A DNA stretch of 64,000 nt from an uncultured Chloroflexia bacterium. Its GTDB lineage: Bacteria; Chloroflexota; Limnocylindria; Limnocylindrales; CSP1-4. The DNA is taken from NCBI GenBank assembly GCA_963801745.1, contig CAWDFY010000004.1, positions 640,312 to 704,311 on the forward strand, given 5' to 3'. A model generated the notes under the pieces. That model had not been told where the DNA came from. It did not search any database and was given only the letters and a program-made list of their open reading frames with translations. Positions 1-64,000 of this stretch are shown here, one piece after another; within the stretch, counting starts at the first letter, position 1, and the number at the start of each line of letters is the position of its first letter. Made by a program: the position numbers and the translations under genes.

Positions 1-1
1 C

Positions 2-961
2 GAGATCGCCGTCGACTCGCTGGCCGCGGCCACGGTCGGGCTCGGCGGGCGGGTCTTCGATCAGATCCGCGTCGACCTGCCCCGCGGCCGCTCGAGCGTC
101 GCCGACATCGCCGCCGACCTGGCCGGCCTCGCCTCGGCGCTGCGCGAGCGACTGCCGACGAGCGTGCCGATCATCGCTGTCGGCGTCGCGGTGGTCGGCG
201 TAGTCCGTCGCAGCGACGGCATGGTGTCGATGGCGCCCAACCTCGGCTGGCGCGACGAGCCGCTCGGCGAGCAACTCACGGCCGCCCTCGGACTTGATGT
301 CCCCATCGTCTTCGCCAACGAGGCCGATCTCGCCGCCCTCGCCGAGCACCGCCGCGGGGCGGCCATCGGCGTCGACGACGTCCTGCTCGTGTGGGGCTCC
401 GTCGGGGTCGGCGGAGGTCTCATCGTCGACGGCGAGCCGCTTACCGGCGTGGCCGGCTACAGCGGCGAGGTCGGGCACATCCCGGTCAACCCGGACGGGC
501 TGCCGTGCCGGTGCGGGTCGCTCGGCTGCTGGGAGACCGAGGTCGGCACGAGCGCGCTGCTGCGCCGCGCCGGCCGGTCGCCGGAGAGCGGCCACGACGG
601 CTTCGACGCGGTGCTGGCCGACGCACGGGCCGGCGACCCGGTCGCGCTCGATGCGTTCGCGGAGACCGGCCGCTGGCTGGGCATCGGCCTCGCCGGGATC
701 ATCAACACGCTCAACCCGGAGCTCGTCCTCCTCGGCGGCCGGCTGACGTCGAGCTACCCGTTCGTGCGCTCGGCCCTCGAGGCGGAGCTCGACCGGCGGG
801 TGCTGCGCGCATCGCGCCGGGTCCTCCATGTCGTCACGACCAGTCTCGGCGTCGACGCACCGGTGCTCGGCGCCGCCGAACTGGCCTTCGAACCGTTGCT
901 TGCGGATCCCGCGGCATGGCTGCGACCACGCCACGCCCTGGCCGCGCTGGCAAGCGCCTGA
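2..961 (+). CDS. ROK-family regulator/sugar kinase, 5'-partial (XylR-like by context)
   Basis: Frame is open from the window edge. It carries the ROK signature CRCGSLGCWETEVG and glycine-rich motifs. It lies directly upstream of the xylose transporter genes. Confidence 0.75.
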   Translation, partial: EIAVDSLAAATVGLGGRVFDQIRVDLPRGRSSVADIAADLAGLASALRERLPTSVPIIAVGVAVVGVVRRSDGMVSMAPNLGWRDEPLGEQLTAALGLDVPIVFANEADLAALAEHRRGAAIGVDDVLLVWGSVGVGGGLIVDGEPLTGVAGYSGEVGHIPVNPDGLPCRCGSLGCWETEVGTSALLRRAGRSPESGHDGFDAVLADARAGDPVALDAFAETGRWLGIGLAGIINTLNPELVLLGGRLTSSYPFVRSALEAELDRRVLRASRRVLHVVTTSLGVDAPVLGAAELAFEPLLADPAAWLRPRHALAALASA

Positions 962-1073
962 AAGGAGCACGCCGTCAGGAGGGTCCGTCGAACAGGTTCT
1001 GGGGGGTGATAGCCTACGAGCCAGACTCGTTCGCTCTAGCGGTTGTGAGGAGACCCAGGAGGAGGAGGCAACG

Positions 1074-2253
1074 ATGTCGATCCGCCGGTTGACGGCACTA
1101 CTCGCGATCTTCGCGATCGTCCTTGCGGCATGTAGCGGGACGACGGCAAGCTCGGCACCGGCCAGCGCGGCTGCGCCGAGCGGGGCGGCCTCGGAGTCGC
1201 CCGCCTCGAGCCCGGCCGACGACGAGTTCATCGTCGGCGTCTCGTGGAACAACTACGACCAGCCGCGCTGGGCGTGCTGCGATGCCCCGGGCATCCGGGA
1301 CGTCGTCACGGCAGCTGGTGGCAAGGTCATCGAGACCGTCGCCGCCAACTCGACCGAGATCCAGCTGTCCAACATCGACGGGCTCATCGCCCAGGGCATG
1401 GACGTGCTGATCCTGCTCGCCAAGGACCCCGAGGCGATGCAGGCCAAGATCGCCGAGGTCAAGGCGCTCGGCATCCCGATCATCGGCTACGACCGCCTCG
1501 TCGACGATCCGGAGGTCTTCTACCTGACCTTCGACAACCAGGGCGTCGGTCGGATCATGGCCGAGGAGTTCACGAAGGTCGTCACCGAGGGCCAGATCGC
1601 GATCGTGAAGGGCCACTCGGCCGATCCCGAACGCGGACTTCCTGCGCGCCGGCATGGAGCCGGTCCTGAAGGCGAATCCCCGGGCTCACGATCCCGGCCG
1701 GGTGCGAGGACTACAACGACAACTGGAACACCGAGAACGCCCGGAACATGATGACCGCCTGCCTGGCGGCCGCGAACAACGACATCGTGGGCGTGATCTC
1801 CGAGAACGACAGCATGGCGACCGGCGTCGTCACCGCGCTCGGCGAGGTCGGTCTCGCCGGGACCATCCCGGTCACCGGCCAGGACGGCGACTTCCCGGCG
1901 CTCAACCGCGTCGCCCTCGGCACCCAGCTGGTCTCGGTCTGGAAGGACTCGGGCCAGCTCGGCAAGGTCGCCGGCGCCCTGGCGATCCAGCTCCATGAAG
2001 GCAAGACGTTCGAGCGAGCTCGTCGCGCCGGACGACATCGCGGACGTATGCCAAGCCACCGGCCGGCAACAACGCGGTCGAGTTCCAGGTGACCGACGCT
2101 GCGGGCGCGACCAACAAGGTCTGGTCCATCACCCTCAACCCCAACCCGGTGCTGCGAGCGAATCTCAACGAGCCGATCGACTCGGGCTGGGTGACCAAGG
2201 ACGTGGTCTGCGCTGGTGTCACCGACACCACCGCCGTCCCGGCCTGCGCCTGA
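1074..2253 (+). pseudogene. xylF: Xylose-type ABC transporter substrate-binding lipoprotein, several +1 frameshifts
   Basis: GGAGGAGGAGG RBS and ATG at 1074; lipoprotein signal (LAACSG). Periplasmic sugar-binding motifs continue through frames 3>1>2>3>1 (KGHSADP / MEPVLKANP / NMMTACLAAANNDIVGVISENDSMATG / ...NNAVEFQVTD). Stop at 2251-2253. Confidence 0.7.
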
Positions 2254-2338
2254 TCGAGGCGTCATGTACGTCGCGCCCTGCGCCCGCGGACCCCGCGGCG
2301 CAGGGCGCTTCGCTCACGTCGAGACGCGAGGTGAGCTC

Positions 2339-3647
2339 GTGACGAACGCCGCCGACACCGTCGTCGTCGAGCCCGACCGCGGCAGACGACGTCGCTGCGC
2401 GGCTGGCGAGCGCTCGAGATCGACCTTCGGCTGTTCGGGATGGTCATCGCCCTCGTGGCGATCATCCTCGGCGTTCGGCGCCCTGACCGGCGGGCGGTTC
2501 CTCACCCCGGTCAACCTCATCAACCTCACGGTCCAGGCCGTATCTCGTGGCGATCATCGCGACCGGGATGACCCTGATCATCGTGTCGCGCAACATCGAC
2601 CTGTCGGTCGGCTCGATCGTCGGCGTCGTCGGGATGACCCTGGCGCTGATGATGACCCAGGTCCTGCCCGAACGCGATCGGGTTCGACCATCCGCTGACC
2701 TGGGTCATCGCGCTCGTCGTCGGCATGGCGCTCGGCGGGCTCATCGGCGCGCTTCCAGGGCGCGATCATCGCCTACATCGGCGTCCCCTCCTTCATCGTC
2801 ACGCTCGGCGGCCTGCTGGCCTGGCGGGGTGTCACGTTCGGCGATCACCCAGGGCGTGACGATCGCCCCGGTCGACCCGATCTTCCGCCTGCTCGGCGGC
2901 GGGCCGCGCGGCTCGCTCGGCGGACCGGCGAGCTGGGTGGTCGGCATCGTCATCTGCATCGCCGTGCGTCGCGCTGCTCGTCTACAACCGGCGGCGGCGC
3001 CGCCAGTTCGGCTTCGCGCTCCGACCGATATGGGCGGAGGTGACCCTCGGGGTGGTCGGCTGCGCCTTCGTCCTGGGCCTCGTCTACATCGCCAACAGCT
3101 ACCTGTGGCCCGCCGGCGCTCGCCCGTCAGTGGTCGCAGCAGACGGGCCTGCCCGTCCCGCCGGGCGGCCTCCAGTCCGGCATCCCGTGGCCGGTCATCG
3201 TTCTGCTGCTGGTGACGCTCGTGATGACCTTCATCGCCACGCAGCCGTCGCTTCGGTCGCTACGTGTTCGCCATCGGCGGCAACCCCGAGGCCGCCGAGC
3301 TCGGCGGCATCAACACGCGCTGGACGATCATGAAGACGTTCATCCTGATCGGGGTCCTGTGCGGGCTCAGCGCGGCCATCGCGGCGGCCCGGATCGACGG
3401 GGCGACGCTCGACCTCGGCGCCGGGTACGAGCTGTACGTGATCGCCGCGTGCGTCATCGGTGGCACCTCGTTCGCCGGCGGCATCGGAACGATCCCCGGC
3501 GCCGTCCTCGGCGCGCTCGTTATGGCCGCGCTCGCCTACGGCCTGAGCTTCATCGGACTGGTCGGTCCGATCCAGGACGTCGTGGCCGGGATCGTGCTCG
3601 TGACCGCGGTCGGGTTCGACACCGTGAACCGACGACGGGCCGGCTAG
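2339..3647 (+). pseudogene. xylH: Sugar ABC transporter permease (XylH-like), multiple frameshifts
   Basis: Permease motifs are spread over several frames: GRFLTPVNLINLTVQA; IIATGMTLIIVSRNIDLSVGS; IAYIGVPSFIVTLGGLLAWRG; FAIGGNPEAAELGGIN...CVIGGTSFAGGIGTIPG. The GTG start at 2339 is tentative. Confidence 0.65.
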
Positions 3648-3663
3648 GCGGGGAGGCAGGGAC

Positions 3664-4469
3664 GTGACCGTCGCCGAGCGCGTGCGCCCTCGTCGAGATG
3701 CGCGACATCAACGTGGCGTTCGGTGGCATCCACGCCGTCAGGGATGTCTCGATCGATCTCCACGAAGGCGAGGTCGTGGGCATCGTCGGTGGCAACGGGG
3801 CCGGGCAAGTCGACGCTGATGCGCGTACTGTCGGGCGCCCACAAGGCCGACTCCGGCGAGATCCTGATCGACGGCGAGACGCAGTCGATCTCCAGCCCAC
3901 GCGATGCCAAGGCCCACAACATCGAGACGATCTACCAGACGCTCGCGCTGGCCGACAACATCGACGCACCGGCCAACATGTTCCTCGGCCGCGAGCTGAT
4001 GACGCGCTGGGGCACGCTCGACGACTCCGCGATGGAGGACCAGACGCGGAAGGTCATGAAGCGGATCAACCCGAACTTCACGAACTTCACGACGCCGGTC
4101 AAGTCGCTGTCGGGCGGCCAGCGGCAGGCCATCGCGATCGCCCGGGCGATCCACTTCAACGCCAGGATCCTGATCATGGACGAGCCGACCGCCGCGCTCG
4201 GGCCGGCCGAGACGGCCCAGGTCCGCGAACAGATCAAGCACCTCAAGAGCGAGGGCGTCGGCATCTTCCTCGATCAGCCACGACATCCACGACGTGTTCG
4301 ACCTGTCCGAGCGGGTCAGCATCATGTACCACGGCCGGATCGTCGACACGGTCGACAAGAACGACGTCACGCCCGACGAGATCGTGAGCATGATCATCCT
4401 CGGCAAGCGACCCGAGGAGGCGAGCACAGAAGGAGCTGGAGCAGCTCGAGCTGGGCTCGGCGGCCCTAA
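3664..4469 (+). pseudogene. xylG: Sugar ABC transporter ATP-binding protein, frameshifted
   Basis: Walker A is split across frames (GGNGAG|[10 protein letters not shown]). Has the LSGGQRQ signature and Walker [13 protein letters not shown]. The C-terminus ([16 protein letters not shown]) is in the next frame. GGGAGG RBS precedes GTG 3664. Confidence 0.7.
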
Positions 4470-5967
4470 GGGTCACACGCGTCGGGCCGGTGGAACGTCG
4501 GGGCCAGCGCCGGGTAGAGCGCCCGATAGGCCTCGTGCGCGTCGGCATACCGTTCCGCGTCCGGGCCCGGTGACGCGGCCGGGGCGACGCGGACCAGCGC
4601 CTCGGTCGCCTCCTCGACCGACCCGAACCAGCCGGCGCCGACCGCCGCCGAGCAGGGCTGCACCGTAGGCCGCGCCCTCGGTCGTGCTGACGGTGGCGAG
4701 CTCGGCGCCCAGGACGTCGGCGAGGATCTGGCGCCACAGCGGGCTGGCCGTCCCGCCGCCTGACGCCCGGACCTGGGCCGGCGCCGGCATGCCGGCCGCG
4801 ATCATCTGGTCGAGGCCGTCGCGCAGCCCGAAGGCGACGCCCTCGAGCACGGCCCGCGTCATGTGCCGCCGATCGTGGCCGACGCTCAGACCGACGAACG
4901 CGCCACGGGCGAGCGGATCGGGGTGCGGGCTCCGCTCGCCGGTGAGGTAGGGCAGGAACAGCAGGCCGTCCGAGCCGGGCGGCACGCCCTCGGCCGACTC
5001 GGTCAGCGTCGCGAACGACTCGCCCGGCGCCAGGGCGTCGCGGAACCAGCGCAGGCTGCCGGCCGCCGACAGCATCACGGTCATCATGTGCCAGCGGCCC
5101 GGGACGGCGTGGCAGAACGCGTGGACCTGGCCGGCCGGATCGCGCAGCGGTTCGGCGGTCGTGGCGAAGACCACGCCGCTCGTCCCGAGCGACAGGGCGA
5201 CGACGCCCGGTGCGACGGCCCCGACGCCGACGGCGTTGGCCGCCTGATCGCCGCCCCCGGCCACGACCGGGGTACCGGCACGGAGCCCCGTCGCCTCGGC
5301 TGCCGCCACCGTGATCATCCCGGTCACCTCGGGCCCCTCGAACGTCGGCGGCAGCCAGTCCGTCTCGATGCCCAGCGCCTCGAGCACCTCGCTCGACCAG
5401 TCGCGGGCCGTCGAGGTCGAACAGCAGGGTCCCGGCACCATCGGCCTTGTCGAGCGCGTGCTCGCCGGTCAGCCGCAGCCGGACGTAGTCCTTGGGCAGC
5501 AGCACGTGGGCGATCCGCGCCCAGACATCGGGCTCGTGGTCGCGGACCCACACCAGCTTCGGCGCGGTGAACCCGGTCAGCGCGGTATTGCCGGTGATCT
5601 CGATGAGACGCTCGGGCCCGATGGCGGCGCGGATCTCGTCGCAGGCATCGGCGGTGCGCTGGTCGTTCCACAGGATCGCCGGGCGGAGCACCTGGTCGGC
5701 CGCGTCGAGCAGCACGGCGCCGTGCATCTGGCCCGTCAGCCCGACCGCGGCGACATCCTCACCGGCGACGCCCGACGAAGCCAGGACGGCCCGGACCGCG
5801 CTGACCGTCCCGTCCCACCACAGCCCCGGGTCCTGCTCCGTCCAGCCCGGCCGGGGCACGTCGTAGCCGTACTCGGCCGTGCCGATCCCGACGACTGCCC
5901 CGGCCTCGTCGACGAGGACGGCCTTGGTGGCCGTCGTCGAGACGTCGATGCCGACGACGTGCGCCAC
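4466..5967 (-). pseudogene. xylB: Xylulokinase (FGGY family), two +1 frameshifts
   Basis: Three consecutive frames: MAHVVGIDVSTTATKAVL...WNDQRT; then SLGTSGVVF...GGGTASPLWRQILADVLG; then [17 protein letters not shown]. The frames join near 5400 and 4650. Confidence 0.85.
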
Positions 5968-5970
5968 GGA

Positions 5971-7336
5971 TCAACGACCGGCGGAGGTCGTCACCCGGGA
6001 CGCGTCGGTCGCCCAGATCGACTGGTTGACGACGTTCTCGAGCGCCTCCTGCTGGCCCGACACTGGCTGGGGATCGATGTCGCCCGCCGCGACCTTGCCC
6101 TCGAGCGACTCGAGCGTCTCACTGCCGTCGAGGATCCTCGACCCGAGCGGTCCGTCCCAGCCCGCGTAGCGCTCGGCCTTGCGGTCGGCGAGGTCGCCGC
6201 GCTCGACCAGGTCGGCCGCCACGAGCAGCGCACGTGCCACGGTGTCGAGCCCGCCGACATGGGCATGGAACAGGTCGCTCCGATCGGTGCTCTGGCGGCG
6301 CAGCTTGGCGTCGAAGTTGAAGCCGCCCGGCGCGATCCCGCCGTGGCGCAGGATCTCGTACAGCGGCAGCGCGAGGTCGTCGACCGAGTTCGGGAACTGG
6401 TCGGTGTCCCAACCGTTCTGCGGGTCGCCACGGTTCGCGTCGATGCTGCCCAGGCTGCCGTTCGAGACCGCGAAGGCGACCTCGTGGTGGAAGCTGTGGC
6501 CGGCCAGCGTCGCGTGGTTGGCCTCGATGTTGACGCGGTACTCGCCGTCGAGGCCATGCCGGACGAGGAAGCCGACCACCGTCGACACGTCGTAGTCGTA
6601 CTGGTGCTTGGTCGGCTCCATCGGCTTGGGCTCGATGAGCAGCTGGCCGTCGAACCCGATCTTGTGCTTGTGCTCCGCGACGAGGTGCAGGAACCGGGCG
6701 AGCTGCTCGCCCTCGCGCTTGCAGGTCGGTGTTGAGGAGCGTGTCGTAGCCCTCGCGGCCGCCCCACAGGACGTAGTTCTGGCCGGACAGCCGCACGGTG
6801 ACCTCGAGCATGTGCTTGACCTGGGCGGCCGCATAGGCGAACACCTCGGGGTCGGGGTTGGTGGCGGCACCGGCCTGGTAGCGCGGATGGGTGAACAGGT
6901 TGGCCGTGCCCCACAGGAGCCGGATCCCGGTCCGTTCCTGGTAGCCCAGGGCGTCGTCGGCCAGGGCGTCCAGGTTGTCGCGGAACTCGGCGAAGGTGTC
7001 GCCCTCCGGCGCGACGTCGCGGTCGTGGAAGCAGAAGTACGGGATGTCGATCTTCTCGAAGAACTCGAAGGCCGCCGCCATCTTCTGGCGGGCCGCGTCC
7101 ATCGGGTCGCCGGCGTCACTCAGCCAGGGGCGGTCCATCGTCCCGATCCCGAACATGTCGATGCCCGGCCAGGCGAACGAGTGCCAGAAGCAGACACCGG
7201 GTCGGAGGTGGTCCTCCATCCGCTGGCCGAGGACCAGCCGGTCCTTGTCGTAGACCTTGAACGCGAAGGGGTTCGTGGAGTCGAGCCCCTCGTATCGGAT
7301 CGGCTCCGTGACCTCCGTGAAGAACGCCTCGACCAC
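5971..7336 (-). pseudogene. xylA: Xylose isomerase, one frameshift near 6725
   Basis: GGAGGAGG RBS and GTG at 7336. Motifs FCFHDRD, WGGREGY and LIEPKP(M)[10 protein letters not shown] are split over two frames. The stop is 3 nt upstream of the xylB start. Confidence 0.9.
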
Positions 7337-7393
7337 GCCGATCCTCCTCCCGACCTCGCTCGACCTGCCTCGTGCCGCAGCGTAGCACCGGCG

Positions 7394-7414
7394 TTTGTAG
7401 GAGAGAAGCACAAA
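7394..7414. promoter_or_regulatory. Candidate ROK/XylR operator palindrome TTTGT-N11-ACAAA upstream of xylA
   Basis: AT-rich perfect 5-bp inverted arms in a GC-rich intergenic region, 58 nt upstream of the xylA start. Resembles the TTTGT/ACAAA cores of known xyl operators (from memory). Confidence 0.35.
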
Positions 7415-7447
7415 TCAACCCGGGGCCGATCCGCGGTGCCCAGCCAG

Positions 7448-7747
7448 CTAGTGCAGGCGCTCCAATCGGGCGATCGCCTCGTCGGCGGGGGCGTCGAGGT
7501 CGACGATCTGAGGCGGTTCGTCGGGGACGACGGCACCGAGGGCGACCGGCGCATCGGGATCGCGCACCTCGTGGAAGGCGAAGTGGACGGGCTCCTCTTC
7601 CTGGACGCCCTCCGGCCAGCCCGCCGAGCGGTAGCCGATGAACCCGAGACCGAACGCCTCGAGCGCCCGGCCGGTCGTCGGGCTCCTGACCCACGCGACG
7701 ATGCAAGCCCCCACCAGTAGCAGGATCAGCGCAGTCGCGATGTCCAT
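7448..7747 (-). CDS. Hypothetical membrane-anchored protein
   Basis: 100-aa ORF with one N-terminal TM helix (MDIATALILLLVGACIVAWV) and an acidic tail. No recognisable family. Confidence 0.4.
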   Translation of the reverse strand: MDIATALILLLVGACIVAWVRSPTTGRALEAFGLGFIGYRSAGWPEGVQEEEPVHFAFHEVRDPDAPVALGAVVPDEPPQIVDLDAPADEAIARLERLH

Positions 7748-7828
7748 GGCACCTGCTCGCACGAGGGTGCGCCGATGGCGCAGTCACGTCAAACGAGCCG
7801 GCGGCCACGCCCGGTGTAGCATCGCGCG

Positions 7829-9058
7829 GTGAGCGACAGGGCCGAGCAGGGGTTCTCCACGCGCGCGATCCGCGCCGCCTCGCGCGTGCCGCGCGTCGAC
7901 CAGCGGCCGACCACGGTGCCGATCTACCAGACAGCGACGTTCACCTCGAGCGACGCCGAGGAGCTGGCCGACGTCGTCGCCGATGCGCGCGCCGGGTACT
8001 CGTATACCCGCCTCGCCAACCCGACGAGCCGCGCGTTGGGCGATGCCTATGCCGAGCTTGCCGGAGCGGAGGTCGGTACGTCGCTGTCCTCCGGCATGGG
8101 CGCGGTCCACGCGGCCCTCGGGTCGCAGCTGTCGGCCGGCGACCGGCTGGTCGGGCCGCTGGCCGCCTATGGCTCGACGCGCAAGCTCCTGGGCGACATC
8201 CTCACGCGGTTCGGCGTCCGGGTCGATCTCGTCGACATGACCGACAACACCGCCGTGGCCGCAGCCATCGCGGCCGCCCCGACGACGGTCGTCTACGCCG
8301 AGACCATCGCCAACCCGACGACCGTGGTGACCGATCACGCGACGGTGGCGCGGCTGGCCCACGAGCACGGAGCGACGTACCTCGTCGACAACACCTTCGC
8401 CTCACCGTACGTCTGCCGGCCGATCGAGCTCGGGGCGGACCTGGTCATCGAGTCGGCGACCAAGTTCCTCGGCGGCCACAGCGATGTCATCGCCGGCGTG
8501 GTGGCCGGCCGCGCCGAGCTCGTCCGCCAGGTCGAGGCCTTCCAGAACGACACGGGCGGCACGGTCGGGCCCTTCGACGCGTTCCTCGTCCTGCGCGGGC
8601 TGCTGACCCTCGGCGTGCGCATGGACCGACACGCCAGCAACGCCGCGGCACTCGGCGGCTGGCTCGAGCGTCAGGAGGGCGTGGTCCGCGTCCTCTATCC
8701 GGGTCTGCCCAGCCATCCGCAGCACGCCGTCGCCGTCCGCCAGTTCCGCGACGGCGTGGCCGGCGGCATGCTCGCCTTCGAGGTCGAGGGTGGCCGAGCG
8801 GCCGGTCAGGCGATCATCGATTCGATGTCGCTCCCCGAGCTGACCGCCTCGCTCGGCAGCGTCCACACGTTCGTCGTCCATCCGCCGTCGACCTCCCAGC
8901 GCCAGCTGTCCGAGGACGAGCTGATCGCGTCCGGCATCACGCCGGGGCTGCTTCGGGTGTCGGTCGGCCTCGAGGATGTCGAGGACCTGCAAGCCGACCT
9001 CGCCGCCGCGCTCGCGGTGGCGCGTCGCGCGGCGAGCGGCGCCCCGGTCGGCGTCTAG
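7829..9058 (+). CDS. PLP-dependent Cys/Met-metabolism enzyme (cystathionine gamma-synthase / methionine gamma-lyase / O-acylhomoserine sulfhydrylase family)
   Basis: Intact 409-aa ORF. PLP-lysine motif SATKFLGGHSD, plus YTRLANPT and RVSVGLED family motifs. Confidence 0.85.
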   Translation: MSDRAEQGFSTRAIRAASRVPRVDQRPTTVPIYQTATFTSSDAEELADVVADARAGYSYTRLANPTSRALGDAYAELAGAEVGTSLSSGMGAVHAALGSQLSAGDRLVGPLAAYGSTRKLLGDILTRFGVRVDLVDMTDNTAVAAAIAAAPTTVVYAETIANPTTVVTDHATVARLAHEHGATYLVDNTFASPYVCRPIELGADLVIESATKFLGGHSDVIAGVVAGRAELVRQVEAFQNDTGGTVGPFDAFLVLRGLLTLGVRMDRHASNAAALGGWLERQEGVVRVLYPGLPSHPQHAVAVRQFRDGVAGGMLAFEVEGGRAAGQAIIDSMSLPELTASLGSVHTFVVHPPSTSQRQLSEDELIASGITPGLLRVSVGLEDVEDLQADLAAALAVARRAASGAPVGV

Positions 9059-9067
9059 GCCCTCCCC

Positions 9068-10516
9068 GTGGCGACACCGGCCGCCGTCCGGGCGGCGAGC
9101 GCCGCGGGCGCCCCGACCAACCCGCTCGCGCAGCTCGGCCAGGGCATCTGGCGACTGCTGACGTCGGTCGACTTCGCGGTCGCCCAGATCATCTTCCTGT
9201 CGATCCTCGCGGTCATCGGGATGACCCTCCAGCAGCTGCCCGACTTCGCATCCCGCTCGGCTGGCGACTACGCGGCCGCGATGGAGGCCATCCACGTCCG
9301 CTATGACCCTGTGCTCGGGCCGGGCGTCGTCAACGTGCTCGAGCGGCTCGGCACGTTCGCGATCTTCAAGTCGGCGATCTTCGGGATCGCGCTCGTGGTC
9401 CTGGCCGTGTCGATCGTGGTGTGCACGCTGGATCGCACCCCGCGGCTGTGGCGGGACGTGTCCGCGGTGCGGGTCGCCCAACCCGAGCCGTTCTTCGACC
9501 CGCGGCTACCGGACCGCGCGGCGATGGACGGCGTCGCGGCCGCCGACGTGTCGCGCGTCGTCCGCGGCCACGGGCTGCGCGTCCGCGAGGAGGTCGCCCC
9601 GGACGGGACGACGCACGTCTACGGCGACCGCCACCAGTACACGAAGCTCGCGACCCTGTTCACCCACCTCGGGCTGATCCTGTTTCTCGTCGCGGCGGCC
9701 GTGACATCGCGGTTCGGCGACGAGCAGGGCCTGATCGTGCCCGAGGGCGAATCGCTGACCGTCCAGAACATCGGCACGCCCGACCTGCTGCTCGTCAAGA
9801 ACCTCGACTTCGAGGCGCCCGGCTTCGAGACCGGCATGCCGAGCGACTTCACGACGGACCTCGCCGTGTTCCAGAACGGCACCGAGGTCGCCCGCAAGAC
9901 GATCCGCGTCAACGACCCGCTCGCGGTCGGCGGCTACACGTTCCACCAGAACGGGTTCGGTCCGGCACCCCACCTCGTGATCCGGGACACGGACGGCGAA
10001 CCGCTGTGGGACGCCAAGGTGCCGATGATCGGGGCCGCCGGCGGGGCGCCGTACGAGACGATGGCGGTGCCCGGCAGGGACCTCGGGCTGCAGCTGCTGC
10101 TCGGCCGGAACGACGCCGGCGAGGGGGTCCTGGTCGTCCTGCCCTACCGGATCATCGGCACCAACCCCGACGGCACGCCCCAGGTCGAGAACTTCGACGC
10201 CGTCCGGCTGCGGCCCGGCGACGAGCAGGTGTCCGACGCGCTGGGCATCTCGATCGCGCTGACCGACTTCGGCGAGTACACGCTGCTCATCGCCAAGCGC
10301 GATCCGGGGCAGGGCATCGTGTGGGCGGCGTTCCTGTCGCTGATCGCGGGCATCACGATCACGTTCTACCGGCCGCGGCGCCGGGTCTGGGCCCGCGTCG
10401 CGCCGGACGGCCGCCTCGGCATCGTGTTCCGCGCCGACCGCTATGTCGACGTCGAACGCGAGTTCGGCGCGATGCTCGACGACCTCGTCGCGGCCCGTCC
10501 ACCCGCGCCGGCGTGA
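9068..10516 (+). CDS. resB: Cytochrome c biogenesis protein ResB/Ccs1
   Basis: Intact 482-aa ORF. ResB-type N-terminus (WRLLTSVDFAVAQIIFLSILAVIGMTLQQLP), a large extracytoplasmic domain and a C-terminal TM helix. Confidence 0.75.
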   Translation: MATPAAVRAASAAGAPTNPLAQLGQGIWRLLTSVDFAVAQIIFLSILAVIGMTLQQLPDFASRSAGDYAAAMEAIHVRYDPVLGPGVVNVLERLGTFAIFKSAIFGIALVVLAVSIVVCTLDRTPRLWRDVSAVRVAQPEPFFDPRLPDRAAMDGVAAADVSRVVRGHGLRVREEVAPDGTTHVYGDRHQYTKLATLFTHLGLILFLVAAAVTSRFGDEQGLIVPEGESLTVQNIGTPDLLLVKNLDFEAPGFETGMPSDFTTDLAVFQNGTEVARKTIRVNDPLAVGGYTFHQNGFGPAPHLVIRDTDGEPLWDAKVPMIGAAGGAPYETMAVPGRDLGLQLLLGRNDAGEGVLVVLPYRIIGTNPDGTPQVENFDAVRLRPGDEQVSDALGISIALTDFGEYTLLIAKRDPGQGIVWAAFLSLIAGITITFYRPRRRVWARVAPDGRLGIVFRADRYVDVEREFGAMLDDLVAARPPAPA

Positions 10517-12045
10517 CGACGCTCGGCGAGCTGCATCGCGCACTGTTCCCGACCGCCCGCCCGATCGGCTCGGCCGAGCTGGGGGAGGAACGTGCCGCTC
10601 GCGAGGTCGGATGGGTCCGTGTCCTCAAGCCACGCGTCCCGGCATTCGAGGCGCTCGAGACCGGCGATCTCGCCATCATCCCGGGCCCGGCGCTGGCGAT
10701 GGTCGCCCCGGGTCCGGCGCAGGTTCACGACCTGACGGTCGCGCTCGCGCGGGCCCGCGTGCCGGCCGTGCTGCTGGTCGAGGGCGATGCCGGCGGCGAC
10801 GCGCTCGAGGCCGTCGGCGACGCGGCCCACACCGCCGGACTGACCGCGCTCCACCTCGGTCGGACCGATCCGGCCGCCCTCGAGCGCAGCGTGATCGGGT
10901 TCCTCGTGAACCGGCGCGCCGAGCTTGACCGCCGCGCTGCGGACCTCGAGGCGCAGCTGGCCCGCTTCGCGCTCCTGGGTCGCGGGCTCGACGTCCAGGC
11001 CGCGACCATCGGCGCGTTCCTCGGGCGGGCCGTCGTCATCGAGGGTCGGCGCGGCGACCCGATCGCCGTCCATGCGCCGGCCGACCTGCCGGCCGCCGCC
11101 GCGGCCGTGGCCGGCTATCTGGCGCGTCCGACCGGCGCGGGCGCCCTGCGGATCGATATCCCGGCACCGGCCGGCGAGACCGGTGCCGGGGGCCGGCTGA
11201 TCCTGCTCGGGGACGAGCCGCCGAACGAGCTCGAGCGGATCGCCGCGGAACGTGTAGCGGCACTGCTCGCGCTCGAGCTGGCCCGCGACGAGGCGGTGCG
11301 CCAGGCCCGGGAGGAGACGCGCCGTGGGGACCCGCTCCCCGCCGACGGCCCACCGTGGGTCGTGATCCTCGCGGCCCAGGGCGCCTCCGACGGTCCGGAC
11401 GACATCGCCGCCCGCGAGGAGACCCGGGCCGAGCTGCGATTGCTCATGTCGACGCGGCGCCTCCTCCTCAGGGGCAGCTCCGAGAGTCTCGAGCTGCGGC
11501 TGGTCGCCGCGGCGCCCGCCGACGACCCGGACGGTCTCGCGACGGCCGGCCGGCTCGCCACCTTCCTCGACCGGACGGTCGCGGTGAGCCGCCCGTTCAA
11601 CGAGCCGGGTGCCCGGCCCGCGGCCGAGGCGGCGGCACGCGCGACGCTCGAGGCGGCCGACCTGCTGCCCGACCCGCCGCGCGTCGTGCGGGCGTCGCGC
11701 CTGCCCGCCTACCTGCTACTGGGGAACGTGCGCAACCTGCCCGACGGTGTCCGGCAGGCACGCGAGCTGCTGGCGCCGATCCTGGTCGGCCGTGCCGATG
11801 CGCAGCGCGAGCGGCTCGACACGCTCGCCGCGGTCCTCTCGTCGCCGAGCCTCGGCGAGGCGGCGGTGCGGCTCGGGGTGCACCGCAACACGATCGCCTA
11901 CCGCGTCCAACGGCTCGAGGAACGGGCCGATTGGGACCTCGCGGACCCCGAGCTCCGCGTGGCGCTGCTGCTGGCGGTGAGAGTCATGCAAAATGCACAA
12001 GAACCCAGGGACGCACCGGTACTGACCCGCAACCCGGTCGCCTGA
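10513..12045 (+). CDS. PucR-family transcriptional regulator
   Basis: GTG start overlaps the resB stop (GTGA). C-terminal PucR HTH (LGEAAVRLGVHRNTIAYRVQRLEE). The upstream part of the 874-aa ORF 9421-12045 is antisense-frame noise over resB. Confidence 0.75.
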   Translation: MTTLGELHRALFPTARPIGSAELGEERAAREVGWVRVLKPRVPAFEALETGDLAIIPGPALAMVAPGPAQVHDLTVALARARVPAVLLVEGDAGGDALEAVGDAAHTAGLTALHLGRTDPAALERSVIGFLVNRRAELDRRAADLEAQLARFALLGRGLDVQAATIGAFLGRAVVIEGRRGDPIAVHAPADLPAAAAAVAGYLARPTGAGALRIDIPAPAGETGAGGRLILLGDEPPNELERIAAERVAALLALELARDEAVRQAREETRRGDPLPADGPPWVVILAAQGASDGPDDIAAREETRAELRLLMSTRRLLLRGSSESLELRLVAAAPADDPDGLATAGRLATFLDRTVAVSRPFNEPGARPAAEAAARATLEAADLLPDPPRVVRASRLPAYLLLGNVRNLPDGVRQARELLAPILVGRADAQRERLDTLAAVLSSPSLGEAAVRLGVHRNTIAYRVQRLEERADWDLADPELRVALLLAVRVMQNAQEPRDAPVLTRNPVA

Positions 12046-12121
12046 TATCGTGTCCTCCCGAGGTGTCGTGCCGCCGACTTTGGTGCGGCATGCACAAACG
12101 GACGGAGGACCACGTATCGCG

Positions 12122-13579
12122 ATGACCACGCTCGAACGGATCCCCAGCGGCGTCGCCGCCCCGACCACGACCGTCGCCGATGTCCTGTCCCTGGCCCGCG
12201 AGGCGGGCGTCCTCATCGTCGACCTTCGGTTCGTCGACCTGCCCGGCCAGTCGCAGCACTTCAGCATCCCGGTGAAGGACCTCAGCGAGGACCTGTTCAT
12301 CGACGGGATCGGCTTCGATGGCTCGAGCATCCGCGGCTTCCAGCAGATCCACGAGTCGGACATGCTCCTCATGCCCGACCCGACCACGGCCTACGTTGAT
12401 CCGACCCTCGAGATCACGACGCTGATCCTGAGCTGCGACGTCGTCGAGCCGGGCAGCCGCGAGCCGTACAGCCGCGACCCGCGCTACGTCGCCCGCAAGG
12501 CCGAGCGGTATCTCTCCGAGAGCGGCATCGCGACGACCTCGTTCTGGGGTCCAGAGGTCGAGTTCTACATCTTCGACTCGCTCCGCTTCGACACCGCTGG
12601 CCACCGGTCGATGTACGAGATCGACTCCGACGAGGGCATCTGGAACTCGGCCCGCAACGGGACGCCCAACCTTGCCCACCGCCCGCGACCGAAGGAGGGC
12701 TACTTCCCGGTCCCACCGATGGACACGCTCCAGGACCTGCGCAGCCGGATGGTCCTGGCGATGCAGGCGTCGGGCATCGACGTCGAGGTCCAGCACCACG
12801 AGGTCGGCGGCCCCGGCCAGTCCGAGATCGACATCCACTACGGGACCCTCGTCGAGACCGCCGACAAGGTGCTTCGCTACAAGTACATCGTCAAGCAGGT
12901 CGCTCACGCCGCCGGCAAGGTCGCCACGTTCATGCCCAAGCCGCTCTACGGCGACAACGGCTCGGGGATGCACACCCACCAGAGCCTGTGGAAGGACGGC
13001 ACCAACCTCTTCTACGACGAGAAGGGCTACGCGCTGCTGTCGGACACCGCGCGCTGGTACATCGGCGGGTTGCTCAAGCACGCCAAGGCGGTGCTCGCCT
13101 TCGCCGCGCCGACGACCAACTCGTATCGCCGGCTGGTCCCTGGCTACGAGGCCCCGATCAACCTCGTCTACTCGCAGCGCAACCGCTCGGCCTGCATCCG
13201 CATCCCGACGTACTTCACGACGCCCGGTGCCCGACGGCTCGAGTTCCGCTCGCCCGACCCGACCTGCAACCCGTACCTGTCGTTCAGCGCGCAGCTGCTC
13301 GCCGGTCTCGATGGCGTCATCAACAAGATCGAGCCGCCGACGCCGGTCGACGCCGACATCTACGAGCTGAGCGCCGAGGAGAAGGCCGGCATCGACGGCA
13401 CCCCGGGCTCGCTCGAGGAGGCGCTCGACGCGCTCGAGGCCGACCAGGAGTTCCTGTATCGCGGCGACGTCTTCACCAAGGACGTGGTCGACGCCTGGCT
13501 CGACTTCAAGCGGGCCGGCGCCAAGGAGGTCCAGCTCCGGCCGCATCCGTACGAGTTCTATCTCTACAGCGAGATGTAG
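12122..13579 (+). CDS. glnA: Glutamine synthetase type I
   Basis: Intact. Motifs FDGSSIRGF, HHEVGGPGQSEID, KPLYGDNGSGMHTHQSLW and NSYRRLVPGYEAP. GGAGGA RBS upstream of ATG 12122. Confidence 0.9.
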   Translation: MTTLERIPSGVAAPTTTVADVLSLAREAGVLIVDLRFVDLPGQSQHFSIPVKDLSEDLFIDGIGFDGSSIRGFQQIHESDMLLMPDPTTAYVDPTLEITTLILSCDVVEPGSREPYSRDPRYVARKAERYLSESGIATTSFWGPEVEFYIFDSLRFDTAGHRSMYEIDSDEGIWNSARNGTPNLAHRPRPKEGYFPVPPMDTLQDLRSRMVLAMQASGIDVEVQHHEVGGPGQSEIDIHYGTLVETADKVLRYKYIVKQVAHAAGKVATFMPKPLYGDNGSGMHTHQSLWKDGTNLFYDEKGYALLSDTARWYIGGLLKHAKAVLAFAAPTTNSYRRLVPGYEAPINLVYSQRNRSACIRIPTYFTTPGARRLEFRSPDPTCNPYLSFSAQLLAGLDGVINKIEPPTPVDADIYELSAEEKAGIDGTPGSLEEALDALEADQEFLYRGDVFTKDVVDAWLDFKRAGAKEVQLRPHPYEFYLYSEM

Positions 13580-13602
13580 CGAGCACCCATCCGCGAGACC
13601 CG

Positions 13603-13624
13603 CCCGGCTGCGGCAGCAGCCGGG
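13603..13624 (+). terminator. Stem-loop downstream of glnA
   Basis: CCCGGCTGC-GGCA-GCAGCCGGG, a 9-bp GC stem located 24 nt after the glnA stop. No clear T-tract. Confidence 0.4.
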
Positions 13625-13661
13625 CGTATCCTTCTGCCCGATACCGACGAGGAGGAACCCG

Positions 13662-15028
13662 TTGACCGTCGCGACGAGTCCTGACGCCAGCGCCAAGATC
13701 GAGGCCGCCAAGGAGAGCGGCATCCGCTTCGTCCAGCTCCAGTTCACCGACATCATCGGCCACGTCAAGGCCGTCACGATCCCGATCCACCAGCTCGACG
13801 GCTCGGTCAAGCACGGGACGTGGTTCGACGGCTCGTCGATCGAGGGGTTCACCCGGATCGCCGAGTCCGACCAGTACCTGATGCCGGACATGGATACCTT
13901 CGCCGAGATCCCGTGGCAGCCGGGGTCCGGGCCGCGCGGCACGGCACGGGTCATCTGCGACGTGTACACGCCCAACGGCGAGGCCGTTCGTCGGCGATCC
14001 CGCGCTGGGTGCTGCGGCGCCAGGTCGAGCGGGCGAAGAAGCTGGGCTACATCGTGCAACACCGGGCCCGAGCTCGAGTTCTTCCTGTTCCGCCGAGGCG
14101 AGGACGGCGCGATCGAGCCGCTGCCCCACGACCAGGCCGGCTACTTCGACTTCTCGACCGACCTGGCCCAGGAGATCCGCCAGGACATGGTCGACGCGCT
14201 CGAGGCGTTCGGCATCAGGGTCGAGGCGGCCCACCACGAGGTGGCGGTCGGCCAGCACGAGATCGACTTCGAGTACTCCGATGCGCTGCGCACCGCCGAC
14301 AACGCCATCACCTTCAAGTTCGCGCTCAAGGCGATCGCCCAGCAGCACGGCCTGTACGCGACGTTCATGCCGAAGCCGATCCACGGCATCAACGGCTCGG
14401 GGATGCACACCCACCAGTCGCTGTACTCGATCGCCGAGGGACGCAACGCGTTCGCCGACGCCGGGAACCCGTACGGGCTGTCCGATGTGGCTCGGTCGTA
14501 CATGGCCGGCATCCTCGCTCACGCCCGCGGCATGATCGCCGTCCTGGCGCCGTTGGTGAACTCGTACAAGCGGCTCGTGCCCGGGTACGAGGCGCCGACC
14601 TACCTGACCTGGGGTCGCACGAACCGGTCGGCGCTGATCCGCGTGCCGATGGTCTCACCCGGCAAGTCGATCGAAGGGACCCGCGGCCGAGGTTCGCTGC
14701 CCCGACCCGTCGTCGAATACCTACCTGGCGTTCGCGGCGATGATCGCGGCCGGGCTCGATGGCGTCGAGCAGGGGCTGTCGCTTGCCGAGCCGGTCGAGG
14801 AGATCGCTGTTCGAGATGGACGCCAGCAGGATCGCCGAGAAGGGCATCCGGGAGCTGCCCGGCACGCTGGGCGAGGCGCTCGACGAGCTCGAGCGCGACG
14901 AGGTCATCCGCGACGCGCTCGGCGACCACATCTTCGAGCACTATGTGGATGCCAAGCGGGCCGAGTGGGACGAGTACCGGACCCAGGTATCCGACTGGGA
15001 GGTCGAGCGCTACCTCGACGAGTTCTAG
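13662..15028 (+). pseudogene. Second glutamine synthetase (GlnA2-like), at least five +1 frameshifts
   Basis: GAGGAGGA RBS and TTG start. Motifs FTDIIGHVK, FDGSSIEGF, HHEVAVGQHEIDF, KPIHGINGSGMHTHQSL and NSYKRLVPGYEAP. Frame path 0>1>2>0 between 13980 and 14060 (GEA|FVGDP|RWVLRRQVERAKKLGYI|NTGPELEFF), with further shifts at 14690-14800. Confidence 0.85.
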
Positions 15029-15043
15029 AGGGGAGCGGCAAAC

Positions 15044-15298
15044 GTGGAACCCATCCTCATCGGGAGCGGGCTCTTCATCCTCGCGGCGGTCGTGTGGGTC
15101 GTCTGCGCGATCTACGCGTACCGCACGGCGCCCGGTTTCGGCCGCGGGGCTGTGACGTGGGGCATCCTCGGGATCATCTTCGGCCCGATCGCCCTGATGA
15201 TCCTGTACGTGCTCCCCAAACGCGAGCCGAAACCCGGCCACGGCAAGCGTCGATCCGACCCGCGAACGGGGTTGTACGAGAAGCCGCACAAGGACTGA
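15044..15298 (+). CDS. Small two-TM membrane protein
   Basis: 84-aa ORF with a GTG start, two hydrophobic helices and a basic tail. Confidence 0.45.
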
Positions 15299-15498
15299 GC
15301 TCTTCGCGGTACCCGCGCAGCGGGCCACCCGCGCGGGTCGTGTCCGGCAACATTCGCTCCGCGAATATGGCTGCTCGAACATGGGCGACGCAGCGCGCGT
15401 CCGCATTCGGTACGGGAATGATGCCGGACATGCCTTGGCGAAACGCGGGCGCCCGGCGATAACGGCCGGGTGAGCGTCCGCGGCCATCATCCTCGAGC

Positions 15499-16032
15499 AT
15501 GGATGCGGAAGAGCTCGGACGTGGACTGCGCCGTGGGCGATACGCCGCCAGGAAGCGCCAGCGCGATGTCGGCTCTGCCATCGGCGTGTCGCAGCCGGTC
15601 ATCAGCCGGATGGAGCTCGGACATGGGGGCCACCTGTCAATAGATCTCTGGGCCGCGGCCGCGCGAGCTGTCGACATGCGCATGGAGGTCGGCATCGTTC
15701 ACCGGCGGGAGGACCCGACGGCCGATGGTCGTCGGTGCCATCGGCTGGTCGGCGAGGTCGCGCGTCGCGGCGGGTGGTCCGCCGTGACGGAGATCGAGCG
15801 CGGCGACATCGAGACTGTGATCGCTCGCACGGGCTCGACCGGCGAACGGCCCCGGGAAGTCGCCGTCGTACGGGTGTGGGACGAAGTCACGCGCGTCGAG
15901 CGGGCGACAGAGATCCTCCTTGACAGCGCCGCTCGAGAACGTGAGCGGAGCGTTGAACCGACGATCGTCAGCGCCTTGGTTGTGGTGACGGCGAACGGGT
16001 CGAATTCGACGACGGATCTCGGAGTCCCGTGA
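15499..16032 (+). CDS. XRE-family HTH protein with uncharacterised C-terminal domain (paralog type of 56150-56920)
   Basis: HTH (RQRDVGSAIGVSQPVISRMELG), then a domain that aligns by eye with the C-terminal domain of the 56150 protein (H...IETV...VAVVRVWDE...VVVT). Confidence 0.55.
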   Translation: MDAEELGRGLRRGRYAARKRQRDVGSAIGVSQPVISRMELGHGGHLSIDLWAAAARAVDMRMEVGIVHRREDPTADGRRCHRLVGEVARRGGWSAVTEIERGDIETVIARTGSTGERPREVAVVRVWDEVTRVERATEILLDSAARERERSVEPTIVSALVVVTANGSNSTTDLGVP

Positions 16033-16228
16033 GCTTCTCGCGCCGATCTTCCGGGCGTCTGGACGGGACTGGTCGGGTGCGTTGACGAACCCGCGCCGGA
16101 GAATGCCCATGGTACCTGGCATCCTGTGGGCCTTCGCGGGGTGTGGTCGCCTCAGGCCCGCTCCGTTGGTGCCCGGCTGGATCTGGACCCTGCCCACCGA
16201 CGCGCCGCGGTTCGCTCGCGCGCGATAG

Positions 16229-17602
16229 TCACGGCCCGATCGGTAGCGTGAACTGGAACGTCGAGCCGGCGGCCGGGCGGCTCGTCAGCCACAGGCGACC
16301 GCCGTGGTGCTCGACGATCTCGCGGCAGATCGGCAGCCCGAGGCCGGTGCCGTGCGGGCGGTCGGGCCGCGTGTCGCCGGCCTGGGCGAACGGCTCGAAG
16401 ACCTTCGCCTGATCGGCATCGGCGATGCCGATGCCGGTGTCGGACACGGCAACCTGGACAGCGTCGGCGGCGGCCTCATGCCACGCCACGATCGTGATCG
16501 AGCCCTCGGGCGTGAACTTCACCGCGTTCGAGATCAGGTTGATGACGACCTGCACGAGGCGATCGGGGTCTCCGACGATCGTCGGCAGGTCGGGCGCCAC
16601 GTCGACGATGAGCCTGGGCCCGGCGCCCTCCTCGAGCAGCGACGCGGTCGCGTTCGTGGCGCGCCCGATGACCTCCGCCACGTCGACGCGCTCGGACCGC
16701 CACTCGACGCGGCCCGCCTCGATCTTGGCCAGGTCGAGCGTCTCGTTGATGAGCGACGTGAGCCGATCGCCCTCCTGGACGATGATGTCGAGGTTCTCGA
16801 CGACCTGACGGATGGCGCGCTCGACCTTCGGGTCGTCGGTCGGGCCGACGGCCGGCACGATCACCTCGGTCAGCCGCTTGGAGATCAGCTTCGAGAACCC
16901 GACGACCGAGGTGAGCGGCGTGCGCAGCTCGTGGCTGACGTTCGACAGGAAGCGGCTCTTGGTCTCGGTCGCGGCCTCCGCCACCCGGCGCGCCTCGACG
17001 AGGTCGGCCGTCCGCTCGACGACCCGCCGTTCCAGCGCCGACTTCTGCTCCTCGAGCTCCGCGTAGAGACGGGCGTTCTCGATGCCGCCGGCGATGAGGC
17101 TCCCGACCGTGTACAGCAACGGGCCGTCGCCCGGCAGCACGTCGCGGCCGGTGCGCCGGTTGTCGACCGCCAGCACCCCGACGGTCCGTCCCTTCGTGAC
17201 GAGCGGCGTGCCGAGGAACGACGCCACCTCGAGCAGTCCAGCGAACTCGCGGTTGCCCGGGTCGGGGTCCTGGTCGACGTCGCGGAACAGCAACGGCCCG
17301 TCGGCCCGGGCGATGCGGCACAGCAGCGCCGCCTCGAGATCCAGGGGGAGTTCCAGCTCGCCGATCCGGGCCGCCATCTCGGCGCTTCCGCCGATCGACC
17401 GCCCGTCGGTCAGCACGCCGCGGTCCGGGTCGACCAGCAGGATCAGCGCACGGTCGAACCGGAGGTGCCGGGTGACGGCGGCCAGGGCCCGGTCGATCAG
17501 CTCGTCGCGGTCGAGCGTCGAGCTGACCGCGAGACCGAGCTCGTTGAGCGTCATCAGCTCGGCGAGGCGCTGCTCGGCGAGCGCCTCGGGGGAGAGCGTC
17601 AT
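16229..17602 (-). CDS. GAF-domain sensor histidine kinase
   Basis: GAF region, HisKA H-box (FLSNVSHELRTPL) and HATPase N/G boxes (NLISNAVKFT, DTGIGI, GTGLGL). The ATG overlaps the upstream stop (ATGA). Confidence 0.85.
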   Translation of the reverse strand: MTLSPEALAEQRLAELMTLNELGLAVSSTLDRDELIDRALAAVTRHLRFDRALILLVDPDRGVLTDGRSIGGSAEMAARIGELELPLDLEAALLCRIARADGPLLFRDVDQDPDPGNREFAGLLEVASFLGTPLVTKGRTVGVLAVDNRRTGRDVLPGDGPLLYTVGSLIAGGIENARLYAELEEQKSALERRVVERTADLVEARRVAEAATETKSRFLSNVSHELRTPLTSVVGFSKLISKRLTEVIVPAVGPTDDPKVERAIRQVVENLDIIVQEGDRLTSLINETLDLAKIEAGRVEWRSERVDVAEVIGRATNATASLLEEGAGPRLIVDVAPDLPTIVGDPDRLVQVVINLISNAVKFTPEGSITIVAWHEAAADAVQVAVSDTGIGIADADQAKVFEPFAQAGDTRPDRPHGTGLGLPICREIVEHHGGRLWLTSRPAAGSTFQFTLPIGP

Positions 17603-18345
17603 GCGCGGCGGAGGGCGGCCTCGTGGACCCGCGCCTGGGCCAGGGTCGGGGCGGTGAGCGAGGCGATCGCGCTGAGCACCTTGAGATCCGAGGCGCGGTA
17701 CTCGACCGGGCTGGTCGACGCCGTGCCGATGACGCCGATCCGCTCCCCACGGACCTTGAGCGGGGCGGCGACGAGCGAGGCAGTACCCCGTTCCGCCTCG
17801 GACGCGCGAGGATCCCCCGCCACGTCGTTGACGATCTCCGCGTCGCCGGCCAGCACCGCGCCGAGGATGCCGCCGTCGAGCCGGTCGCGATCCGGCCCGT
17901 CGCGCAGGACGAGGAAGCCCTCGCCACCGCCCGGCAGCCGGCCGGCCTCCTCGACCGCGACCGCGGCCACGGCATCGACCTCGAGCGTGGCGCCGATCGT
18001 CTCGGACAGGTCGTAGATCAGGCTCAGCTCGCGATAGCGGTCGAGCGCCTCGCGGGCTAGGGCGCGCTTGTCGGTCTCGCGGGCACAGGCGTAGGACAGC
18101 ACTGCAGCGACAGCGCCCGACGGTCGCGGGCCCTCGACCCAGCCGACGGTCCGGCCCTCGACGGTGATCGGGTGCCGCTCGACCGGCGCGTCCGCGGGTG
18201 CCCCGCCGACCTGGCGGTCGAGGACGACGCCACCCTCGGAGTCGGTGATCGTGACGCGGGCGTCGGTGCCGGCCAGCAGCACCGACAGCATCGGCGCGAC
18301 ATGGCGGTGACGGACGATGAGCCGGCGGAGCTCGGCCGGCTCCAT
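17599..18345 (-). CDS. GAF-domain protein (no output domain)
   Basis: 248-aa ORF with a GAF-like C-terminal half (ELSLIYDLSETIGATLEVD...APLKVRGERIGVIG). Translationally coupled on both sides. Confidence 0.65.
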   Translation of the reverse strand: MEPAELRRLIVRHRHVAPMLSVLLAGTDARVTITDSEGGVVLDRQVGGAPADAPVERHPITVEGRTVGWVEGPRPSGAVAAVLSYACARETDKRALAREALDRYRELSLIYDLSETIGATLEVDAVAAVAVEEAGRLPGGGEGFLVLRDGPDRDRLDGGILGAVLAGDAEIVNDVAGDPRASEAERGTASLVAAPLKVRGERIGVIGTASTSPVEYRASDLKVLSAIASLTAPTLAQARVHEAALRRA

Positions 18346-18725
18346 CAGCGCTCGAGTCCCAGCGCGCTGCGTGCGCGGCGCAGGAGGTCGTCGGGGTCGA
18401 AGGGCTTGGTGACGTACTGGTCCGCGCCGGCGGCCAGTCCCTGCTCACGATCGTAGGCCTGGCCCTTGGCGGTGAGCATGATCACGGTCGTCGCGGCCGA
18501 GGCAGGATCGGCCTTGATCGCGCGGGCGACCTCGAACCCGTCCCGGCGGGGCATCTGCACGTCGAGGAAGACGAGGTCGGGGCGCTGGTTCGCGACGACG
18601 TCGAGCGCCTCCTGCCCGTCAGCCGCCGTCAGCAGCTCGACACCGTCGTCCTCGAGCTCCTCGAGCGTCTGTTCGATGAGCAGGCGGATGTGCTGCTCAT
18701 CGTCGACGATGAGGACGGTCGGCAT
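18345..18725 (-). CDS. Single-domain CheY-like response regulator
   Basis: MPTVLIVDDE...DLVFLDVQMP...LTAKG...KPF receiver motifs. GGAGG RBS. The stop overlaps the next ATG. Confidence 0.85.
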   Translation of the reverse strand: MPTVLIVDDEQHIRLLIEQTLEELEDDGVELLTAADGQEALDVVANQRPDLVFLDVQMPRRDGFEVARAIKADPASAATTVIMLTAKGQAYDREQGLAAGADQYVTKPFDPDDLLRRARSALGLER

Positions 18726-18797
18726 CGAAACCTCCGACGTGACGGGGTCAGGGACCGGACGGGAACGGCCCAAGGATACGGCACCGATTCCGGCAAG

Positions 18798-20015
18798 ATG
18801 GGCCTCGTGATGGAAGTCCGGCCGGGTCGCTCGCTCGGCCTGTTGTCGGTCGCCCATGCGGTCAACCACGCGTTCGCCGTCCTGCTCCCGCTGATCTTCC
18901 TGGCGATCATCGACGAGTTCGGCGTGACCGTGCAGTCGGTCGCGTTCCTCGCCGCCGCGGGCTCGATCTGCGCCGGCGTCGTCCAGCTCAGCTACGCCGA
19001 GCTGACCCGCCGCGTCTCGCGCCGGCGGCTGCTGGGGCTCGGCGGCATCCTGTTCGGTGGCGGGTTCGCGGCGATGGCGCTCGCGGTGAACTTCGTGACC
19101 TTCTCGATCCCGAACCTCGTCGCCCGGATCGGCACCTCGCCCCAGCACCCGGTCGGCAACGGGCTCCTCGCCGAGCAGTACCCACCCGAGCGGCGCGGCT
19201 TCGCGATCAGCGCCCACATCGCGGGTGGCAACGTCGGGACCGTGGTCGTGGCGGTGATCGGCACGCCGCTGCTCGCGCTCATCGGCTGGCGCGGGGTCTC
19301 GGTCGTGTTCGGCGTGGCCGCGATCGTCATCGCCCTCGCCATCCTGGGCCTCATCCGCGAACGGGGTACCGACCGGGCGGCGGCCCGCGCCGGCGGCAGC
19401 AGCATCGACGCGCTCCGGAAGGTTCTCGCGGACCGCGACCTCCGCTGGCTGTTCCTGACGTCCGTCCTGGGCGGCGGAGGTCGCGGGCTCGGCGTGGTCA
19501 ACCTGTTCGCCCTGATCTACATGACCCGCGTCCTCGGCCTGGACGACGCGACGTCGGGCCTGATGTACGGCGCGCTGATCCTGTTCAGCGTGCCGATGCC
19601 GCTGCTCGCCGGCTGGGCGTCGGACCGGTTCGGGCGCAAGCCGCTGATCATCCTCGCCTATCTCGGCGGCGCGATCGGCTTCGGCGTGTTCATCCTCGGC
19701 GGGTCGTCGATGGTGTGGCTGTGGGCGGGCATCGTGCTCATGGGCCTCTTCTCGTTCGCCGAGTCGCCCCAGCTCCAGGCGCTGCTCGCCGACATCGCGC
19801 CACCCGCCACCCGCGACGCGTCATACGCCCTGTACTTCACGCTGGCGTTCGGGGTCGGGTCGCTGTGGACCGCGCTGTACGGCACGGTCATCGAGGTGCT
19901 CGGCGAGCCGACCGGCATCCCGGTCGTCTTCGGGCTCATGGCGCTGTCGTTCCTCGCCGCAGCGCTCACGACGTTGCCCATCCGCACCGAACGGACGGAA
20001 GGGCAGGGAGGCTAG
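18798..20015 (+). CDS. MFS transporter
   Basis: About 12 predicted TM helices and an MFS loop motif (DRFGRKP). Divergent from the response regulator gene. Confidence 0.8.
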   Translation: MGLVMEVRPGRSLGLLSVAHAVNHAFAVLLPLIFLAIIDEFGVTVQSVAFLAAAGSICAGVVQLSYAELTRRVSRRRLLGLGGILFGGGFAAMALAVNFVTFSIPNLVARIGTSPQHPVGNGLLAEQYPPERRGFAISAHIAGGNVGTVVVAVIGTPLLALIGWRGVSVVFGVAAIVIALAILGLIRERGTDRAAARAGGSSIDALRKVLADRDLRWLFLTSVLGGGGRGLGVVNLFALIYMTRVLGLDDATSGLMYGALILFSVPMPLLAGWASDRFGRKPLIILAYLGGAIGFGVFILGGSSMVWLWAGIVLMGLFSFAESPQLQALLADIAPPATRDASYALYFTLAFGVGSLWTALYGTVIEVLGEPTGIPVVFGLMALSFLAAALTTLPIRTERTEGQGG

Positions 20016-20029
20016 GGCATACTCCCGCC

Positions 20030-20716
20030 GTGGACGCGAGGATCCTGCTCGTCGAGGACGACCCGTCGATCCGGGAAGTGACCGCGATCGGGCTGCGCAA
20101 TGCCGGCTTCACGGTCGAGGCCGCGGACGACGGACGGGCCGGGCTCGACCGGTTCGCGGCCGCGCCGTTCGACCTGGTGCTGCTCGACGTCATGCTGCCG
20201 CGGATCGACGGCCTCGAGGTCGCCCGCGAGATCCGGCGCACGTCCACGGTCCCCATCGTGATGCTGACGGCCCGTGGCGACACCATCGACGTCGTGGTCG
20301 GGCTCGAGGCGGGCGCCGACGACTACGTAGTCAAGCCATACGAGCTGCCCGAGCTCGTCGCCCGCGTCCGGGCCGCCCTCCGCCGGGTCGGGCGAGCCGA
20401 CGAGGACCCGACCCCGCAGCTCCGGCTCGGGCCGCTCCGGATCGACCTCGCCGGCCGCACCGTCAGGCGCAACGGGAACGGCGACATCCCGCTGACCCGC
20501 ACCGAGTTCGACCTCCTTGTCGAGCTCGCCCGCCACCCCGGCCAGGTCCTGGCACGCGACACGCTGCTCGACCGGATCTGGGGCTACGACTACCTCGGCG
20601 ACTCGCGGCTGGTGGACGTCGCCGTCGGTCGGCTGCGGGCCAAGGTCGAGACCGACCCGTCGGTGCCCGAGCTGATCCTCACCGTCCGCGGGGCGGGCTA
20701 CAAGGCCGCGCGGTAG
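20030..20716 (+). CDS. mtrA: OmpR/PhoB-family response regulator, MtrA-like
   Basis: Receiver plus winged helix. Closely resembles remembered MtrA sequence (PIVMLTA..DT.DVV.GLE.GADDY..KP, LTVRGAGYKA). Followed by a kinase and a lipoprotein, as in mtrAB-lpqB. Confidence 0.8.
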   Translation: MDARILLVEDDPSIREVTAIGLRNAGFTVEAADDGRAGLDRFAAAPFDLVLLDVMLPRIDGLEVAREIRRTSTVPIVMLTARGDTIDVVVGLEAGADDYVVKPYELPELVARVRAALRRVGRADEDPTPQLRLGPLRIDLAGRTVRRNGNGDIPLTRTEFDLLVELARHPGQVLARDTLLDRIWGYDYLGDSRLVDVAVGRLRAKVETDPSVPELILTVRGAGYKAAR

Positions 20717-20721
20717 GCCGG

Positions 20722-22155
20722 ATGCGCTGGCCGCGAGGGGTCCGAGCCCGCCTGTCCCTGGCCCTCGTCGCCCTCGTGGCGACCACGGCGCTCCTCCTGG
20801 TGATCGGCGCCTCGGTGTTCGTCGAGGCGAGGCTGCGCGACCAAGCGCTGCGCGATGCCGCGGCACAGGCCCGCTTCGACCTGACGGTCACGGTGCCCGA
20901 GCGGCAGCTGCCCGACCCGCCGACGGTCGAGGACATCACCCGGAGCGGGCTGCTCGACACGTTCCGCCAGCGCGAGGTCGAGACCATCGTCGACCTCGGC
21001 GGGGGTGACACCGTCAAGTCCGACGCTGCGCTCGACGACCTGCTCGAGCGGCTCCCGCCGGACGTGCCCGCGCGCGTCGGGCGGGGCGAGGTCGCCTACG
21101 CCTGGATGGACGTCGGCGGCGAGCCGTCGCTCGTGGTCGGCGGTCTCGCGCCGGGCGGCGACCTCGCCTTCTACTTCGTCCGCGACATCTCGACCATCAA
21201 GACCGCGATCGACCAGCTCCGTGGGGTCCTGCTCGTGGCCGCGCTCGCCGCGGTCGTCATCGCCCTGCTTACGGCCCGCCGCCTGGCGCGCGGCATCCTC
21301 GCCCCGATCGAGGAGGCCGGCCGCACGGCCGAGCGCATCGAGCGGGGCGACCTGCTGGCACGGGTGCCGGTCACGTCGCACGACGAGTTCGGCATCTGGG
21401 CGGATCGGTTCAACCGGATGACCGACACGCTGGCCGAGTCCATCCGCCGGCTCGAGGCGGCCCAGCACCAGAACCGTCGCTTCGTGGCCGACGTGTCGCA
21501 CGAGCTGCGGACGCCGCTCACCGCGCTGGTGGCCGAGGCATCGATCGTGCGCGAGCACCTCGACGAGATGCCGATAGAGACGCGTCGCGCGGCCGAGCTG
21601 CTGGTCACCGACGTCGACCGGCTCAAGAACCTGGTCGAGGAGCTGATGGAGCTGTCGCGATTCGACGCCGACGTCGAGGAGGTCGAGGCCGAGCGGGTCG
21701 ACCTCGGTCGGCTCGTCGAAACGGTGCGCGCCTCGCGTGCGCCGAAGGCCCGCTTCAGCCAGCCTGACAAGCCCGTCATCGTCGAGGCCGACCCGCGCCG
21801 TCTCGAGCGCATCCTCGCCAACTTCCTCGACAACGCCCGCGAGCACGCGGCCGCCAAGGACATCGAGATCGAGCTCGACGGCCGGCGCGACGAGGTCGTG
21901 ATCGCCGTGTCGGATCGGGGACCGGGCGTGCCGCCCGACCGCCTCGAGCTGATCTTCGACCGCTTCACCAAGGTCGATCCGTCGCGTTCGGGTGGCAGCA
22001 GCGGGCTGGGGCTGGCGATCGCGGCGGAGCACGCGGCGCTGATGGGCGGCTACCTGCAGGCGTCGAACCGGGAGGGCGGCGGCCTCCGGATCGAGCTGGT
22101 CATGCCGAAGGATGTCGACGGATCGTTACGTTCGGGACATGCGCCTGCGACGTGA
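20722..22155 (+). CDS. HAMP-domain sensor histidine kinase (MtrB-position)
   Basis: N-terminal TM helix, HAMP domain, H-box (FVADVSHELRTPL) and HATPase motifs (DRGPGV, GLGLAI). Confidence 0.8.
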   Translation: MRWPRGVRARLSLALVALVATTALLLVIGASVFVEARLRDQALRDAAAQARFDLTVTVPERQLPDPPTVEDITRSGLLDTFRQREVETIVDLGGGDTVKSDAALDDLLERLPPDVPARVGRGEVAYAWMDVGGEPSLVVGGLAPGGDLAFYFVRDISTIKTAIDQLRGVLLVAALAAVVIALLTARRLARGILAPIEEAGRTAERIERGDLLARVPVTSHDEFGIWADRFNRMTDTLAESIRRLEAAQHQNRRFVADVSHELRTPLTALVAEASIVREHLDEMPIETRRAAELLVTDVDRLKNLVEELMELSRFDADVEEVEAERVDLGRLVETVRASRAPKARFSQPDKPVIVEADPRRLERILANFLDNAREHAAAKDIEIELDGRRDEVVIAVSDRGPGVPPDRLELIFDRFTKVDPSRSGGSSGLGLAIAAEHAALMGGYLQASNREGGGLRIELVMPKDVDGSLRSGHAPAT

Positions 22156-22201
22156 CCGGGCGAGGCTGAGCGCACGAACCCACCACGAGGGACCAGCTTC
22201 G

Positions 22202-23227
22202 ATGACCGCCCACCGACTCCCAACGCTCCTCGGCGTGCTCGCGCTCGCCGGCCTGCTCGTCGCGACCTCGGCGTGCGCGACGTCCGGCGGCCTCGGCCAG
22301 GTGCCGACCGTGCCGCCGACCAGTGCGCCCTCGGTCGACCCGGGGCCACCCGATGCGACCCCCGCATCGCCACCGTCCGGCTCGCCGAGCGCCTCGCCGT
22401 CGGCATCGCCGAGCGGGCCATCGGCCGCACCGGCGAGCCCATCGAGTGCTCCGCCGAGCGGGTCCCCGTCGCCGTCGACGACGGACACCATGGTCCTGCG
22501 CGCGTACTACGTGCTCGAGGGCGCGCCCGGTGTCGAGGGCATCGTCCCGACCCTTCGCGTCGTGCCGCAGACGACGGGGGTCGCCCGGGCCGCGCTGGGG
22601 GCGCTCCTCGACCCGGATCCGATCCGCGACGACTACAGCCAGATCTCGACGGCCATCCCGTCGGGGACGCGCCTGCTCGGCATCTCGATCAAGGGCGGGG
22701 TCGCGACGGTCGACCTGTCCGGCGAGTTCGCGTCCGGCGGCGGTAGCGCGTCGCAGCACTACCGGCTGGCGCAGGTCGTGTACACCGTGACCCAGTTCCC
22801 GACCGTTCGCGCGGTCCTGTTCCAGGTCGACGGCCGGACCGTCACCACGTTCGGCTCCGAGGGCATCCAGCTCGACGGCCCGCAGGCCCGGTCGGACTTC
22901 CGCGAGCAGCTGCCGACGATCTTCGTCGACCGGCCGGCGTTCGGTGCCGCGGCGGGCAACCCGGCGCGGGTGACCGGCAGCGCCGACGTGTTCGAGGCGA
23001 CGTTCCGGATCGCGATCCTCGACGGGGCGCGGAAGGTGCTGACCGACCAGCGCGCGATGGCGAACTGCGGCGCCGGCTGCGAGCCGCGCGGCACGTTCGA
23101 CGTGCGGGTGCGCTACGACGTCCCGCGGGCGCAGTGGGGCACGCTGCGCGTGTACTACGGGTCGGCCAAGGACGGCAGCCCGCAGGACATCCGCGACTAC
23201 CCGGTCTGGCTGACGCCCGCCCCCTGA
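22202..23227 (+). CDS. Secreted lipoprotein with GerMN-like and Gmad2-like domains (LpqB-position)
   Basis: Lipobox LVATSAC, a Pro/Ser linker, a GerMN-like segment (LRAYYV...VATVDLSGEF) and a C-terminal Ig-like segment (VFEATFRIAILD). Confidence 0.7.
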   Translation: MTAHRLPTLLGVLALAGLLVATSACATSGGLGQVPTVPPTSAPSVDPGPPDATPASPPSGSPSASPSASPSGPSAAPASPSSAPPSGSPSPSTTDTMVLRAYYVLEGAPGVEGIVPTLRVVPQTTGVARAALGALLDPDPIRDDYSQISTAIPSGTRLLGISIKGGVATVDLSGEFASGGGSASQHYRLAQVVYTVTQFPTVRAVLFQVDGRTVTTFGSEGIQLDGPQARSDFREQLPTIFVDRPAFGAAAGNPARVTGSADVFEATFRIAILDGARKVLTDQRAMANCGAGCEPRGTFDVRVRYDVPRAQWGTLRVYYGSAKDGSPQDIRDYPVWLTPAP

Positions 23228-23285
23228 GTCCGTCTCCGCGGACGAGTGCTATCATCCGCAGGCTCTGTGAAACGAGCACCTCGGT

Positions 23286-23364
<79 letters not shown>

Positions 23365-23388
23365 CCTAAGCCGCCACGCCACCGTGGC

Positions 23389-23860
23389 GCTGGCGACATC
23401 GTCGGGCCCGCCCGATTCCTGGATGACTTCACGACGGCGCTCGGGTTCGAGCGGCTGGTCGTCCACGGGCATTCGATGGGCGGTCTCGTCGGTGGCGTGT
23501 TCGCCGGGCGGGTCTCAGATCGCGTCGAACGCCTGGTGCTCACGTCCGCGCCGCTTCCGGGTCTTCCCGACCCACCGCCGTTCCCGAGTGCTTGGCGCGT
23601 CGGGCTTCGCGTGGGACGACCCGTGGCTGACGTCCTGGTCGGCGCCGGTCTCCGTCTGAAGACCGACGCGTGGCGGCGCCGGGTCGATGCTCGGGACCCT
23701 CGCCTCGGGTCGGAGCTGTCCCGGATCTCGCCTGAGCTGCTGTCGCTGATCGCCGACGAGATGGGGCGCCTCGTGCTCCCCTGGCGCGTCGAGGGAGCTG
23801 TGGACGCCGCCCTCTCGATCCTTCGCGCGCTGACCGTGGATGAGGCCCGCACTCGCGGGA
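23389..23860 (+). pseudogene. Alpha/beta hydrolase fragment (N-terminus missing)
   Basis: Starts right after the tRNA hairpin with no start context. Contains the nucleophile elbow HGHSMGG. Runs into the reverse complement of the next fragment. Confidence 0.55.
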
Positions 23861-23861
23861 G

Positions 23862-24893
23862 GACGACGTACCGCACGAACTGTCCGAACGTGATCGGGTG
23901 CCCGTCGCGGGCGGCAAGGTTGGCCACGACGATGTTGGCCGAGGCGCCGACGATCGTCAGATTGCCGCCGAGACACGCACCGAGCGCCAGCGCCCACCAG
24001 AGGGGCTCCCCATCGAGCCCGGTCGCGATCATCTCCTCGACGATCGGGATCGCGGTGGCCGTGTACGGGATGTTGTCGACGATCGCGGAGCCAACGGCGG
24101 AGACCCACAGGATGCCGATGGTCGCGAGCTCGAGGCGTCCATCGACGACGTCGGCGAGGGCGTTGGCCACGGTGCCGACGATTCCGACGTGGACGACGGC
24201 TTCGACGAGCATGAACAGGCCGACGAAGAAGAAGAGCGTGCTCCACTCGATGTCGCGCAGCGACTCGTGCGGGTCGAGCGGGCCGACGAACATCAGGATG
24301 GTCGCCCCCAGCAGTGCGATCGTCGCCGCCTCGACGCCGATCACCGAGTGGAACAGGAAACCGATCAGCGTCAGGCCAAGGACCGCAAGGGCGCGGTACA
24401 TCAGCGGCCGATCGGTGATCGCGGCCGCAGGATCCAGGGTCGCGATCAGGTCGAGGCGGTAGTCGTCGTCGGCCATCGAGCGGCCGAACATCCACCACAG
24501 CATGGCCAGGAAGACGACCATGATGATGACGACGACCGGCGCCAGGTTGAGGAGGAAGTCCGCGAAGCTGAGGCCGGCGGCCGAGCCGATGAGGATGTTG
24601 GGCGGATCGCCGATGAGGGTCGCTGTCCCGCCGATGTTCGAGGCGAAGATCTGACTGATCAGGTACGGGAAAGGCGAGACCTTGAGCGTGCGGGCGATCG
24701 ACAGCGTGACCGGGGTCAGCAGCACCACCGTCGTGACGTTGTCGAGGACCGCCGAGAGCACCGCGGTGGCGACCGCGAGCATCACGAGCAGCCGGAACGG
24801 CTCCCCGCGAGACCGGTGGATGGCCACCCCGGCGACGTACTCGAAGAAGCCAGTCTTGCTGAGTCCGCGGCAGTACGGCACCGACATGTCCGG
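23862..24893 (-). pseudogene. ArsB/NhaD-superfamily (citrate-transporter-like) permease fragment, both ends missing
   Basis: Family motifs LSAVLDNVTTVVLLTPV and ASNIGGTATLIGDPPNILI. About 60 N-terminal residues and the C-terminus are absent. Embedded in the artefactual 723-aa ORF 22842-25013. Confidence 0.6.
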
Positions 24894-25272
24894 CGCGGAC
24901 TGTTTGAATTCTCTCGCATAGCCACCGCGAGCCGGGGGTGTCGCCGCGCTCGTACCGGAGTCCGCCATGCCAGGGCTCGAAGATGTGCTGCTCAAGAACG
25001 TCTCGTAGTCCAATCCCGAGCACGCTCGACCACCATGCCGAGCAGGACGTACCCCGTGCTGTTGTACGCGAAGAACGCCCCGGGCTCGAACCCAGCGGGA
25101 TGTCGGCGACGCTGGCTACGGTGTCGGCCGGCGTGGCCGCCTTCATAGGATCAAACCCCGGCTGGTCCGTGAAGTTCGCGATCCGGACGAGTGGCTGAGC
25201 AGGTGCTCGATCGTGACCACATCCATCCGTCGGGGCAAGTGTCCACGTAGTCGCACACTGGGTCGGTCGTCT
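24894..25272 (-). pseudogene. Serine-hydrolase/beta-lactamase-family fragment, frameshifted, SxxK region missing
   Basis: VTIEHLLSHSSGI, FEPGAFFAYNSTGYVLLGMVVE and PLGMADSG are recovered from different frames. There is no N-terminal catalytic part. Confidence 0.55.
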
Positions 25273-25342
25273 TCAACAACCCTGCGACGCGAGCATCAGA
25301 ACGGCCATGGCGTGAATTGCTTCGTGACGGAGCGAGGCGGAA

Positions 25343-25891
25343 TTACGTCTTTGGCGTGGAGTGGTGGTCGATGAGGTGGCGGTCGATCGAGATCGCCCGG
25401 AGCTCGCGGGTGAACGCGGTCTCGGTGCCGGCGCGGAACCGGATCCCGCGGCCTTGAGCTCGGCGAGGTCGCCACGCAGCAGCAGGGCATCGAGTGCGAT
25501 CGACGCGACGATGACGGCCTCGGGCACGACGCCCTTGCCGGAGCCTGCCGTGCGTCCGCCGTTGTCGTGGTGCTCGATGCTCACCGTGCGGCTGTTGAGG
25601 AGCGCGTTGGGTAGCGGTCGTCCCAGGCGCCCGAGGGGTCCCAGTTGCCGTTGCCCAGGATGGTCGCTGAGCCGCACGTACTGTTGGACGTGGGCGGTGG
25701 TCGGGTGGCCGGCGCGGCCGCAGCCGTAGCCGACGCCGAAGGTGGTCGAGGCCTCACGTCCGTCGGTCGACGTGAACGCGGCGTCGGTCGAGCGGAGCGT
25801 GCCGACCATGCGGTGATGGACCAGAGCGATGAGCGGTGCCGGGTGGCCGGCCGTGAACTTGGGTGAGCCGACCCAGTAGATCGGTGCTCAC
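25343..25891 (-). pseudogene. N-acetylmuramoyl-L-alanine amidase (amidase_2/PGRP-type), endolysin-like, frameshifted
   Basis: SPKFTAGHPAPLIALVHH..., ASTTFGVG, VQQYVRLSD / ILGNGNW and NSRTVSIEHHDNGG, spread across frames. The GTG overlaps the upstream stop (GTGA). Confidence 0.5.
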
Positions 25892-26234
25892 CTCACGCCC
25901 CGCCAGAAGGCCGAGGCCTCGAGTCCCAGGAGCGCACAGATCGCGCCGAGGACGGGCAGGAGGATGCCAGGGGCGATGTCGTAGTCGGGGACGCCGACAT
26001 CGAGGACGAGGAGGACGACCACGACGAGCGTGAAGGCCGTCGCGGCACCGACCCGGGCGGAGGAGTAGACGTCGGCCCGCGTGCGGCGCTCCGCATCGTC
26101 GCTGCGCTCACTGCCCATGCCGGTGCGTTCGGTCGATCCAGGCATCGACGAGTGAGCGGCAGCACGAAGCGGTCGAGGGCGCCGCCCATGACGACGCCAG
26201 CGAGGAACGCGAGGACGATCTCGACCGCGCTCAT
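25888..26234 (-). pseudogene. Holin-like small membrane protein, one frameshift
   Basis: An N-terminal TM helix (MSAVEIVLAFLAGVVMGGAL) in one frame and two C-terminal TM helices in the next. Directly precedes the amidase. The functional call rests on position only. Confidence 0.35.
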
Positions 26235-27039
26235 CGGGCCGCCGAGGCGTTGACGGCGCGGACGTACCCGGTGGGGGGAACCGGGAGTCGGTGTGGATCG
26301 GACCAGCGCGCCGTCATGCCCACAAGCGTGCGTGGCGACGGGTCCGCGGTTTCTACTTCGGTCGATTGGGCCATGCCTACGGAGCAGGTCTCGCGGCGCG
26401 GATCATGCCGAGTGATCACGCGGGCTGAGTGAGTGCCAGTGCAGATCAGGTAGGGCGACCAGCGCGACGGCAGTCCACCCGAGCGCGGCGACCGCGACGA
26501 ACATCGGCGGAGGGCCGAAGAAGAGGACGATGCGACGTCGAGACGACGGCCGACGCGACGGCGAGCGCTGAACGCGTCGCGCGCCGAACAGAGCAGCGGC
26601 GCGGCCGTACGACGAACTCGACGAGCGACGCGATCCAGAACGCGCTCGCCACGATGGTCGCGCTGTCGGAGCGAGCGGCAGGAGCCACGACCGCGCCGCT
26701 GTCCACGCGCCAGTCGCGGTCTACGGTCGGGCGGCCACCATGCAGGCGCCGCGATGACGCCCGCGTGTCCGACGCAGTGTACAGCGCGCGGCGAACCAGA
26801 CGACTCGAACGACCTGATCGACACGGGCGACTCGAAGCACGACGGACCAGACGACATCGGGAACAGCCGTCGCTCGAGCACGGTCTCAAGTCGCGTTCAG
26901 AAGTGCAAGGCCGCGATCGGCAACACGGGCAGCCGTACCGGGCGTCACGCGGGCACACCAACGCTGCACCACGCGCGGCACGGAGATCCACGCGCGCGGT
27001 CACGCGGGACCGCAGCCCAATTGCGATCGCCGATCCATC

Positions 27040-27602
27040 GGTGCTACGGGCCGCCAGGAGCCTGCCAGCCGCGGGTCGACATCGGTCGCGATCGCCGTCG
27101 GCGTGGCGCCTCCTCCAGCAGGACCGCTCGACGAATTGAGCCTCGAGCAGCGGCCGATGTCCCGGCGTTCGTCCTCTCGAGCTACGAGCGGCTGCCCCAG
27201 CTGCAGCTGCTCACCTGACATGGCGTGACAGCGACTCGACCAAGGGCCGCATCTACGTCGACCGATCGGCGCGGTCCGATTCGACCGGTTCGCGACCGCG
27301 CAGCGACTGAGCCTCCAGCTCACGGTCCTGAGCGGGAACACCCAGAGCGGCGTGGCGACCGTCGGTTCCGACAAGGTCTGGATCGAATCGGACGAGCCGA
27401 ATATCGGAGAGACCCGCGCGTGTTCCTTCGAACCATCCTCAGTCCCGCCGACGAGTGGCCACTGGCTGCGAGATGGAGCGCGACTCGAGTGATGTCGGCA
27501 CTGGCACCGCGGCAGCGGGCTGGCGGTACGTCGGTATCGAATACGTCGCGGGGCGCCCCACGCACGATGTCGCGTGTGTCGGCGATCTCTGGATCGACTG
27601 GA
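27040..27602 (+). pseudogene. LolA/LppX-like lipoprotein remnant, frameshifted and 3'-truncated by the AT-rich island
   Basis: Pieces in three frames: PLDELSLEQ..ADVPAFVLSSYERLPQLQLL; GRIYVDRS; WRYVGIEYVAGRPTHDVACVGDLWID. The family assignment is weak. Confidence 0.3.
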
Positions 27603-28090
27603 ACAATGCTTACTGCGGAAACTGAGTATATGCAGATGGTCAGAAGTAGAATCAAATTATAGGAGTGTTTCAGAATGTTAAAAGTTTTGAGAAGTAATAA
27701 TAAATCCGGATTATTAGATCTAGATGATATTGATACGTGAGCACTACCTTTCATTAGGTATCACAGAGAGGAGAAATACAGACAGGAGTAAATAAAACTA
27801 GAGGCGAAGTATGGACGGAAGGAGAGAAAAATATATGACGTTGGATAAAGCAATGGATCCGAGATATACGATGACGATGAGAGAGATGGATAGGACAAGT
27901 TCATTAGGAAATGAGGGATGAAGGCAATGATGGACGATGCACAGTATAGAAAGGAAGAGGTTGTGATTGAGGGCATGATATTGTGATACGATGGAACACC
28001 AGTGATTAGCTGTTTCATGTAGTATGATGTACTTCTATATCTGTAGATGGTGTGTTATAGTTATTATGGATATTATTAACGTGAAGGCGT
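27603..28090. other. AT-rich (~30% GC), purine-skewed, C-depleted island of unknown origin
   Basis: Direct inspection shows sharp compositional boundaries on both sides. The plus strand is mostly A/G. The island contains three SD-led mini-ORFs at 27675-27740, 27835-27921 and 27918-27986. Confidence 0.9.
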
Positions 28091-28185
28091 TTATCTAGAT
28101 CGTTGGCCCTGATCGTCGAGCAACGCTCCGATCGTTCCCCCGACCCACTGTCGTTGAGGCCCTTGCATTCGCTGGATCATGGGCG

Positions 28186-28211
28186 TATAGTGAACCACAT
28201 GGTTCAGTATA
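28186..28211. promoter_or_regulatory. ArsR/SmtB-type operator overlapping the ArsR start codon
   Basis: TATAG-TGAACC-ACAT-GGTTCA-GTATA inverted repeat. The ATG at 28199 sits in the dyad centre. Confidence 0.45.
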
Positions 28212-28564
28212 CGAGCGGGCCACTCGATGCCTCCTTCGCGGCGATCTCGGACGCCACCCGACGCGGCGTTCTGGAGCAGCTCGGACGTGCCGATGCTTCG
28301 ATCTCGGAATTGGCCCTGACGTTCGACATGACCCTCACGGGCATGCGGAAGCACGTCGGCGTCCTGGAGCACGCCGAGCTCGTCACCACGGAGAAAGTCG
28401 GGCGCGTGCGGACCTGCCGGCTCGGCCCGCGCCGACTCGAGGAAGAGACGGCATGGATCGAGCGGCACCGCCGGCTCTGGGACGCGCGTTTCGACGAATT
28501 GGACAAGGTCATCGAGGAACTCGAACGGAAGGAGAAGGTCGATGGACGCAACGAGAGCGAGTGA
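28199..28564 (+). CDS. ArsR/SmtB-family transcriptional regulator
   Basis: Winged HTH (ISDATRRGVLEQL...ISELALTFDMTLTGMRKHVGVLEHAELV). Confidence 0.8.
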   Translation: MVQYTSGPLDASFAAISDATRRGVLEQLGRADASISELALTFDMTLTGMRKHVGVLEHAELVTTEKVGRVRTCRLGPRRLEEETAWIERHRRLWDARFDELDKVIEELERKEKVDGRNESE

Positions 28565-29045
28565 GCCCACCCTCATGAAGAACCGTACGACGGTGGAGCG
28601 GACGTCCGAGCGTGAGCTCGTCGTCACCCGAACCGTCAACGGCCCGGCGCGCCTCGTGTTCGAGGCGTGGACCAAGCCCGAGCTGTTCAGGCAGTGGTGG
28701 GTGCCGAAGTCGCTCGGAATGTCCCTGCTTTCCTGCGAAATGGATGTTCGTGTCGGGGGCACGTACCGCTTGGAGTTCGCATTCGGGGACTCACAGTCGG
28801 CGGCGTTCTTCGGCACGTACAAGGAAGTGACACCGCACTCGCGCCTCGCCTGGACCAATGAGGAAAGTGACGAGGGTTCCGTCACGACCGTGACCTTCGC
28901 GGAAGAAGGCGGCAAGACGTTGCTGGTCATGCACGAGCTGTATCCCTCGAAGGAAGCTCTTGACGCCGCCGGCACCGGGGCGGCGGATGCGATGGGAGAG
29001 ACGTTCGAGCAACTGGACGAGCTGCTCGTCACCCTGGGCGCGTAA
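28542..29045 (+). CDS. SRPBCC/AHSA1 (Aha1-like) domain protein
   Basis: ELVVTRTVNGPARLVFEAWTKPELFRQWW is a typical AHSA1 start. Overlaps the ArsR 3' end. Confidence 0.8.
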   Translation: MDATRASEPTLMKNRTTVERTSERELVVTRTVNGPARLVFEAWTKPELFRQWWVPKSLGMSLLSCEMDVRVGGTYRLEFAFGDSQSAAFFGTYKEVTPHSRLAWTNEESDEGSVTTVTFAEEGGKTLLVMHELYPSKEALDAAGTGAADAMGETFEQLDELLVTLGA

Positions 29046-29132
29046 CACCAGACGGATCCTCGCGTCGTGCACGACCCCTGGGCGCCATGAGGCAGGTTCC
29101 GTCGGGTCGACCTGCCACGGTGCCCGCGGGGG

Positions 29133-29165
29133 TTGACAGTCGAGAAGCGTAAGTCGTAACTTACG
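29133..29165 (+). promoter_or_regulatory. Candidate promoter TTGACA-N18-TAACTT with palindrome CGTAAGT-N4-ACTTACG; likely leaderless transcript
   Basis: The -35 is at 29133-29138 and the -10 at 29157-29162. The GTG start at 29170 is 7 nt after the -10. The dyad spans the -10. Confidence 0.4.
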
Positions 29166-29169
29166 GTAC

Positions 29170-29526
29170 GTGAATACTTACGCATCGATCATGGACGCCG
29201 TCGGTGACGGCACGCGACGGGCGATTCTCGAGCGACTGCTCGAGCGGCCCGCGGCGGTCGGCGAGCTGGCGGCCGGGCTGCCGGTGAGCCGCCCGGCGGT
29301 GAGCCAGCACCTGCGAGTCCTGAAGATGGCCCGCTTGGTGACGGATACGCAGGTCGGCACGCGCCGCATCTATTCGGTCGATCCGGAGGGCGTCCGCGAG
29401 GTGCGTGAGTACTGGGAGCGCTTCTGGTCGCAGGCACTGGCCGGCTTCAAGGCGGTCGCCGACACCGAAGCCGAGCAGCGGGCCGGCATCGGCCGCAAGG
29501 AGAGTTCTGATGGCGATCGAGGTTGA
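29170..29526 (+). CDS. ArsR/SmtB-family transcriptional regulator
   Basis: DGTRRAILERLLERPAAVGELAAGLPVSRPAVSQHLRVLKMARLV. Confidence 0.8.
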   Translation: MNTYASIMDAVGDGTRRAILERLLERPAAVGELAAGLPVSRPAVSQHLRVLKMARLVTDTQVGTRRIYSVDPEGVREVREYWERFWSQALAGFKAVADTEAEQRAGIGRKESSDGDRG

Positions 29527-29977
29527 CGTGGAGGCTGACGTGGCGCTGGTGGTTCGCAGCTCGGTGACGGTGAAGCTGCCGCGCGACACGGCATTCCGGC
29601 TATTCACGGAGCGGATGGGCAGCTGGTGGCCGCTGGCCACCCACTCGGTGTTCCATGCCGAGGCGGTGGCGGTAACGATCGAGCCCGTCGTCGGCGGCCG
29701 CGTGTACGAGGCGACCGCCGATGGCCGCACTTCCGATTGGGGCACGATCACCGAGTGGCAGCCCGGGGAGCGCCTGGCGATGACGTGGCATCCCGGCGAC
29801 GAGTCCGATCTGGCGACCGTGGTGGAGGTGACCTTCAGCGAAGCGCCCGATGGCGGCACGCATGTCGATCTGCTCCATACCGGCTGGGCGGTGCATGACG
29901 CCGAGGCAGCCGCGAGGGCCGCCGACTATCAGCAGGGATGGACGGCTCTGCTCGAGGGGTTCGCGAAGGCCGCCTGA
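29510..29977 (+). CDS. SRPBCC/AHSA1 domain protein
   Basis: 155-aa ORF overlapping the ArsR end. RLFTERMGSWWP and WQPGERL motifs. Confidence 0.8.
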   Translation: MAIEVDVEADVALVVRSSVTVKLPRDTAFRLFTERMGSWWPLATHSVFHAEAVAVTIEPVVGGRVYEATADGRTSDWGTITEWQPGERLAMTWHPGDESDLATVVEVTFSEAPDGGTHVDLLHTGWAVHDAEAAARAADYQQGWTALLEGFAKAA

Positions 29978-30073
29978 GCGCGGCCGGGCAGCAGCCTCTC
30001 AGCTGGATCGGCCTGCCTCGAACGGCTCGCCGTGACCGGGCACGACCCGATCGGCGCTCAGGGCCGGACGTTC

Positions 30074-30368
30074 ACCTACGCTACGGTCGTGGTGGAGCGT
30101 GATTCCGACAATTCCAGCGACTTCCGACCTTGGCGTCTCCGCGACAGCGGCCGGGTCGATGCCCGGCGCCGAGAGCTGTTCGCGATGGCCGCGCCGGTCT
30201 TTCGACGAGATGGATACCGCGGGGCGACGATCAAGGCCGTCGCCCACGCGTGCGGGCTCAGCCCCGCGAGCCTGTACCACTACTTCTCGTCGAAGGAGGA
30301 CTTGGCGACCTACATCGTGCGCCGACCCCGGATGGACTGGGACAGCGTCTGGGTCGACCCGACGAGCG
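30074..30368 (+). repeat. Dispersed repeat copy 1 (TetR promoter plus 5' coding region), roughly 85% identical by eye to 39567-39855
   Basis: Hand alignment of ACCTACGCT...TTCCGACC.TGGCG.CTCCGCG...GCCGACCCCGGATGGACTGGGACAGC..TGGGTCGACC. Confidence 0.7.
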
Positions 30369-30571
30369 ACCCGCTCGTGCAGCTCCGGCAGTTGCTCGAC
30401 CTGTCGTTGGCAGAGCTCCCGAACTTCCTGCTCGCGCTGCGACTCGAGGACGAGATCGCCGGAATCGGCCGGGTCGATGGCACGCACGCCCGCTCATTCC
30501 GTGAAGGCGAGTCGATGACCGGTCGTGGCGCAGGGTCGAGGAGAGCCTGGCCCGTGACCGCCGCCTGGTGA
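30089..30571 (+). CDS. TetR-family regulator, probably 3'-truncated or chimeric tail
   Basis: HTH (GYRGATIKAVAHACGLSPASLYHYFSSKEDL). TACGCT -10 is 6 nt before the GTG (leaderless-like). The ligand domain is short and the tail runs into a hydrolase fragment. Confidence 0.65.
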   Translation: MVERDSDNSSDFRPWRLRDSGRVDARRRELFAMAAPVFRRDGYRGATIKAVAHACGLSPASLYHYFSSKEDLATYIVRRPRMDWDSVWVDPTSDPLVQLRQLLDLSLAELPNFLLALRLEDEIAGIGRVDGTHARSFREGESMTGRGAGSRRAWPVTAAW

Positions 30572-30963
30572 TCATCAGTGGCCCGGGCCATGGGGCCAGC
30601 GCCGATCCTGGGCATCGGTACTCGCTCGACGACTGTGCGGCAGCGGCCGGTGAGGTCCTTGCGGCGCTCGGCATCCAGGGACCCGTGGACTGGGTCGGTA
30701 ATGCGTGGGGCGGGCACGTGGGGATCGTGTTCGCGTCGTCCCGGCCAGACCGGTGCCGGACCCTGATCACCTTCGGCACGCCGGTCCAGGCCTATGGTCG
30801 ATCGCAGCGCCTCGTGTTCCGGACCCTGCTCGCGGTCTATCGCGTCGTGGGGATGGTGGACTACCTGGCGGGCGGGATCCGCGACGCCCTGCTGTCGCCC
30901 CACACGCGCTCGACCGATCCGGATGCTGTCGCGCGTCCGGGACCTCTGGACGCGATGAGGTAG
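30505..30963 (+). pseudogene. Alpha/beta hydrolase fragment lacking its N-terminus
   Basis: The frame opens right after a stop, inside the TetR tail. W..VEESLARDRRLVIISGPGHGAS and WVGNAWGGHVG (nucleophile-elbow position) are present. Ends early. Confidence 0.5.
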
Positions 30964-31075
30964 GTTCCATCGGGCCGAGTGCCTCGCCCCGACCATCTCT
31001 ACGCTGTCTTCGGTGGTCATCGTAGACCGGCCGTTCGGGCGACCACGTCTGTCGCTCGTCGCTACCCTTCAGGAG

Positions 31076-32407
31076 ATGATCCCGGAAACGCGGTACGCCC
31101 GACTTGGCGACCTGCACCTCGCGTATCAGGTCGTTGGCAACGGTCCGCCCGACATCCTGCTCCTCGACCAGTGGTTCGGCAATCTCGATGCCCAGTGGGA
31201 CGTGCCGCCGCTGGCGGCGCTCCGGGAGCGCCTGGCGACATTCGGCCGGCTGATCATGTTCGACAAGCGGGGGACGGGCTTGTCCGACCCGATCCCGACC
31301 TCCACGCTGCCGACCCTCGAGGAGTTCATGGCCGACATCCCGGCGGTGCTGGACACGGTCGGGTCCGAACGGGCGGCGCTGATCTCGAACATCGGCGGTG
31401 GGATCCTCGCGATGCCCTTCGCGGCAGCGCATCCCGAGCGGGTCTCGAGCCTGATCCTCGTCGATTGCTTCGCGCGGTTCCTCGAGGCGCCCGACTTCCC
31501 CATCGGGGCGCCGATCGCTGAGCTGGCGCCCGCCCTGGAGCTGGCTGAGGACGACACCGGCCGCGGGGTGATGATCGACCTGTTCGCGCCGTCTGTCGCC
31601 GGCGACGAGCGGATCCGCCGCTCGTGGGCGAGATACGAGCGTGGCGCGGCGACGCCCGGCAGCACAAAGGCGATCGTCCGTCTGATCTACGAGAGCGATG
31701 TGCGCGACGTCCTGCCTGCGATCCGTGTCCCGACGCTGGTCATCCATCGCGATGCCGCCATGGGCTTCAGCGTCGCGCACGGGCGGTATCTCGCAGGGCA
31801 CATCCCGGGTGCCAAGTACGTCGAGCTGCCCGGCGCCGACAACCTCATCTGGGCAGGCGATCAGGATGCGATCGTCGCCGAGATCCAGGATTTTGTGACG
31901 GGCGTTCGACCGGTGCCCGATCCACGCCGGGTGCTTGCGACCGTGATGTTCACCGACATCGTCGGGTCGACACAGCTGGCGGCCGAGCTAGGCGACAGCC
32001 GGTGGCAGCGGCTGCTGGCGGACCACAACCGGATCGTCCGGCACCAGCTCGAGCGGTTCGGCGGGACCGAGGTCAAGGTCACAGGCGACGGCTTCTTGGC
32101 AACGTTCGACGGCCCGGCCCGGGCGATCCGCTGTGCCGCGGCGATCCGCGACGAGGTCATGGATCTCGGGCTCGAGATCCGTGCCGGGCTCCACGTGGGC
32201 GAGATCGAGGTCGTGGCGGGCGACATCGCCGGCCTGGCGGTCCACATCGCTGCAAGGGTCTCGGCCAAGGCCGGGGCCAGCGAGATCCTCGTCTCGAGCA
32301 CTGTCAGGGACCTCGTCGTGGGGTCGGGACTGGACTTCGATGATCGCGGTACGCACGATCTGAAGGGTGTCCCCGGCTCGTGGCACCTTGTTGCCGTTCG
32401 ACGCTGA
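31076..32407 (+). CDS. Alpha/beta hydrolase - class III adenylate/guanylate cyclase fusion (LipJ-like architecture)
   Basis: The N-terminal hydrolase fold has no obvious GxSxG (NIGGG). The C-terminal cyclase has VMFTDIVGST, KVTGDGFLATF and GLHVGEIE. Confidence 0.85.
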   Translation: MIPETRYARLGDLHLAYQVVGNGPPDILLLDQWFGNLDAQWDVPPLAALRERLATFGRLIMFDKRGTGLSDPIPTSTLPTLEEFMADIPAVLDTVGSERAALISNIGGGILAMPFAAAHPERVSSLILVDCFARFLEAPDFPIGAPIAELAPALELAEDDTGRGVMIDLFAPSVAGDERIRRSWARYERGAATPGSTKAIVRLIYESDVRDVLPAIRVPTLVIHRDAAMGFSVAHGRYLAGHIPGAKYVELPGADNLIWAGDQDAIVAEIQDFVTGVRPVPDPRRVLATVMFTDIVGSTQLAAELGDSRWQRLLADHNRIVRHQLERFGGTEVKVTGDGFLATFDGPARAIRCAAAIRDEVMDLGLEIRAGLHVGEIEVVAGDIAGLAVHIAARVSAKAGASEILVSSTVRDLVVGSGLDFDDRGTHDLKGVPGSWHLVAVRR

Positions 32408-32411
32408 AGCA

Positions 32412-33278
32412 ATGCCACGCCTGCAGTCTCGTCCCTTCACCACGCCCGATGAGACGCGGACCTTTCCGCACGGCAGCGCCACGGTGCTCAAGCTCGACGA
32501 GGCCGTCGTTGGTCGTGCCGTCTACGAGCCCGGCTGGCGATGGTCGACGGCCATGCGACAGATCGCGGGCACGCCGACGTGCGAGCTGCATCACCTCGGC
32601 TACTCGATCTCCGGCCTCATGCACGTCGTGACGAATGACGGCCAGGAGCTCGACATCCTGCCCGACTCGATCTATGAGATCCCTTCGGGTCACGACGCAT
32701 GGGTCGTCGGCGACGAGCCATGGGTGACGCTCGAGTGGACCAGCGCCCGAGAGTTCGGCGTGTCGCCCGAAGGGCCTGGCGAGCGGATCCTGGCGACCGT
32801 CCTGTTCACCGACATCGTCGACTCGACGGCGATCCTGCAGCGGGTGGGCGACGCGGCATGGCGGGACATGTTGGCGGCACACAATCGTCTGCTGCGCGAA
32901 GACCTCAACGTGTTCCGCGGGCGCGAGATCGCGACGACCGGGGACGGGTTCCTCGCGGTCTTTGACGGCGCGACCCGTGCCGTCCGCTGTGGCCTCGCCA
33001 TGACGCGCTCCGCTCGAAGGGCGGGCTTGGCGATCCGGGTCGGCCTCCACACGGGAGAGGTCGAGATGGAGGGGCCCGATGCCCGGGGTGTCGCCGTCCA
33101 CGCAGCCGCGCGAGTGATGTCGTTCGCCACCGCGAGCGAGGTGCTTGTCTCCTGGACGACCAAGGACCTTCTCGAGGGCTCCGGGCTGACTCTCGAGGAT
33201 GCCGGAACGCACGAGCTGAAAGGGCTCGACGGCCAACGTCGCCTTTTCAGGCTCATCCCCGCCGGTGACCTGGCGTGA
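32412..33278 (+). CDS. Cupin-domain - class III adenylate/guanylate cyclase fusion
   Basis: N-terminal cupin-like barrel (HHLGYSISGLMHVV...IPSGHDAWV), then VLFTDIVDST, TTGDGFLAVF and GLHTGEVE. Confidence 0.8.
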   Translation: MPRLQSRPFTTPDETRTFPHGSATVLKLDEAVVGRAVYEPGWRWSTAMRQIAGTPTCELHHLGYSISGLMHVVTNDGQELDILPDSIYEIPSGHDAWVVGDEPWVTLEWTSAREFGVSPEGPGERILATVLFTDIVDSTAILQRVGDAAWRDMLAAHNRLLREDLNVFRGREIATTGDGFLAVFDGATRAVRCGLAMTRSARRAGLAIRVGLHTGEVEMEGPDARGVAVHAAARVMSFATASEVLVSWTTKDLLEGSGLTLEDAGTHELKGLDGQRRLFRLIPAGDLA

Positions 33279-33658
33279 CTGATCCCCGGGCTACCGACGA
33301 GACGCGCATCGATCGCTGGCTGTGTGCGGTCCGCCTCGTGAAGACTCGCCCCCTTGCGACCCGATTGTGCGAGGCCGGCCATGTCCTCGTGAATGGATCT
33401 CCGGCAAAGCCGTCGACAAAGCTTCGCGCAGGCGATCGGGTGGAGGCCCGCATCGCGGATCGCGAGCGCGTCGTCGAGGTCGTGCGGCCGATCGAGTCGC
33501 GTGTCGGGGCACCCGTCGCCGCGACCTGCTATGTGGACCACAGCCCGCCGGTCGTGCGCGAGGCCGGGCCGGAGATCGTCCTCATCCGTGGGGAGGGCCG
33601 TCCGAGCAAGCGTCTACGGCGCGAGCTCGAGCGCCTGCGCCGGGCCGCCCCCGGCTGA
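33275..33658 (+). CDS. S4-domain RNA-binding protein (Hsp15-like)
   Basis: RIDRWLCAVRLVKTRPLATRLCEAGHVLVNG. The GTG overlaps the cyclase stop. Confidence 0.7.
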   Translation: MTDPRATDETRIDRWLCAVRLVKTRPLATRLCEAGHVLVNGSPAKPSTKLRAGDRVEARIADRERVVEVVRPIESRVGAPVAATCYVDHSPPVVREAGPEIVLIRGEGRPSKRLRRELERLRRAAPG

Positions 33659-33722
33659 GCGCCTGCCGTCGGGCCGCATCTCCGTAGCGGCAAGCCGCTA
33701 CATGATCGACTCGTGGAGGAGC

Positions 33723-34319
33723 TCAGCCTGTCGGCGCTGTCGCCCGAGTCGTGAGCCATGCGACGAACAGGTCGGACACGAGGTCCGCAGCCTGGACCTG
33801 GCTCCTGCCCGTCGCTTGGAGGCCCCCGATCACCCACGTCCCGAGCACGGTCGTGACCACGGCAACCGCATCCTCGTCATCGGCGAGGGGACCGAGGGCG
33901 GCACGGATGAGCGCGTCGAGCTCCCGGTAGAAGCGCTGTTCGGCATCGGTCCACAACCCGACGCCAGGCTCGCGCTGTGAGGCTCGCCACCACGGCTCGC
34001 TGCGTTCGAAGAATGCGGCCAGCTTGTGGACCAACAGGTTGATGCGGTCCGCGAGGTCATCGACGCCGTCGAACACGTCGGGCGTCGGCATCTGGAGGTC
34101 GCCCAGGATCCGCGCGATCACCTCAGCCGCCAAGGCGTCGAGAGACCCGAAGTGGTTCGCGACCGTGCCGGGCGCGACGTCCGCCCTGCGGGCGATGTCC
34201 TGCATGGTCGTGGCTGACACACCTTGCTCCTGGTACAAGGCGAGCGCGGCATCGACGATCCGCCGTCGTGTGTCGGCTTGCTGGACAGCGCGTTTGCCGA
34301 GGCTGTAGGAGCGCGGCAC
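33723..34319 (-). CDS. TetR-family transcriptional regulator
   Basis: Intact 198 aa. HTH TMQDIARRADVAPGTVANHFGS. Divergent from the cupredoxin cluster. Confidence 0.85.
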   Translation of the reverse strand: MPRSYSLGKRAVQQADTRRRIVDAALALYQEQGVSATTMQDIARRADVAPGTVANHFGSLDALAAEVIARILGDLQMPTPDVFDGVDDLADRINLLVHKLAAFFERSEPWWRASQREPGVGLWTDAEQRFYRELDALIRAALGPLADDEDAVAVVTTVLGTWVIGGLQATGRSQVQAADLVSDLFVAWLTTRATAPTG

Positions 34320-34333
34320 GGGTTTCCTTCTAA

Positions 34334-34362
34334 TCTATTGACTTGTTGATGGAGCCAATATA
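34334..34362. promoter_or_regulatory. Candidate TetR operator in the divergent intergenic region
   Basis: AT-rich imperfect inverted repeat TCTATTGAC-N11-GCCAATATA in an otherwise GC-rich region. Confidence 0.3.
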
Positions 34363-34425
34363 ACGTGGCCTGGCCAAGTCCGCCAGCCCCGACGGGTGGC
34401 CGTCCTTGGCATCTGCCCTGGAGGC

Positions 34426-35196
34426 ATGATGCGGACCTTCGCGATGTCCGTGGTCGGCGCAGCGTACGCCGTGATCGCGGCGACCTTTCTTGTCTTCGCC
34501 GCGCAACCGTTCGCCGCGGACTTCCTCGCGGTCATCAGCGCGTTCGTCGTCCTCTTCGTCGTGATGGGTCTCGCCTCGGTGGCCTGGCCGGGTGCCCGGG
34601 TCCGTCCGTGGTTCTGGCTCGTCTCGACCGTCGTGGGGCTCCTCGTGCTCCTGTTCAATGGGTTCTACGCGCCGTACGCCCTGACCCATCCGGCCGACGC
34701 GCTGACCTTCGTGACCACCCTCGGCGTCGTCGTGGCGGGCATCCTCGTCATCGTCGGCAGTGTGACGGCGTGGCGCGAGGTCCGGGGCGCGGGGGTCGTC
34801 TGGGACGCCCGTGGTCGCGCCGGCCTGGTGGTGGCCGGCGTCGTCGGGCTCGTCCTCGGCGCGAGCGCGACATCCGTGTTCGCGGCGGCGTCCATGGCCA
34901 CGGGACCGGCGATCAGCGAGCCACCCGCAACGACGGCCACGCTCCTGGCGAGGGACACCGTGTTCGTCGGCACGCTCGAGGCCGCGTCCGGGGAGGTCCT
35001 GGGGATCCTCGTCACGAACGAGGATCCATACGCGCACTCGTTCGACATCGACGCGCTCGCGATCCACGTGCCCCTGCCGCCGAGCTCCACGACCTTCGTC
35101 GCCGTGCAGCCGACGAAGGGCGGCCCGCTCCCGTTCTACTGCGGCGTCCCGGGCCACAAGGACGCCGGGATGGTCGGCACGATCGCCGTGCCCTGA
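34426..35196 (+). CDS. Polytopic membrane protein with C-terminal cupredoxin (type-1 copper) domain
   Basis: Four to five N-terminal TM helices. Plastocyanin-like ligand pattern H(SF)...YCGVPGHKDAGM. Confidence 0.75.
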   Translation: MMRTFAMSVVGAAYAVIAATFLVFAAQPFAADFLAVISAFVVLFVVMGLASVAWPGARVRPWFWLVSTVVGLLVLLFNGFYAPYALTHPADALTFVTTLGVVVAGILVIVGSVTAWREVRGAGVVWDARGRAGLVVAGVVGLVLGASATSVFAAASMATGPAISEPPATTATLLARDTVFVGTLEAASGEVLGILVTNEDPYAHSFDIDALAIHVPLPPSSTTFVAVQPTKGGPLPFYCGVPGHKDAGMVGTIAVP

Positions 35197-35210
35197 GGGA
35201 GGACCGACCG

Positions 35211-35720
35211 ATGACCTGGACCGGACTCTACCCGTGGCTTCTCGTGCTGCACGTGTCGAGCGCCCTTGCCTTCCTCGCGGTCCACGGGGTCTCGATCGGT
35301 GTCTGGTGGCGCGTCCGACGCGAACGCGACCGGGCGAAGCTGGTGCCCTTGTTGGAACTGTCGTCGAGCTTCATGACACCGATGTTCATCGTGGGGCTGG
35401 CGCTCATCCTCAGCGGCATCCTCGTGGGCATCGCCGCGGCGTGGTGGTTCAACGGCCAATGGTGGCTGTGGGCATCGATCACGTTGCTCGTCCTGATCGT
35501 CCTCCTGATGCACCCGCTCCTGGCGATCCCGATGCAGATGGTCCGCCGCAGCCTCTGCATGCCGACCATGTACGACGACAAATACGGGACCCTCGCTGAG
35601 CCCGTCGACGACGCCGAGCTGGACCGGCTGTTGCGCGATCCACGCCCGACGGTCGGCGCGACGATCGCGATCGTCGGGATCGTCCTGATCACCTGGCTCA
35701 TGGAGACCAAGCCGTTCTGA
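35211..35720 (+). CDS. DUF2269-like integral membrane protein
   Basis: Four TM helices. GAGGGAGGA RBS. Confidence 0.55.
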   Translation: MTWTGLYPWLLVLHVSSALAFLAVHGVSIGVWWRVRRERDRAKLVPLLELSSSFMTPMFIVGLALILSGILVGIAAAWWFNGQWWLWASITLLVLIVLLMHPLLAIPMQMVRRSLCMPTMYDDKYGTLAEPVDDAELDRLLRDPRPTVGATIAIVGIVLITWLMETKPF

Positions 35721-35739
35721 GTGATCCCCCAAGGAGGAT

Positions 35740-36345
35740 GTGGTGGTTATCGACACGACCCTTGAAACGGCTGGCCGCCGGTCGGCGCAGCTGGCCGCGG
35801 GCCTGACGATCGGCGGCGCCGCGAGCCTCGCCACGTTCTTCGCCGCGGGCCAGCCCTGGGGAACCATCAATGACCTGTCGGCGATCGCGCTCGCGGCGAG
35901 CACGGTGCCGATCGCCGTCGGGCTCGCACGGCGGAACCCACGCTCCATGGCGCTCAGACTCGGCGTCGGCTTCGACGCCATCGGCGCCATCACGACGTCG
36001 GCGTACACGGCATTGCTGATCGCTCGCCGGATGACGTTCGACGAGAGTCTGCTTGGCGTCGTGGGCGGCCAGGCGCTGATCGGCTGTTGGCTCGTCCTCA
36101 TCGGTCTGGCCGCGTGGCCCGATCCCGCGGCGCGACGCCTCGCGGGCCTGGCGATCACGGGCGGGATGGGCTTGCTGGCTACGGCGGCCGGGATCGCGAC
36201 CGGCGGCATGGAGAGCCCGCTGGCATACGTCGGGTTCGCTGCGGCGTTCATCGGGACGCTCGGCTCGTATGCCCTGCTCGGTCGGCGGTCGGTCGCCCGT
36301 GCCCGCGTGCCCTCGAGTCGAGCCCGAGCGATGTCCTCGACATGA
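35740..36345 (+). CDS. Integral membrane protein, unknown function
   Basis: 201-aa hydrophobic ORF. Coding-like codon usage. Confidence 0.5.
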   Translation: MVVIDTTLETAGRRSAQLAAGLTIGGAASLATFFAAGQPWGTINDLSAIALAASTVPIAVGLARRNPRSMALRLGVGFDAIGAITTSAYTALLIARRMTFDESLLGVVGGQALIGCWLVLIGLAAWPDPAARRLAGLAITGGMGLLATAAGIATGGMESPLAYVGFAAAFIGTLGSYALLGRRSVARARVPSSRARAMSST

Positions 36346-36860
36346 GCACCTGGATGCGCGTCGCTGGTGCGGCCTCGCTGGCGAGCTCCGCGATCGCCGC
36401 GGTCGCTGTGGTCTTGTTGACCCTGATGTTCATCGCGTTCGGCCTCGGCGCGATGTCGCCCGGACAGACGGTCGGCCGGATCAATGACGTGCTGACCCTT
36501 GTCGTGTACTTGCTCGCGTTGCCCGGCGTCATCGCCACCGCGGTGTTGCTTCGCTCTCGCCGGCCCGGGCTCATCCTGGTCGGGGTGCTGGTCGCGGTCG
36601 CGTCGATCGGCGTCATCTGCGCCTTGCAGTGGCAGCTGGTCACCGGCGTCCTGACGTTCGAGCAACAGATCGGCCCCGTCTCGGTCGCCTTCCTCGCCCT
36701 GGGCGTTTGGTTCGTGTTGTCTGCGTACGTGGGCGGGGACCGTCTTGGGTATGGCGTCGGGATCGGTCTGCTGGCCGCGCTCTATGTCGGCTATCCCCTG
36801 TTGGCATACCGTCTCGGACGGTCGCTATCGGGGAGGACTCGGTCACTGTCCCACGTGTAG
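36342..36860 (+). CDS. Integral membrane protein, unknown function
   Basis: ATGA overlap with the previous gene. Five or more hydrophobic helices. Confidence 0.5.
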   Translation: MSTWMRVAGAASLASSAIAAVAVVLLTLMFIAFGLGAMSPGQTVGRINDVLTLVVYLLALPGVIATAVLLRSRRPGLILVGVLVAVASIGVICALQWQLVTGVLTFEQQIGPVSVAFLALGVWFVLSAYVGGDRLGYGVGIGLLAALYVGYPLLAYRLGRSLSGRTRSLSHV

Positions 36861-36986
36861 ATCGGAAGACTCGATCTCGTCCTGTCCTCACTGGGTCGGC
36901 AGATCGCCTGTGTAAATCAGACTTGACATCCTGTCATGTAGACCATACATTCGGGATGTCAAGAACGTTTTACATCGGAGCGGCCA

Positions 36987-37430
36987 ATGTCCTACGAAGA
37001 GAGAGGCCAGTGGGTCTATCTCGTCACCATCGTGCTCACGTACGCCGCTTACGTCGCCATCATCCTGAGCCGGGCAGCCGGGACCGCGCCGGCTGACATC
37101 GACTACGTCCCGGTGATGCTGGCGGCGATCGGCATCGGCATCGCCCTCGCCATCGTCGGTCGCATCGTGGTCGAGATCGTCGGCCACATCTCGTCCGAGA
37201 TGGCGGGTCACGAGGAAGGCCACGAGGCGGACGTCCGCGACCGTGACATCGGGCGCTTCGGCGAGTACTTCGCCGGCACGGTGCTCGGCGTCGGCATGGT
37301 CGTCCCGTTCGTCCTGACGCTGGCGGAGTTCGACTACTTCTGGATCGCGAACGCGATGTACCTCGCGTTCGTCGTGTCGGTGGTCGTCGGGGCGGCCGTG
37401 AAGCTCGTCGCCTATCGACGAGGCTTCTAG
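36987..37430 (+). CDS. DUF2178-like membrane protein
   Basis: Four TM helices. Has the typical pairing with a downstream small XRE regulator. Confidence 0.55.
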   Translation: MSYEERGQWVYLVTIVLTYAAYVAIILSRAAGTAPADIDYVPVMLAAIGIGIALAIVGRIVVEIVGHISSEMAGHEEGHEADVRDRDIGRFGEYFAGTVLGVGMVVPFVLTLAEFDYFWIANAMYLAFVVSVVVGAAVKLVAYRRGF

Positions 37431-37434
37431 GCCG

Positions 37435-37668
37435 ATGGGCAGGCCCACGAGGGTCAGCAACCAGATCCGACGGTTGCGGTTCGAGGCCGGCGAGATGACC
37501 CAGGCCGAGCTCGCCAGGCGGGTCGGAGTCACACGCCAGACGATCATCGCCATCGAGCAGGGTCGCTACTCGCCGTCGCTCGAGATGGCCTTCCAGATCG
37601 CCCACGCCCTCGACGTCACGCTCGACGACGTCTTCCGATACGAGCCACCCGAAGGAGCAAAGCCATGA
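37435..37668 (+). CDS. Small XRE-family HTH regulator (YozG-like)
   Basis: MTQAELARRVGVTRQTIIAIEQGRYSPSLEMAFQIA. Confidence 0.8.
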   Translation: MGRPTRVSNQIRRLRFEAGEMTQAELARRVGVTRQTIIAIEQGRYSPSLEMAFQIAHALDVTLDDVFRYEPPEGAKP

Positions 37669-38150
37669 CCACGCCCACCACTGCCCGCGGTCGCCGCGCG
37701 CCCCTGCCACCGCGGTGGGTCATCCGTAGCTTCTGGAGGATCCACCGCGCCATCTACTCCGTGACGGGCGGCAGGTTGGGGCTGCGCCGGCCGACGCCCA
37801 AGGGGTGGGGGATGATGCGCCTCACCACCACCGGGCGCCGCTCGGGCAGCGAGCGGCACGCCATCCTCGGCTACTACGAGGACGGTCCGAACCTGGTCAC
37901 CATGGCCATGAACGGCTGGGGCGAGGCGGAGCCGGCGTGGTGGCTCAATCTGCAGGCGAACCCCGACACCACGGTGGAGCTGAGCGACGGCCCGCGCGCG
38001 ATCCGCGGCCGTGCGGCCACCCCGGAGGAGCGGCCCCGCCTGTGGGCGCGCTGGGCGGAGTACGACGGCGAGGAGGCGCTCGCGAGCTGGGCAGCGCGTC
38101 GACCGCGGGAGACCGCGGTCGTCATCCTCGAGCCTCGGCCCTCAGCGTGA
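37665..38150 (+). CDS. Deazaflavin (F420)-dependent nitroreductase-family oxidoreductase (DDN-like)
   Basis: LTTTGRRSGSERHAILGYY...AMNGWGEAEPAWWLNLQANP...ERPRLWARW...AVVILEP. ATGA overlap with the XRE gene. Confidence 0.8.
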   Translation: MTTPTTARGRRAPLPPRWVIRSFWRIHRAIYSVTGGRLGLRRPTPKGWGMMRLTTTGRRSGSERHAILGYYEDGPNLVTMAMNGWGEAEPAWWLNLQANPDTTVELSDGPRAIRGRAATPEERPRLWARWAEYDGEEALASWAARRPRETAVVILEPRPSA

Positions 38151-39521
38151 CCGATCGATGACGGCCCCGTTGAGCACGGCGGCGAAGCGCTGGGCGATCG
38201 AGGGCCAGCCGTAGCGCTCGACCGCGACGGCGTGCCCGCGGGCGCCGCGGCGCGCTCGTTCGGCTGGGTCATCGATCGCCTCGAGCAGCGCGGCGGCGAG
38301 GTCGCCGACGTCGTCGGGCTCGACGAGCCAGCCCGTCTCTCCGTCGGCGATGATCTCGCCAGGGCCGAAACGGTCGACGGCGATCGGCGGAACTCCGCAC
38401 GCCATCGCCTCGACGAGCACGAGGCCGAACTGCTCGCGAACGGAGGCCAGCGCGAACACGTCGGCGACCGACAGGAACGCCGGCACCTCGAAATGGTCGT
38501 ACCAGCCGGCCAGGAAGACGCCGCGCAGGCCGAGCCGGTCGATCGTGTCGGCCGGGTGCTCCCCCTCCCACTCGCCCGGATGGCCGCCGACGATCACGAG
38601 ACCGGCGGGAGTCCGCGCCCGGTCACGGGCCTGCGCGAAGGCCTCGATGAGCAGCGGAAGCCGCTTGACCGCGGTGAACCGGCTGACGGTGAGGACGACG
38701 ACGCCGTCGACGATCGGCACGAGGTCCTCGGGGCGGTAGCCCACGCTGCCGGGGCGATGGTCCGCGCGCCAGCCGCGCGGCGCCTCGACGAGCGCGCCTT
38801 GCCATAGCGCGGCGCGATCGATCTCGTGACGGACGAAGACACGCGGGTCGAACCCATTGGGCAGCACGACCAGGCGGCTGGCGCCGAGGCCGAGCACGGC
38901 GTCGGCGCGCGAGATCTCCGATGGCGATAGCACGACGAGCCGTTCGCACCTGTGCGCCCAGTCGCGCATCCGCCGGGCCCAGGCCGCAGCGTGGGTCCAG
39001 CCCGGCGGCGGTCCGCCCGCGATCTCCTCGAGCATGAGCAGCTCGGTGCCGTGCAGGTGGCCGATGACCGGGACGTCCGGCGCGACGCGCGACGCCGCCT
39101 CGTGGATCGGGGTGAGGTGGTGGAGGTGCAGCGCATCGGCATCGGCGGCGCCGGCGTCGGCCAGTACGCGCGCCCATGCCGTCACCTGACGCTCATAGGC
39201 GTCGTCGTCGAGCGCGGCGAACACCCGGTCCGGTGCGCCAGGACGGTCCTCGTAGGACGGTTGCAGGGGCGCGGCCCCCGGTGGCGGATCGAACGGGTAC
39301 GGCGAGGCGAGCGCCTCGTCGAAGGACACCGGGTGGATGTCGAGGTCGGCGTAGAAGCGCGCCGCGTCCCCGAATGCCCCGAGATCGGTCCGCGAACCCG
39401 AGACGACCGTGACGTCCCAGCCGAATGACGGGAGCTCGAGCGCGAGCGCGCGGGCGACATGCGAGGAGCCGCCCCGGGGGAAGAACTGGAGCGCGCTGAG
39501 GACTCGTCGGCGGCGAGGCAT
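38142..39521 (-). CDS. GT4-family glycosyltransferase
   Basis: Intact 459 aa. GGSSHVARALA N-terminus and the E(x7)E region (REQFGLVLVEAMACGVPPI). Confidence 0.85.
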   Translation of the reverse strand: MPRRRRVLSALQFFPRGGSSHVARALALELPSFGWDVTVVSGSRTDLGAFGDAARFYADLDIHPVSFDEALASPYPFDPPPGAAPLQPSYEDRPGAPDRVFAALDDDAYERQVTAWARVLADAGAADADALHLHHLTPIHEAASRVAPDVPVIGHLHGTELLMLEEIAGGPPPGWTHAAAWARRMRDWAHRCERLVVLSPSEISRADAVLGLGASRLVVLPNGFDPRVFVRHEIDRAALWQGALVEAPRGWRADHRPGSVGYRPEDLVPIVDGVVVLTVSRFTAVKRLPLLIEAFAQARDRARTPAGLVIVGGHPGEWEGEHPADTIDRLGLRGVFLAGWYDHFEVPAFLSVADVFALASVREQFGLVLVEAMACGVPPIAVDRFGPGEIIADGETGWLVEPDDVGDLAAALLEAIDDPAERARRGARGHAVAVERYGWPSIAQRFAAVLNGAVIDRSR

Positions 39522-39566
39522 CCGCCAAGTGTGAGGGACCTGTTAACGGTGCGGCGGTGCCTCCTG

Positions 39567-39855
39567 ACCTACGCTGGGCGCGTGACCGAGCCTTCCACGA
39601 GCGAGTTCCGACCGTGGCGGCTCCGCGGCAGCAGCCGCCTCGAGGCGCGACGGCGAGAGCTGTTCGCGTCGGCCGCGCCGGTCTTTCGCCGGTACGGTTA
39701 CCGCGGGGCGACCATCAAGGCGCTCGCCCACGCCTGCGGGCTCAGCCCGGCGAGCCTCTACCACTACTTCGGCTCGAAGGAGGAGATGGCGACCTACCTC
39801 GTGCGCCGACCCCGGATGGACTGGGACAGCACATGGGTCGACCTGACGACCAGCC
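39567..39855 (+). repeat. Dispersed repeat copy 2 (TetR promoter plus 5' coding region)
   Basis: See copy 1 at 30074-30368. Confidence 0.7.
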
Positions 39856-39866
39856 CTGATCGTGCG
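39582..39866 (+). pseudogene. TetR-family N-terminal remnant (HTH only)
   Basis: GYRGATIKALAHACGLSPASLYHYFGSKEEM. Similarity to the 30089 paralog stops at WVDLTTSP, where the convergent UPF0303 gene ends. Confidence 0.6.
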
Positions 39867-40352
39867 CTAGCCGGACTGCGACGCGGCGAGCTCCGTCAGG
39901 CACTCGACGACGAGGGCGTGGTCGTCCAGTTGGGGGAGCCCGGAGACGATGACGACGCCGACGGGACCCCGGTCGGTCACGATCAGTGGGAAGCCGCCAC
40001 CGTGCGGTGCGTACTCGGGGAATTCGAGCGACGTCGCCTCGGCGAATGATGTCCCGGCGACTTCGTACTGCAGGCGCTCGTACAGCGACGAGTGCCCGAA
40101 CCGCTCGACGATCCGGGCCTTTCCCGCGATGTAGAGATCGTTGGTGGCATCGGTCCCGGTCCTGGCTGCGCGGAACACGATCCGTTCGCCCAGGCGGACC
40201 TCGATCGTCACCGACAGGCCGCGGTCGGTGGCCTTGCCCAGCAGCGACAGCCCAACGGCCACAGCATCGTTCTCGTCCAGCGACGGGAAGACGAGCCGTC
40301 GCTCCTGGTCGAGGAGCTCATCGAGCGTCGGATCCGGCTCTTCGGCGGTCAT
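39867..40352 (-). CDS. UPF0303 / heme-degrading-domain (GlcG-like) protein
   Basis: 161 aa with YAPHGGGFPLIV...VIVSGLPQLDDHALVV. Confidence 0.75.
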   Translation of the reverse strand: MTAEEPDPTLDELLDQERRLVFPSLDENDAVAVGLSLLGKATDRGLSVTIEVRLGERIVFRAARTGTDATNDLYIAGKARIVERFGHSSLYERLQYEVAGTSFAEATSLEFPEYAPHGGGFPLIVTDRGPVGVVIVSGLPQLDDHALVVECLTELAASQSG

Positions 40353-40375
40353 GTCGATCTCCTGCGGACGATGAA

Positions 40376-40406
40376 ACGGCCCCGCCGCGGGACGCGACGG
40401 GGCCGT
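40376..40406 (-). terminator. GC-rich hairpin downstream of the M28 peptidase gene
   Basis: ACGGCCCCG-N13-CGGGGCCGT. Confidence 0.4.
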
Positions 40407-40432
40407 CTGCGAGTTCGCTGGCGGTAACGCTG

Positions 40433-41948
40433 TCAGCGAATGGCGCGGTGACCCTTGTAATCGGACTCCTGCGCCGATCGGGCGACGACCCGGAGGCTGC
40501 CGTCGGGGAAGAACCCGGTCCTGGTCTTTGCAAGTGTCAGCACGGCGTCCGCGGCCGCGTCACCCAGCTCGAACAGGGCCTGGGTGCTGAGGTTGTTGAT
40601 CGTGTCGCACGCCTGGTGGTAGCAGGGGTCGTACGGCGCGCCGGCGGTCCCGCCGTAGACGGCCGCCTCCTCCGCGGTCTTGATGCCCTCGGCCCCGCTG
40701 AACAGGCCGCCCGCGGGGATGCCGACGGCGATGAACGGGCCGTAGTCCGAGCGACCGTCGAAGGCGGTCGGTTCGGTCGCGAGACCCTGGCGAGGCGAAG
40801 TAGTCGTTGAAGACCTGCTCGATCTCGGCGGAGCCCGGCGGGCCCGGATCCGGCGTGTCCGAGCCGTCGCCGTCGTAGACGAACCGGACGTAGTTCGGAG
40901 AGCCGAGCATGTCGAAGTTCAGGTTGGCGAAGATCTTGGCGAGCTTGGCGTCGCTGAGGGTGTTCACGTAGTGCTCGGAGCCGAGCAGGTTCGCCTCTTC
41001 AGCTCCCCAGAACGCGAAGCGCACCTTCTGTCGCGGCTTGATCTTGAGCTCCGCCATCTCCTCCGCGATCTCGAGGATGGTCGAGCTGCCGCTGCCGTTG
41101 TCGTTGATGCCGGGGCCCTCGACCACCGAGTCGAGATGCGCGCCGACGACTACCACCTTGTCGGCGTCGCCGCCGGGCGAGTCGGCGATGACGTTCGTCG
41201 TCTTGGCTTCGAGGTCGACCACGGTCGACGTGAAGACCCGGACGACGACCGGGCCGGCCTGGGTCTGGTCGTAGAGCGCCAGCGCGTCAGCGAAGCTGAG
41301 CCCGACGACCGGGATGTCTACCGGGACGCCGAGCGTGCCGATGAACAACTCGGTACGGCCCGGGTTGCCCTTCGTTGAAGATGATGGCTGCGTCGTAGCC
41401 GGCAGCCTGCGCATTCTTCGCCTTGTCCTCGAAGAAGCAGGTGCCGCGCTGGATCAGCGCGACCTGGGCCCGGCCCGGCGCGGCGCGAAATCCGCGGGCT
41501 CGCAGCCTGAGGTCGAGCTCGGCTCAGGCGTCGGCGGGTTCACGATGTCGTTCGTCGGGACGAGCTGTCCGGTGACGTCGCCGCTGCCCGAGAAATCGAA
41601 CGTGCCGGTCTCGTACTCCGTGGGGGTCGGCGATACCTGCGCGAGCTCGGCCGGGGCCAGCGCCTGGAAGAACGGGAACGTGAACTCCTGCACGGTCACC
41701 TTGTAGCCGGCCTTCTTGAGCGTCTTCTTGACGTAGTCGGCCGACGCGTCGTAGCCCGGTGTGCCGGAGGCACGGGTGCCGTCGTTCTGGTTGGCGATCC
41801 GCTGGAACACCCGCTGATGAGCGAGGATCCCGCCGACCGTCACGGCCTTGCGGAGTCGCGTGCTGTCGATGTCGTCTACGGCGGACGCGGGTCCGACGAT
41901 GGTCAGGACGAGCACCGCCGCGACCAATAGGGCGAAGAGCCTGCGCAT
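40433..41948 (-). pseudogene. M28-family aminopeptidase with PA domain, several +1 frameshifts
   Basis: Signal peptide, PA-domain segment (QVALIQRGTCFFEDKAKNAQAAGYDAAIIFNEG) and M28 motifs (VVVGAHLDSV, NDNGSGS, FAFWGAEE) across frames. The tail CYHQACDTINN is in a further frame. Confidence 0.8.
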
Positions 41949-42090
41949 ACATCCTCCTCCGGATGGGCCATCGATGCGCGATCACCGACTGTCGATCAAG
42001 CCGGGCTGGGACTCACCGCGCAGCGCCAAGTAGGGACAGTCTGGCCCTGCCCGGAGACGCGAGTCAAACCAAGACGATCGCGAGGGGCAG

Positions 42091-42725
42091 TCAGCTTCCC
42101 GAGGTGAGCGAGTCCTTGGCGGCCGCCGCCTCGCGGTCGATCTCGGCCGCGATCTGCTTGTCGATCGCCTTCTCGACGATGGCGTCCGCCTCGGCGAGCG
42201 CTGCCCGGATCTCGACCACCGCGGTGTCCTCCACGAGGGCGACGATGCCGGCGGTGTTCGGCTTCATGACCCCTGCCAGCTCGTCGGCCAGGCCCTCTCG
42301 ATTGACGACGTTGCGCACCTTGCCGAGGGCCGCCCCGGCGGTGCCGAGCGCCGCCGCGCTGGCGAGGATCGACGGCGGGAAGATGACGCCGAGGATCGCC
42401 CCGCCGACCACGCCCCACTTGAGGCCGGTCTTCGTGCTGTGCTCGGTGACCTTGCCGAGGTGGACCTGACCCTCGGCGTCGCAGCTGGCGATGACGACGC
42501 CGTCGATCTTGAGCGGGCTGGTGCGCTCGATCTCCTGGAGCTGCGCGTAGGCGGCCTCGGCGTCGGCCATCGTCGGGAACTGCGCCACGATCAGCGAGTG
42601 CGCGCCGTCGGTGACGAGGCCGATGATGACCTCCTGCTCACCCGAGTCGGCGCCGTCGGTGGCGGCAGTGCCCGAGGCGCGGTGGGCTGGGAACCGGCGT
42701 CCTGGGGCGTCGTGTCGTCGGTCAT
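42091..42725 (-). pseudogene. DUF1269-like membrane protein, frameshift in the N-terminal low-complexity region
   Basis: AAGGAGGAG RBS and ATG at 42725. The core (LKIDGVVIASCDAEGQVHL...GVVGGAILGVIFPP) is in another frame. Confidence 0.6.
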
Positions 42726-42988
42726 GGTCTCCTCCTTGTCGTAGTCGTCGGTTCCATTTGAGCGTGTGCGCGACCGCGGGTCAACAGTGTCCACGCCCCG
42801 ATGTCGGCCGGCCGGGTCGAGACGCCGAGACGACGCTCTCGACGGCGCATCTCGTCGCCAAGGTCGCATCGTGGCCGGGGACAAGTCGCAGCCGCCGGAC
42901 GTCGGTCGCGGCGAGCCAATGGCCACGAAGCCGGTCGACGAGACGCCGACCACGACGCCTCCGGGCGAGGACGCCGCGGATGCAGGGC

Positions 42989-44311
42989 TCAGCCGAGCGG
43001 CGGTACCACGCAGCTGAAAGCGGTCGAGCCGGCGGCCCGGGCCGCGCTTGCGACCGCCGAGCCGCCGGCGCTCGTCGCGACGGCCGCCGCCGCCTCCTGG
43101 ACCACCAGCGCGGTGACCATGCCGAACATCCCGTCGGGACCCTCGGCGTGCTGGAGGATGTGGCAGTGGAAGGCCCACGCCCCGGGCTCGGTGCACTCGA
43201 TCACCGCGTCCCAGCGCTCACCCGGGTTCACCCCGAGGGTGTCGCAGGTGAAGGCCGCGCCGCCGAGCGGGTAGCCGTCGCGGGCGACGATGCGCATCGG
43301 CATCCCGTGGAGATGCCACGGGTGCATCATGTTGCCCTCGTTCATGAAGCGGATGACGATCGTGTCGCCGAGGTTCGCCACGATCGGCGAGGTCGCCGGG
43401 AAGCCGCGGCCGTTGATCGTGAAGCCGCCGAGGGCGTCGTTGCTGATCCAGATGATGTCCTGGCTCGCCCCGTACAGCGCGTCGTAGCGCTGCGCCGGGT
43501 CGCGCGGCTCGACGATGAACGCGCCGAGCAGCCCGCGCCCGACCTGGTCGGTCGCGTTGTGGTGGCTGTGGTACATGTGCGAGCCGGCGGGCTTGGCCAC
43601 GAACTCGTAGGTGAAGGTGCCACCGGGCGGGATCGGCTCCTGCGTGATGTGCGGGACGCCGTCCATGTTGTTCGGCACCGACTGGCCGTGGAAGTGGATG
43701 CCGGTCGACTCGCTCATGTTGTTGGTGAAGGTCGCCCGGACCCGATCGCCCTCGACGACGGTGAGCCTCGGGCCGGGCCACGTGCCGTTGAAGCCGAGCG
43801 CCTGGACCGGCGGCTTCTCGGCATCGATATGGTGCTCCATCTCCTCGATGGTCAGCTCGAAGACCTTGACCCCGTCGACCAGCTGCGGCTCGAGGGGCTG
43901 GTTGCCGGTTCCGGTCATCGACGCGCCCTCGCCGCCGAGGAAGCGCTCGACGACCGCCAGCGCGTTCGCGTCGTGGTCGACCGCAGGCGCAGACGCACTG
44001 GCCGACGGCGCCGGGCTGTGGTCCATCGACGGTGAGGCTGACGGCGCGCCCGATGCCGCTGCCGAGCCGGATGGTGCCGCCGAGCCGGACGGCGCGGCCG
44101 AGCCACTGGCGGCCGGCGCCAGCGTCGGGCCGATCGTCCAGTTCGGTGCCGCGGCGGTCGGCGCGCAGGCGGCCACGCCGACCGCGACGAGACCGCCGCC
44201 GGCGACGCGGAGCAGGTCGCGGCGAGTCAGTGAGATCCGTTCTTCTGTGTCGACCCCCGCCTCCGTCGGACCGTCCGTGGGTCGCGCGTCGATGCGCTCG
44301 GTCGTCGGCAT
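42989..44311 (-). CDS. Multicopper oxidase with TAT signal
   Basis: RRDLLRVAGGG twin-arginine motif. Copper motifs HFHG, HSHH, HPWHLHG and HCHILQHAEGPDGMFG. Confidence 0.85.
   Translation of the reverse strand: MPTTERIDARPTDGPTEAGVDTEERISLTRRDLLRVAGGGLVAVGVAACAPTAAAPNWTIGPTLAPAASGSAAPSGSAAPSGSAAASGAPSASPSMDHSPAPSASASAPAVDHDANALAVVERFLGGEGASMTGTGNQPLEPQLVDGVKVFELTIEEMEHHIDAEKPPVQALGFNGTWPGPRLTVVEGDRVRATFTNNMSESTGIHFHGQSVPNNMDGVPHITQEPIPPGGTFTYEFVAKPAGSHMYHSHHNATDQVGRGLLGAFIVEPRDPAQRYDALYGASQDIIWISNDALGGFTINGRGFPATSPIVANLGDTIVIRFMNEGNMMHPWHLHGMPMRIVARDGYPLGGAAFTCDTLGVNPGERWDAVIECTEPGAWAFHCHILQHAEGPDGMFGMVTALVVQEAAAAVATSAGGSAVASAARAAGSTAFSCVVPPLG
44061..44114 (-). repeat. 18-bp tandem repeat x3 encoding (SGSAAP)-type linker in the multicopper oxidase
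   Basis: GCCGAGCCGGATGGTGCC / GCCGAGCCGGACGGCGCG / GCCGAGCCACTGGCGGCC. Confidence 0.6.
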
Positions 44312-44388
44312 CGTGAAAGCCCTCCTGCTCGCATTCGAGCATACCGACCGGCATCGGGCGGTGCGCGAAGGCGCTAGCATCCGTCCCG

Positions 44389-46090
44389 ATGGCCGGCCCG
44401 CAGTTCGACGTCATCATCGTTGGCGGTGGCTCGGCCGGATCGGTGCTGGCCAACCGCCTGACGGAGGACCCTCACACCCGGGTCCTCGTGCTGGAGGCGG
44501 GCCGCTCGGACTGGCGCCTCGATCCGTTCATCCACATGCCCGCGGCGTTGACCTTCCCGATCGGCAGCCGGTTCTACGACTGGCGCTACGAGTCGGAGCC
44601 CGAGCCGTTCATGCACGGGCGGCGCATCTTCCACGCCCGCGGCAAGGTCCTCGGCGGCAGCAGCAGCATCAACGGCCAGATCTTCCAGCGCGGCAACCCG
44701 CTCGACTACGAGCGCTGGGCCGCCGATCCCGGCATGGAGACGTGGGACTTCGCCCACTGCCTGCCGTACTTCCGGAAGATGGAGACCGCGCTCGCCGCCG
44801 CCCCGGACGACCCGTGGCGAGGTCACGACGGGCCGCTGGTGGTGGAGCGTGGTCCCGCGACGAACCCGTTGTTCGGGGCGTTCTTCGCGAGCGCCCAGCA
44901 GGCCGGCTACCAGTTGACCGACGACGTCAACGGCTATCGCCAGGAGGGCTTCGCACCGTTCGACCGCAACATCCACCGCGGCCGCCGGCTGAGCGCCGCG
45001 CGCGCCTATCTCCACCCGATCCTGCGCCATCGGTCGAACCTCGAGGTCTGGACGCGGCGGTTCGTGACGCGCATCGTGATCGAGGGGTCGCGGGCGGTCG
45101 GGGTCGAGGTCGCCCGCGGCAGCGACGGGCGCGGCGGGGTCGATCGCTACGACGCCGGCGAGGTGATCCTGGCCGGCGGTGCGATCAACAGCCCGCAGCT
45201 GCTGCTGCTGTCGGGTATCGGGCCGGCCGACCAGCTCCGCGCGACTCGGCATCCCGGTCGTCGCCGACCGGCCCGGGGTGGGCGAGAACCTGCAGGACCA
45301 CCTCGAGGTCTACGTCCAGCACCAGAGCACCCGCCCGGTCTCGATGCAGCCCGCCGCGACGCAGCGCTGGCGGCGACCGTTCATCGGCGCGCAGTGGCTG
45401 TTCCTGCGCTCCGGACCGGGGGCGTCCAACCACTTCGAGGGCGGCGGGTTCGTTCGCTCCAACGACGACGTCGACTACCCCAACCTGATGTTCCACTTCC
45501 TGCCGATCGCGATCCGCTACGACGGGACGGCGGGGGCGAAGGGCCACGGCTACCAGGTCCATGTCGGGCCGATGTACTCGGACGCGCGCGGCACGCTCAC
45601 GTTGAAGAGCGCCGATCCGCGCGAGCACCCGGCGCTGCTGTTCAACTACCTGTCCACCGCCCAGGACCGGCGCGAGTGGGTCGAGGCGATCCGGGTGGCG
45701 CGGTCGATCCTCGGCCGGCCCGCGCTGGCCGAGTTCGATGGCGGCGAGACGTCGCCGGGACCGGCCGTCCAGACCGACGAGCAGATCCTCGATTGGGTGG
45801 CGCGCGACGCGGAGACTGCGCTGCATCCGTCGTGCACGGCCCGGATGGGCGTCGACGAGCTGTCGGTCGTCGATCCGTCGACCATGCGGGTCCACGGGGT
45901 CGACGGGCTGCGCGTGATCGACGCGTCGGTGATGCCGTATGTCACCAACGCCAACATCTACGCGCCCGTGATGATGCTGGCCGAGAAGGCCGCCGACCTC
46001 GTCAAGGGCGACACGCCGCTGCCGCCCGATCCCCGCGAGTTCTACCGGCACGGCGTGTCGGAGCCGCCGCCGATCGACGCAGGCGGGTAG
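44389..46090 (+). pseudogene. GMC-family oxidoreductase (choline dehydrogenase-like), one +1 frameshift near 45240
   Basis: [35 protein letters not shown], then [19 protein letters not shown]...HPSCTARMG in the +1 frame. Confidence 0.85.
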
Positions 46091-46253
46091 GCGCAGCCCG
46101 CCGGACCGGACATCGTCATCCGTCGACTCGGGCTCGTCATCCGTCGGGCGTGACTCGCCCACCCGCGTCCGCTGCCGCCCCCGACGTGGGCGTCGACCAT
46201 CGGGGCACACCCCCACACCACGCCGTGACCGCCACCTAGAAAGGACCGCCCCG

Positions 46254-47660
46254 ATGGCCCTCGCCCGCATCGCCGCCTATGACCCCACCGGCCCCCACGA
46301 CCTCGCCGCCTTCGCGGCGGGGATCAGCGGTGTCGTCATCCGCCCCGAGGACGAGGCCTACGACGAGGCCCGACAGGTCCACAACGCCACGGTCGACCTC
46401 CGCCCGCTGGCCATCGTCCAGGCCGCGTCGGCCGCGGACGTCGCGCGGACCGTCGTGTTCGCTCGCGAGACCGGTCTCGACCTGGCCGTCCGCGGCGGTG
46501 CCCACAGCCTCGCCGGCTACGGCACGACCGACGGCGGCATCGTCCTCGACCTCGGCCTGATGAAGGGCCTCCACATCGATCCCGCCCGTCGGCTCGCCTG
46601 GGCCCAGGCCGGGCTGCGCGCCGGCGAGTACACCGCCGCGGCGGCCGAGCACGGCCTCGCGACGCCGTTCGGCGACACCGGCAGCGTCGGCATCGCCGGC
46701 CTGACCCTCGGTGGCGGCATCGGCTGGCTGGTCCGCAAGTACGGGCTGACGATCGATGCGCTCGTGTCGGTCGAGATCGTCACCGCCGACGGCCGCATCG
46801 TGGTCGCCAGCGAGACCGAGCACCCCGACCTGTTCTGGGCGGTCCGCGGTGGCGGCGGCAACTTCGGTGTCGTGACCCGCTTCCAGTTCCGCCTCTACCC
46901 GGTCGGCATGATCCTCGGCGGCGCGCTGTTCCTGCCGCCGACGCGCGAGGTCCTGCGCGGCCTCGAGTCGGCCGCCGCGAACGCGCCCGAGGCGCTCTCG
47001 ACCATCTCGTTCCTGATGCCCGCCCCGCCCGCCCCGTTCATCCCCGAGCACATCCAGGGCAAGCCCACGCTGGCGGTGATGTTCGTCTACGACGGCGACC
47101 CGGAGTCGGGCCAGGCGGCCCTCGCGCCGTTCCGCGCGCTGGCCACGCCGATGGCCGAGCTCGTCATGCCGATGCCCTACGTCGGCATCTACCAGATGCT
47201 CGCCGAGGCCGAGAAGCGGACGCCGGCATCCCACCGCTCGCTGTTCCTCGACGCGCTCGATGACGACGCGGTCGACACGATCCTCGAGCGGATGGCCGAC
47301 CCGAGCTCGCCGGCGGCGATGACCCAGATCCGGATCCTCGGTGGCGCGATGGCTCGCGTCGGCGCCGACGAGACCGCGTTCGCCCACCGCGACGCGAAGG
47401 TCCTGGTCGTGATCATCACGCCGTTCGAGGATCCGGCCGAGGCGCCGGTCCACGCGGCCTGGACGCAGGCCTACTACGAGGCGCTGCGCCCCGGCTCGAC
47501 CGGTGTCTACTCGAACTTCCTCGAGGCCGAGGGCGAGACCCGCATCCGCGAGGCCTATCCCGAGGCGACCTACCAGCGCCTGGCCGACGTCAAGCGCCGC
47601 TACGACCCGAGCAACCTGTTCCGGCTCAACCAGAACATCCCGCCCGCTCCCCGGGCCTGA
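46254..47660 (+). CDS. FAD-linked oxidase with BBE-like C-terminus
   Basis: Intact 468 aa. FAD_binding_4 motifs (RGGAHSLAGY, GLTLGGGIGW) and the BBE tail YQRLADVKRRYDPSNLFRLNQNI. Confidence 0.85.
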   Translation: MALARIAAYDPTGPHDLAAFAAGISGVVIRPEDEAYDEARQVHNATVDLRPLAIVQAASAADVARTVVFARETGLDLAVRGGAHSLAGYGTTDGGIVLDLGLMKGLHIDPARRLAWAQAGLRAGEYTAAAAEHGLATPFGDTGSVGIAGLTLGGGIGWLVRKYGLTIDALVSVEIVTADGRIVVASETEHPDLFWAVRGGGGNFGVVTRFQFRLYPVGMILGGALFLPPTREVLRGLESAAANAPEALSTISFLMPAPPAPFIPEHIQGKPTLAVMFVYDGDPESGQAALAPFRALATPMAELVMPMPYVGIYQMLAEAEKRTPASHRSLFLDALDDDAVDTILERMADPSSPAAMTQIRILGGAMARVGADETAFAHRDAKVLVVIITPFEDPAEAPVHAAWTQAYYEALRPGSTGVYSNFLEAEGETRIREAYPEATYQRLADVKRRYDPSNLFRLNQNIPPAPRA

Positions 47661-47721
47661 CACCCAGTTCCCGTCGGACCCGGCGCTCCACGAGGGCGTC
47701 GGGTCCGCTGATTCTCCCCGC

Positions 47722-48066
47722 CTACTTCGCGGGCAGCGTCCTGCCGAAGGCGATGGCCCGCCCGACCCACTCGTCGAGCGCGGCGTCGTCGGCCACGACA
47801 TCGGGCGGCAGCGTCGCGTAGCCCTTCATCGTCCGGCCCGCCATCGGCTCGAACGGGCCGGCACCCGGGAGCGCCAGCAGGGCCGTCCGGTCCTCGTCGC
47901 CGAGCCGGATCATCCACGACTGGGCGAACAGCCCGGTGACGAGGTTGCCGCCGACGAACAGCGCCGGGTAGCCGAACATCTTCCGCCGCTGGGCCTCCGG
48001 GAACCGGGCGGCCGTCGCGTCGAAGCGGGCGATGAGCTCCGGAGACGACTTCTCGAATGTCGGCAT
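47722..48066 (-). CDS. TfoX N-terminal-domain protein
   Basis: 114 aa with the RKMFGYPALFVGGNLVTGLF motif. Confidence 0.7.
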   Translation of the reverse strand: MPTFEKSSPELIARFDATAARFPEAQRRKMFGYPALFVGGNLVTGLFAQSWMIRLGDEDRTALLALPGAGPFEPMAGRTMKGYATLPPDVVADDAALDEWVGRAIAFGRTLPAK

Positions 48067-48075
48067 GACTCGACC

Positions 48076-48987
48076 TCAGATGCCCTCGATCCGACGGGGC
48101 GCCAGGCGCGGACCGTAGCGCGGCGCGCGGAGCCCGCTCGACTCCAGCAGGCGGACGACCAGCGCCCGCCGACCGCGGAACGGTTCGAGCAGCTCCAGCA
48201 TCCGTGCGTCGGTCGCCCGCGGCTCGCCCGCGAGCGCGTACGCCACGAGATGGGGCAGGTGGTAGTCGCCGACACTCACCGCGTCGACGTCGCCGAGGGC
48301 ACGCACGCCGACCTCGGCCGCGGTCCACGGGCCGATCCCGGGGATCGCCTGCAGCCGCGCCGACGCCTCGGCGTGGGGCAGGTCGACGACGGCCTCGATC
48401 GACCCGGCGTTGCGGGCGATGGCCCGGATGAGATCCGCCCGGCGACGCTCCACCCCGAGCGTGTGGTACGACCAGTACGGCAGCGCCGCCAGCGTGCGCG
48501 GCGCCGGCAGGACCCGCAGCCCGAGCTCGGGCGGGCCGGGCGCGGGCTCCCCGTGGAGCCGGACGAGCCCGTGCCACGCGCGGTGCGCCTCCGCGCCCGT
48601 GACCTTCTGCTCGAGGATCGCCGCGACGAGGGCGTCCATCACCGACCCCGTCCGCAGGATCCGGACCCCGGGGCGTCGCTTCGCGAGCGAGACGATCCGG
48701 GAGTCGTCGGAGTCGGCGAGCGTGTCGGTCCCGGCGCTGAAGAGCCGGGGCACGCGTCCGAGCGCGGCATCCGAACCGGGCCCCCAGGCGTCGGCGATCA
48801 GGCGTCGGCCGTCCAGGCGGAGGCCGACGGTGGCCACGCCGTCCGGCGTCCGGGTCGACCACCACGCCCGCCCGCTCGCGAGGCGGATCGTCCGGTCACC
48901 GTGGCCGCGGACGAGCGGGCCGAGCGAACCCCCGAGGTCGAGCGGGCCGTCGAGCTGCAGGTCGATGGTCGCGTCGGGACGGGGCAC
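48076..48987 (-). CDS. HhH-GPD DNA glycosylase (AlkA-like 3-methyladenine glycosylase II)
   Basis: ILEQKVTGAEA, LQAIPGIGPWTAAEV and the catalytic-region GDYHL. Confidence 0.8.
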   Translation of the reverse strand: MPRPDATIDLQLDGPLDLGGSLGPLVRGHGDRTIRLASGRAWWSTRTPDGVATVGLRLDGRRLIADAWGPGSDAALGRVPRLFSAGTDTLADSDDSRIVSLAKRRPGVRILRTGSVMDALVAAILEQKVTGAEAHRAWHGLVRLHGEPAPGPPELGLRVLPAPRTLAALPYWSYHTLGVERRRADLIRAIARNAGSIEAVVDLPHAEASARLQAIPGIGPWTAAEVGVRALGDVDAVSVGDYHLPHLVAYALAGEPRATDARMLELLEPFRGRRALVVRLLESSGLRAPRYGPRLAPRRIEGI

Positions 48988-49101
48988 GTCGGGAGTCTGT
49001 CACGGATCCGACACGACGGCGAGGCGTCAGCATGTGCAGGGCGCACCCTGCTCGACGGTACGGTCGGTCACGACGTGCGACGCCCCAGAGTCGTCGCGGG
49101 C

Positions 49102-49677
49102 ATGGCGCTCATCGCCACGCTCGCCGCGGTCGCCGTCCCCGGACCGGCGGGTTCCATCAGCGCACGGCTGATCGGGACCCCCTCCGCCGACCTGTTCGAT
49201 GTGGAGAGGACGGCGTCGATCCGTGGACCGATGACGACGACATACACCCTCGATCCGGGTGCCCGCTCCGCCGGCACCGTGGATCGCGAGTCGACATTGC
49301 TCGAACCCAACACCGCGTACGCGCCACCGACGGCACGACCCCGGGCGGCCCAGCCCGCCGCTCGCCCCACGGTCGTGCGCAAGCCGACCTGGCGCCTCGA
49401 CGACGACGTGTCGTGGTACGGCCCCGGCTTCTACGGCAAGCGCACCGCCTGCGGCATGGCGATGACGAGATCGCTGGTCGGGGTCGCCCATCGGAGCCTG
49501 CCGTGCGGCACCCGGATCACGTTCCGCGACCCGGTCAGTGGTCGGACGGTGACCGCGCCCGTGGTCGACCGCGGACCGTACGTGCGCGGCCGGACATGGG
49601 ACCTCACGCGTGGGCTGTGCGTGCGCCTCGATCATTGCCACACCGGGGCGCTGTACTGGCGGCCGGCCGCCGGCTGA
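49102..49677 (+). CDS. RlpA-like double-psi beta-barrel protein (secreted)
   Basis: SWYGPGFYGKRTACG...VAHRSLPCGTRI...VVDRGPYVRGRTWDL. An alternative GTG start at 49075 is possible. The upstream part of ORF 47503-49677 is noise. Confidence 0.7.
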   Translation: MALIATLAAVAVPGPAGSISARLIGTPSADLFDVERTASIRGPMTTTYTLDPGARSAGTVDRESTLLEPNTAYAPPTARPRAAQPAARPTVVRKPTWRLDDDVSWYGPGFYGKRTACGMAMTRSLVGVAHRSLPCGTRITFRDPVSGRTVTAPVVDRGPYVRGRTWDLTRGLCVRLDHCHTGALYWRPAAG

Positions 49678-49694
49678 GCGCCCCCGCCATAGCC

Positions 49695-49722
49695 GCGAGC
49701 CCGGCCTGATGGCCGGGCTCGC
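49695..49722. terminator. Bidirectional hairpin between convergent genes
   Basis: Perfect 12-bp stem GCGAGCCCGGCC-TGAT-GGCCGGGCTCGC. Confidence 0.55.
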
Positions 49723-49758
49723 ATGGTTCGCGGTGGATGCGGCCGGAGGCCGCGGTCG

Positions 49759-52504
49759 CTAGCGGAGGACGAAGAACTGGTCGAGCGTGACCCTCGGGTG
49801 CCCGGCGGTGCCCGAGATCACGATCCGGATCGTGCGCGCGGTGCTCGTCGTGAACGAGCGCTGGAACACGATGCGCTTGTCGACGTACGTCGCCGAGAAC
49901 AGGTTCACGGTCGAGGCGAGCGAGCCGTTGATGTACACGCGGGCGGTCCCGTAGATCGGACCGGTGCGGCTGAGCCAGCCGATCCGGTTGCCGGTGAACG
50001 TCAGCGACGCGCTGGCGTTCGCGGCCTGGCCCCACTTGGCCTTGCCACCGACGTAGATCGACGAGCTCGTCGTGCTCCAGGCCCCGGTGTACTTCACCGA
50101 GCTGCTGGACTCGCTGTAGCTCAGCGTGCGGAACGTCGGCGTGTACTTGCCCGAGCTTGTCAGGCCGCGGCCCTTGTCCTTGACCAGCACGCGGTAGCGA
50201 TACGTCGCGGACGACGTGCTGAGGTTGGCCTGGTAGGTCAGGGTCGGGTGGTTGACGGTCGCGACGGTCGCGAACGCGCCGCCGTTGACCTGCCGCTGGA
50301 TGACGTAGCCGGCCACGCCGCTGCCGCCGGGGTTGTCCGTGCCGGCGGTCCAGGAGATGCGCACGGGAATGCTGGACTGCCCGGTCCCGGCCACGATGTG
50401 GCTGACCGCCGCGACCGGGTTCGGCGGGGTCGCGTCCGAGTTCAGAGTCAGCTCGATGTCGTCCTGCACGGCTGACGCCGACACGTTGCCCAAGCTGTCG
50501 ATGAATTTCACGTACACGGTCTTGGGGCCGAGGCCGCTCGAAAGCTGCCACGGCACGCTCGCTGCGTACGGGACGGGCGTGGCACCGGTGAAGTCGGTGC
50601 TGTTCGAGATCAGGACCGAGGCCACGGTCGAACCGGCGTCCGAGGCAGTGAGCCCAAGCGTGACGCTGATGGTGTCGGTCGTGGGGGCGCCACCGTTGAT
50701 CTCGACCGTGCCGGTCGGGGCGGTGTTGTCGAGCACGATGGTGTCACTGATCGGGGTCGACCAGTTGCCAGCGGCATCGCGCCACTGGGCGTAGACACGC
50801 TCTTGGTGCCCTCGCCGCCGGACAGCGTCCAGGCGACCGGCGTGGTGTACAGGAACGACGTGGCGCCGGCCCCGTTGAGACGGCCGCTGCCGTCGGTGCC
50901 GCCGCTGTTCGACAGGCGGACGAGGCTCATGCCGCTGCCGACGGCCGGGTTGTCCGTCGCGGGGACCGCCACGGAGACCGCCGGGTTGGTCGTCCCGGCC
51001 GCGCCGGCGTTGATCGTCACCGTGCCGGTCGGCGCGGCAGCTGTCCGACGCGGGAAGCGGCATGTAGTTGTGCAGGAACACCTTGGCGTTGCCGCCGGCC
51101 GACGACGACAGGTTGTTCGCGTTGACGACGATGCCGCTGGCCGCCGTGACGACCTGCTTCGTGGTGGTCGAGTCGTCGATCAGGGTCTCGGTCGCACTCT
51201 TGATGAAGGGGACGCCACGCTGCGTGGTCTGCGTCGGGCGCGTCGCGGAAGACGAACGCGTCCGGACCGGTGAGCGGGGCCGAGCGGCGGTAGACCGCCC
51301 CGCCGCCGTTCGGCGAGGTGAGGAATACGTACGCGGTTTGGAGTTGCTCGCTGATGACGACCTGCGGCCTCGTGTCGCAGTCACCGACGGTGGCGACGAG
51401 GTAGGTATTCCAAGTCCCGCCCGGCGTGCGTCGGAAGAACGGGATGTTGCGGCCGGTCCTTGTTGGTCGCGCACAGCGTGGTCTCGGCGCGGGTCTTGCC
51501 GACCATGTAGACCGTGCCATCGCTGGTGGTCTTCATGTTGATGTGGTTGTCGGCTTCGTTGTTGACCAGGTTGGGCAGCTTGGGCAGCTCGACCTGGTCC
51601 AGTTGCCTTCGACGGTCGGGTCCGCCCCGGCCGCGATCGTCGCGAAGTAGTACCCGTTGTCCGTGGCGGCGGGCAGGTCGTCCTGGTCGCTCCAGATGAC
51701 GCCGATCGTGTCCTTCGTCGGGCTCCCGAACGTGATGACCGCAGCCGAGTCGCTGCGCGACACGGCGCTGGCGCCCATCTCGGACTTGATGGAGTTGCCG
51801 ACCTGCGACGGGAGCTGCGCGGCCGGCGTCCACGTCGCGCCGTCGGTCGTCCGAGTAGCTGTAGCGGACCTGCGGTGCCCTGCGGCCACACGGCCCACAG
51901 GCGACCGCTCGAGTCCTTGTCGATGGTCACGGTCCACGCGCCACCGCGGAACGCGGGAGCGGCCGTCGAGGCCGTGCCGGCGATCGGCACGTTCGCCAGG
52001 ACCTGCGTGTAGGCGTCGGTGGTCGCGTTGTACGTGTACTTGAAGAACCGGACGTCGTCCGCCGTGGTGGGCACGGCGAACGGGTCGGCTGTTGTTGGGC
52101 ATCGCCACGGACATCACGTACAGCGTAGTTCGTGGCCTCATCCCACAGGTAGTCGGCGTGCGAGTTGTCGCGCGCGTCGACGATGGTCGGCGTGCGGGGT
52201 CCACGTGGTCTTGTCGGCGCTCAGCTTCCAGATCCGGTTCTCCGACGCGAGGCGGCGACGAGGTGAACAAGAACATCCCGGCCCACCACTGGACGGCGCC
52301 GCCGTCCTCGTCGGTGTACCAGACCTTGGACTGCGGCTTGTCGCCGTTCGGACGGAACGCACCACCGCCGTAGGCGTGGTCGCGATATCCGTTCGTGACG
52401 GGCGTGCCGGCGAGGACGGTGCCGGCCGCGACGAGCGTCGCGAGTCCGGCTGCCGTCAGGACGGTCGCCAGACGACGGCGACCGGAGATCGGGGCTAGAG
52501 ACAT
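49759..52504 (-). pseudogene. Large secreted multidomain protein (propeller-like N-terminal region, Ig/FN3-like repeats, C-terminal jelly-roll-like domain), many frameshifts
   Basis: Signal peptide at 52504. Coherent segments in all three frames (WYTDEDGG, IGVIWSDQDD, YAQWRDAAGNWSTPISDTIVLDNTAPTG, VAGYVIQRQVNGG). The last ~330 aa lie in one frame. Confidence 0.65.
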
Positions 52505-52654
52505 GGACGAGGGACCCCCTGGATGATTGCGGACGGCCCGGGGTCCGATAGGACCATGCGGAGGCGTCCCGATGAACGACTGGCCTAGCAGGATACGCGA
52601 CCCGACGTAAAGTGGCGTTCAACGCCCCACGTTTCGGTGACGGTGGGCAACGTG

Positions 52655-53539
52655 TCACGCACCGCGGGCATCGGCGACCAGCTCCCGGGCCGCTGCGATG
52701 ACCAGGTCGGGGCGGTCGGCCTGGATGACGTGGCCCGCGCCCCAGGCGATCTCGTAGCGCACGTTGCCGGGCGACAGCCCACCGTAGGCCGACTCCCACG
52801 CCGTCGCGATGGCCTCGTTCGTCGCGTCGTCGAGCCGGGGCTCGCCGCGCGGAGCGCGCAGCACGACGACCGGGACGCCCGAGACGTCGGCGTCGCGGAG
52901 CTGCTGCTCGGATGTCGGCCAGTCGAGGTCCTCGACGCCGGCGACCATGTCCCGCAGGCCCTGCGCCCGACCCTCGTACTCGCCCCGCAGGTCGCCGAGG
53001 AGCGGGTGGATCCAGTCGGTCTCGAGGTCGACCCCGAAGCCGTCGACCAGCACCAGGCCGGCCATGTCGTCGCGGAACCGATCGGCGAAGACCCGCGCGT
53101 AGGCCTCGCCGAGCGAGTGCCCGACGACCACGAACGGCGGCGACTCGCCGGCGGTCTCCAGCAGCGTCCGCAGGTCGTCGGCGGCGTCGGCGACGGTGTG
53201 TCGGCCGCGGGGATCGCTCGAACCGCGGCCCGCGCGGTCGTAGGCGCAGGTGCGGGTCGTCGCGGCCATGCCGTCGAGGACCGGGCTCCAGCCGGCGACC
53301 CCGTCGCCCATGCCCGCCTCGAGCACGATCGTCGGCGAACCGCTGCCGCGACAGTCGAGGTACAGCGAGCGCCCGCCGATGTCGACGCGCTCGCCGCCGC
53401 CGAGGTACGGCGCCGGGACGCGGTGGCGGGCGAGCCACGCCTCCGGGCCGCCGACCCGGGCGACGTCGATCGCCACGGCGATGGCCAGACCGGCGATCAC
53501 GACCAGCGCGAGACGGAGCGGCTGGCGAAGGACGCCCAT
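52655..53539 (-). CDS. Alpha/beta hydrolase, membrane-anchored or secreted
   Basis: Intact 294 aa. N-terminal TM helix, nucleophile elbow VGHSLGE, C-terminal GAGHVIQ. Confidence 0.8.
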   Translation of the reverse strand: MGVLRQPLRLALVVIAGLAIAVAIDVARVGGPEAWLARHRVPAPYLGGGERVDIGGRSLYLDCRGSGSPTIVLEAGMGDGVAGWSPVLDGMAATTRTCAYDRAGRGSSDPRGRHTVADAADDLRTLLETAGESPPFVVVGHSLGEAYARVFADRFRDDMAGLVLVDGFGVDLETDWIHPLLGDLRGEYEGRAQGLRDMVAGVEDLDWPTSEQQLRDADVSGVPVVVLRAPRGEPRLDDATNEAIATAWESAYGGLSPGNVRYEIAWGAGHVIQADRPDLVIAAARELVADARGA

Positions 53540-53557
53540 GCGCCCTACCGTAGCGGC

Positions 53558-53830
53558 ATGTGCCGCAGCATCAAGACCCTCCGTCGTCCGGGTGAATCGG
53601 CGACGACCGGCGAACTGGAGGCCGCCGCCCGCCAGTACGTCCGCAAGCTCAGCGGCTATCGCGAGCCGAGCGCCCGGAACCGCGAGGCGTTCGAGTCGGC
53701 GATCGCCGACATCGCCCACGCGTCGCAGCACCTTGTCGAGGCGCTGGGCGTCGACGTCGAGGACGGTCCGAACAAGTGGATCGGGCGCGACGGCATGGTC
53801 CACCTGGAGCCGATCCGGATCCGCGGGTGA
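53558..53830 (+). CDS. DUF2277-family small protein
   Basis: The MCRSIKTLRRP...ARQYVRKLSGY start is typical of the family (recalled from memory). Confidence 0.65.
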   Translation: MCRSIKTLRRPGESATTGELEAAARQYVRKLSGYREPSARNREAFESAIADIAHASQHLVEALGVDVEDGPNKWIGRDGMVHLEPIRIRG

Positions 53831-55062
53831 CCACCGTCGCCGCTCCGTGGTGGGTCCGGCCGGGCCTCGGCATCGACGCCGACGACCGGCTGACGATCGC
53901 CGGCCGCGACGCCGAGCACCTCGCGCGGGAGCACGGCACGCCGCTGTTCGTCTACGACCTGGCGCGGTTCGCCGAGAACGCCCGCGCGATCCAGGCGGCG
54001 TTCGCACCGACCGGGCTGCCGTTCCACCTGCGGTTCGCGCTGAAGGCCAATCCGTCGCCCGAGGTGCTGCGCGTCTTCCGATCGCTGGGGCTCCCGGGCT
54101 CGCCCGAGTCGGTCGGGATCGACGCGTGCTCGCCCGGCGAGGTGGTGCGCGCGCTGGAGTGCGGCTGGCAGCCCGACGAGATCAGCTACACGGGCACGAA
54201 CGTGTCGGAGCGCGATCTCGACGTGCTCCTGCTCCACGGCATCCACGTCAACCTCGACGCCATCAGCCAGGTCGAGCGGTATGGACGGCGCGCGCCTGGG
54301 TCGCGGATCGGCATCCGCATCGACCCGGCGTCGGGCGCCGGCTACAAGCCGCACCTCGAGTACAGCGGCGACCGACCGACGAAGTTCGGCATCGGTCTGG
54401 AGCGCTTCGACGATGCGCTCGCTGCGGCGGCCCGGCACGACCTGGCGATCGACACGATCCACTTCCACGCGGGCTCGGGCTGGCTGGCCGAGGGCCTCGA
54501 CGCCTTCGAACGGGCGCTGCCGGCGGCGGTCGAGGCTGTCCGCCGCGCGCGGGCGGCCGGGCACGAGGTGGTCGAGGTCAACGTCGGCGGCGGGCTGGGC
54601 GTGCCGGCCCGATCGGACGAGACGATGGTCGACCTCGCGGCGTACGCGACGGTCGTCGCACGGGCGCTCGGGCCGCTCGGTGTGACCGTCACCGCCGAGC
54701 CGGGCGATGCCCTGACCAAGGACGCCGCGATCCTGCTGGGCGAGGTCGTGACCGTCGAGGAGCGTCGCGGCGTGACGTTCGTCGGGCTCGACATCGGCTG
54801 GAACGTGAACTGCGCGTACTTCATCTACGGCTTCGCCCAGGAGCTGGTCCCGTGCCGGCGGCCGGGCGCCGCGCGACCGTGGCGGGTGACCGTCGCCGGC
54901 CACATCAACGAGGCGAGCGACGTGTTCGCCGAGGACTACCCGATGGCGCCGGTCGAGGAGGGCGAGATCGTCGCGTTGCTCAACGCCGGCGGCTACCTCC
55001 AGGCGATGAGCTCCACGCACTGTCTCCGTCCGACCGGGACCGCGCTCTTCCTCGAGCGGTGA
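53827..55062 (+). CDS. PLP-dependent Orn/DAP/Arg decarboxylase family 2 (diaminopimelate decarboxylase-like)
   Basis: GTGA overlap with the DUF2277 gene. FALKANP (PLP lysine), HFHAGSG, GGGLGV, EPGDAL and NAGGY motifs. Confidence 0.8.
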   Translation: MTTVAAPWWVRPGLGIDADDRLTIAGRDAEHLAREHGTPLFVYDLARFAENARAIQAAFAPTGLPFHLRFALKANPSPEVLRVFRSLGLPGSPESVGIDACSPGEVVRALECGWQPDEISYTGTNVSERDLDVLLLHGIHVNLDAISQVERYGRRAPGSRIGIRIDPASGAGYKPHLEYSGDRPTKFGIGLERFDDALAAAARHDLAIDTIHFHAGSGWLAEGLDAFERALPAAVEAVRRARAAGHEVVEVNVGGGLGVPARSDETMVDLAAYATVVARALGPLGVTVTAEPGDALTKDAAILLGEVVTVEERRGVTFVGLDIGWNVNCAYFIYGFAQELVPCRRPGAARPWRVTVAGHINEASDVFAEDYPMAPVEEGEIVALLNAGGYLQAMSSTHCLRPTGTALFLER

Positions 55063-55072
55063 GGGCGGGGCG

Positions 55073-55945
55073 ATGACGGGTTCCGTGGATCACGAGGCGC
55101 CGCCGACCCGCCACATCTCGACGCGGTCGGTCGTGGCCGTCCGCGGCTCGTCGCTCGAGGTCCGGGCGGACCGGGTGGTCGGCGAGGCGCCGCTCGAGAT
55201 CCGGGCGGCCGGGCCGGGGCAGGACCCGGTCGCCGTGGCTGTCACGATGCGCACGCCCGGGCACGAGCCGGAGCTGGCGGTCGGATTCCTGCGGACCGAG
55301 GGCCTGATCGACGGGCCCGAGGTGGTCGACACCGAGGGCGGCGACCCGTCGACGCTGAACCAGCCCGACGACACGATCGTGGTGCGGCTCTCGCGGCCGT
55401 TCGACGCGACGGCCGTCGCCGAGCGCCACTTCGTGGCGACCGCGTCGTGCGGGATCTGCGGCAAGGCTTCGATCGACGAGGTCGCGCTGCGCTGCGCGCC
55501 GCTGCCGGACGGTCCGGTCGTGCCGCGCTCGGTGATCATCGCGCTGCCGGACCTGCTGCGGGCCGCCCAGAAGGCGTTCGACGAGACGGGTGGCGTGCAC
55601 GCGGCCGCGTTGTTCTCGCCGGGCGGTGAGCTGATCGAGATCCGCGAGGACGTCGGACGCCACAACGCGCTCGACAAGCTGGTCGGGTCGCAGGTGCTGG
55701 CGGGCGCGCTGCCGCTGCACGACCGGATCCTGATGGTCTCGGGCCGGGTGAGCTTCGAGATCGTCCAGAAGGCGGCGGTCGCGGGCATCCCGATCGTCGC
55801 CGCGGTCTCGGCCCCGTCCGACCTGGCGGTCGAGACGTCCGAACGGCTGGGGGTCACGCTGGTCGGGTTCCTGCGCGGCGACGGGTTCAACGTGTACAGC
55901 CACGACCGACGGGTCGACCTGCGCGACCTGACGGGCTGGGGCTAG
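55073..55945 (+). CDS. fdhD: Formate dehydrogenase accessory sulfurtransferase FdhD
   Basis: SCGICGK active-site loop, GGVHAAA and DVGRHNALDKLVG. Confidence 0.9.
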   Translation: MTGSVDHEAPPTRHISTRSVVAVRGSSLEVRADRVVGEAPLEIRAAGPGQDPVAVAVTMRTPGHEPELAVGFLRTEGLIDGPEVVDTEGGDPSTLNQPDDTIVVRLSRPFDATAVAERHFVATASCGICGKASIDEVALRCAPLPDGPVVPRSVIIALPDLLRAAQKAFDETGGVHAAALFSPGGELIEIREDVGRHNALDKLVGSQVLAGALPLHDRILMVSGRVSFEIVQKAAVAGIPIVAAVSAPSDLAVETSERLGVTLVGFLRGDGFNVYSHDRRVDLRDLTGWG

Positions 55946-55976
55946 GGAGCTACCGCCCCCGGGCCACCGGGCGGTG

Positions 55977-56115
55977 GTGACCGGCAGTCAGCACCGAGGC
56001 TCCGAAGGAACTGATCTCGGCTCAAACGAGGCCCTTCGTGACTGTCAGTCACCGGTCGGGCGACGTACAAGGCTCGATGCCGCGTCTCGACCCGTCGGTG
56101 CTGACTCCGGGTCAC
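55977..56115. repeat. Palindromic MITE/REP-like element, copy A (139 bp)
   Basis: Ends GTGACCGGCAGTCAGCACCGAGG... and ...TCGGTGCTGACTCCGGGTCAC are inverted repeats. Internal dyad GTGACTGTCAGTCAC. Confidence 0.75.
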
Positions 56116-56149
56116 CTAACCGGCAGATAAGCCCCAGTCGAGCGCCGTC

Positions 56150-56920
56150 GTGTTGGATACGACGATGGCAATCCGACGGCCATCAGTCGAGCGACTGGTC
56201 CAGCAGCGACTGAGGTCACTCGTCCGCAAGGTCGGTGACGACGTTAGGCGCGTCAGGATCGACACGTCTGCCAGCCAAGCTGCCGTAGCCCGCGAGGCTG
56301 GCATCGATCGATCGCATGTGACCCGGATCGAAGCCGGCATGACCCAGGCCAGCCTGGAGACGCTCGTTGCGATCGCGACGGCCTTGGGTGCCGATGTCAG
56401 CGTCCGCTTGTATCCGGGACGCGGCCTCGGCATCACCGACCGCCACCAGGCACCCATGATCGAGTGCCTGCTAGGCCAACTCGCGCCCGTATGGCGTCCG
56501 CACCTCGAGGTCGCGACGTTCCGGCCGGCGCGGGGGTTCATCGACACGGTCCTCGAACGGCGCGACCATCCACTCCTCGTGATCGGTGAGTTCGAGTCGA
56601 CGCTCCCGAGGCTCGAGCAGCAGATCCGATGGGCGTCCGAGAAGGCGGCCTCGATCGGCTCCTCGGATCTCGTCGGACCCGGTCCCGCGCCGCGGACTTC
56701 GAAGCTGTTGGTCCTGCGTTCGACGGAGTCGACGCGCGGTCTCGCCCGGACGTTCGAGAAGACGCTTCAGGCCGCCTACCCGGCGTCGACTCGCGAAGCC
56801 GTCGAGTCGCTCCGGACCGGCTCCCCGTGGCCCGGCGACGCCATCATCTGGTTCCGGATCCAAGGAGACCGCGTCGAGTTGCTCGACGGGCCGCCGCGGG
56901 GAGTCAAGCTCGGTCGATAG
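56150..56920 (+). CDS. XRE-family HTH protein with uncharacterised (possibly nuclease-fold) C-terminal domain
   Basis: HTH SQAAVAREAGIDRSHVTRIEAG. The C-terminal ~170 aa carry an H...IDTV...LLVIGEFES pattern. Bracketed by repeat copies A and B. An alternative start is ATG 56165. Confidence 0.65.
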   Translation: MLDTTMAIRRPSVERLVQQRLRSLVRKVGDDVRRVRIDTSASQAAVAREAGIDRSHVTRIEAGMTQASLETLVAIATALGADVSVRLYPGRGLGITDRHQAPMIECLLGQLAPVWRPHLEVATFRPARGFIDTVLERRDHPLLVIGEFESTLPRLEQQIRWASEKAASIGSSDLVGPGPAPRTSKLLVLRSTESTRGLARTFEKTLQAAYPASTREAVESLRTGSPWPGDAIIWFRIQGDRVELLDGPPRGVKLGR

Positions 56921-56922
56921 GC

Positions 56923-57071
56923 GTGACCGGGAGTCAACACCGAGGGTCCGAAGGTGCCGATGGGCGCGTCCAGCACGAAGGTGGGTGACTCACACGCACA
57001 CATCGACGCCGAACCGGCTCGATTCGGCGGTCATGGCGATCTTCGAGAGGCTGGTGCTGACTCTCAGTCAC
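56923..57071. repeat. Palindromic MITE/REP-like element, copy B (149 bp)
   Basis: GTGACCGGGAGTCAACACCGAGGGTCCGAAGG...GGTGCTGACTCTCAGTCAC. Starts 2 nt after the XRE stop. Its right end supplies the stop codon of the PPOX gene. Confidence 0.75.
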
Positions 57072-57504
57072 GGGCAACGGCGCTCCAGCGAGTCGCGCGC
57101 TCGATCGTCATCGCGATCGTCGGCCGGCGCTCGAGGTCGTGATCGCGGTACTGCGGGTACTTCGCCCGGAGCGACGCGATGACCGCGACCGGTACGTCCG
57201 CTGGCTCGACGAGCCTCGCGGATCCGGCCAGTCGCAGCCATGCCAGCTCGGACCAGTCCTCCGACCAGCGGTCGACCAGCAGCGTCACCGCCGGCCGCTC
57301 GTCGATGTCGCGCACGCTCGCGAGCGATCGCACGTCGGCAACGGCCTTCGGCTTCTCGTCGAGCGGCGTCCAGACGACGCCGTCGAGGAGCACGAAGCAG
57401 ACCGGCACCAGCCGCGGGCGACCATCGCCATCGATCGTCGCGAGCGTCGCCGTCCGCGCCGCCGCGAGGAGCTTACGGTCGGCCGGCGTCAGGACCGGGG
57501 GCAC
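57064..57504 (-). CDS. PPOX-class F420-dependent oxidoreductase (TIGR03668-like)
   Basis: ARTATLATIDGDGRPRLVPVCF...VTLLVDRWSEDWSELAWLRLAG...LRAKYPQY. Confidence 0.75.
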   Translation of the reverse strand: MPPVLTPADRKLLAAARTATLATIDGDGRPRLVPVCFVLLDGVVWTPLDEKPKAVADVRSLASVRDIDERPAVTLLVDRWSEDWSELAWLRLAGSARLVEPADVPVAVIASLRAKYPQYRDHDLERRPTIAMTIERATRWSAVARD

Positions 57505-58600
57505 TCGCCGGGCGCTCGTTGACGAACTCGAAGCCGAAGCGGCCCTTGATGCAGAGATGGCCCTCGGTCACCGTCGAGTCGAGCGGCGAGGTCACCTTGA
57601 GGATCCGCTCGTCCTGGACGTGCAGGTCGACCACACATCCGACGCCGCAGTACGGGCAGATCGTCGACGTCACGGTCTGGACGTCTGGATCCCACGTGCC
57701 ATCCGCTCGCATGTCGTACTCGGTCTTCGCCATGAGCGCCCCGGTCGGGCACACGCCGATGCAGTTGCCGCAATACACGCATGCCGACTCGGGCAGCGGG
57801 ACGGCGGCTTCGGTCGAGATCCGCGCGTCAAACCCGCGCCCCGCGACCGCGATCGCGAACGTGTTCTGGGCGTCCTCGCCGCACGCCTCGACGCACTTGT
57901 AGCAGAGGATGCACTTCGAGTAGTCGCGCACGTAGAGGTCGTTGTCGACCTTGGTCGGCTGGGCGACGGTGGCGGCGAACGCGGCCTCGACGCCGGTCGG
58001 CTCGTGATGGTGCCCGGCCTCCCGGGCGTCGCGCACGCCGGCCGTGGCGGGCGGCGCCGGCAGGCCGAACCGCGTCGGGTCGGCGCCATACCGCTCCATG
58101 TAGTCGTGGATCGTCCCGTCCGGCGTCGCGGGCCCGGTCAGCGACACGTCCACCGACGATCCGAGGAACTCGAGCACGACCTTGCGGGACGTGCGGACCC
58201 GCTCGGTGTCGGTCTGCACGTCCATGCCCGGCTCGACCCGCCGGGAGCAGGCGGGTGCGAGCACGCGCGACCCGGCGACCTCGACGACACAGACCCGACA
58301 GACGTTGACCGGGGTCAGGTTCTCCGCGTAGCACAGCGTCGGCGTATCGATGCCGAGCGCGCGACAGGCGTCGAGGATCGTCGAGCCGGTCGGGACCGTG
58401 ACCGCCTGCCCGTCGATCGTGAGCTCGACCGGTGTCGGTGCCTCGACGGGCGGCGGCGTCGGTGGCTTCGATGGCCGCGCCGGTGGCGACAGGACGATCT
58501 CGGTCAGCGGCTGCGCGGCAGGCGCCTGGCCCGCGTGCGGCGAATGCGGATCGGGGGCGGGGTCGCGCGTCATCGACAGGCCGGACGTGTCCTCGGTCAC
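57473..58600 (-). CDS. NAD-type formate dehydrogenase alpha subunit, N-terminal Fe-S module only (2Fe-2S, NuoG-type 4Fe-4S, 2x4Fe-4S ferredoxin, Molybdop_Fe4S4)
   Basis: LTIDGQAVTVPTGSTILDAC...CRVCVVEV; CILCYKCVEACG...CVYCGNCIGVCPTGAL; ICPYCGVGCVVDL...GHLCIKGRFGFEFV. Then the ORF ends. Its GTG overlaps the upstream stop. Confidence 0.8.
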   Translation of the reverse strand: MTEDTSGLSMTRDPAPDPHSPHAGQAPAAQPLTEIVLSPPARPSKPPTPPPVEAPTPVELTIDGQAVTVPTGSTILDACRALGIDTPTLCYAENLTPVNVCRVCVVEVAGSRVLAPACSRRVEPGMDVQTDTERVRTSRKVVLEFLGSSVDVSLTGPATPDGTIHDYMERYGADPTRFGLPAPPATAGVRDAREAGHHHEPTGVEAAFAATVAQPTKVDNDLYVRDYSKCILCYKCVEACGEDAQNTFAIAVAGRGFDARISTEAAVPLPESACVYCGNCIGVCPTGALMAKTEYDMRADGTWDPDVQTVTSTICPYCGVGCVVDLHVQDERILKVTSPLDSTVTEGHLCIKGRFGFEFVNERPASAPGPDAGRP

Positions 58601-60445
58601 AGGGCCACCAGCCCGGGCTGTCGGAGCGCCGACTCGATGGCCGACGATGCGGTCTGGCCGAGCCCGCAGATCGATGCATCGCGCATGGCCTGGCCGATCT
58701 CGCGCAGCAGGACCAGCTCCTCGTCACGCGTGCGGACGCGCGCCCCCGCGGCGAGCCGCGTCAGCAGCTCCTCCTGGCGCACGCTCCCGACTCGACACGG
58801 GACGCACTGCCCGCACGACTCATCGCGGAAGAAGCGGGCGATGCGCCGCAGCGTGTCGACGAGGTCGACGGTCTCGTCGAACACCATGATCACGCCCGAC
58901 CCGAGCGTCGCCCCGGCAGCGCGGGTGGCCTCGAACGTCAGCGGCATCTCGAGCGAATCGGGCCCGACGAAGACGCCGGCTGCGCCACCGAGCAGGATCG
59001 CCCGGATCGGGCGCCCGCCGCTGACCCCGCCGGCGAGCTCGATCAGGTCGCCGAGCGTCGCGCCGAACTCGACCTCGTAGACGCCGGGTCGCGCGACGTG
59101 ACCGGACAGGCAGAACAGCCGGGGCCCGGTCGAGCCCTCGGTGCCGATCCCGGCGTATGCCTCGCCGCCCAGCTCCAGCACGAGCGGCACGTTCACCAGC
59201 GTCTCGACGTTGTTGACCACGGTCGGCATGCCGAACAGCCCGACCTCGACCGGGAACGGCGGCTTGTTGCGCGGCTCGCCGCGCTTGCCCTCGATCGACT
59301 CGAACAGCGCGGTCTCCTCGCCACAGATGTACGCGCCGGCGCCGCGGCGCACCTCGATGTCGAACGCGACGCCGGACCCGAGGATGTCGGCCCCGAGCAG
59401 GCCGGCAGCGCGCGCGGCCGCGATCGCGTCGCGGACGTTCGCCTCCGCCTCCGGGTACTCGCCGCGGATGTACAGGTAGCCACGCGTGGCACCGGTCGCG
59501 AACGCGCCGATCGTCATCGCCTCGACCACCGCGAACGGGTCGCCCTCGAGGAGGACGCGGTCCTTGAACGTGCCGGGCTCCGACTCGTCGGCGTTGCACA
59601 CGAGGTAGTGGGGCTGTGCCGGCTGGGCGGCTACCGCGGCCCACTTGCGGCCGGTCGGGAACGCCGCCCCGCCACGGCCCATCAGCTTCGACGCGGTCAC
59701 CTCGGCGATGACCGCCTCCGGGCCGATCTCGAGCGCCTTCGCGAGGGCGGTGTAGCCGCCGTGCGCGCGGTAGTCGTCGAGCGACGTCGGGTCGACGACC
59801 CCGACCCGACGCAGCAGCCGGAGCGACGCGTCTGCCCGCCTGCGGGATCGAGGGCGGTCGCCGCCGCGTCGACCCGCCGTCGAGCCGGGCGACGATCCCG
59901 GCCGCGTCGACCGGCGCCGCGCTCATCACGCCGGGCGGATCGCCGGCGGTCGTGACCAGCGCGGCCGGCGCCAGGTCGCACAGCCCGAGGCAGGGCGATC
60001 GCTTCCAGCCGACGCGCCCGTCCCGTGCCGCCTCGCCCTCCGGCCCGACCGACCGCCCGAGGTCGTCGCAGATCGCCTCCGCCCCGGCGACGCGACATGC
60101 GATGTCATCGCAGACGTGGGCCACGACCGGCGGCCGCGGGGTGGTCGCGTAGAGCGCGTAGAACGTCGCGACGCCGTACGCCTCGGCCGGCGGCACCGCC
60201 AGCCGTCGCGAGATGTAGTTCAGGGCGGGCTGGCTGATCCAGCCGATGCGGTCCTGGACCGCGTGCAGCGCCGGCAGCAGCAGCGTTCGCTGCGAGCGGA
60301 GCGCATGCCCGCCACGGGCGGCGTGACCGTCGATGCCCGGCCGTCGGGTCCCGCCGACCCACCCGGACTCCGGCTGGCCGAGCACGCTGTCGACCGCCGC
60401 ACGCTCGGCGGGGGACGCGAGCGGCCCGATGACGTGCAGGTCCAT
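58597..60445 (-). pseudogene. NuoE-NuoF-like fusion (FdsG/FdsB; NAD/FMN/Fe-S diaphorase module), one +1 frameshift near 59830-59880
   Basis: NuoE part VCDDIACRVAG...CLGLCDLAP. NuoF part GRGGAAFPTGRKW, NADESEPGTFKDR, ESCGQCVPCR and CGLGQ. Confidence 0.8.
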
Positions 60446-60493
60446 CGGGTCGAGTGTAGCGGCGGGACCGCAGCGGTCGCGGCCCGGCGGTCC

Positions 60494-62409
60494 TCAGGCC
60501 GGGACGGCCTCGCCCAGCTTCTCGATGCGGATCGCGGTCGCCTTGAACTCGGCCGTGCCCGACTTCGGGTCGGTCGCGTCGATCGTCAGCAGGTTCGTCG
60601 CGACGTCGTCCTGGAAGTGCAGCGTCATGAAGGTCAGGCCGGGTCGGAGCGAGGGGTCGATCCGGACCGGCACCTCGACCTGGCCGCGACGCGAGATCGC
60701 GCAGACCACCTCGCCGTCGGCGAGTCCGTACGTCTCGGCGTCCTCCGGCGAGATGTCGAGCGACTCGCCCCGGCGGAGCGGCGACGTGTAGCCCGCGGTC
60801 TGGACGCCGGTGTTGTACGAGTCGAGTCGACGGCCGGTCGTCAGGCGGATCGGATACTCGTCGGTCAGCTTGTCGACGGGCGGGTCGTGATCGACCGGAA
60901 CGAACGGCACGCGATTGCCGGGGACGGGGTCCTCCCACAGTCGACTGTGGAGGAACAGCTCGCCCGGGTGGTCCTCGTCGTAGCACGGCCACTGGATGCC
61001 GCCGAGCTCCTCGAGGCGCTGGTAGGTCATCCCGGCGTGGACCGGCGACAGCGACCGGACCTCGTCCCACACCCGCTCGGCGTCGGGCTCGCCCCAGTCG
61101 TGGCCCATCCGGCGGGCGATGTCGAAGATGATCGCCAGGTCGTCGCGGGCACCCTCGGGTGGCGTCGACCGCCTTGCGGACGCGCTGGACGCGCCGTTCC
61201 GAGTTGGTGACCGTGCCCTCGCCCTCGGCCCAGGCGGCGGTCGCCGGCAGGACGACGTCCGCGAGCTCGGCCGTCCTGGTCAGGAACAGGTCCTGCACGA
61301 CGAGCATGTCGAGCCCCTCGAGCAGACCGATGGCGCGGCGCTGGTCGGCCTCGGACTGGACCGGGTTCTCGCCGATGCAGTACACGGCGGTGAGGTCGCC
61401 CCGCTCCATCGCATCGAACATGCCCGACAGGTGCCAGCCACGCTCTGGCGGGATCGTGACGCCCCAGGCCGCGTCGAACTTCGCGCGGAGCTCGTCGTTC
61501 TCGACGTGCTGGAAGCCGGGCAGTCGATCGGGCAGGGCGCCCATGTCGCCGCCGCCCTGCACGTTGTTCTGGCCACGGAGCGGGTTGACGCCGCTCCCGT
61601 AGCGACCGACGTGGCCGGTCAGCAGCACGAGGTCGATCAGGGACAGGACGTTGTCGACCGCGTTGTGGTGCTCGGTGATGCCGAGCGTCCAGCAGATCAT
61701 CGCCCGCGGCGCGGTCGCCAGCGCGTGCGCCAGCTCGCGGATGGCGTCGGCCGGGACACCGGTCTCGCGCTCGGCGTACTCGAGCGTGTACGACTCGACC
61801 TTGGCCTTGTAGGCATCGAAGTCGGAGGTCGCCCGGCCGATGAACTCGCGGTGCTCCAGGCCCGACGGCGATGATCTCGCGCCCGATGGCGTTGGCCAGC
61901 GCGATGTCGCTGCCCACGTCGAGGCCCAGCCACGTGTCGGCCCATTCCGCGCTCGATGTCCGGCGCGGGTCGACCGCGTACAGCCGCGCGCCCTTGTGCA
62001 CGGCCTTGAGGAGGTGGTGGAAGAAGATCGGATGCGTCTCGCGGGCATTGCTGCCCCAGAGGACGATCAGATCGGTGTCCTCGACCTCACGGTATGAACT
62101 TGTGCCGCCACCGGCACCGAACACGGTCGCCAGACCGGCGACGCTCGGGGCGTGTCAGGTGCGGTTGCAGCTATCGATGTTGTTGCTGCCCAGGACCGCC
62201 CGGCTGAACTTCTGTGCCGCGAAGTTGACCTCGTTGGTCGCCTTGCTGCAGCTGAAGGTGCCGAATGTCGTCGGGCCGTGCGCGGCCCTGGCCGCGGTGA
62301 ACCCGGCGACGACGCGGTCGAGCGCTTCGTCCCACGTCGCGGGTCGAAGCTCGCTGCCCTTCGTGTCGCGGACGAGGGGCTGGGTCAGCCGTACGTAGGG
62401 CCTCGCCAC
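60494..62409 (-). pseudogene. Formate dehydrogenase catalytic (Mo/W-bisPGD) module, selenocysteine-containing; in-frame TGA at 62155-62157 plus two +1 frameshifts
   Basis: GGAGG RBS and GTG at 62409. RLTQPLVRD...NNIDSCNRT-TGA-HAPSVAGL places the TGA at the Sec/Cys active-site position. Continues as LWGSNARETHP, NPLRGQNNVQGG and a C-terminal DMSO-reductase-type barrel (LTTGRRLDSYNTG). Confidence 0.8.
62122..62154 (-). promoter_or_regulatory. Bacterial SECIS element immediately 3' of the UGA
   Basis: mRNA UGA-CACG-CCCCGAGC-GUCGCC-GGUCU-GGCGAC-CGUG: a lower helix CACG/CGUG, an upper 6-bp helix, and a GGUCU apical loop like the fdhF SECIS loop (recalled from memory). Confidence 0.7.
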
Positions 62410-62523
62410 ATCGTGGCCTCCTGCGGATGCCGACCCGGCGAGTGTACCGCCGAGCCACCTTCGCCGACTTCAGCCCCGATCTGCAGTCTGACAACCACGC
62501 CGAGGGCAGGTGGTCGCACGTCG

Positions 62524-62662
62524 GTGACTCCCAGTCAGCATGGAGGCGCCGAGACCTCCTGCCGACGGCGCGTGAGCGGCGGACGGTGACCGGTGGTCAC
62601 GACTGGGGTCTGAGGAACCATCCGACGCGTGTTTCGAGGCCCTGGTGCTGACTGGGAGTCAC
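62524..62662. repeat. Palindromic MITE/REP-like element, copy C (139 bp)
   Basis: GTGACTCCCAGTCAGCA...TGCTGACTGGGAGTCAC (perfect 17-bp terminal inverted repeats). Internal GGTGACCGGTGGTCAC. The right end supplies the selD stop codon. Confidence 0.75.
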
Positions 62663-63713
62663 GCGAGGGCCACGCCCGTGCCGTCGGTCACGGACCGACC
62701 CGCCAGTGGTCGACGCCGGCGTCGTCGAGGGCCGCCGTGACCGCCTCGAGACGCTCGTCCGGGATGGCCGCGAGCAGGCCGCCGCTCGTCTGCGGGTCGT
62801 GGGCGAGCGTGACGATCTCCGGCGGCGACGCCCGTCGCCGACCTCCAGGTCGGCCGCCACGAACCGGCGGTTGTGGGCCGCGCCACCGGTCTCGACGCCG
62901 GCCGCGGGCGAGGTCGAGCGCGCCCGGCAGGGCCGGCAGCGCCGCCGCGTCGAACACCAGCCGGACGCCCGACGCGCGCGCCATCTCCAGGCCGTGGCCG
63001 AGCAGCCCGAAGCCCGTGACGTCGGTCGCCCCGCGGATGTCATTCGCGACGAGGACCTCGGCGGCAGCCCGGTTGAGGCGCCCGCATCGCGTCGATCGCC
63101 GATCGCGAGGTCGGCGGCGCCGGTCCGGCCCTGTCGCGCGCCGCTGACCAGCACACCGGTCCCGAGCCGCTTGGTCAGCAGCAGCGTGTCGCCGGCGCGG
63201 GCGCCGCCCTTGCGCAGCAGCCGGTCGGGGTGGGCCGCGCCGATGACCGCCAGCCCGTACTTCGGCTCCGGGTCGCGGATCGTGTGCCCGCCGGCCAGCG
63301 TGCCGCCGGCCTCGCGGACCTTCGCGGACGCCCCGCCGAACACCTCGGCCAGCACGTCCCGCGGCAGCTCCTCGGGGAATGCCGCGATCGACAGCGCGAA
63401 CAGGACGCGGCCACCCATCGCGAACACGTCGCTCAGCGCGTTCGCGGCCGCGATCTCGCCGAACGTCCGGGCGTCGTCGACCAGCGGCGGGAAGAAGTCG
63501 AGCGTGCCGATGATCGCGAGGTCGTCGCTGATGCGGTAGGCGGCCGCGTCGTCGGGCGGGTCGAGACCGGCGATCAGGTCGGCCGGGGCGGCCTCGGCGC
63601 CGAGGCCCGCGAGCGCATCGGACAGCAGGTCGGCGCCGAGCTTCGCCGCGCAGCCGCCGCAGTCGGTCAGGCTCGGTGAGGCGCAGACCCGGGACGTCGG
63701 CGAGGCTCGTCAT
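62659..63713 (-). pseudogene. selD: Selenide, water dikinase SelD (Cys-type), many +1 frameshifts
   Basis: MTSLADVPGLRLTE / TDCGGCAAKLG...ALSDVFAMGG...GGHTIRDPEPKYG / AIDAMR / LNRAAAEVL..ATDVTGFGLLGH / AHDPQTSGGLL, recovered from alternating frames. Confidence 0.8.
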
Positions 63714-63743
63714 CGCCCGATGATAGGCGCGCTCCGGCATTAC

Positions 63744-63840
63744 CATCGCTCCTGGGAGCGGTCGGGCCCCGGTGGGTCCCCCGGTCTTCAAAACCGGTGA
63801 CGCCGCGCTCGGCGTGGCGTGGTGGGTTCGACTCCCACGC
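63744..63840 (+). tRNA. selC: tRNA-Sec (anticodon TCA), 97 nt, CCA encoded
   Basis: Hand fold: 6-bp D-stem GGGCCC/GGGTCC with a 4-nt loop, anticodon stem CCGGT/ACCGG with loop CTTCAAA, long variable arm, T-arm GTGGG-TTCGACT-CCCAC, and an extended acceptor stem. Confidence 0.9.
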
Positions 63841-63850
63841 GTTCCCGCCA

Positions 63851-64000
63851 CGGAGGACCGATGTCGTCGAAGTCGGCCGATCGCGCCCTCGCCCGCCCAG
63901 CGTCGAGGCCGTGCTCAAGGTGCTGCGCCCGTCTGTCGACGGCGTCGACCGTGACGCGCTGACCGCGGTCGTCCGCGAGGTCATCGACGACGAGCGGTCG
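63851..64000 (+). pseudogene. selA: L-seryl-tRNA(Sec) selenium transferase SelA, 3'-partial, one frameshift near 63890
   Basis: GGAGGA RBS and ATG at 63851. A PSVEAVLKVL...ALTAVVREVIDDER N-terminal pattern follows a +1 shift. The position after selC supports the call. Confidence 0.5.

Follow-up and report, generated by a model that had tools for sequence, protein, structure and literature searches.

Frame breaks along a Chloroflexia contig are very probably consensus errors of a long-read-type metagenome assembly

Background

In Mycobacterium leprae, for example, reductive evolution has led to many true pseudogenes, and in such real decay insertions, deletions, stop codons and substitutions are mixed, essential genes are spared and constraint is relaxed. 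Programmed +1 frameshifting, as in prfB, takes place at one conserved site per gene and involves a defined motif. Frameshift errors are also known from long-read metagenome assemblies of soil (PMC13087279), and indel consensus errors that shorten or split predicted proteins can be measured with IDEEL-type length tests and corrected by tools such as proovframe (PMC13087279; bioRxiv 10.1101/2021.08.23.457338; PMC9262707). The residual errors commonly described are those of homopolymer length (PMC9262707).

Here we examine a window, i.e. a whole stretch of 64,000 nucleotides, from an uncultured Chloroflexia bacterium (GCA_963801745.1, CAWDFY010000004.1:640312-704311). The genome that holds it (G000) was compared with genomes of its relatives (among them G005, G008, G010, G011, G012 and G032). 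Like that of M. leprae, it has many frameshifted genes, but there is no mixed spectrum of mutations, no sparing of essential genes and no relaxed constraint. The +1 direction is shared with prfB, whereas the sites are many per gene and not conserved, and no common motif is apparent in the contexts inspected. With indel errors of long-read assemblies the genome shares single-base indels that disrupt otherwise conserved genes, high contiguity yet depressed marker completeness (a problem that is worse in low-abundance soil genomes), and relatives whose short-read assemblies are unaffected. It departs from the long-read errors commonly described in that insertions outnumber deletions by about 10:1, homopolymers are avoided and the patches measure at most 10 kb. 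Judging from sequence comparison, the frame breaks in the window and genome-wide are very probably consensus errors in the deposited assembly, the genes being intact in the organism. Because almost all of them would be spurious bases from long-read metagenome assembly, they are to be seen as a data-quality problem rather than as gene decay. The case is argued by comparison.

Frame breaks in the window

Breaks were called by frameshift-aware protein-to-DNA alignment against orthologues of the relatives, together with DNA multiple alignments that included up to 14 relatives. In DNA of 71% GC, shadow ORFs made raw tblastn and ORF lists misleading, and reference ORFs were instead filtered by codon-position GC. 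Against intact orthologues we observed about 47 frame breaks, comprising 43 single extra bases, two two-base insertions (at 50795 and 62828) and two of deletion type (at 51593, and a 4-nt gap near 41480). The initial annotation had held that all shifts are net +1, and this is true of the single extra bases (about 91%), insertions overall making up 96%, but not of the two two-base insertions and the two deletion-type breaks. In the DNA alignments every extra base is missing from all 3-14 relatives, whose orthologues read straight through every shift site, and the neighbouring genes have no frameshifting indel. On checking, no internal stops were found within the correct frames, just as that annotation had stated, and in comparison with G032 the broken genes are as well conserved (amino-acid identity about 0.81) as the clean ones (about 0.83).

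A gene for a xylF-like sugar-binding protein (1058..2247, plus strand) has about four +1-equivalent shifts, near 1626, 1690-1705, 2003 and 2046, in frameshift-aware alignment with the orthologues from G008, G010 and G032, positions that are approximate because orthologue identity is just 44-51%. It is followed on the plus strand by an ABC sugar permease gene (BPD_transp_2, identified by Pfam on the intact G032 orthologue; 2371..3644), where the alignments place eight extra bases (2473, 2545, ~2670, 2753, 2845, ~2970, 3118 and 3245) and possibly a ninth within 2385-2415, and by an ABC ATPase gene (3668..4447), with extra bases at 3803, 4271 and 4427 according to alignment with relatives. On the minus strand lie the genes for xylulokinase (FGGY by Pfam; 4487..6187), whose alignments reveal three extra bases (5971, 5411 and 4645-4649) rather than the two reported for xylB, and for xylose isomerase (5974..7414), with a single extra base at 6722 in alignments with six reference sequences.

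Further along, the glutamine synthetase gene (13582..15025, plus strand; Pfam) has five single extra bases (13982, 13998, 14056, 14685 and 14803) and not three as initially counted, each of them missing from all 8-11 relatives. The PA-M28 peptidase gene (40436..41950, minus strand; Pfam), for which G032 is the sole reference, has extra bases at 41362 and 40791, and also the deletion-type break near 41480, so that its shifts are not all +1 as had been thought. In the gene for a GMC oxidoreductase (44389..46084, plus strand; Pfam) one extra base, an A at 45244, was found in alignments with five references. A minus-strand gene encoding a large secreted protein (50695..52601) could be resolved only via its G032 orthologue, an 867-aa ORF. 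Alignment to this ORF, together with DNA alignment, shows nine extra bases (52248, 52194, 52127, ~52083, 51873, 51845, 51449, 51231 and 51039), one missing base (51593) and the 2-nt insertion at 50795, and GC3 phase changes agree with the mapped breaks, while a Pfam search of this gene, using fragments of 49.7-52.5 kb in any frame, gave no family. The last three genes, again on the minus strand and with Pfam assignments, are a NuoE-NuoF fusion (58600..60471; single extra base at 59833 in the alignments), the molybdopterin part of formate dehydrogenase alpha (60497..62154; extra bases at 61865 and 61164 relative to five references with 88-93% amino-acid identity) and selenophosphate synthetase (SelD, 62662..63725; extra bases at 63670, 63097, 63079 and 62904 and the 2-nt insertion at 62828, from alignments).

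Dense and clean blocks

The breaks fall into blocks at 1.06-7.4, 13.6-15.0, 40.4-42.0, 50.7-52.6 and 59.8-63.7 kb, with a lone break at 45244. Between them about 27 kb of assessable coding sequence is free of any frameshifting indel (7.8-13.6, 15.0-23.2, 28.2-29.0, 31.0-32.4, 38.2-39.5, 43.0-44.3, 46.2-49.7 and 52.7-59.8 kb), for which the Poisson chance at the mean rate of the window, about 1 per kb, would be about e^-28. The strong clustering proposed from the sequence thus stands. Clean blocks include one of four genes at 7791..13576 (plus strand), where DNA alignments with 11-14 relatives and alignment to G032 revealed no frameshifting indel, one at 15044..23218, clean in its assessable genes, and others at 46197..49674 and 52661..59800, all three delimited by alignment to relatives. 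The stretch of 28.1-40.4 kb, which had also been listed as clean, is so in those parts that are assessable.

A different case is the 23.4-27.6 kb stretch, initially taken for a shift-dense block. It belongs to an island of gene fragments at 23363..28152 that starts at the 3' end of a tRNA-Pro(CGG), contains fragments of an alpha/beta hydrolase, CitMHS, a beta-lactamase and an amidase along with an AT-rich tract, and is missing from the relatives, namely from G032 and from JGI contig L049. This island is outside the +1 pattern and may consist of real gene remnants. Compared with a copy in G010 that is 90% identical, its amidase fragment (25.4-25.9 kb) has 3-4 deletions; together with the breaks at 51593 and ~41480, these are the deletions that run against an insertion-only pattern.

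Block edges are sharp, and the shortest dense block, of 1.4 kb, has clean genes on either side. One may therefore consider a hybrid or partly short-read-polished assembly, where clean blocks are polished or derived from short reads and dense blocks are unpolished long-read sequence. Genome-wide, however, event density goes with GC content only weakly at most (rho 0.14, p=0.013) and with conservation not at all (rho 0.02), which gives no hint that short-read coverage dropped out regionally. The many sister genomes with the same pattern (see below) also point to a common long-read-only pipeline, and partial polishing is in our view unlikely.

Extent in the genome and the genus

The extra bases are present in the G000 assembly alone, are pervasive and strike essential genes. 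Across this genome, which consists of 5 contigs and has a marker completeness of 77%, 214 of the 378 conserved orthologues (57%) are frameshifted, with 1.22 events per kb and up to 9-14 shifts per gene. Strictly isolated events comprise 286 of +1, 30 of -1, 19 of +2 and 7 of -2, and insertions outnumber deletions by about 8-10:1. Among the broken genes are those for DNA polymerase III alpha (DnaE; 3-4 breaks), seryl-tRNA synthetase (SerS; 6), MiaB, RecJ (11) and TrpE, all five named from sequence motifs. Clustering is evident genome-wide as well (dispersion chi-square 778 on 316 df, p=6e-41). Event densities of different genes are correlated within 2.5 kb (rho 0.35), less so out to 10 kb (0.12-0.17), and not beyond (about 0); this limit of about 10 kb is of the order of long-read length.

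The same kind of break was found in other members of the genus. When clean G000 proteins were aligned to other few-contig genomes, only +1 breaks were observed (one in G011, four in G012 and two in G005), and none when they were aligned to short-read contigs. Among the 22 genomes with at most 30 contigs, 11 have a DnaE that is split within a contig, vs none of the 19 with at least 60 (Fisher p=2.5e-4), splits being counted from the hit table. The split sites vary from genome to genome, and genomes with a split DnaE have a completeness of about 72%, vs 86% for those without. Breaks thus follow assembly type: other contiguous, low-completeness assemblies carry them, at different sites, and short-read assemblies do not. 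The relatives retrieved by a metagenome scan (about 82-86% DNA identity) served for alignment and are not of the same population, and an exact-protein look-up of a clean neighbouring protein returned no record.

An alternative explanation would be real mutations, with insertion-biased pseudogene formation in a decaying genome. The bases do stand in the deposited sequence, and the island at 23.4-28.1 kb resembles genuine gene remnants. Nevertheless, breakage of 57% of conserved genes (those for the replicative polymerase and a tRNA synthetase among them), the lack of stops, unrelaxed constraint in the correct frames and a phenomenon that goes with the type of assembly in 41 genomes of the genus leave this scenario barely credible. 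Programmed +1 ribosomal frameshifting or another form of recoding would agree with the uniform direction, but not with such numbers of shifts per gene, nor with inspected contexts that share no apparent motif and unconserved sites through which all orthologues read straight; its probability is practically negligible. It is likewise extremely improbable that the extra bases are truly in the population DNA, through insertion-biased, homopolymer-avoiding mutation in kilobase patches, with the genes still expressed by, for example, large-scale +1 decoding. In contrast, an artefact of an insertion-prone assembly with regionally poor coverage or polishing, the leading explanation of the initial annotation, is supported by the breakage of essential genes with normal frames and conservation, from the same type of break at other sites in few-contig, low-completeness relatives and never in short-read assemblies, and from patches of no more than 10 kb. 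As a whole, the pattern first described was partly confirmed.

Sequence context and possible origin of the extra bases

Several shifts had been reported to sit in G or C runs, a claim for which we found no support: only 9 of 38 extra bases in the window are identical to a neighbouring base, vs 46% expected for random insertions, and the longest run at any of them is GGG. The inserted bases (16 G, 11 C, 6 T and 5 A) match the composition of the genome. We compared the context of 264 real events with that of 195 simulated random insertions passed through the identical pipeline. Pure homopolymer extensions make up 9% of real vs 30% of simulated events (p=1.5e-8), and homopolymer-length sequencing error was rejected on these grounds. 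Two different, mutually synonymous bases adjacent at a third codon position were observed in 25% of real vs 12% of simulated events (p=5.5e-4), and these side-by-side synonymous pairs are mostly G/C (44/67 real vs 9/24 simulated). They hint at consensus building across mixed strains.

One way in which the artefact might arise is that most extra bases mark single-base differences between co-assembled strains, both alleles having been written next to each other in the consensus; the strains would then differ in dense blocks and be identical in clean ones. Besides accounting for depleted homopolymer extensions and for enriched synonymous pairs, largely G/C, this would yield insertions only, and patchiness as well, and in glnA four of the five sites are third positions at which both bases are found among relatives. 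On the other hand, the inserted base occurs at the adjacent column in relatives for 55% of window events vs 48% of simulated ones, which is no real difference. Third-position enrichment becomes modest once homopolymer cases are dropped (28% vs 17.5%, p=0.025) and could be mimicked by a preference for G-next-to-C contexts, and the share of events placed between codon positions 1 and 2 (21%) equals that of random insertions. We consider this sub-mechanism quite possible, if somewhat short of an even chance.

Alternatively, on a platform prone to insertions, raw read insertions may have survived where few reads or few polymerase passes made the effective depth very low, in which case block boundaries would mark a change in the set of covering reads. 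Error rates of raw PacBio reads are about 8% for insertions, 3.2% for deletions and 1.7% for substitutions, vs about 4% for each type in Nanopore R9.4 reads (PMC7671305). Recurrence in two reads at the PacBio rates would lead to an insertion:deletion ratio of about 6:1 with few substitutions, close to the 8-10:1 observed, and the patch scale and the genome-like composition of inserted bases fit too. The events are nonetheless non-random, homopolymer-type insertions being three times rarer than random insertion predicts, and we regard low depth as a tentative possibility, roughly one chance among three. A profile so rich in insertions and so poor in homopolymer events is unlike the textbook residual errors of Nanopore or HiFi.

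Under the preferred reading of consensus error, the source would be a long-read-type metagenome-assembled genome, in 5 contigs, of a low-abundance soil Chloroflexota, into which consensus building or polishing would have written single extra bases, adding bases far more often than dropping them and seldom in homopolymers. Sequencing platform and exact insertion-creating step are likewise inferred. Patches of up to 10 kb may reflect a consensus quality that tracks the few long reads over each stretch, varying locally with depth, single-read accuracy or a co-assembled strain mixture; partial polishing is a further candidate cause of the patchiness.

Conclusions

This result is a warning about data and no discovery. 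G000 is the species representative in the searched collection, which is described as holding one genome per GTDB species, and yet a majority of its conserved genes would be read as fragments or pseudogenes, and a completeness of 77% is too low an estimate. The defect is shared by roughly half the contiguous assemblies of the genus. The signature, consisting of insertions only, that avoid homopolymers, lie in patches of up to 10 kb and often place synonymous bases side by side, could guide tool builders to the causal step. As for the organism itself, to infer from this contig a loss of xylose use, glutamine synthetase, formate dehydrogenase or selenium metabolism would be wrong.

Reference selection and calling of frameshifts

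The window spans G000:C4:640312-704311, and its source genome (G000; 3.38 Mb, 71% GC, 5 contigs) has a marker completeness of only 77% despite its high contiguity. Within the genus, genomes in few contigs tend toward lower completeness than many-contig, short-read-like ones, which was a first hint of indel errors of the long-read kind. Since shadow ORFs mislead simple ORF and tblastn reading in GC-rich DNA, we took syntenic DNA from relatives, kept only those reference ORFs whose GC content varied over the codon positions as in coding sequence, aligned proteins to DNA with a custom aligner allowing +1, +2, -1 and -2 steps, and checked its break calls by DNA multiple alignments. The best reference was G032:C2, a contig from a genome in 4 contigs with 92% completeness; almost the entire window has a collinear counterpart there, in inverted orientation, at 77-88% DNA identity. 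JGI short-read soil contigs matched 4.6-23 kb of the window at ~82-86% identity, and a search of public records returned no sequences near-identical to the window region. Genes in the window were named by Pfam on the intact G032 orthologues.

Broken genes in the window

The initial annotation had described every shift here as a net +1. Altogether 43 single insertions, two double insertions and two deletion-type events were called, so that the strong insertion bias stands, but about 91% of the events rather than 100% are +1. Several of the earlier per-gene counts were too low, because two insertions lying close together (e.g. those at 13982 and 13998) can pass for a single net shift. At the start of the window, the gene for a xylF-like sugar-binding protein (1058-2247) has about four shifts, every one equivalent to +1, and the ABC permease gene (2371-3644) has eight extra bases, with break positions in both accurate to a few bases owing to low-identity references. 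Three extra bases each are found in the ABC ATPase (3668-4447) and xylulokinase (4487-6187) genes, and one in that of xylose isomerase (5974-7414). All five extra bases of the glutamine synthetase gene, glnA (13582-15025), are absent from every one of the 8-11 relatives in the DNA multiple alignment. Two further genes were called on a single reference: that of a PA-M28 peptidase (40436-41950), with two extra bases and one deletion-type break, and that of a secreted protein of ~800 aa without a Pfam family (50695-52601), with nine extra bases, one missing base and one 2-nt insertion. Called events in the latter correspond one for one to changes in GC3 phase. This large, signal-peptide-bearing protein is encoded on the minus strand, its G032 counterpart being an 867-aa ORF (G032:C2, ~395.9-398.3 kb), and the DNA of the gene is present in 13 of the 40 other genus genomes searched.

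Single extra bases occur in the genes of a GMC oxidoreductase (44389-46084) and a NuoE-NuoF fusion (58600-60471), two in the molybdopterin part of fdhA (60497-62154), and four, together with one 2-nt insertion, in selD (62662-63725), which adjoins fdhA. An apparent split of fdhA at ~62155 is probably an in-frame selenocysteine TGA and not a break: in G032, the molybdopterin ORF corresponding to this part of the window (62154-62409, minus strand) begins directly after a stop codon, at HAPSV, which fits a selenocysteine codon at that position.

Across the window the correct frames are essentially free of stop codons, broken and clean genes do not differ in their similarity to G032, and the assessable genes that separate the dense blocks (~27 kb), compared with up to 14 references, contain no frameshifting indel. 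The stretch at 28.1-40.4 kb, previously listed as clean, does hold adjacent ORFs with complete, distinct domains, but it is only partly assessable. At 30.2-31.0 kb (30173-31036), a short ORF of 116 aa with TetR_N only precedes a fragment of an alpha/beta hydrolase, 101 aa long and matching profile positions 62-110 of 245; the pair may represent more hidden breaks or a real remnant.

What had been taken for a dense block at 23.4-27.6 kb is instead a 4.8 kb island of gene fragments (alpha/beta hydrolase, CitMHS transporter, beta-lactamase and Amidase_2), which starts directly after the 3' end of a tRNA-Pro(CGG) gene (23286-23362), reaches 28152 and includes the AT-rich tract at 27.6-28.1 kb. The Amidase_2 fragment carries deletions relative to a 90%-identical copy in G010, another genome of the genus, and the island (23.4-28.1 kb) is missing from G032 and from the JGI contig L049. 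The island resembles the decayed remains of a tRNA-targeted mobile element. A separate segment of 940 bp (15299-16237) is missing from three close JGI contigs (L050, L055 and L092), in which 15298 is joined directly to 16238.

Patchiness and sequence context of the breaks

A comparison of the entire G000 genome with 800 kb of sequence from G010, which is 95% complete, yielded 378 orthologues covering 468 kb, of which 214 (57%) were frameshifted in G000, a rate of 1.22 events per kb. Isolated events well within alignments comprised 286 of +1, 30 of -1, 19 of +2 and 7 of -2 (p=1.5e-53 for +1 against -1). The clustering noted initially is real, events per gene being overdispersed genome-wide (chi-square 778 on 316 df, p=6e-41), with 139 genes free of events where 91.5 were expected. 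Densities in neighbouring genes are correlated up to 2.5 kb (rho 0.35), weakly so to 10 kb (0.12-0.17) and not farther (~0), and the median spacing within patches is 152 nt; density shows no relation to conservation (rho 0.02) and barely any to GC content (rho 0.14). Since patches of at most 10 kb are of the scale of a single long read, error density may depend on how deeply a stretch was covered, on how accurate single reads were, or on a mixture of strains. The cleanest stretch sampled, G000:C3:127-146 kb, has two events in 12 consecutive conserved genes (0.17 per kb), where contigs C1, C2 and C5 have 1.1-1.9 per kb.

The context of the inserted bases, compared with random insertions simulated and run through identical pipelines, is non-random. 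In the window they track genome composition (16 G, 11 C, 6 T and 5 A), yet only 9 of 38 equal a neighbour (46% simulated, p=0.005), and pure homopolymer extensions make up 9% genome-wide against 30% simulated (p=1.5e-8). The initial observation is therefore confirmed in part: the clustering holds, as does an insertion bias that is strong though not absolute, and the placing of shifts in short G or C runs was wrong. One possible source is an insertion-prone platform whose raw insertions survived into the assembly where effective depth was very low; this agrees with the error ratios reported for raw PacBio reads (8% insertions, 3.2% deletions and 1.7% substitutions; PMC7671305) but leaves the avoidance of homopolymers unexplained. 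Another, at somewhat less than even odds, is that where strains differ the consensus step at times puts their two alleles side by side. That would predict the observed enrichment of different, mutually synonymous bases paired at third codon positions (25% against 12% simulated, p=5.5e-4; 28% against 17.5% with homopolymer cases excluded, p=0.025), among which G/C pairs account for 44 of 67 (9 of 24 simulated), and four of the five glnA sites are third positions where both bases occur among relatives. Against it, a more direct comparison found the inserted base at the adjacent column in relatives about as often as in simulations (55% and 48%).

Biology or artefact

Frameshifted G000 genes include, as assigned by sequence motifs, those of DNA polymerase III alpha, seryl-tRNA synthetase, MiaB, RecJ (11 breaks) and TrpE; we know of no free-living cell able to bear such a load of broken genes. 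When clean G000 proteins were aligned to the related genomes G011, G012 and G005, one, four and two breaks were found, every one +1; the short-read genome G002 and three JGI contigs had none. Of 41 genus genomes, 22 have at most 30 contigs and 19 at least 60; splits of DnaE inside a contig occur in 11 of the former and in none of the latter (p=2.5e-4), which have splits at contig ends only. No two genomes share a split site. Mean completeness is ~72% in DnaE-split genomes, ~14 points lower than in contiguous ones with intact DnaE (~86%). Over the genus as a whole (G001-G048), roughly one in two assemblies with at most 30 contigs carries a frameshift-split dnaE.

Long-read assemblies from soil are known to contain frameshift errors (PMC13087279). 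The artefact reading favoured by the initial annotation is supported both by the frameshifting of 57% of orthologues and by the same type of break at other places in assemblies of the same type. The frameshifts in the window are almost certainly not a real biological feature.

Follow-up and report, generated by a model that had tools for sequence, protein, structure and literature searches.

An orphan, C-depleted low-G+C block at a gene-truncating junction in a high-G+C Chloroflexia chromosome, perhaps a scrap of foreign DNA

The 64-kb stretch of DNA from an uncultured Chloroflexia bacterium that was analysed here as a whole (the window) harbours a short AT-rich, C-depleted block which is a real compositional anomaly. 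The best explanation, which is given about an even chance of being right, is that the block is genuine DNA of this genome but functionless, an orphan scrap of roughly 490 bp of foreign low-GC DNA, situated at an illegitimate-recombination junction. We infer the foreign origin from composition alone; that the block has no function, and in what order the events took place, are inferences too. It is proposed that the DNA, most plausibly leftover cargo of a mobile element such as a phage or plasmid from a low-GC donor, would have entered a variable stretch located between a tRNA-Pro gene and an S4-domain gene, and that illegitimate recombination accompanied by deletions may then have joined its left end (27599|27600) to a gene fragment that is both truncated and frameshifted. 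The presumed join on the right would lead through about 60 nt of unique sequence into an intact ArsR-AHSA1 module. The purine excess, the low C content and the few Shine-Dalgarno (SD) motifs with ATG starts on the plus strand could in turn be the remains of a donor coding strand that has decayed beyond recognition. Nothing indicates a new mechanism, and the block is filed as an orphan example of an already known kind of element. It can be divided into three parts of differing composition:

27600-28088, no strand assigned: orphan AT-rich, C-depleted block, delimited by composition and, at its left edge, by alignment to the related loci L005 and L087
27600-27759: block part 1, A/T-rich
27760-27960: block part 2, 75% purine (74.6%)
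27961-28088: block part 3, G/T-rich

Across positions 27603-28090 the block consists of 36.1% A, 10.0% C, 27.0% G and 26.8% T, and its G+C content of 37.1% lies about 8 standard deviations below that of 488-nt windows taken across the 64-kb window (mean 70.4%, sd 4.1%). This confirms the G+C drop reported in the original prediction (37.1% vs 70.4%), in which the count of 17 G+C within 27661-27720 is exact. The block is compositionally foreign (37% vs 70.4% G+C), a foreign insert having been one of four options (the others a small-peptide locus, an ncRNA locus and a chimeric insert) among which the prediction made no choice. Within the 64-kb window, 150-nt windows with less than 50% G+C are confined to the block, and about 60 kb of the relatives L002, L003 and L005 contain none. 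From one end of the block to the other the GC skew lies between +0.3 and +0.58, and the strand asymmetry that had been described is thus upheld by windowed statistics. The plus strand had also been called three-quarters purine, which holds for the central 200 nt (74.6% in 27760-27960) but not for the block as a whole (63%), the two ends having 57% and 52%. The trait that is uniform along the block is the depletion of C, which makes up 9-11% of each of the three parts. Uniform C depletion in three parts that otherwise differ is not explained by the purine loading of a coding strand alone, an observation which counts against the interpretation as a foreign scrap. In complexity the block is close to a random sequence, containing 316 different 5-mers compared to 333 +/- 8 in shuffles.

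The block contains three very short open reading frames (mini-ORFs), all of them on the plus strand:

27675-27740, plus strand: mini-ORF 1, 21 codons (MLKVLRSNNKSGLLDLDDIDT), with TAGGAG 9 nt upstream
27811-27921, plus strand: mini-ORF 2, with two alternative starts, ATG 27811 (36 codons) and ATG 27835 (28 codons), the latter with GGAAGGAGAG upstream
27918-27986, plus strand: mini-ORF 3, 22 codons, its ATG overlapping the TGA of mini-ORF 2 (ATGA)

The three mini-ORFs and the purine-rich motifs upstream of them are present as originally predicted, including the ATGA overlap at 27918, which can be read directly. When an SD-led ORF is defined by an ATG start, a length of at least 20 codons and an SD-like motif 5-16 nt upstream, the plus strand carries three against 0.39 expected (P ~0.005 in 2000 dinucleotide-preserving shuffles, post hoc) and the minus strand of the block carries none. 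The ORFs were already known when this test was devised, and under nine definitions P ranges from 0.005 to 0.22: stricter SD motifs give two ORFs against 0.15-0.22 expected (P 0.009-0.018, equally post hoc), a cut-off of 15 codons gives P values of 0.02-0.05, and a cut-off of 25 codons gives 0.09-0.22. The one-sided excess and the ATGA overlap both speak for a functional, recently acquired small-protein locus in which the plus strand is transcribed, two or three of the SD-led mini-ORFs are translated and the last two are coupled through ATGA. Such a locus is nevertheless judged unlikely, as the enrichment is post hoc and fades at the other length cut-offs, the SD-like motif of mini-ORF 3 is poor or badly spaced, no terminator was found in the block, promoter-like sites within it are at chance level (one against 1.2 expected) and the period-3 signal is marginal (0.315 vs 0.285 expected). 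By inspection, the peptides are neither hydrophobic in the manner of toxins nor rich in Cys, Ser and Thr in the manner of modified-peptide precursors. Homology searches also count against this reading. Translated in all six frames and searched as pieces of 15 residues or more, the block has no match at E<=10 in a set of 5.8 billion proteins, and an exhaustive HMMER search with the 36-residue ORF against 1.84 billion representatives returned two matches only, both of them long repeat proteins containing a short D-P-x-Y motif, which are regarded as chance matches amplified by the repeats. The small-peptide locus of the original prediction is thus left with a weak enrichment of SD-led mini-ORFs in its favour (P 0.005-0.05 according to definition, post hoc) and a lack of homologues against it. 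Distinctly improbable, too, is the idea that the block is a very recent and still active acquisition from a low-GC donor, located next to an autoregulated ArsR module and acting either as a compact operon of translationally coupled small peptides or as a regulatory RNA without structure. A still more exotic idea is that the uniformly C-depleted strand could be the fossil of untemplated or RNA-derived DNA captured at a break.

Under the bacterial code the block contains 6-18 stops per frame, and no full-length plus-strand frame exists under tables 2, 4, 5, 6, 9, 14, 15 and 25. Long minus-strand frames do arise under alternative codes because the minus strand lacks G, and a Pfam search yielded nothing above the cut-offs. 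Coding DNA of an organelle or of another user of an alternative code was rejected as a candidate on the grounds that there is neither an open plus-strand frame nor a family match. What the SD-ORF excess hints at is that the plus strand was once the sense strand of a donor using ribosome-binding sites, rather than a present function.

The left edge of the block is defined by comparison with relatives and coincides with the end of a broken gene:

27029-27599, plus strand: frameshifted, 3'-truncated gene fragment, family unknown, with eight homologues (P0121-P0128)

Homology to L005 and L087 stops at 27599|27600 with ...GGATCGAC, and the relatives go on with ATCGAGACC. At 27599 the shared DNA closes with ...CTCTGGATCGAC, after which the window reads TGGAACAATGC in place of the ATCGAGACC of the relatives. 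Of the two boundaries that had been described as sharp, the left one is so, one codon earlier than the 27602|27603 first proposed, but the right one is fuzzy and falls somewhere within 28080-28095, positions 28091-28150 being covered by no relative. Upstream of the left edge, the DNA of 27100-27598 is 83-84% identical to L005 and L087, and in both of these a gene for a sigma-70/ECF-type sigma factor is located upstream of the homologue of the fragment. The homology of the fragment runs up to the codon ending ...DLWID, the tblastn alignment ending at 27598, and its homologues extend for at least 75 residues past DLWID (IETRLILRTQGP...). No part of this continuation (IETRLILRTQGP...) was found anywhere in the 64-kb window. 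The fragment 27029-27599 has no Pfam match at E<=1, and the label 'LolA/LppX-like' that had been attached to this frame is therefore unsupported. The original prediction was correct in that a GC-rich gene is truncated at the block, but it envisaged a simple insert cutting the gene, of which the remainder is missing from the window. A simple insertion was accordingly rejected: the interrupted gene does not resume beyond the block, and deleting the block restores no continuous gene. With that remainder gone from the window, the block lies at a deletion or rearrangement junction at which native DNA was lost.

A hypermutated native copy was a further candidate for the origin of the block. It was rejected for each of the changes considered (C-to-T, G-to-A and C-to-A), the reduced-alphabet alignments scoring at or marginally above shuffles. 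In the R/Y alphabet the best segment scores 33-35 compared to 29-31 in three shuffles, the M/K and S/W alphabets having been included as well and the comparison having been made with the window, L002 and the continuation of L005. Gapped reduced-alphabet alignments to the L005 continuation remain below the shuffle maxima.

To the right of the block lies a short stretch of normal composition, followed by a conserved regulatory module:

28089-28150, no strand assigned: about 60 nt of normal G+C content that separate the block from the conserved module, with a counterpart in no relative
28163-28213, plus strand: promoter and operator of the ArsR-AHSA1 module, an inverted repeat, conserved in L002, L003 and dozens of metagenome loci
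28199-29045, plus strand: two-gene ArsR-AHSA1 module, its boundaries set by comparison with relatives
28199-28564, plus strand: ArsR-family regulator (Pfam HTH_20)
28542-29045, plus strand: AHSA1/SRPBCC protein (AHSA1 family, homologues)

Homology to the ArsR-AHSA1 module begins only at 28151-28187. The module shares 90-93% DNA identity with L002, L003 and L088, whose contexts are otherwise unrelated, and dozens of the 80 metagenome loci gave a match to it as well. The promoter hexamers of the ArsR gene, as read from the sequence, are TTGCAT and TATAGT with a spacing of 17 nt, and a palindrome of 14+14 nt spans both the -10 element and the start codon (ATG, 28199); on the same reading the mRNA would be leaderless. 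Promoter and operator are intact and untouched by the block, which does lie upstream of the ArsR operator as predicted, at about 75 nt from the promoter and about 95 nt from the operator palindrome. An intergenic site upstream of a regulator, combined with strand asymmetry, is what might be expected if the block encoded a structured non-coding RNA or served the ArsR operon as a cis-regulatory leader, yet the promoter is located downstream of the block, the mRNA is leaderless, and the ArsR-AHSA1 module occurs without the block in every relative that reaches upstream of the promoter. At gathering scores, a search of the whole window against Rfam gave no match in the block, and at E<=10 the region 27300-28400 gave only snoJ33 (16 bits vs 45 needed) and EAV_LTH (15 vs 70), both at chance level. 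The folding z-scores are +0.37 for the plus strand and +0.96 for the minus strand, with 63 and 84 out of 100 shuffles, respectively, folding at least as well. With no Rfam match above threshold, no excess folding stability on either strand and no terminator, an RNA gene or leader is scarcely likely at all, and the non-coding RNA locus of the original prediction is not borne out.

The block and both of its flanks are contained in a stretch whose content differs between related genomes and which is anchored on its left by a tRNA gene:

23286-23362, plus strand: tRNA-Pro(CGG), left anchor of the variable stretch, with a 26-nt copy of its 3' end in L002

By comparison with L002, the variable stretch extends from 23362 to about 33273, between the tRNA-Pro and the S4-domain gene, which places the block in mid-stretch rather than at the distal edge of a tRNA-Pro island as had been suggested. 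The order in L002 is the same (3' end of tRNA-Pro, ArsR-AHSA1, S4 gene), which means that both flanks of the block belong together in this lineage and that the content between tRNA-Pro and S4 varies between genomes. In L002 the 3' end of tRNA-Pro and the 5' end of the S4 gene are also present in duplicate, and these duplications resemble the traces of site-specific integration known from integration hot spots beside tRNA genes. Truncated genes are found in the stretch, namely a CitMHS permease without its N-terminus, the N-terminus of a TetR protein alone and a hydrolase fragment. Since the genes at 31013-34316, further right, are long and intact, this decay is a local matter and does not reflect a general problem of consensus quality. 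A scrap of foreign DNA fits these surroundings because, with the frameshifted fragment that ends at 27599, they constitute a graveyard of four gene pieces, to which the block would add a fifth unrelated piece. Gene-remnant or 'junk' segments at tRNA hot spots likewise have truncated and frameshifted neighbours, but the other scraps in this stretch have a host-like composition and identifiable homologues, and the block has neither. The relatives screened comprise 80 JGI loci and 8 ENA loci, each carrying one of the flanking genes, and none of these 88 related loci has the block or joins the two flanks in the manner of an empty site. The comparison with relatives called for by the original prediction thus shows the block to be absent from every relative examined. 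A single contig carrying both flanking genes (P0063 and P0125) was sought and rejected, as the contig of P0125 lacks the ArsR-AHSA1 module.

The usual signatures of transposition were looked for within and around the block. No inverted pair joins its ends as terminal inverted repeats would, no direct repeats flank it beyond chance 5-10-mers that could represent a target-site duplication, and no microhomology is seen at its junctions. A second copy was found neither in the 64-kb window nor in the 88 related loci, and the neighbouring genes examined around the block include no integrase or transposase. The internal repeats of the original prediction do occur at the positions given for them but are at chance level, with two repeated 9-mers against a shuffle mean of 1.7 (P = 0.43, dinucleotide shuffles), and the same applies to the 12-14-mer repeat reported alongside them. 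A 15-nt unit is repeated 2.1 times at 27763-27794, and there is no tandem array. An insertion sequence or MITE was rejected as a candidate, the block having no terminal inverted repeats, target-site duplication or extra copies. Like the block, MITEs and remnants of insertion sequences are short, non-coding and interrupt a gene. Unlike the block, they have terminal repeats, a target-site duplication and further copies, and the gene broken at the block never resumes. That neither a donor nor a homologue was found and that no integrase, transposase or repeat marks the arrival of the DNA are observations which count against the interpretation as a foreign scrap.

The position of the block exactly between two unrelated native pieces, without repeats, target duplication or microhomology, also brings to mind filler DNA from the repair of a double-strand break, which might have been captured by end-joining of the Ku/LigD type or might even have been synthesised by a template-independent polymerase and then become fixed in the chromosome. 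A C content of 10% throughout, whatever the local A/T content, and a near-random complexity would be in keeping with this. Bacterial end-joining is known to add a few nucleotides rather than hundreds. Moreover, no polymerase or reverse-transcriptase gene is present among the neighbours examined, and an enrichment of SD-led ORFs is not expected of untemplated DNA. Filler DNA is accordingly regarded as highly unlikely.

Searches at the DNA level leave the block without a source. BLASTN of the block against plasmids, phages and E. coli genomes returned only a 47-nt match at E = 0.5 to a Priestia plasmid. One exact 22-mer probe in a genome collection gave one chance match of 23 nt to a Firmicutes MAG, one exact 20-mer probe in a metagenome collection gave no match, and six exact-word scans of a viral collection gave one chance match of 22 nt. 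These exact-word scans used 18-22-mers with one probe per scan, a design which diverged copies would escape.

A complete orphan in every database searched, whose start coincides exactly with the point at which a gene breaks off midway, may also be a sequencing or assembly artefact, that is, an aberrant or chimeric long-read stretch, or a mis-join, retained in the consensus of a metagenome-assembled genome (MAG). This explanation is possible, if doubtful. The closest relatives are ENA metagenome contigs with Flye-style names, and the source may be a Nanopore-only bin; the flanking proteins are on record from one NCBI/ENA contig only; and no gene call overlapping the block is on record, 13 candidate ORFs that overlap it having been looked up as gene calls with none found. 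A large soil MAG set, conceivably unrelated to this window, is described as built from Nanopore reads only, with Flye and one round of Medaka (PMC12313526). Several observations speak against an artefact. The order of the flanks is that of L002, which makes a mis-join of unrelated regions unlikely; an internal artefact would require two false junctions in one read, and removal of the block restores no continuous gene. The long, intact genes at 31013-34316 point to a good consensus quality. None of 22 ONT, PacBio and Illumina adapters and barcodes reached the cut of at most 5 in 100 shuffles, the best match, to the ONT rapid adapter, being equalled by 6 of 100 shuffles; there is thus no adapter or barcode match above shuffles. 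Stalled-pore junk is typically of low complexity, which the block is not, and an enrichment of SD-led ORFs on one strand is not expected of noise. Depletion of homopolymers as a signature of the basecaller was rejected, since the observed/expected homopolymer ratio of the block (0.76) equals the host mean (0.76). Chimeric long-read artefacts thus share with the block its orphan status, its sharp edges and a probably Nanopore-derived bin, but differ from it in that the block is free of adapters and barcodes, is not low-complexity and has flanks syntenic with L002. Should the block be an artefact after all, it would serve as a warning that long-read metagenome bins could hold internal orphan segments which pass polishing as 'novel loci'. 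In either case, composition alone provides no ground for inferring function here.

Taken as a scrap of foreign DNA, the block resembles a xenogeneic AT-rich island in miniature, or else one of the gene-remnant segments seen at integration hot spots. A G+C content of 37% in a 70% genome implies a recent arrival, yet no intact gene is left, which is a further observation counting against this interpretation. The xenogeneic AT-rich islands targeted by Lsr2 and CgpS have in common with the block a sharp drop in G+C, a variable site adjacent to a tRNA gene and absence from relatives. Known islands of this kind are usually kilobases in length and contain recognisable genes such as prophages or gene clusters, whereas the block measures 490 bp, has no gene or donor and displays an unusually strong C depletion on one strand. 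In high-GC Actinobacteria, silencer targets are defined by a distinct GC drop, and in an actinobacterial host a drop such as the one described here would be expected to attract Lsr2-type silencers (PMC7002338, PMC6584129). If real, the block would be a small and clean example of raw foreign DNA persisting in a high-GC chromosome, devoid of genes and repeats and extreme in composition, at a recombination junction by a tRNA hot spot, and would lend itself to testing whether silencers bind and at what pace a foreign composition erodes.

The two-gene ArsR-AHSA1 module encodes an ArsR-family regulator and an AHSA1/SRPBCC protein and lies to the right of the AT-rich, C-depleted block. DNA comparison places it in the window and in three loci from relatives:

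Window 28151-29045, ArsR-AHSA1 module
L002 9615-10498, ArsR-AHSA1 module
L003 9617-10498, ArsR-AHSA1 module
L088 123-1000, ArsR-AHSA1 module
Window 28163-28213, promoter and operator region of the ArsR gene (from reading of the sequence)

The four copies share 90-93% DNA identity in genomic contexts that are otherwise unrelated, and a relative is encoded in more than 580 metagenome stretches. Homology always begins at the module's own promoter and operator, and the module behaves like a small self-regulated unit that has been shuffled widely. The ArsR promoter consists of TTGCAT and TATAGT separated by 17 nt, with the ATG (28199) located 8 nt after TATAGT, and judging by this arrangement the gene appears to be leaderless. 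A 14+14-nt palindrome (CGTATAGTGAACCA..TGGTTCAGTATACG) which is kept in relatives spans both the -10 element and the start codon. Directly 3' of the module lies a diverged second pair of ArsR (HTH_5) and AHSA1 genes (29170-29977), thus forming a tandem of two regulator-SRPBCC modules.

Block and module are located in a variable stretch between tRNA-Pro(CGG) and an S4-domain gene. In L002 an exact 26-nt copy of the tRNA-Pro 3' end (4494-4519; window 23337-23362) is present without a tRNA gene. About 5 kb ahead of its full-length S4-domain gene, L002 also carries the 5' end of that gene a second time, as a 125-bp copy (4766-4890, 82%; window 33273-33395). Together they look like an att-type duplication that remained after site-specific integration into the interval from tRNA-Pro to the S4 gene. 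The variable stretch also contains truncated genes:

23890-25013, minus strand, CitMHS/ArsB-type permease in which about 50 profile positions are missing at the N-terminus
30170-30568, plus strand, TetR N-terminal domain alone
30568-30960, plus strand, piece of an alpha/beta-hydrolase covering positions 36-110 of the 245-position profile

Frameshifts break up the gene fragment on the block's left side (27229-27622), and the counterpart of this gene in L005, a further locus from a relative, is called as two overlapping ORFs (9376-10360), which reflects either repeated decay of the family or indel errors in these long-read assemblies.

Just ahead of the S4-domain gene are two adjacent adenylate/guanylate cyclase genes (31013-33278), one carrying a fused alpha/beta-hydrolase domain and the other an N-terminal domain without a Pfam match. 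Elsewhere in the window, a tRNA-Sec gene with anticodon TCA (63754-63850) implies that the organism probably makes selenoproteins.

Follow-up and report, generated by a model that had tools for sequence, protein, structure and literature searches.

On the negative strand of the window, the whole 64,000-nucleotide stretch of DNA that was analysed, we found a gene cluster that likely encodes a cytoplasmic, NAD(P)+-linked formate dehydrogenase (FDH), dependent on selenocysteine (Sec) and Mo/W-bisPGD and composed of three polypeptides. The FS0 [4Fe-4S] domain would act in trans, from a subunit other than the catalytic one, and this layout is a design of the enzyme, not the outcome of a local rearrangement. 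Judged from sequence comparison, the operon type is conserved and laterally widespread, and occurs in hundreds of species of soil bacteria. The design is apparently undescribed.

Gene organization and domain content

The genes are ordered Mo/Sec module, NuoE-NuoF fusion and Fe-S protein, referred to below as alpha, beta and gamma:

62417..62421, - strand: GGAGG ribosome-binding site, 7 nt 5' of the alpha GTG start at 62409-62407 (sequence)
60494..62409, - strand: alpha, catalytic Mo/W-bisPGD module without an FS0 domain, conceptual length about 637 aa (translations, Pfam, TIGR01591)
62409-61867, 61865-61164 and 61162-60494, - strand: the alpha pieces, in three frames, with extra bases at 61866 and 61163
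58597..60445, - strand: beta, NuoE-NuoF fusion, the diaphorase subunit, 615 aa in relatives (Pfam, tblastn, DNA alignment)
60445-59834 (NuoE) and 59832-58597 (NuoF), - strand: the beta pieces, with one extra base at 59833
57473..58600, - strand: gamma, HoxU/NuoG-N-like Fe-S subunit with the FS0 [4Fe-4S] domain, CPYCGVGC...C-IKGRF (translation, Pfam, alignments)

The Fe-S ORF is uninterrupted in translation and encodes 375 aa. In Pfam it matches Fer2_4, two ferredoxin-type 4Fe-4S motifs and, at residues 309-361, Molybdop_Fe4S4, so that it does end soon after the latter domain, as the initial annotation had stated. Its stop lies 11 codons past ...GHLCIKGRFGFEFVNERP, and the N-terminus of the Mo ORF, translated from the GTG, is VARPYVRLTQPLVRD. 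That the Mo ORF has a ribosome-binding site (62421-62417) and start codon of its own was likewise confirmed in the sequence. The frame-repaired Mo module matches PF00384 (E = 1.8e-65) and PF01568 (E = 8.9e-25), and contains the motifs SCNRT-U-HAPS and NPLRGQNNVQG of a class I active site, a class defined by U/C-H ... R-G-Q (PMC8808070).

The proposed cut of an alpha subunit at the FS0/Mo boundary is supported by the NCBIfam Fdh-alpha profile TIGR01591, positions 1-51 of which fall on the C-terminus of the Fe-S protein and positions 53-672 on the Mo module. With 644.6 bits for the Mo module and 52.4 bits for the FS0 piece, neither reaches the curated whole-protein cut-off of 666.25 bits, and only their sum of 697 is above it. 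Thus PF04879 is found on the separate Fe-S ORF and not, as in Fdh-alpha, on the same chain as the Mo domains. The Mo module aligns to residues 61-690 of E. coli FdhH and 308-932 of Rhodobacter capsulatus FdsA. From the split at this boundary and the permuted gene order it follows that FS0 would have to work in trans, as first proposed, the FS0 and Mo domains being on separate ORFs.

The four FS0 cysteines, like the Lys of C-I-K-G-R, do not vary among the aligned gamma homologues. Among the domains suggested initially for a search, PF04879, PF00384, PF01568 and Fer2_4 were found, but PF10588, the domain of the His-ligated [4Fe-4S] cluster (HxxxCxxCxxxxxC), was not found in the Fe-S protein by Pfam. 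At the corresponding site the FdsA motif HPLDCLTCAANGDC is aligned with SSVDVSLTGPATPDG of the window protein. There is no Cys between gamma residues 133 and 229, and the same region is Cys-free in 14 + 8 aligned homologues. A HoxU model matches the Fe-S protein with E = 1.7e-38, which is below the cut-off of that model. An AlphaFold2 prediction of gamma as a single chain, from a 14-sequence alignment, was too poor to interpret (mean pLDDT 45, pTM 0.39).

The repaired beta fusion matches 2Fe-2S_thioredx, Complex1_51K, SLBB and NADH_4Fe-4S in Pfam, with visible Cys motifs, and thus has the NuoE- and NuoF-like parts of FdsABG with their 2Fe-2S cluster, FMN/NADH site and 4Fe-4S cluster. Uninterrupted 615-aa fusions are encoded in the related loci L002, L003 and L005. 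The stop codon of NuoF and the GTG start of gamma overlap (GTGA).

Proposed enzyme

In brief, we suggest that alpha is the catalytic core, starting at domain II of FdhF/FdsA and lacking an Fe-S cluster of its own. Beta would carry a [2Fe-2S] cluster, FMN, the NAD(H) site and a [4Fe-4S] cluster, and gamma one [2Fe-2S] cluster, two ferredoxin-type [4Fe-4S] clusters and the C-terminal FS0 [4Fe-4S] domain. The FS0 segment of gamma would supply in trans the part missing from domain I of alpha. Electrons from formate would be transferred via Mo(Sec)/pterin to FS0, then through the 4Fe-4S and 2Fe-2S clusters of gamma to the NuoF 4Fe-4S cluster, FMN and finally NAD(P)+. Since gamma lacks the His-ligated [4Fe-4S] cluster of FdsA and NuoG, the electron wire to NuoF would be non-canonical. 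Beta and gamma are probably translationally coupled via the GTGA overlap, and the neighbouring FdhD, selD and tRNA-Sec presumably serve in maturation of the enzyme.

Selenocysteine decoding and maturation genes

The following features point to Sec decoding and FDH maturation:

62155..62157, - strand: in-frame TGA, the active-site selenocysteine codon in SCNRT-U-HAPS (translation)
62126..62142, - strand: SECIS hairpin GUCGCC-GGUCU-GGCGAC, from 12 nt past the UGA (covarying stem)
62694..63676, - strand: selD (selenophosphate synthetase), disrupted by 1-nt indels at several sites (tblastn, two HSPs in different frames)
63754..63850, + strand: tRNA-Sec (selC), anticodon TCA (Rfam RF01852, 71.7 bits; ARAGORN)
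55073..55945, + strand: FdhD sulfurtransferase, FDH maturation (Pfam FdhD-NarQ, E = 2e-64)

A TGA is present at the aligned active-site position in all of the 64 loci with the same gene order. It is followed 3' by an fdhF-type SECIS hairpin with a conserved 6-bp stem, two pairs of which show compensatory changes in seven sequences. The apical loop GGUC of the window hairpin is similar to that of E. coli fdhF. A DNA alignment places the selD indels at 63103, 63080, 62904, 62858 and 62823. The genes selA and selB are past the end of the window, and are found on the flanks of this locus in L001 and L003; tRNA-Sec, the frameshifted selD, the SECIS and selA/selB of these two relatives together make up a Sec-decoding locus. 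FdhD adjoins the operon in relatives and is directly upstream of it in the Actinomycetota loci.

We speculate that the split and the placing of the Sec gene first are an adaptation to selenocysteine decoding, consistent with the use of TGA in 64 of 64 loci examined, though we consider this rather unlikely. If true, the cut behind FS0 together with the Sec core coming first in the operon would put the UGA at about codon 85, and a failed Sec insertion would leave just a harmless peptide of 84 aa, not a dead fragment that is loaded with clusters and binds NuoEF. Early termination would also be polar on the downstream diaphorase genes and thus make their expression selenium-gated. A second possibility, which may hold instead or as well, is that FS0 in trans could serve as a checkpoint in assembly, so that the Fe-S chain is connected only to a core loaded with its cofactor.

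Conservation and distribution

At least 591 GTDB species-level genomes encode a gamma-type Fe-S protein. In two homologue searches all 8000 of 8000 scored candidates were significant, and the best 120 candidates of each search are 325-392 aa long with PF04879 at the end and without PF00384. The order Mo, NuoEF, FeS, all on one strand, was found in 64 of the 80 best loci. These belong to Chloroflexota/Limnocylindria, Acidobacteriota, Actinomycetota, Planctomycetota, Rokubacteria and Vulcanimicrobiota, and come from short-read as well as long-read assemblies. The gamma ORFs of these 64 loci all stop 0-33 codons past the last residue aligned to an FS0-bearing reference. In all phyla the alpha N-termini have the form M-x(3-10)-RLTxPLVR, several with in-frame stops 1-10 codons upstream, and the start position is kept among relatives as M/V-A-K/R-P-Y-V-R-L. 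The short, conserved N-termini and the stops just upstream indicate that there is no hidden FS0 upstream of alpha.

Outside Chloroflexota the gaps within the operon are 10-60 nt; in Limnocylindria the Mo gene is separated from NuoEF by unrelated genes (cupin, nucleotide cyclase). NuoEF-FeS with no Mo module in the 7-9 kb upstream was seen at six loci of Chloroflexota (L004, L011, L022, L033, L046 and L082).

An exact-sequence search with the window Fe-S protein gave no record. A tblastn search of a plasmid collection gave only fused FdsA-type genes of about 35% identity and no cultured carrier. Among the matches listed, the second homologue search, with a cross-phylum profile, gave no isolate, only MAG or metagenome sources. 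A representative-library search gave mostly fragments; the nearest fused proteins were about 36-46% identical. The comparison of synteny called for at the outset thus showed the split and order to be common, which had been named as a possible objection if they were also already described; no published description was found. The literature searched gave no description of an FDH whose FS0 is on a subunit other than the catalytic one, which is not proof of absence.

Alternative explanations and frameshifts

The initial annotation left open a rearrangement origin, on account of palindromic repeats next to both ends of the block. The elements concerned, and a neighbouring gene, are:

55977-56115, 56923-57071 and 62524-62662: intergenic element of about 140 nt with terminal inverted repeats, three copies (repeat comparison)
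57064..57504, - strand: PNPOx-like gene (Pfam), with a 32-nt overlap with the Fe-S ORF end

The palindromic copies (57054-57071 and 62524-62541) do exist, but are really the ends of the longer elements. With copies on both flanks, and with the string GGCGAG(T)GCCC present both where the Fe-S ORF ends and where the Mo ORF begins, an ancestral nuoEF-fdsA might have been cut at the FS0 boundary and reordered, locally or by misassembly, possibly via the repeats. The identical split point and order in 64 loci of six named phyla, several of them without the repeats, and in both assembly types make this extremely improbable, and we reject repeat-mediated rearrangement or misassembly on the synteny across phyla. 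The shared string, moreover, is the codons of conserved P-A/A-R-P residues. The third element copy (55977-56115) is outside the FDH block, and an unrelated HTH gene has a copy on either side; the element is no part of the enzyme and unnecessary to explain the gene order. A different reading, that NuoEF and the Fe-S protein are an independent diaphorase with a vestigial N7-like C-terminal 4Fe-4S cluster while the Mo module has another partner, would account for the six loci with no nearby Mo gene and for the genes inserted in Limnocylindria. We regard it as very improbable: the Mo module has no cluster of its own as electron acceptor, neither the cysteines of FS0 nor the electron-relay Lys vary, the operon is tight outside Chloroflexota, and FdhD is present even at loci without an adjacent Mo gene.

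The split enzyme could also be a relic, with the FDH and Sec-utilisation genes truly decaying pseudogenes and the frameshifts in alpha, beta and selD real. The number of frameshifts over 5.5 kb, three in the FDH genes plus at least five in selD, and their position outside long homopolymers fit this explanation. It is nevertheless improbable, as like frame switches are found window-wide in housekeeping genes, namely xylose isomerase (xylA), xylulokinase (xylB), an ABC permease and glutamine synthetase (four switches). Across the window there are about 35 stop-less switches, about 30 frame switches being additional to the three in the FDH genes. A tblastn search with the intact alpha of L002 against the window gave three collinear HSPs of 87-96% identity, and the protein is conserved on both sides of each insertion, with no other lesion. 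L001 has other indels in the same genes. Of the 'contig_'-named long-read loci, 19 of 40 have broken genes, as against 0 of 44 for short-read loci (Fisher p = 4e-8). The MFD MAGs were assembled from Nanopore reads (PMC12313526). Nanopore-type assembly errors are thus the most likely source of the three alpha and beta frameshifts, given the other shifts in related Nanopore contigs and the lack of any in short-read contigs.

The insertions, of 1 nt each relative to L001 and L002, are those listed above, and the frame changes in the Mo gene are also seen in a GC3 frame plot. Consequently, 62409-60494, initially described as one ORF, is in three reading frames, and the same description fails for 60445-58597, in which the NuoE and NuoF frames differ. 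Frameshifts in two of the three FDH genes had been overlooked. Programmed frameshifting was ruled out, since the reading frame runs through these sites unshifted in intact relatives. For practical purposes, the sequence of this window carries many indel errors.

The 32-nt overlap between the Fe-S ORF end and the PPOX gene, here PNPOx-like with its start at 57504, was as first reported. This neighbour is found in Limnocylindria only and is probably no part of the enzyme. An Rfam search, at both thresholds, of an apparently non-coding region at 26-28 kb gave no match.

Comparison with known systems

In the PDB, the Fe-S protein is closest to the NAD+-dependent FDH FdsGBA(D) of R. capsulatus and Cupriavidus necator (6TGA/6TG9; FdsA 18-304, E = 4e-46). 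Common to the two systems are partners like NuoE and NuoF, a maturation factor of the FdhD/FdsC type and an overall scheme that leads from Mo through an Fe-S chain and FMN to NAD+. They differ in that FdsA is one polypeptide of about 958 aa, whereas the window enzyme is cut after FS0, and in that NuoE and NuoF are fused and the His-ligated 4Fe-4S cluster is missing in the window. The Fds gene order is G-B-A, and the permuted order proposed initially, with Mo first and Fe-S last, holds. Fds enzymes use Cys where the window enzyme has Sec.

E. coli FdhF/FdhH (1FDO/1AA6) and FdhF of the hydrogen-dependent CO2 reductase (HDCR) have the same U-H...R-G-Q active site, and the Mo module is slightly nearer to them than to FdsA (469 vs 425 bits). 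FdhH has FS0 in its first 60 residues, whereas the window Mo module begins at the equivalent of residue 61.

The beta subunit of Methylobacterium extorquens tungsten FDH1 is a NuoE-NuoF fusion, as in the window. Its alpha subunit was detected as a homologue (Fdh1A/Fdh1B; 7VW6/7E5Z), but Fdh1A is a single chain of about 990 aa that includes FS0 and the Fe-S module, which are split off in the window. In the electron-bifurcating HylABC-FdhF2 of Gottschalkia (Clostridium) acidurici, a NuoG-N-/HoxU-like Fe-S subunit is separate from the catalytic one (PMC5736913). A separate Fe-S subunit is thus common to the window, Hyl and the HoxFU diaphorase modules of NAD-reducing hydrogenases, but the Hyl/Hox catalytic subunit keeps its own proximal cluster, which in the window is on the Fe-S subunit.

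To our knowledge, every characterised FS0-bearing Mo/W-bisPGD enzyme has FS0 on the catalytic polypeptide, interwoven with domain I. In FwdB/FwdD of formylmethanofuran dehydrogenase, nature offers a precedent for the division of a Mo/W-bisPGD fold over two polypeptides, in which the C-terminal cap (domain IV) is removed and not the N-terminal FS0. A large natural family with FS0 on the electron-transfer subunit would mean that this interface can be built from two chains, which bears on cofactor insertion, on economical expression of Sec enzymes and on the possible modular engineering of CO2-reducing formate dehydrogenases. In soil metagenomes, members of the family are abundant, with thousands of sequence clusters, and their annotation is only generic ('2Fe-2S cluster-binding protein', 'YjgC', 'HndD'). 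The capacity for formate oxidation is therefore probably under-called in Limnocylindria, Acidobacteriota, Actinomycetota and Planctomycetota.

Formate dehydrogenase with a divided alpha subunit

Three coding units of a formate dehydrogenase (FDH) lie on the minus strand within 62409-57473. In brief, alpha is the Mo module with the molybdenum/tungsten pterin cofactor (bisPGD) domains, beta is a NuoE-NuoF fusion and gamma is an Fe-S protein.

Features of the FDH operon and the adjoining selenocysteine (Sec) genes
62409-60494, minus strand: alpha, Mo module
62409-62407, minus strand: GTG start of the Mo module, GGAGG 7 nt before it
62155-62157, minus strand: in-frame TGA in the motif SCNRT-U-HAPS
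62142-62126: SECIS hairpin GUCGCC-GGUCU-GGCGAC, starting twelve nt past the UGA
60445-58597, minus strand: beta, NuoE-NuoF
58600-57473, minus strand: gamma, Fe-S ORF, 375 aa, intact
62694-63676: selD
63754-63850: tRNA-Sec, with selD adjoining

In a Pfam search gamma has Fer2_4 (residues 56-132), two ferredoxin-type 4Fe-4S motifs (approximately 224-289) and Molybdop_Fe4S4 (309-361). Its stop lies 11 codons past GHLCIKGRFGFEFVNERP; the Fe-S ORF ends after Molybdop_Fe4S4, as the initial annotation had stated. The Mo module, with the ribosome binding site and GTG start described there, has the N-terminus VARPYVRLTQPLVRD and the catalytic Arg motif NPLRGQNNVQG. The proposal that the two ORFs dovetail as one divided protein proved exact: the NCBIfam profile TIGR01591 (Fdh-alpha) aligns with positions 1-51 on the gamma C-terminus and 53-672 on the Mo module. 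Alone, the Mo module scores 644.6 bits, below the TIGR01591 cut-off of 666.25. Among solved structures it matches residues 61-690 of E. coli FdhH and 308-932 of R. capsulatus FdsA, and gamma matches FdsA residues 18-304. The beta stop and the gamma start share the overlap GTGA.

The initial annotation also expected a PF10588 domain, which was not matched in gamma in the Pfam search. In place of the FdsA motif HPLDCLTCAANGDC, gamma has a segment that lacks Cys and in which G-H-H-H is conserved. With the His/Cys3 [4Fe-4S] cluster absent, electrons would have to reach NuoF by a non-canonical route. The Cys-free insert spans residues of approximately 133-229, at the position of that cluster in NuoG/FdsA, and its motif G-E-R-D...(P/A)-G-H-H-H is conserved across phyla; a metal site or a docking loop are candidate roles.

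Distribution of the split operon

The split architecture is real and widespread, and neither a curiosity of one genome nor an artefact. Homologues of the Fe-S protein number thousands; every one of the 8000 candidates scored in two homologue searches was significant. The 120 best of each search are 325-392 aa long, carry PF04879 at the end and lack PF00384; the aligned members all stop 2-17 residues past GRFGFxFVNxRP. A scan using one genome per GTDB species found a relative of the Fe-S protein in at least 591 genomes.

According to the record labels, the best 80 loci comprise approximately 40 from Chloroflexota/Limnocylindria, 17 from Acidobacteriota, 9 from Actinomycetota, 7 from Planctomycetota and one each from Rokubacteria, Vulcanimicrobiota and a 'proteobacterium', with a few contigs probably mis-binned. 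The operons of L007, L026 and L051, labelled Saccharimonadales, Binatia and Verrucomicrobiia, are 74-82% identical to the Limnocylindria version and are likely binning contamination or recent transfer.

In 64 of these 80 loci, from several phyla, a tblastn search with the intact proteins of the related locus L002 placed the three genes on a single strand in the order Mo, NuoEF, FeS, which argues against the split being a local rearrangement. Most of the remaining 16 are truncated contigs; in six Chloroflexota loci (L004, L011, L022, L033, L046 and L082) the Mo gene is absent within 7-9 kb upstream. Outside Chloroflexota the three genes are only tens of bases apart, and in Actinomycetota loci FdhD is directly upstream of the operon. 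Limnocylindria often have other genes (cupin, adenylate/guanylate-cyclase domain) inserted between the Mo gene and NuoEF, which then lie up to 4.6 kb apart, as at L002 4917-6108, L003 5224-6090 and L012 2559-7142.

The split point is kept as well. At every locus the Fe-S ORF stops 0-33 codons past the end of its alignment to the L002 Fe-S protein, and in every phylum the Mo ORF starts M-x(3-10)-RLTxPLVR. Several Mo ORFs have an in-frame stop 1-10 codons upstream, and therefore no hidden FS0, the proximal [4Fe-4S] domain.

Split members are 62-75% identical to each other across phyla, whereas identity to the closest fused proteins of FdsA type that were found is approximately 36-39% for the Fe-S part and no higher than 46% for the Mo part. 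These identities suggest that the split operon may have arisen once and then spread laterally. The two architectures coexist in L036, a Limnocylindrales MAG contig with a split Sec operon (9517-14552, minus strand) as well as a fused FdsA-like gene of the canonical type with NuoE and NuoF after it as separate genes (2122-8444); canonical and split genes are 27-48% identical.

Frameshifts in the FDH and selD genes

The initial annotation had the gene order and the split right and overlooked frameshifts in two of the three genes. It took 62409-60494 as a single ORF; three-frame translation, a GC3 frame plot and tblastn with an intact relative show that the gene crosses three frames, and comparison with contig L001, which is 95% identical, traces the shifts to one inserted base at 61866 and another at 61163. 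NuoE-NuoF, a 615-aa fusion in relatives, is not a single ORF in the window either: NuoE (60445-59834) and NuoF (59832-58597) differ in frame because of one extra base at 59833. There are at least 5 further indels in selD.

Such lesions could reflect real pseudogenisation of the FDH genes in the source organism, which we consider a minor rival. The shifts are however not confined to these genes. A codon-position GC HMM of the whole window gave approximately 35 switches at which the frame changes on the same strand and the boundary lacks a stop codon. Translated segments show that the housekeeping genes for xylose isomerase (xylA) and xylulokinase (xylB) at 7357-4433 are cut; an ABC permease at 2377-3629 has at least 8 frame switches, a glutamine synthetase at 13580-15295 has 4, and aminopeptidase and ABC ATPase genes are likewise cut. 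L001 has its own, differing indels within the same FDH genes. Among 84 related loci, frame-split FDH genes occur in 19 of 40 'contig_N' (Flye-style) contigs, from ERZ and MFD assemblies, versus 0 of 44 short-read-style contigs (Fisher p = 4e-8). The MFD set is Nanopore data (PMC12313526). The protein encoded in the window shares 87-96% identity with its intact L002 counterpart on either side of every shift, and no further lesion is present. With its clusters of 1-nt indels the window resembles a long-read assembly that was left unpolished, and on these grounds we treat the frameshifts as very probably assembly errors and not biological.

Approximately 30 of the switches lie beyond FDH and selD, at 1619-6720, 13988-14805, 22339-22482, 25444, 40789-41520, 43981, 45237 and 51231.

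Selenocysteine insertion

The active-site codon is TGA in all 64 split-type Mo modules, and the 80 best loci yielded no Cys variant. The hairpin after the UGA is kept in 64/64 loci. In 7 of 23 sampled sequences two of its stem pairs carry double compensatory substitutions, and neither pair is ever broken; its loop resembles that of the E. coli fdhF SECIS. In L001 and L003 this locus is flanked by selA and selB.

That TGA goes so strictly with the split suggests a role of the split in Sec decoding, although this is a correlation only. We consider it rather unlikely that Sec decoding, or a cofactor-assembly checkpoint, is what the fission and the 'Sec gene first' order are for. Under the first reading, aborted translation would leave short products and selenium would govern expression of the genes downstream; under the second, the split arrangement itself could act as the checkpoint.

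Predicted electron flow and comparison with known systems

The three polypeptides jointly hold every FdsABG-like element except the His-ligated 4Fe-4S cluster. Alpha has the catalytic Sec-His/Arg and the bisPGD domains, gamma has a 2Fe-2S and two ferredoxin-type 4Fe-4S clusters with FS0 at its C-terminus, and beta has the 2Fe-2S cluster, the FMN/NAD(H) site and a 4Fe-4S cluster. The C-terminal approximately 60 residues of gamma would supply, in trans, the portion of domain I that alpha lacks. From there electrons would pass from Mo via FS0 and the gamma clusters to the NuoF cluster, and further via FMN to NAD(P)+.

The predicted working mode is like that of FdsGBA and of FDH1 from M. extorquens, an enzyme in which NuoE and NuoF are fused. 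The enzyme departs from the defining features of the known systems in that FS0 is off the catalytic chain, alpha is divided (both also differences from FdsGBA), the TIGR01591 score is sub-cut-off and the His-ligated cluster of FdsA/NuoG is absent. A separate NuoG-N-like subunit is shared with Hyl/Hox systems. To our knowledge FwdB/FwdD is the only precedent for a bisPGD fold on two chains, and there the cut is at the other end.

The literature searched contained no account of an FDH whose FS0 is supplied in trans, and database names of family members are generic. The arrangement is common and, as far as we found, not already described; this subunit architecture is uncharacterised though real and widespread.

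Repeat element and non-coding region

The palindromic repeats reported at both ends of the block do exist at 57071 and 62524, where they are the ends of an element of approximately 140 nt with terminal inverted repeats GTGACYSNSAGTCAGCAC.

Copies of the element, all intergenic and in the last 8 kb
55977-56115
56923-57071
62524-62662

The terminal motif has 6 matches versus 0.04 expected, and folded as RNA the element exceeds shuffled sequences in stability by 3.9 SD. The element looks MITE- or REP-like. The rearrangement role considered for it did not hold: the split operon occurs in phyla without such elements, which are therefore not needed to explain the gene order. The terminal inverted repeats are 18 nt long, with an internal palindrome GGTGAC...GTCAC. 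Two copies flank an unrelated HTH gene (56150-56920), and L001 shares the copy located between the Mo gene and selD.

The region 26250-28100 (approximately 1.9 kb) has no Rfam match at either threshold and no coding signal in the GC3 model, with only spurious ORFs. Its A-over-T skew is strong, reaching +0.4, and GC dips to 40% at 27700-28000 versus 70% for the window.
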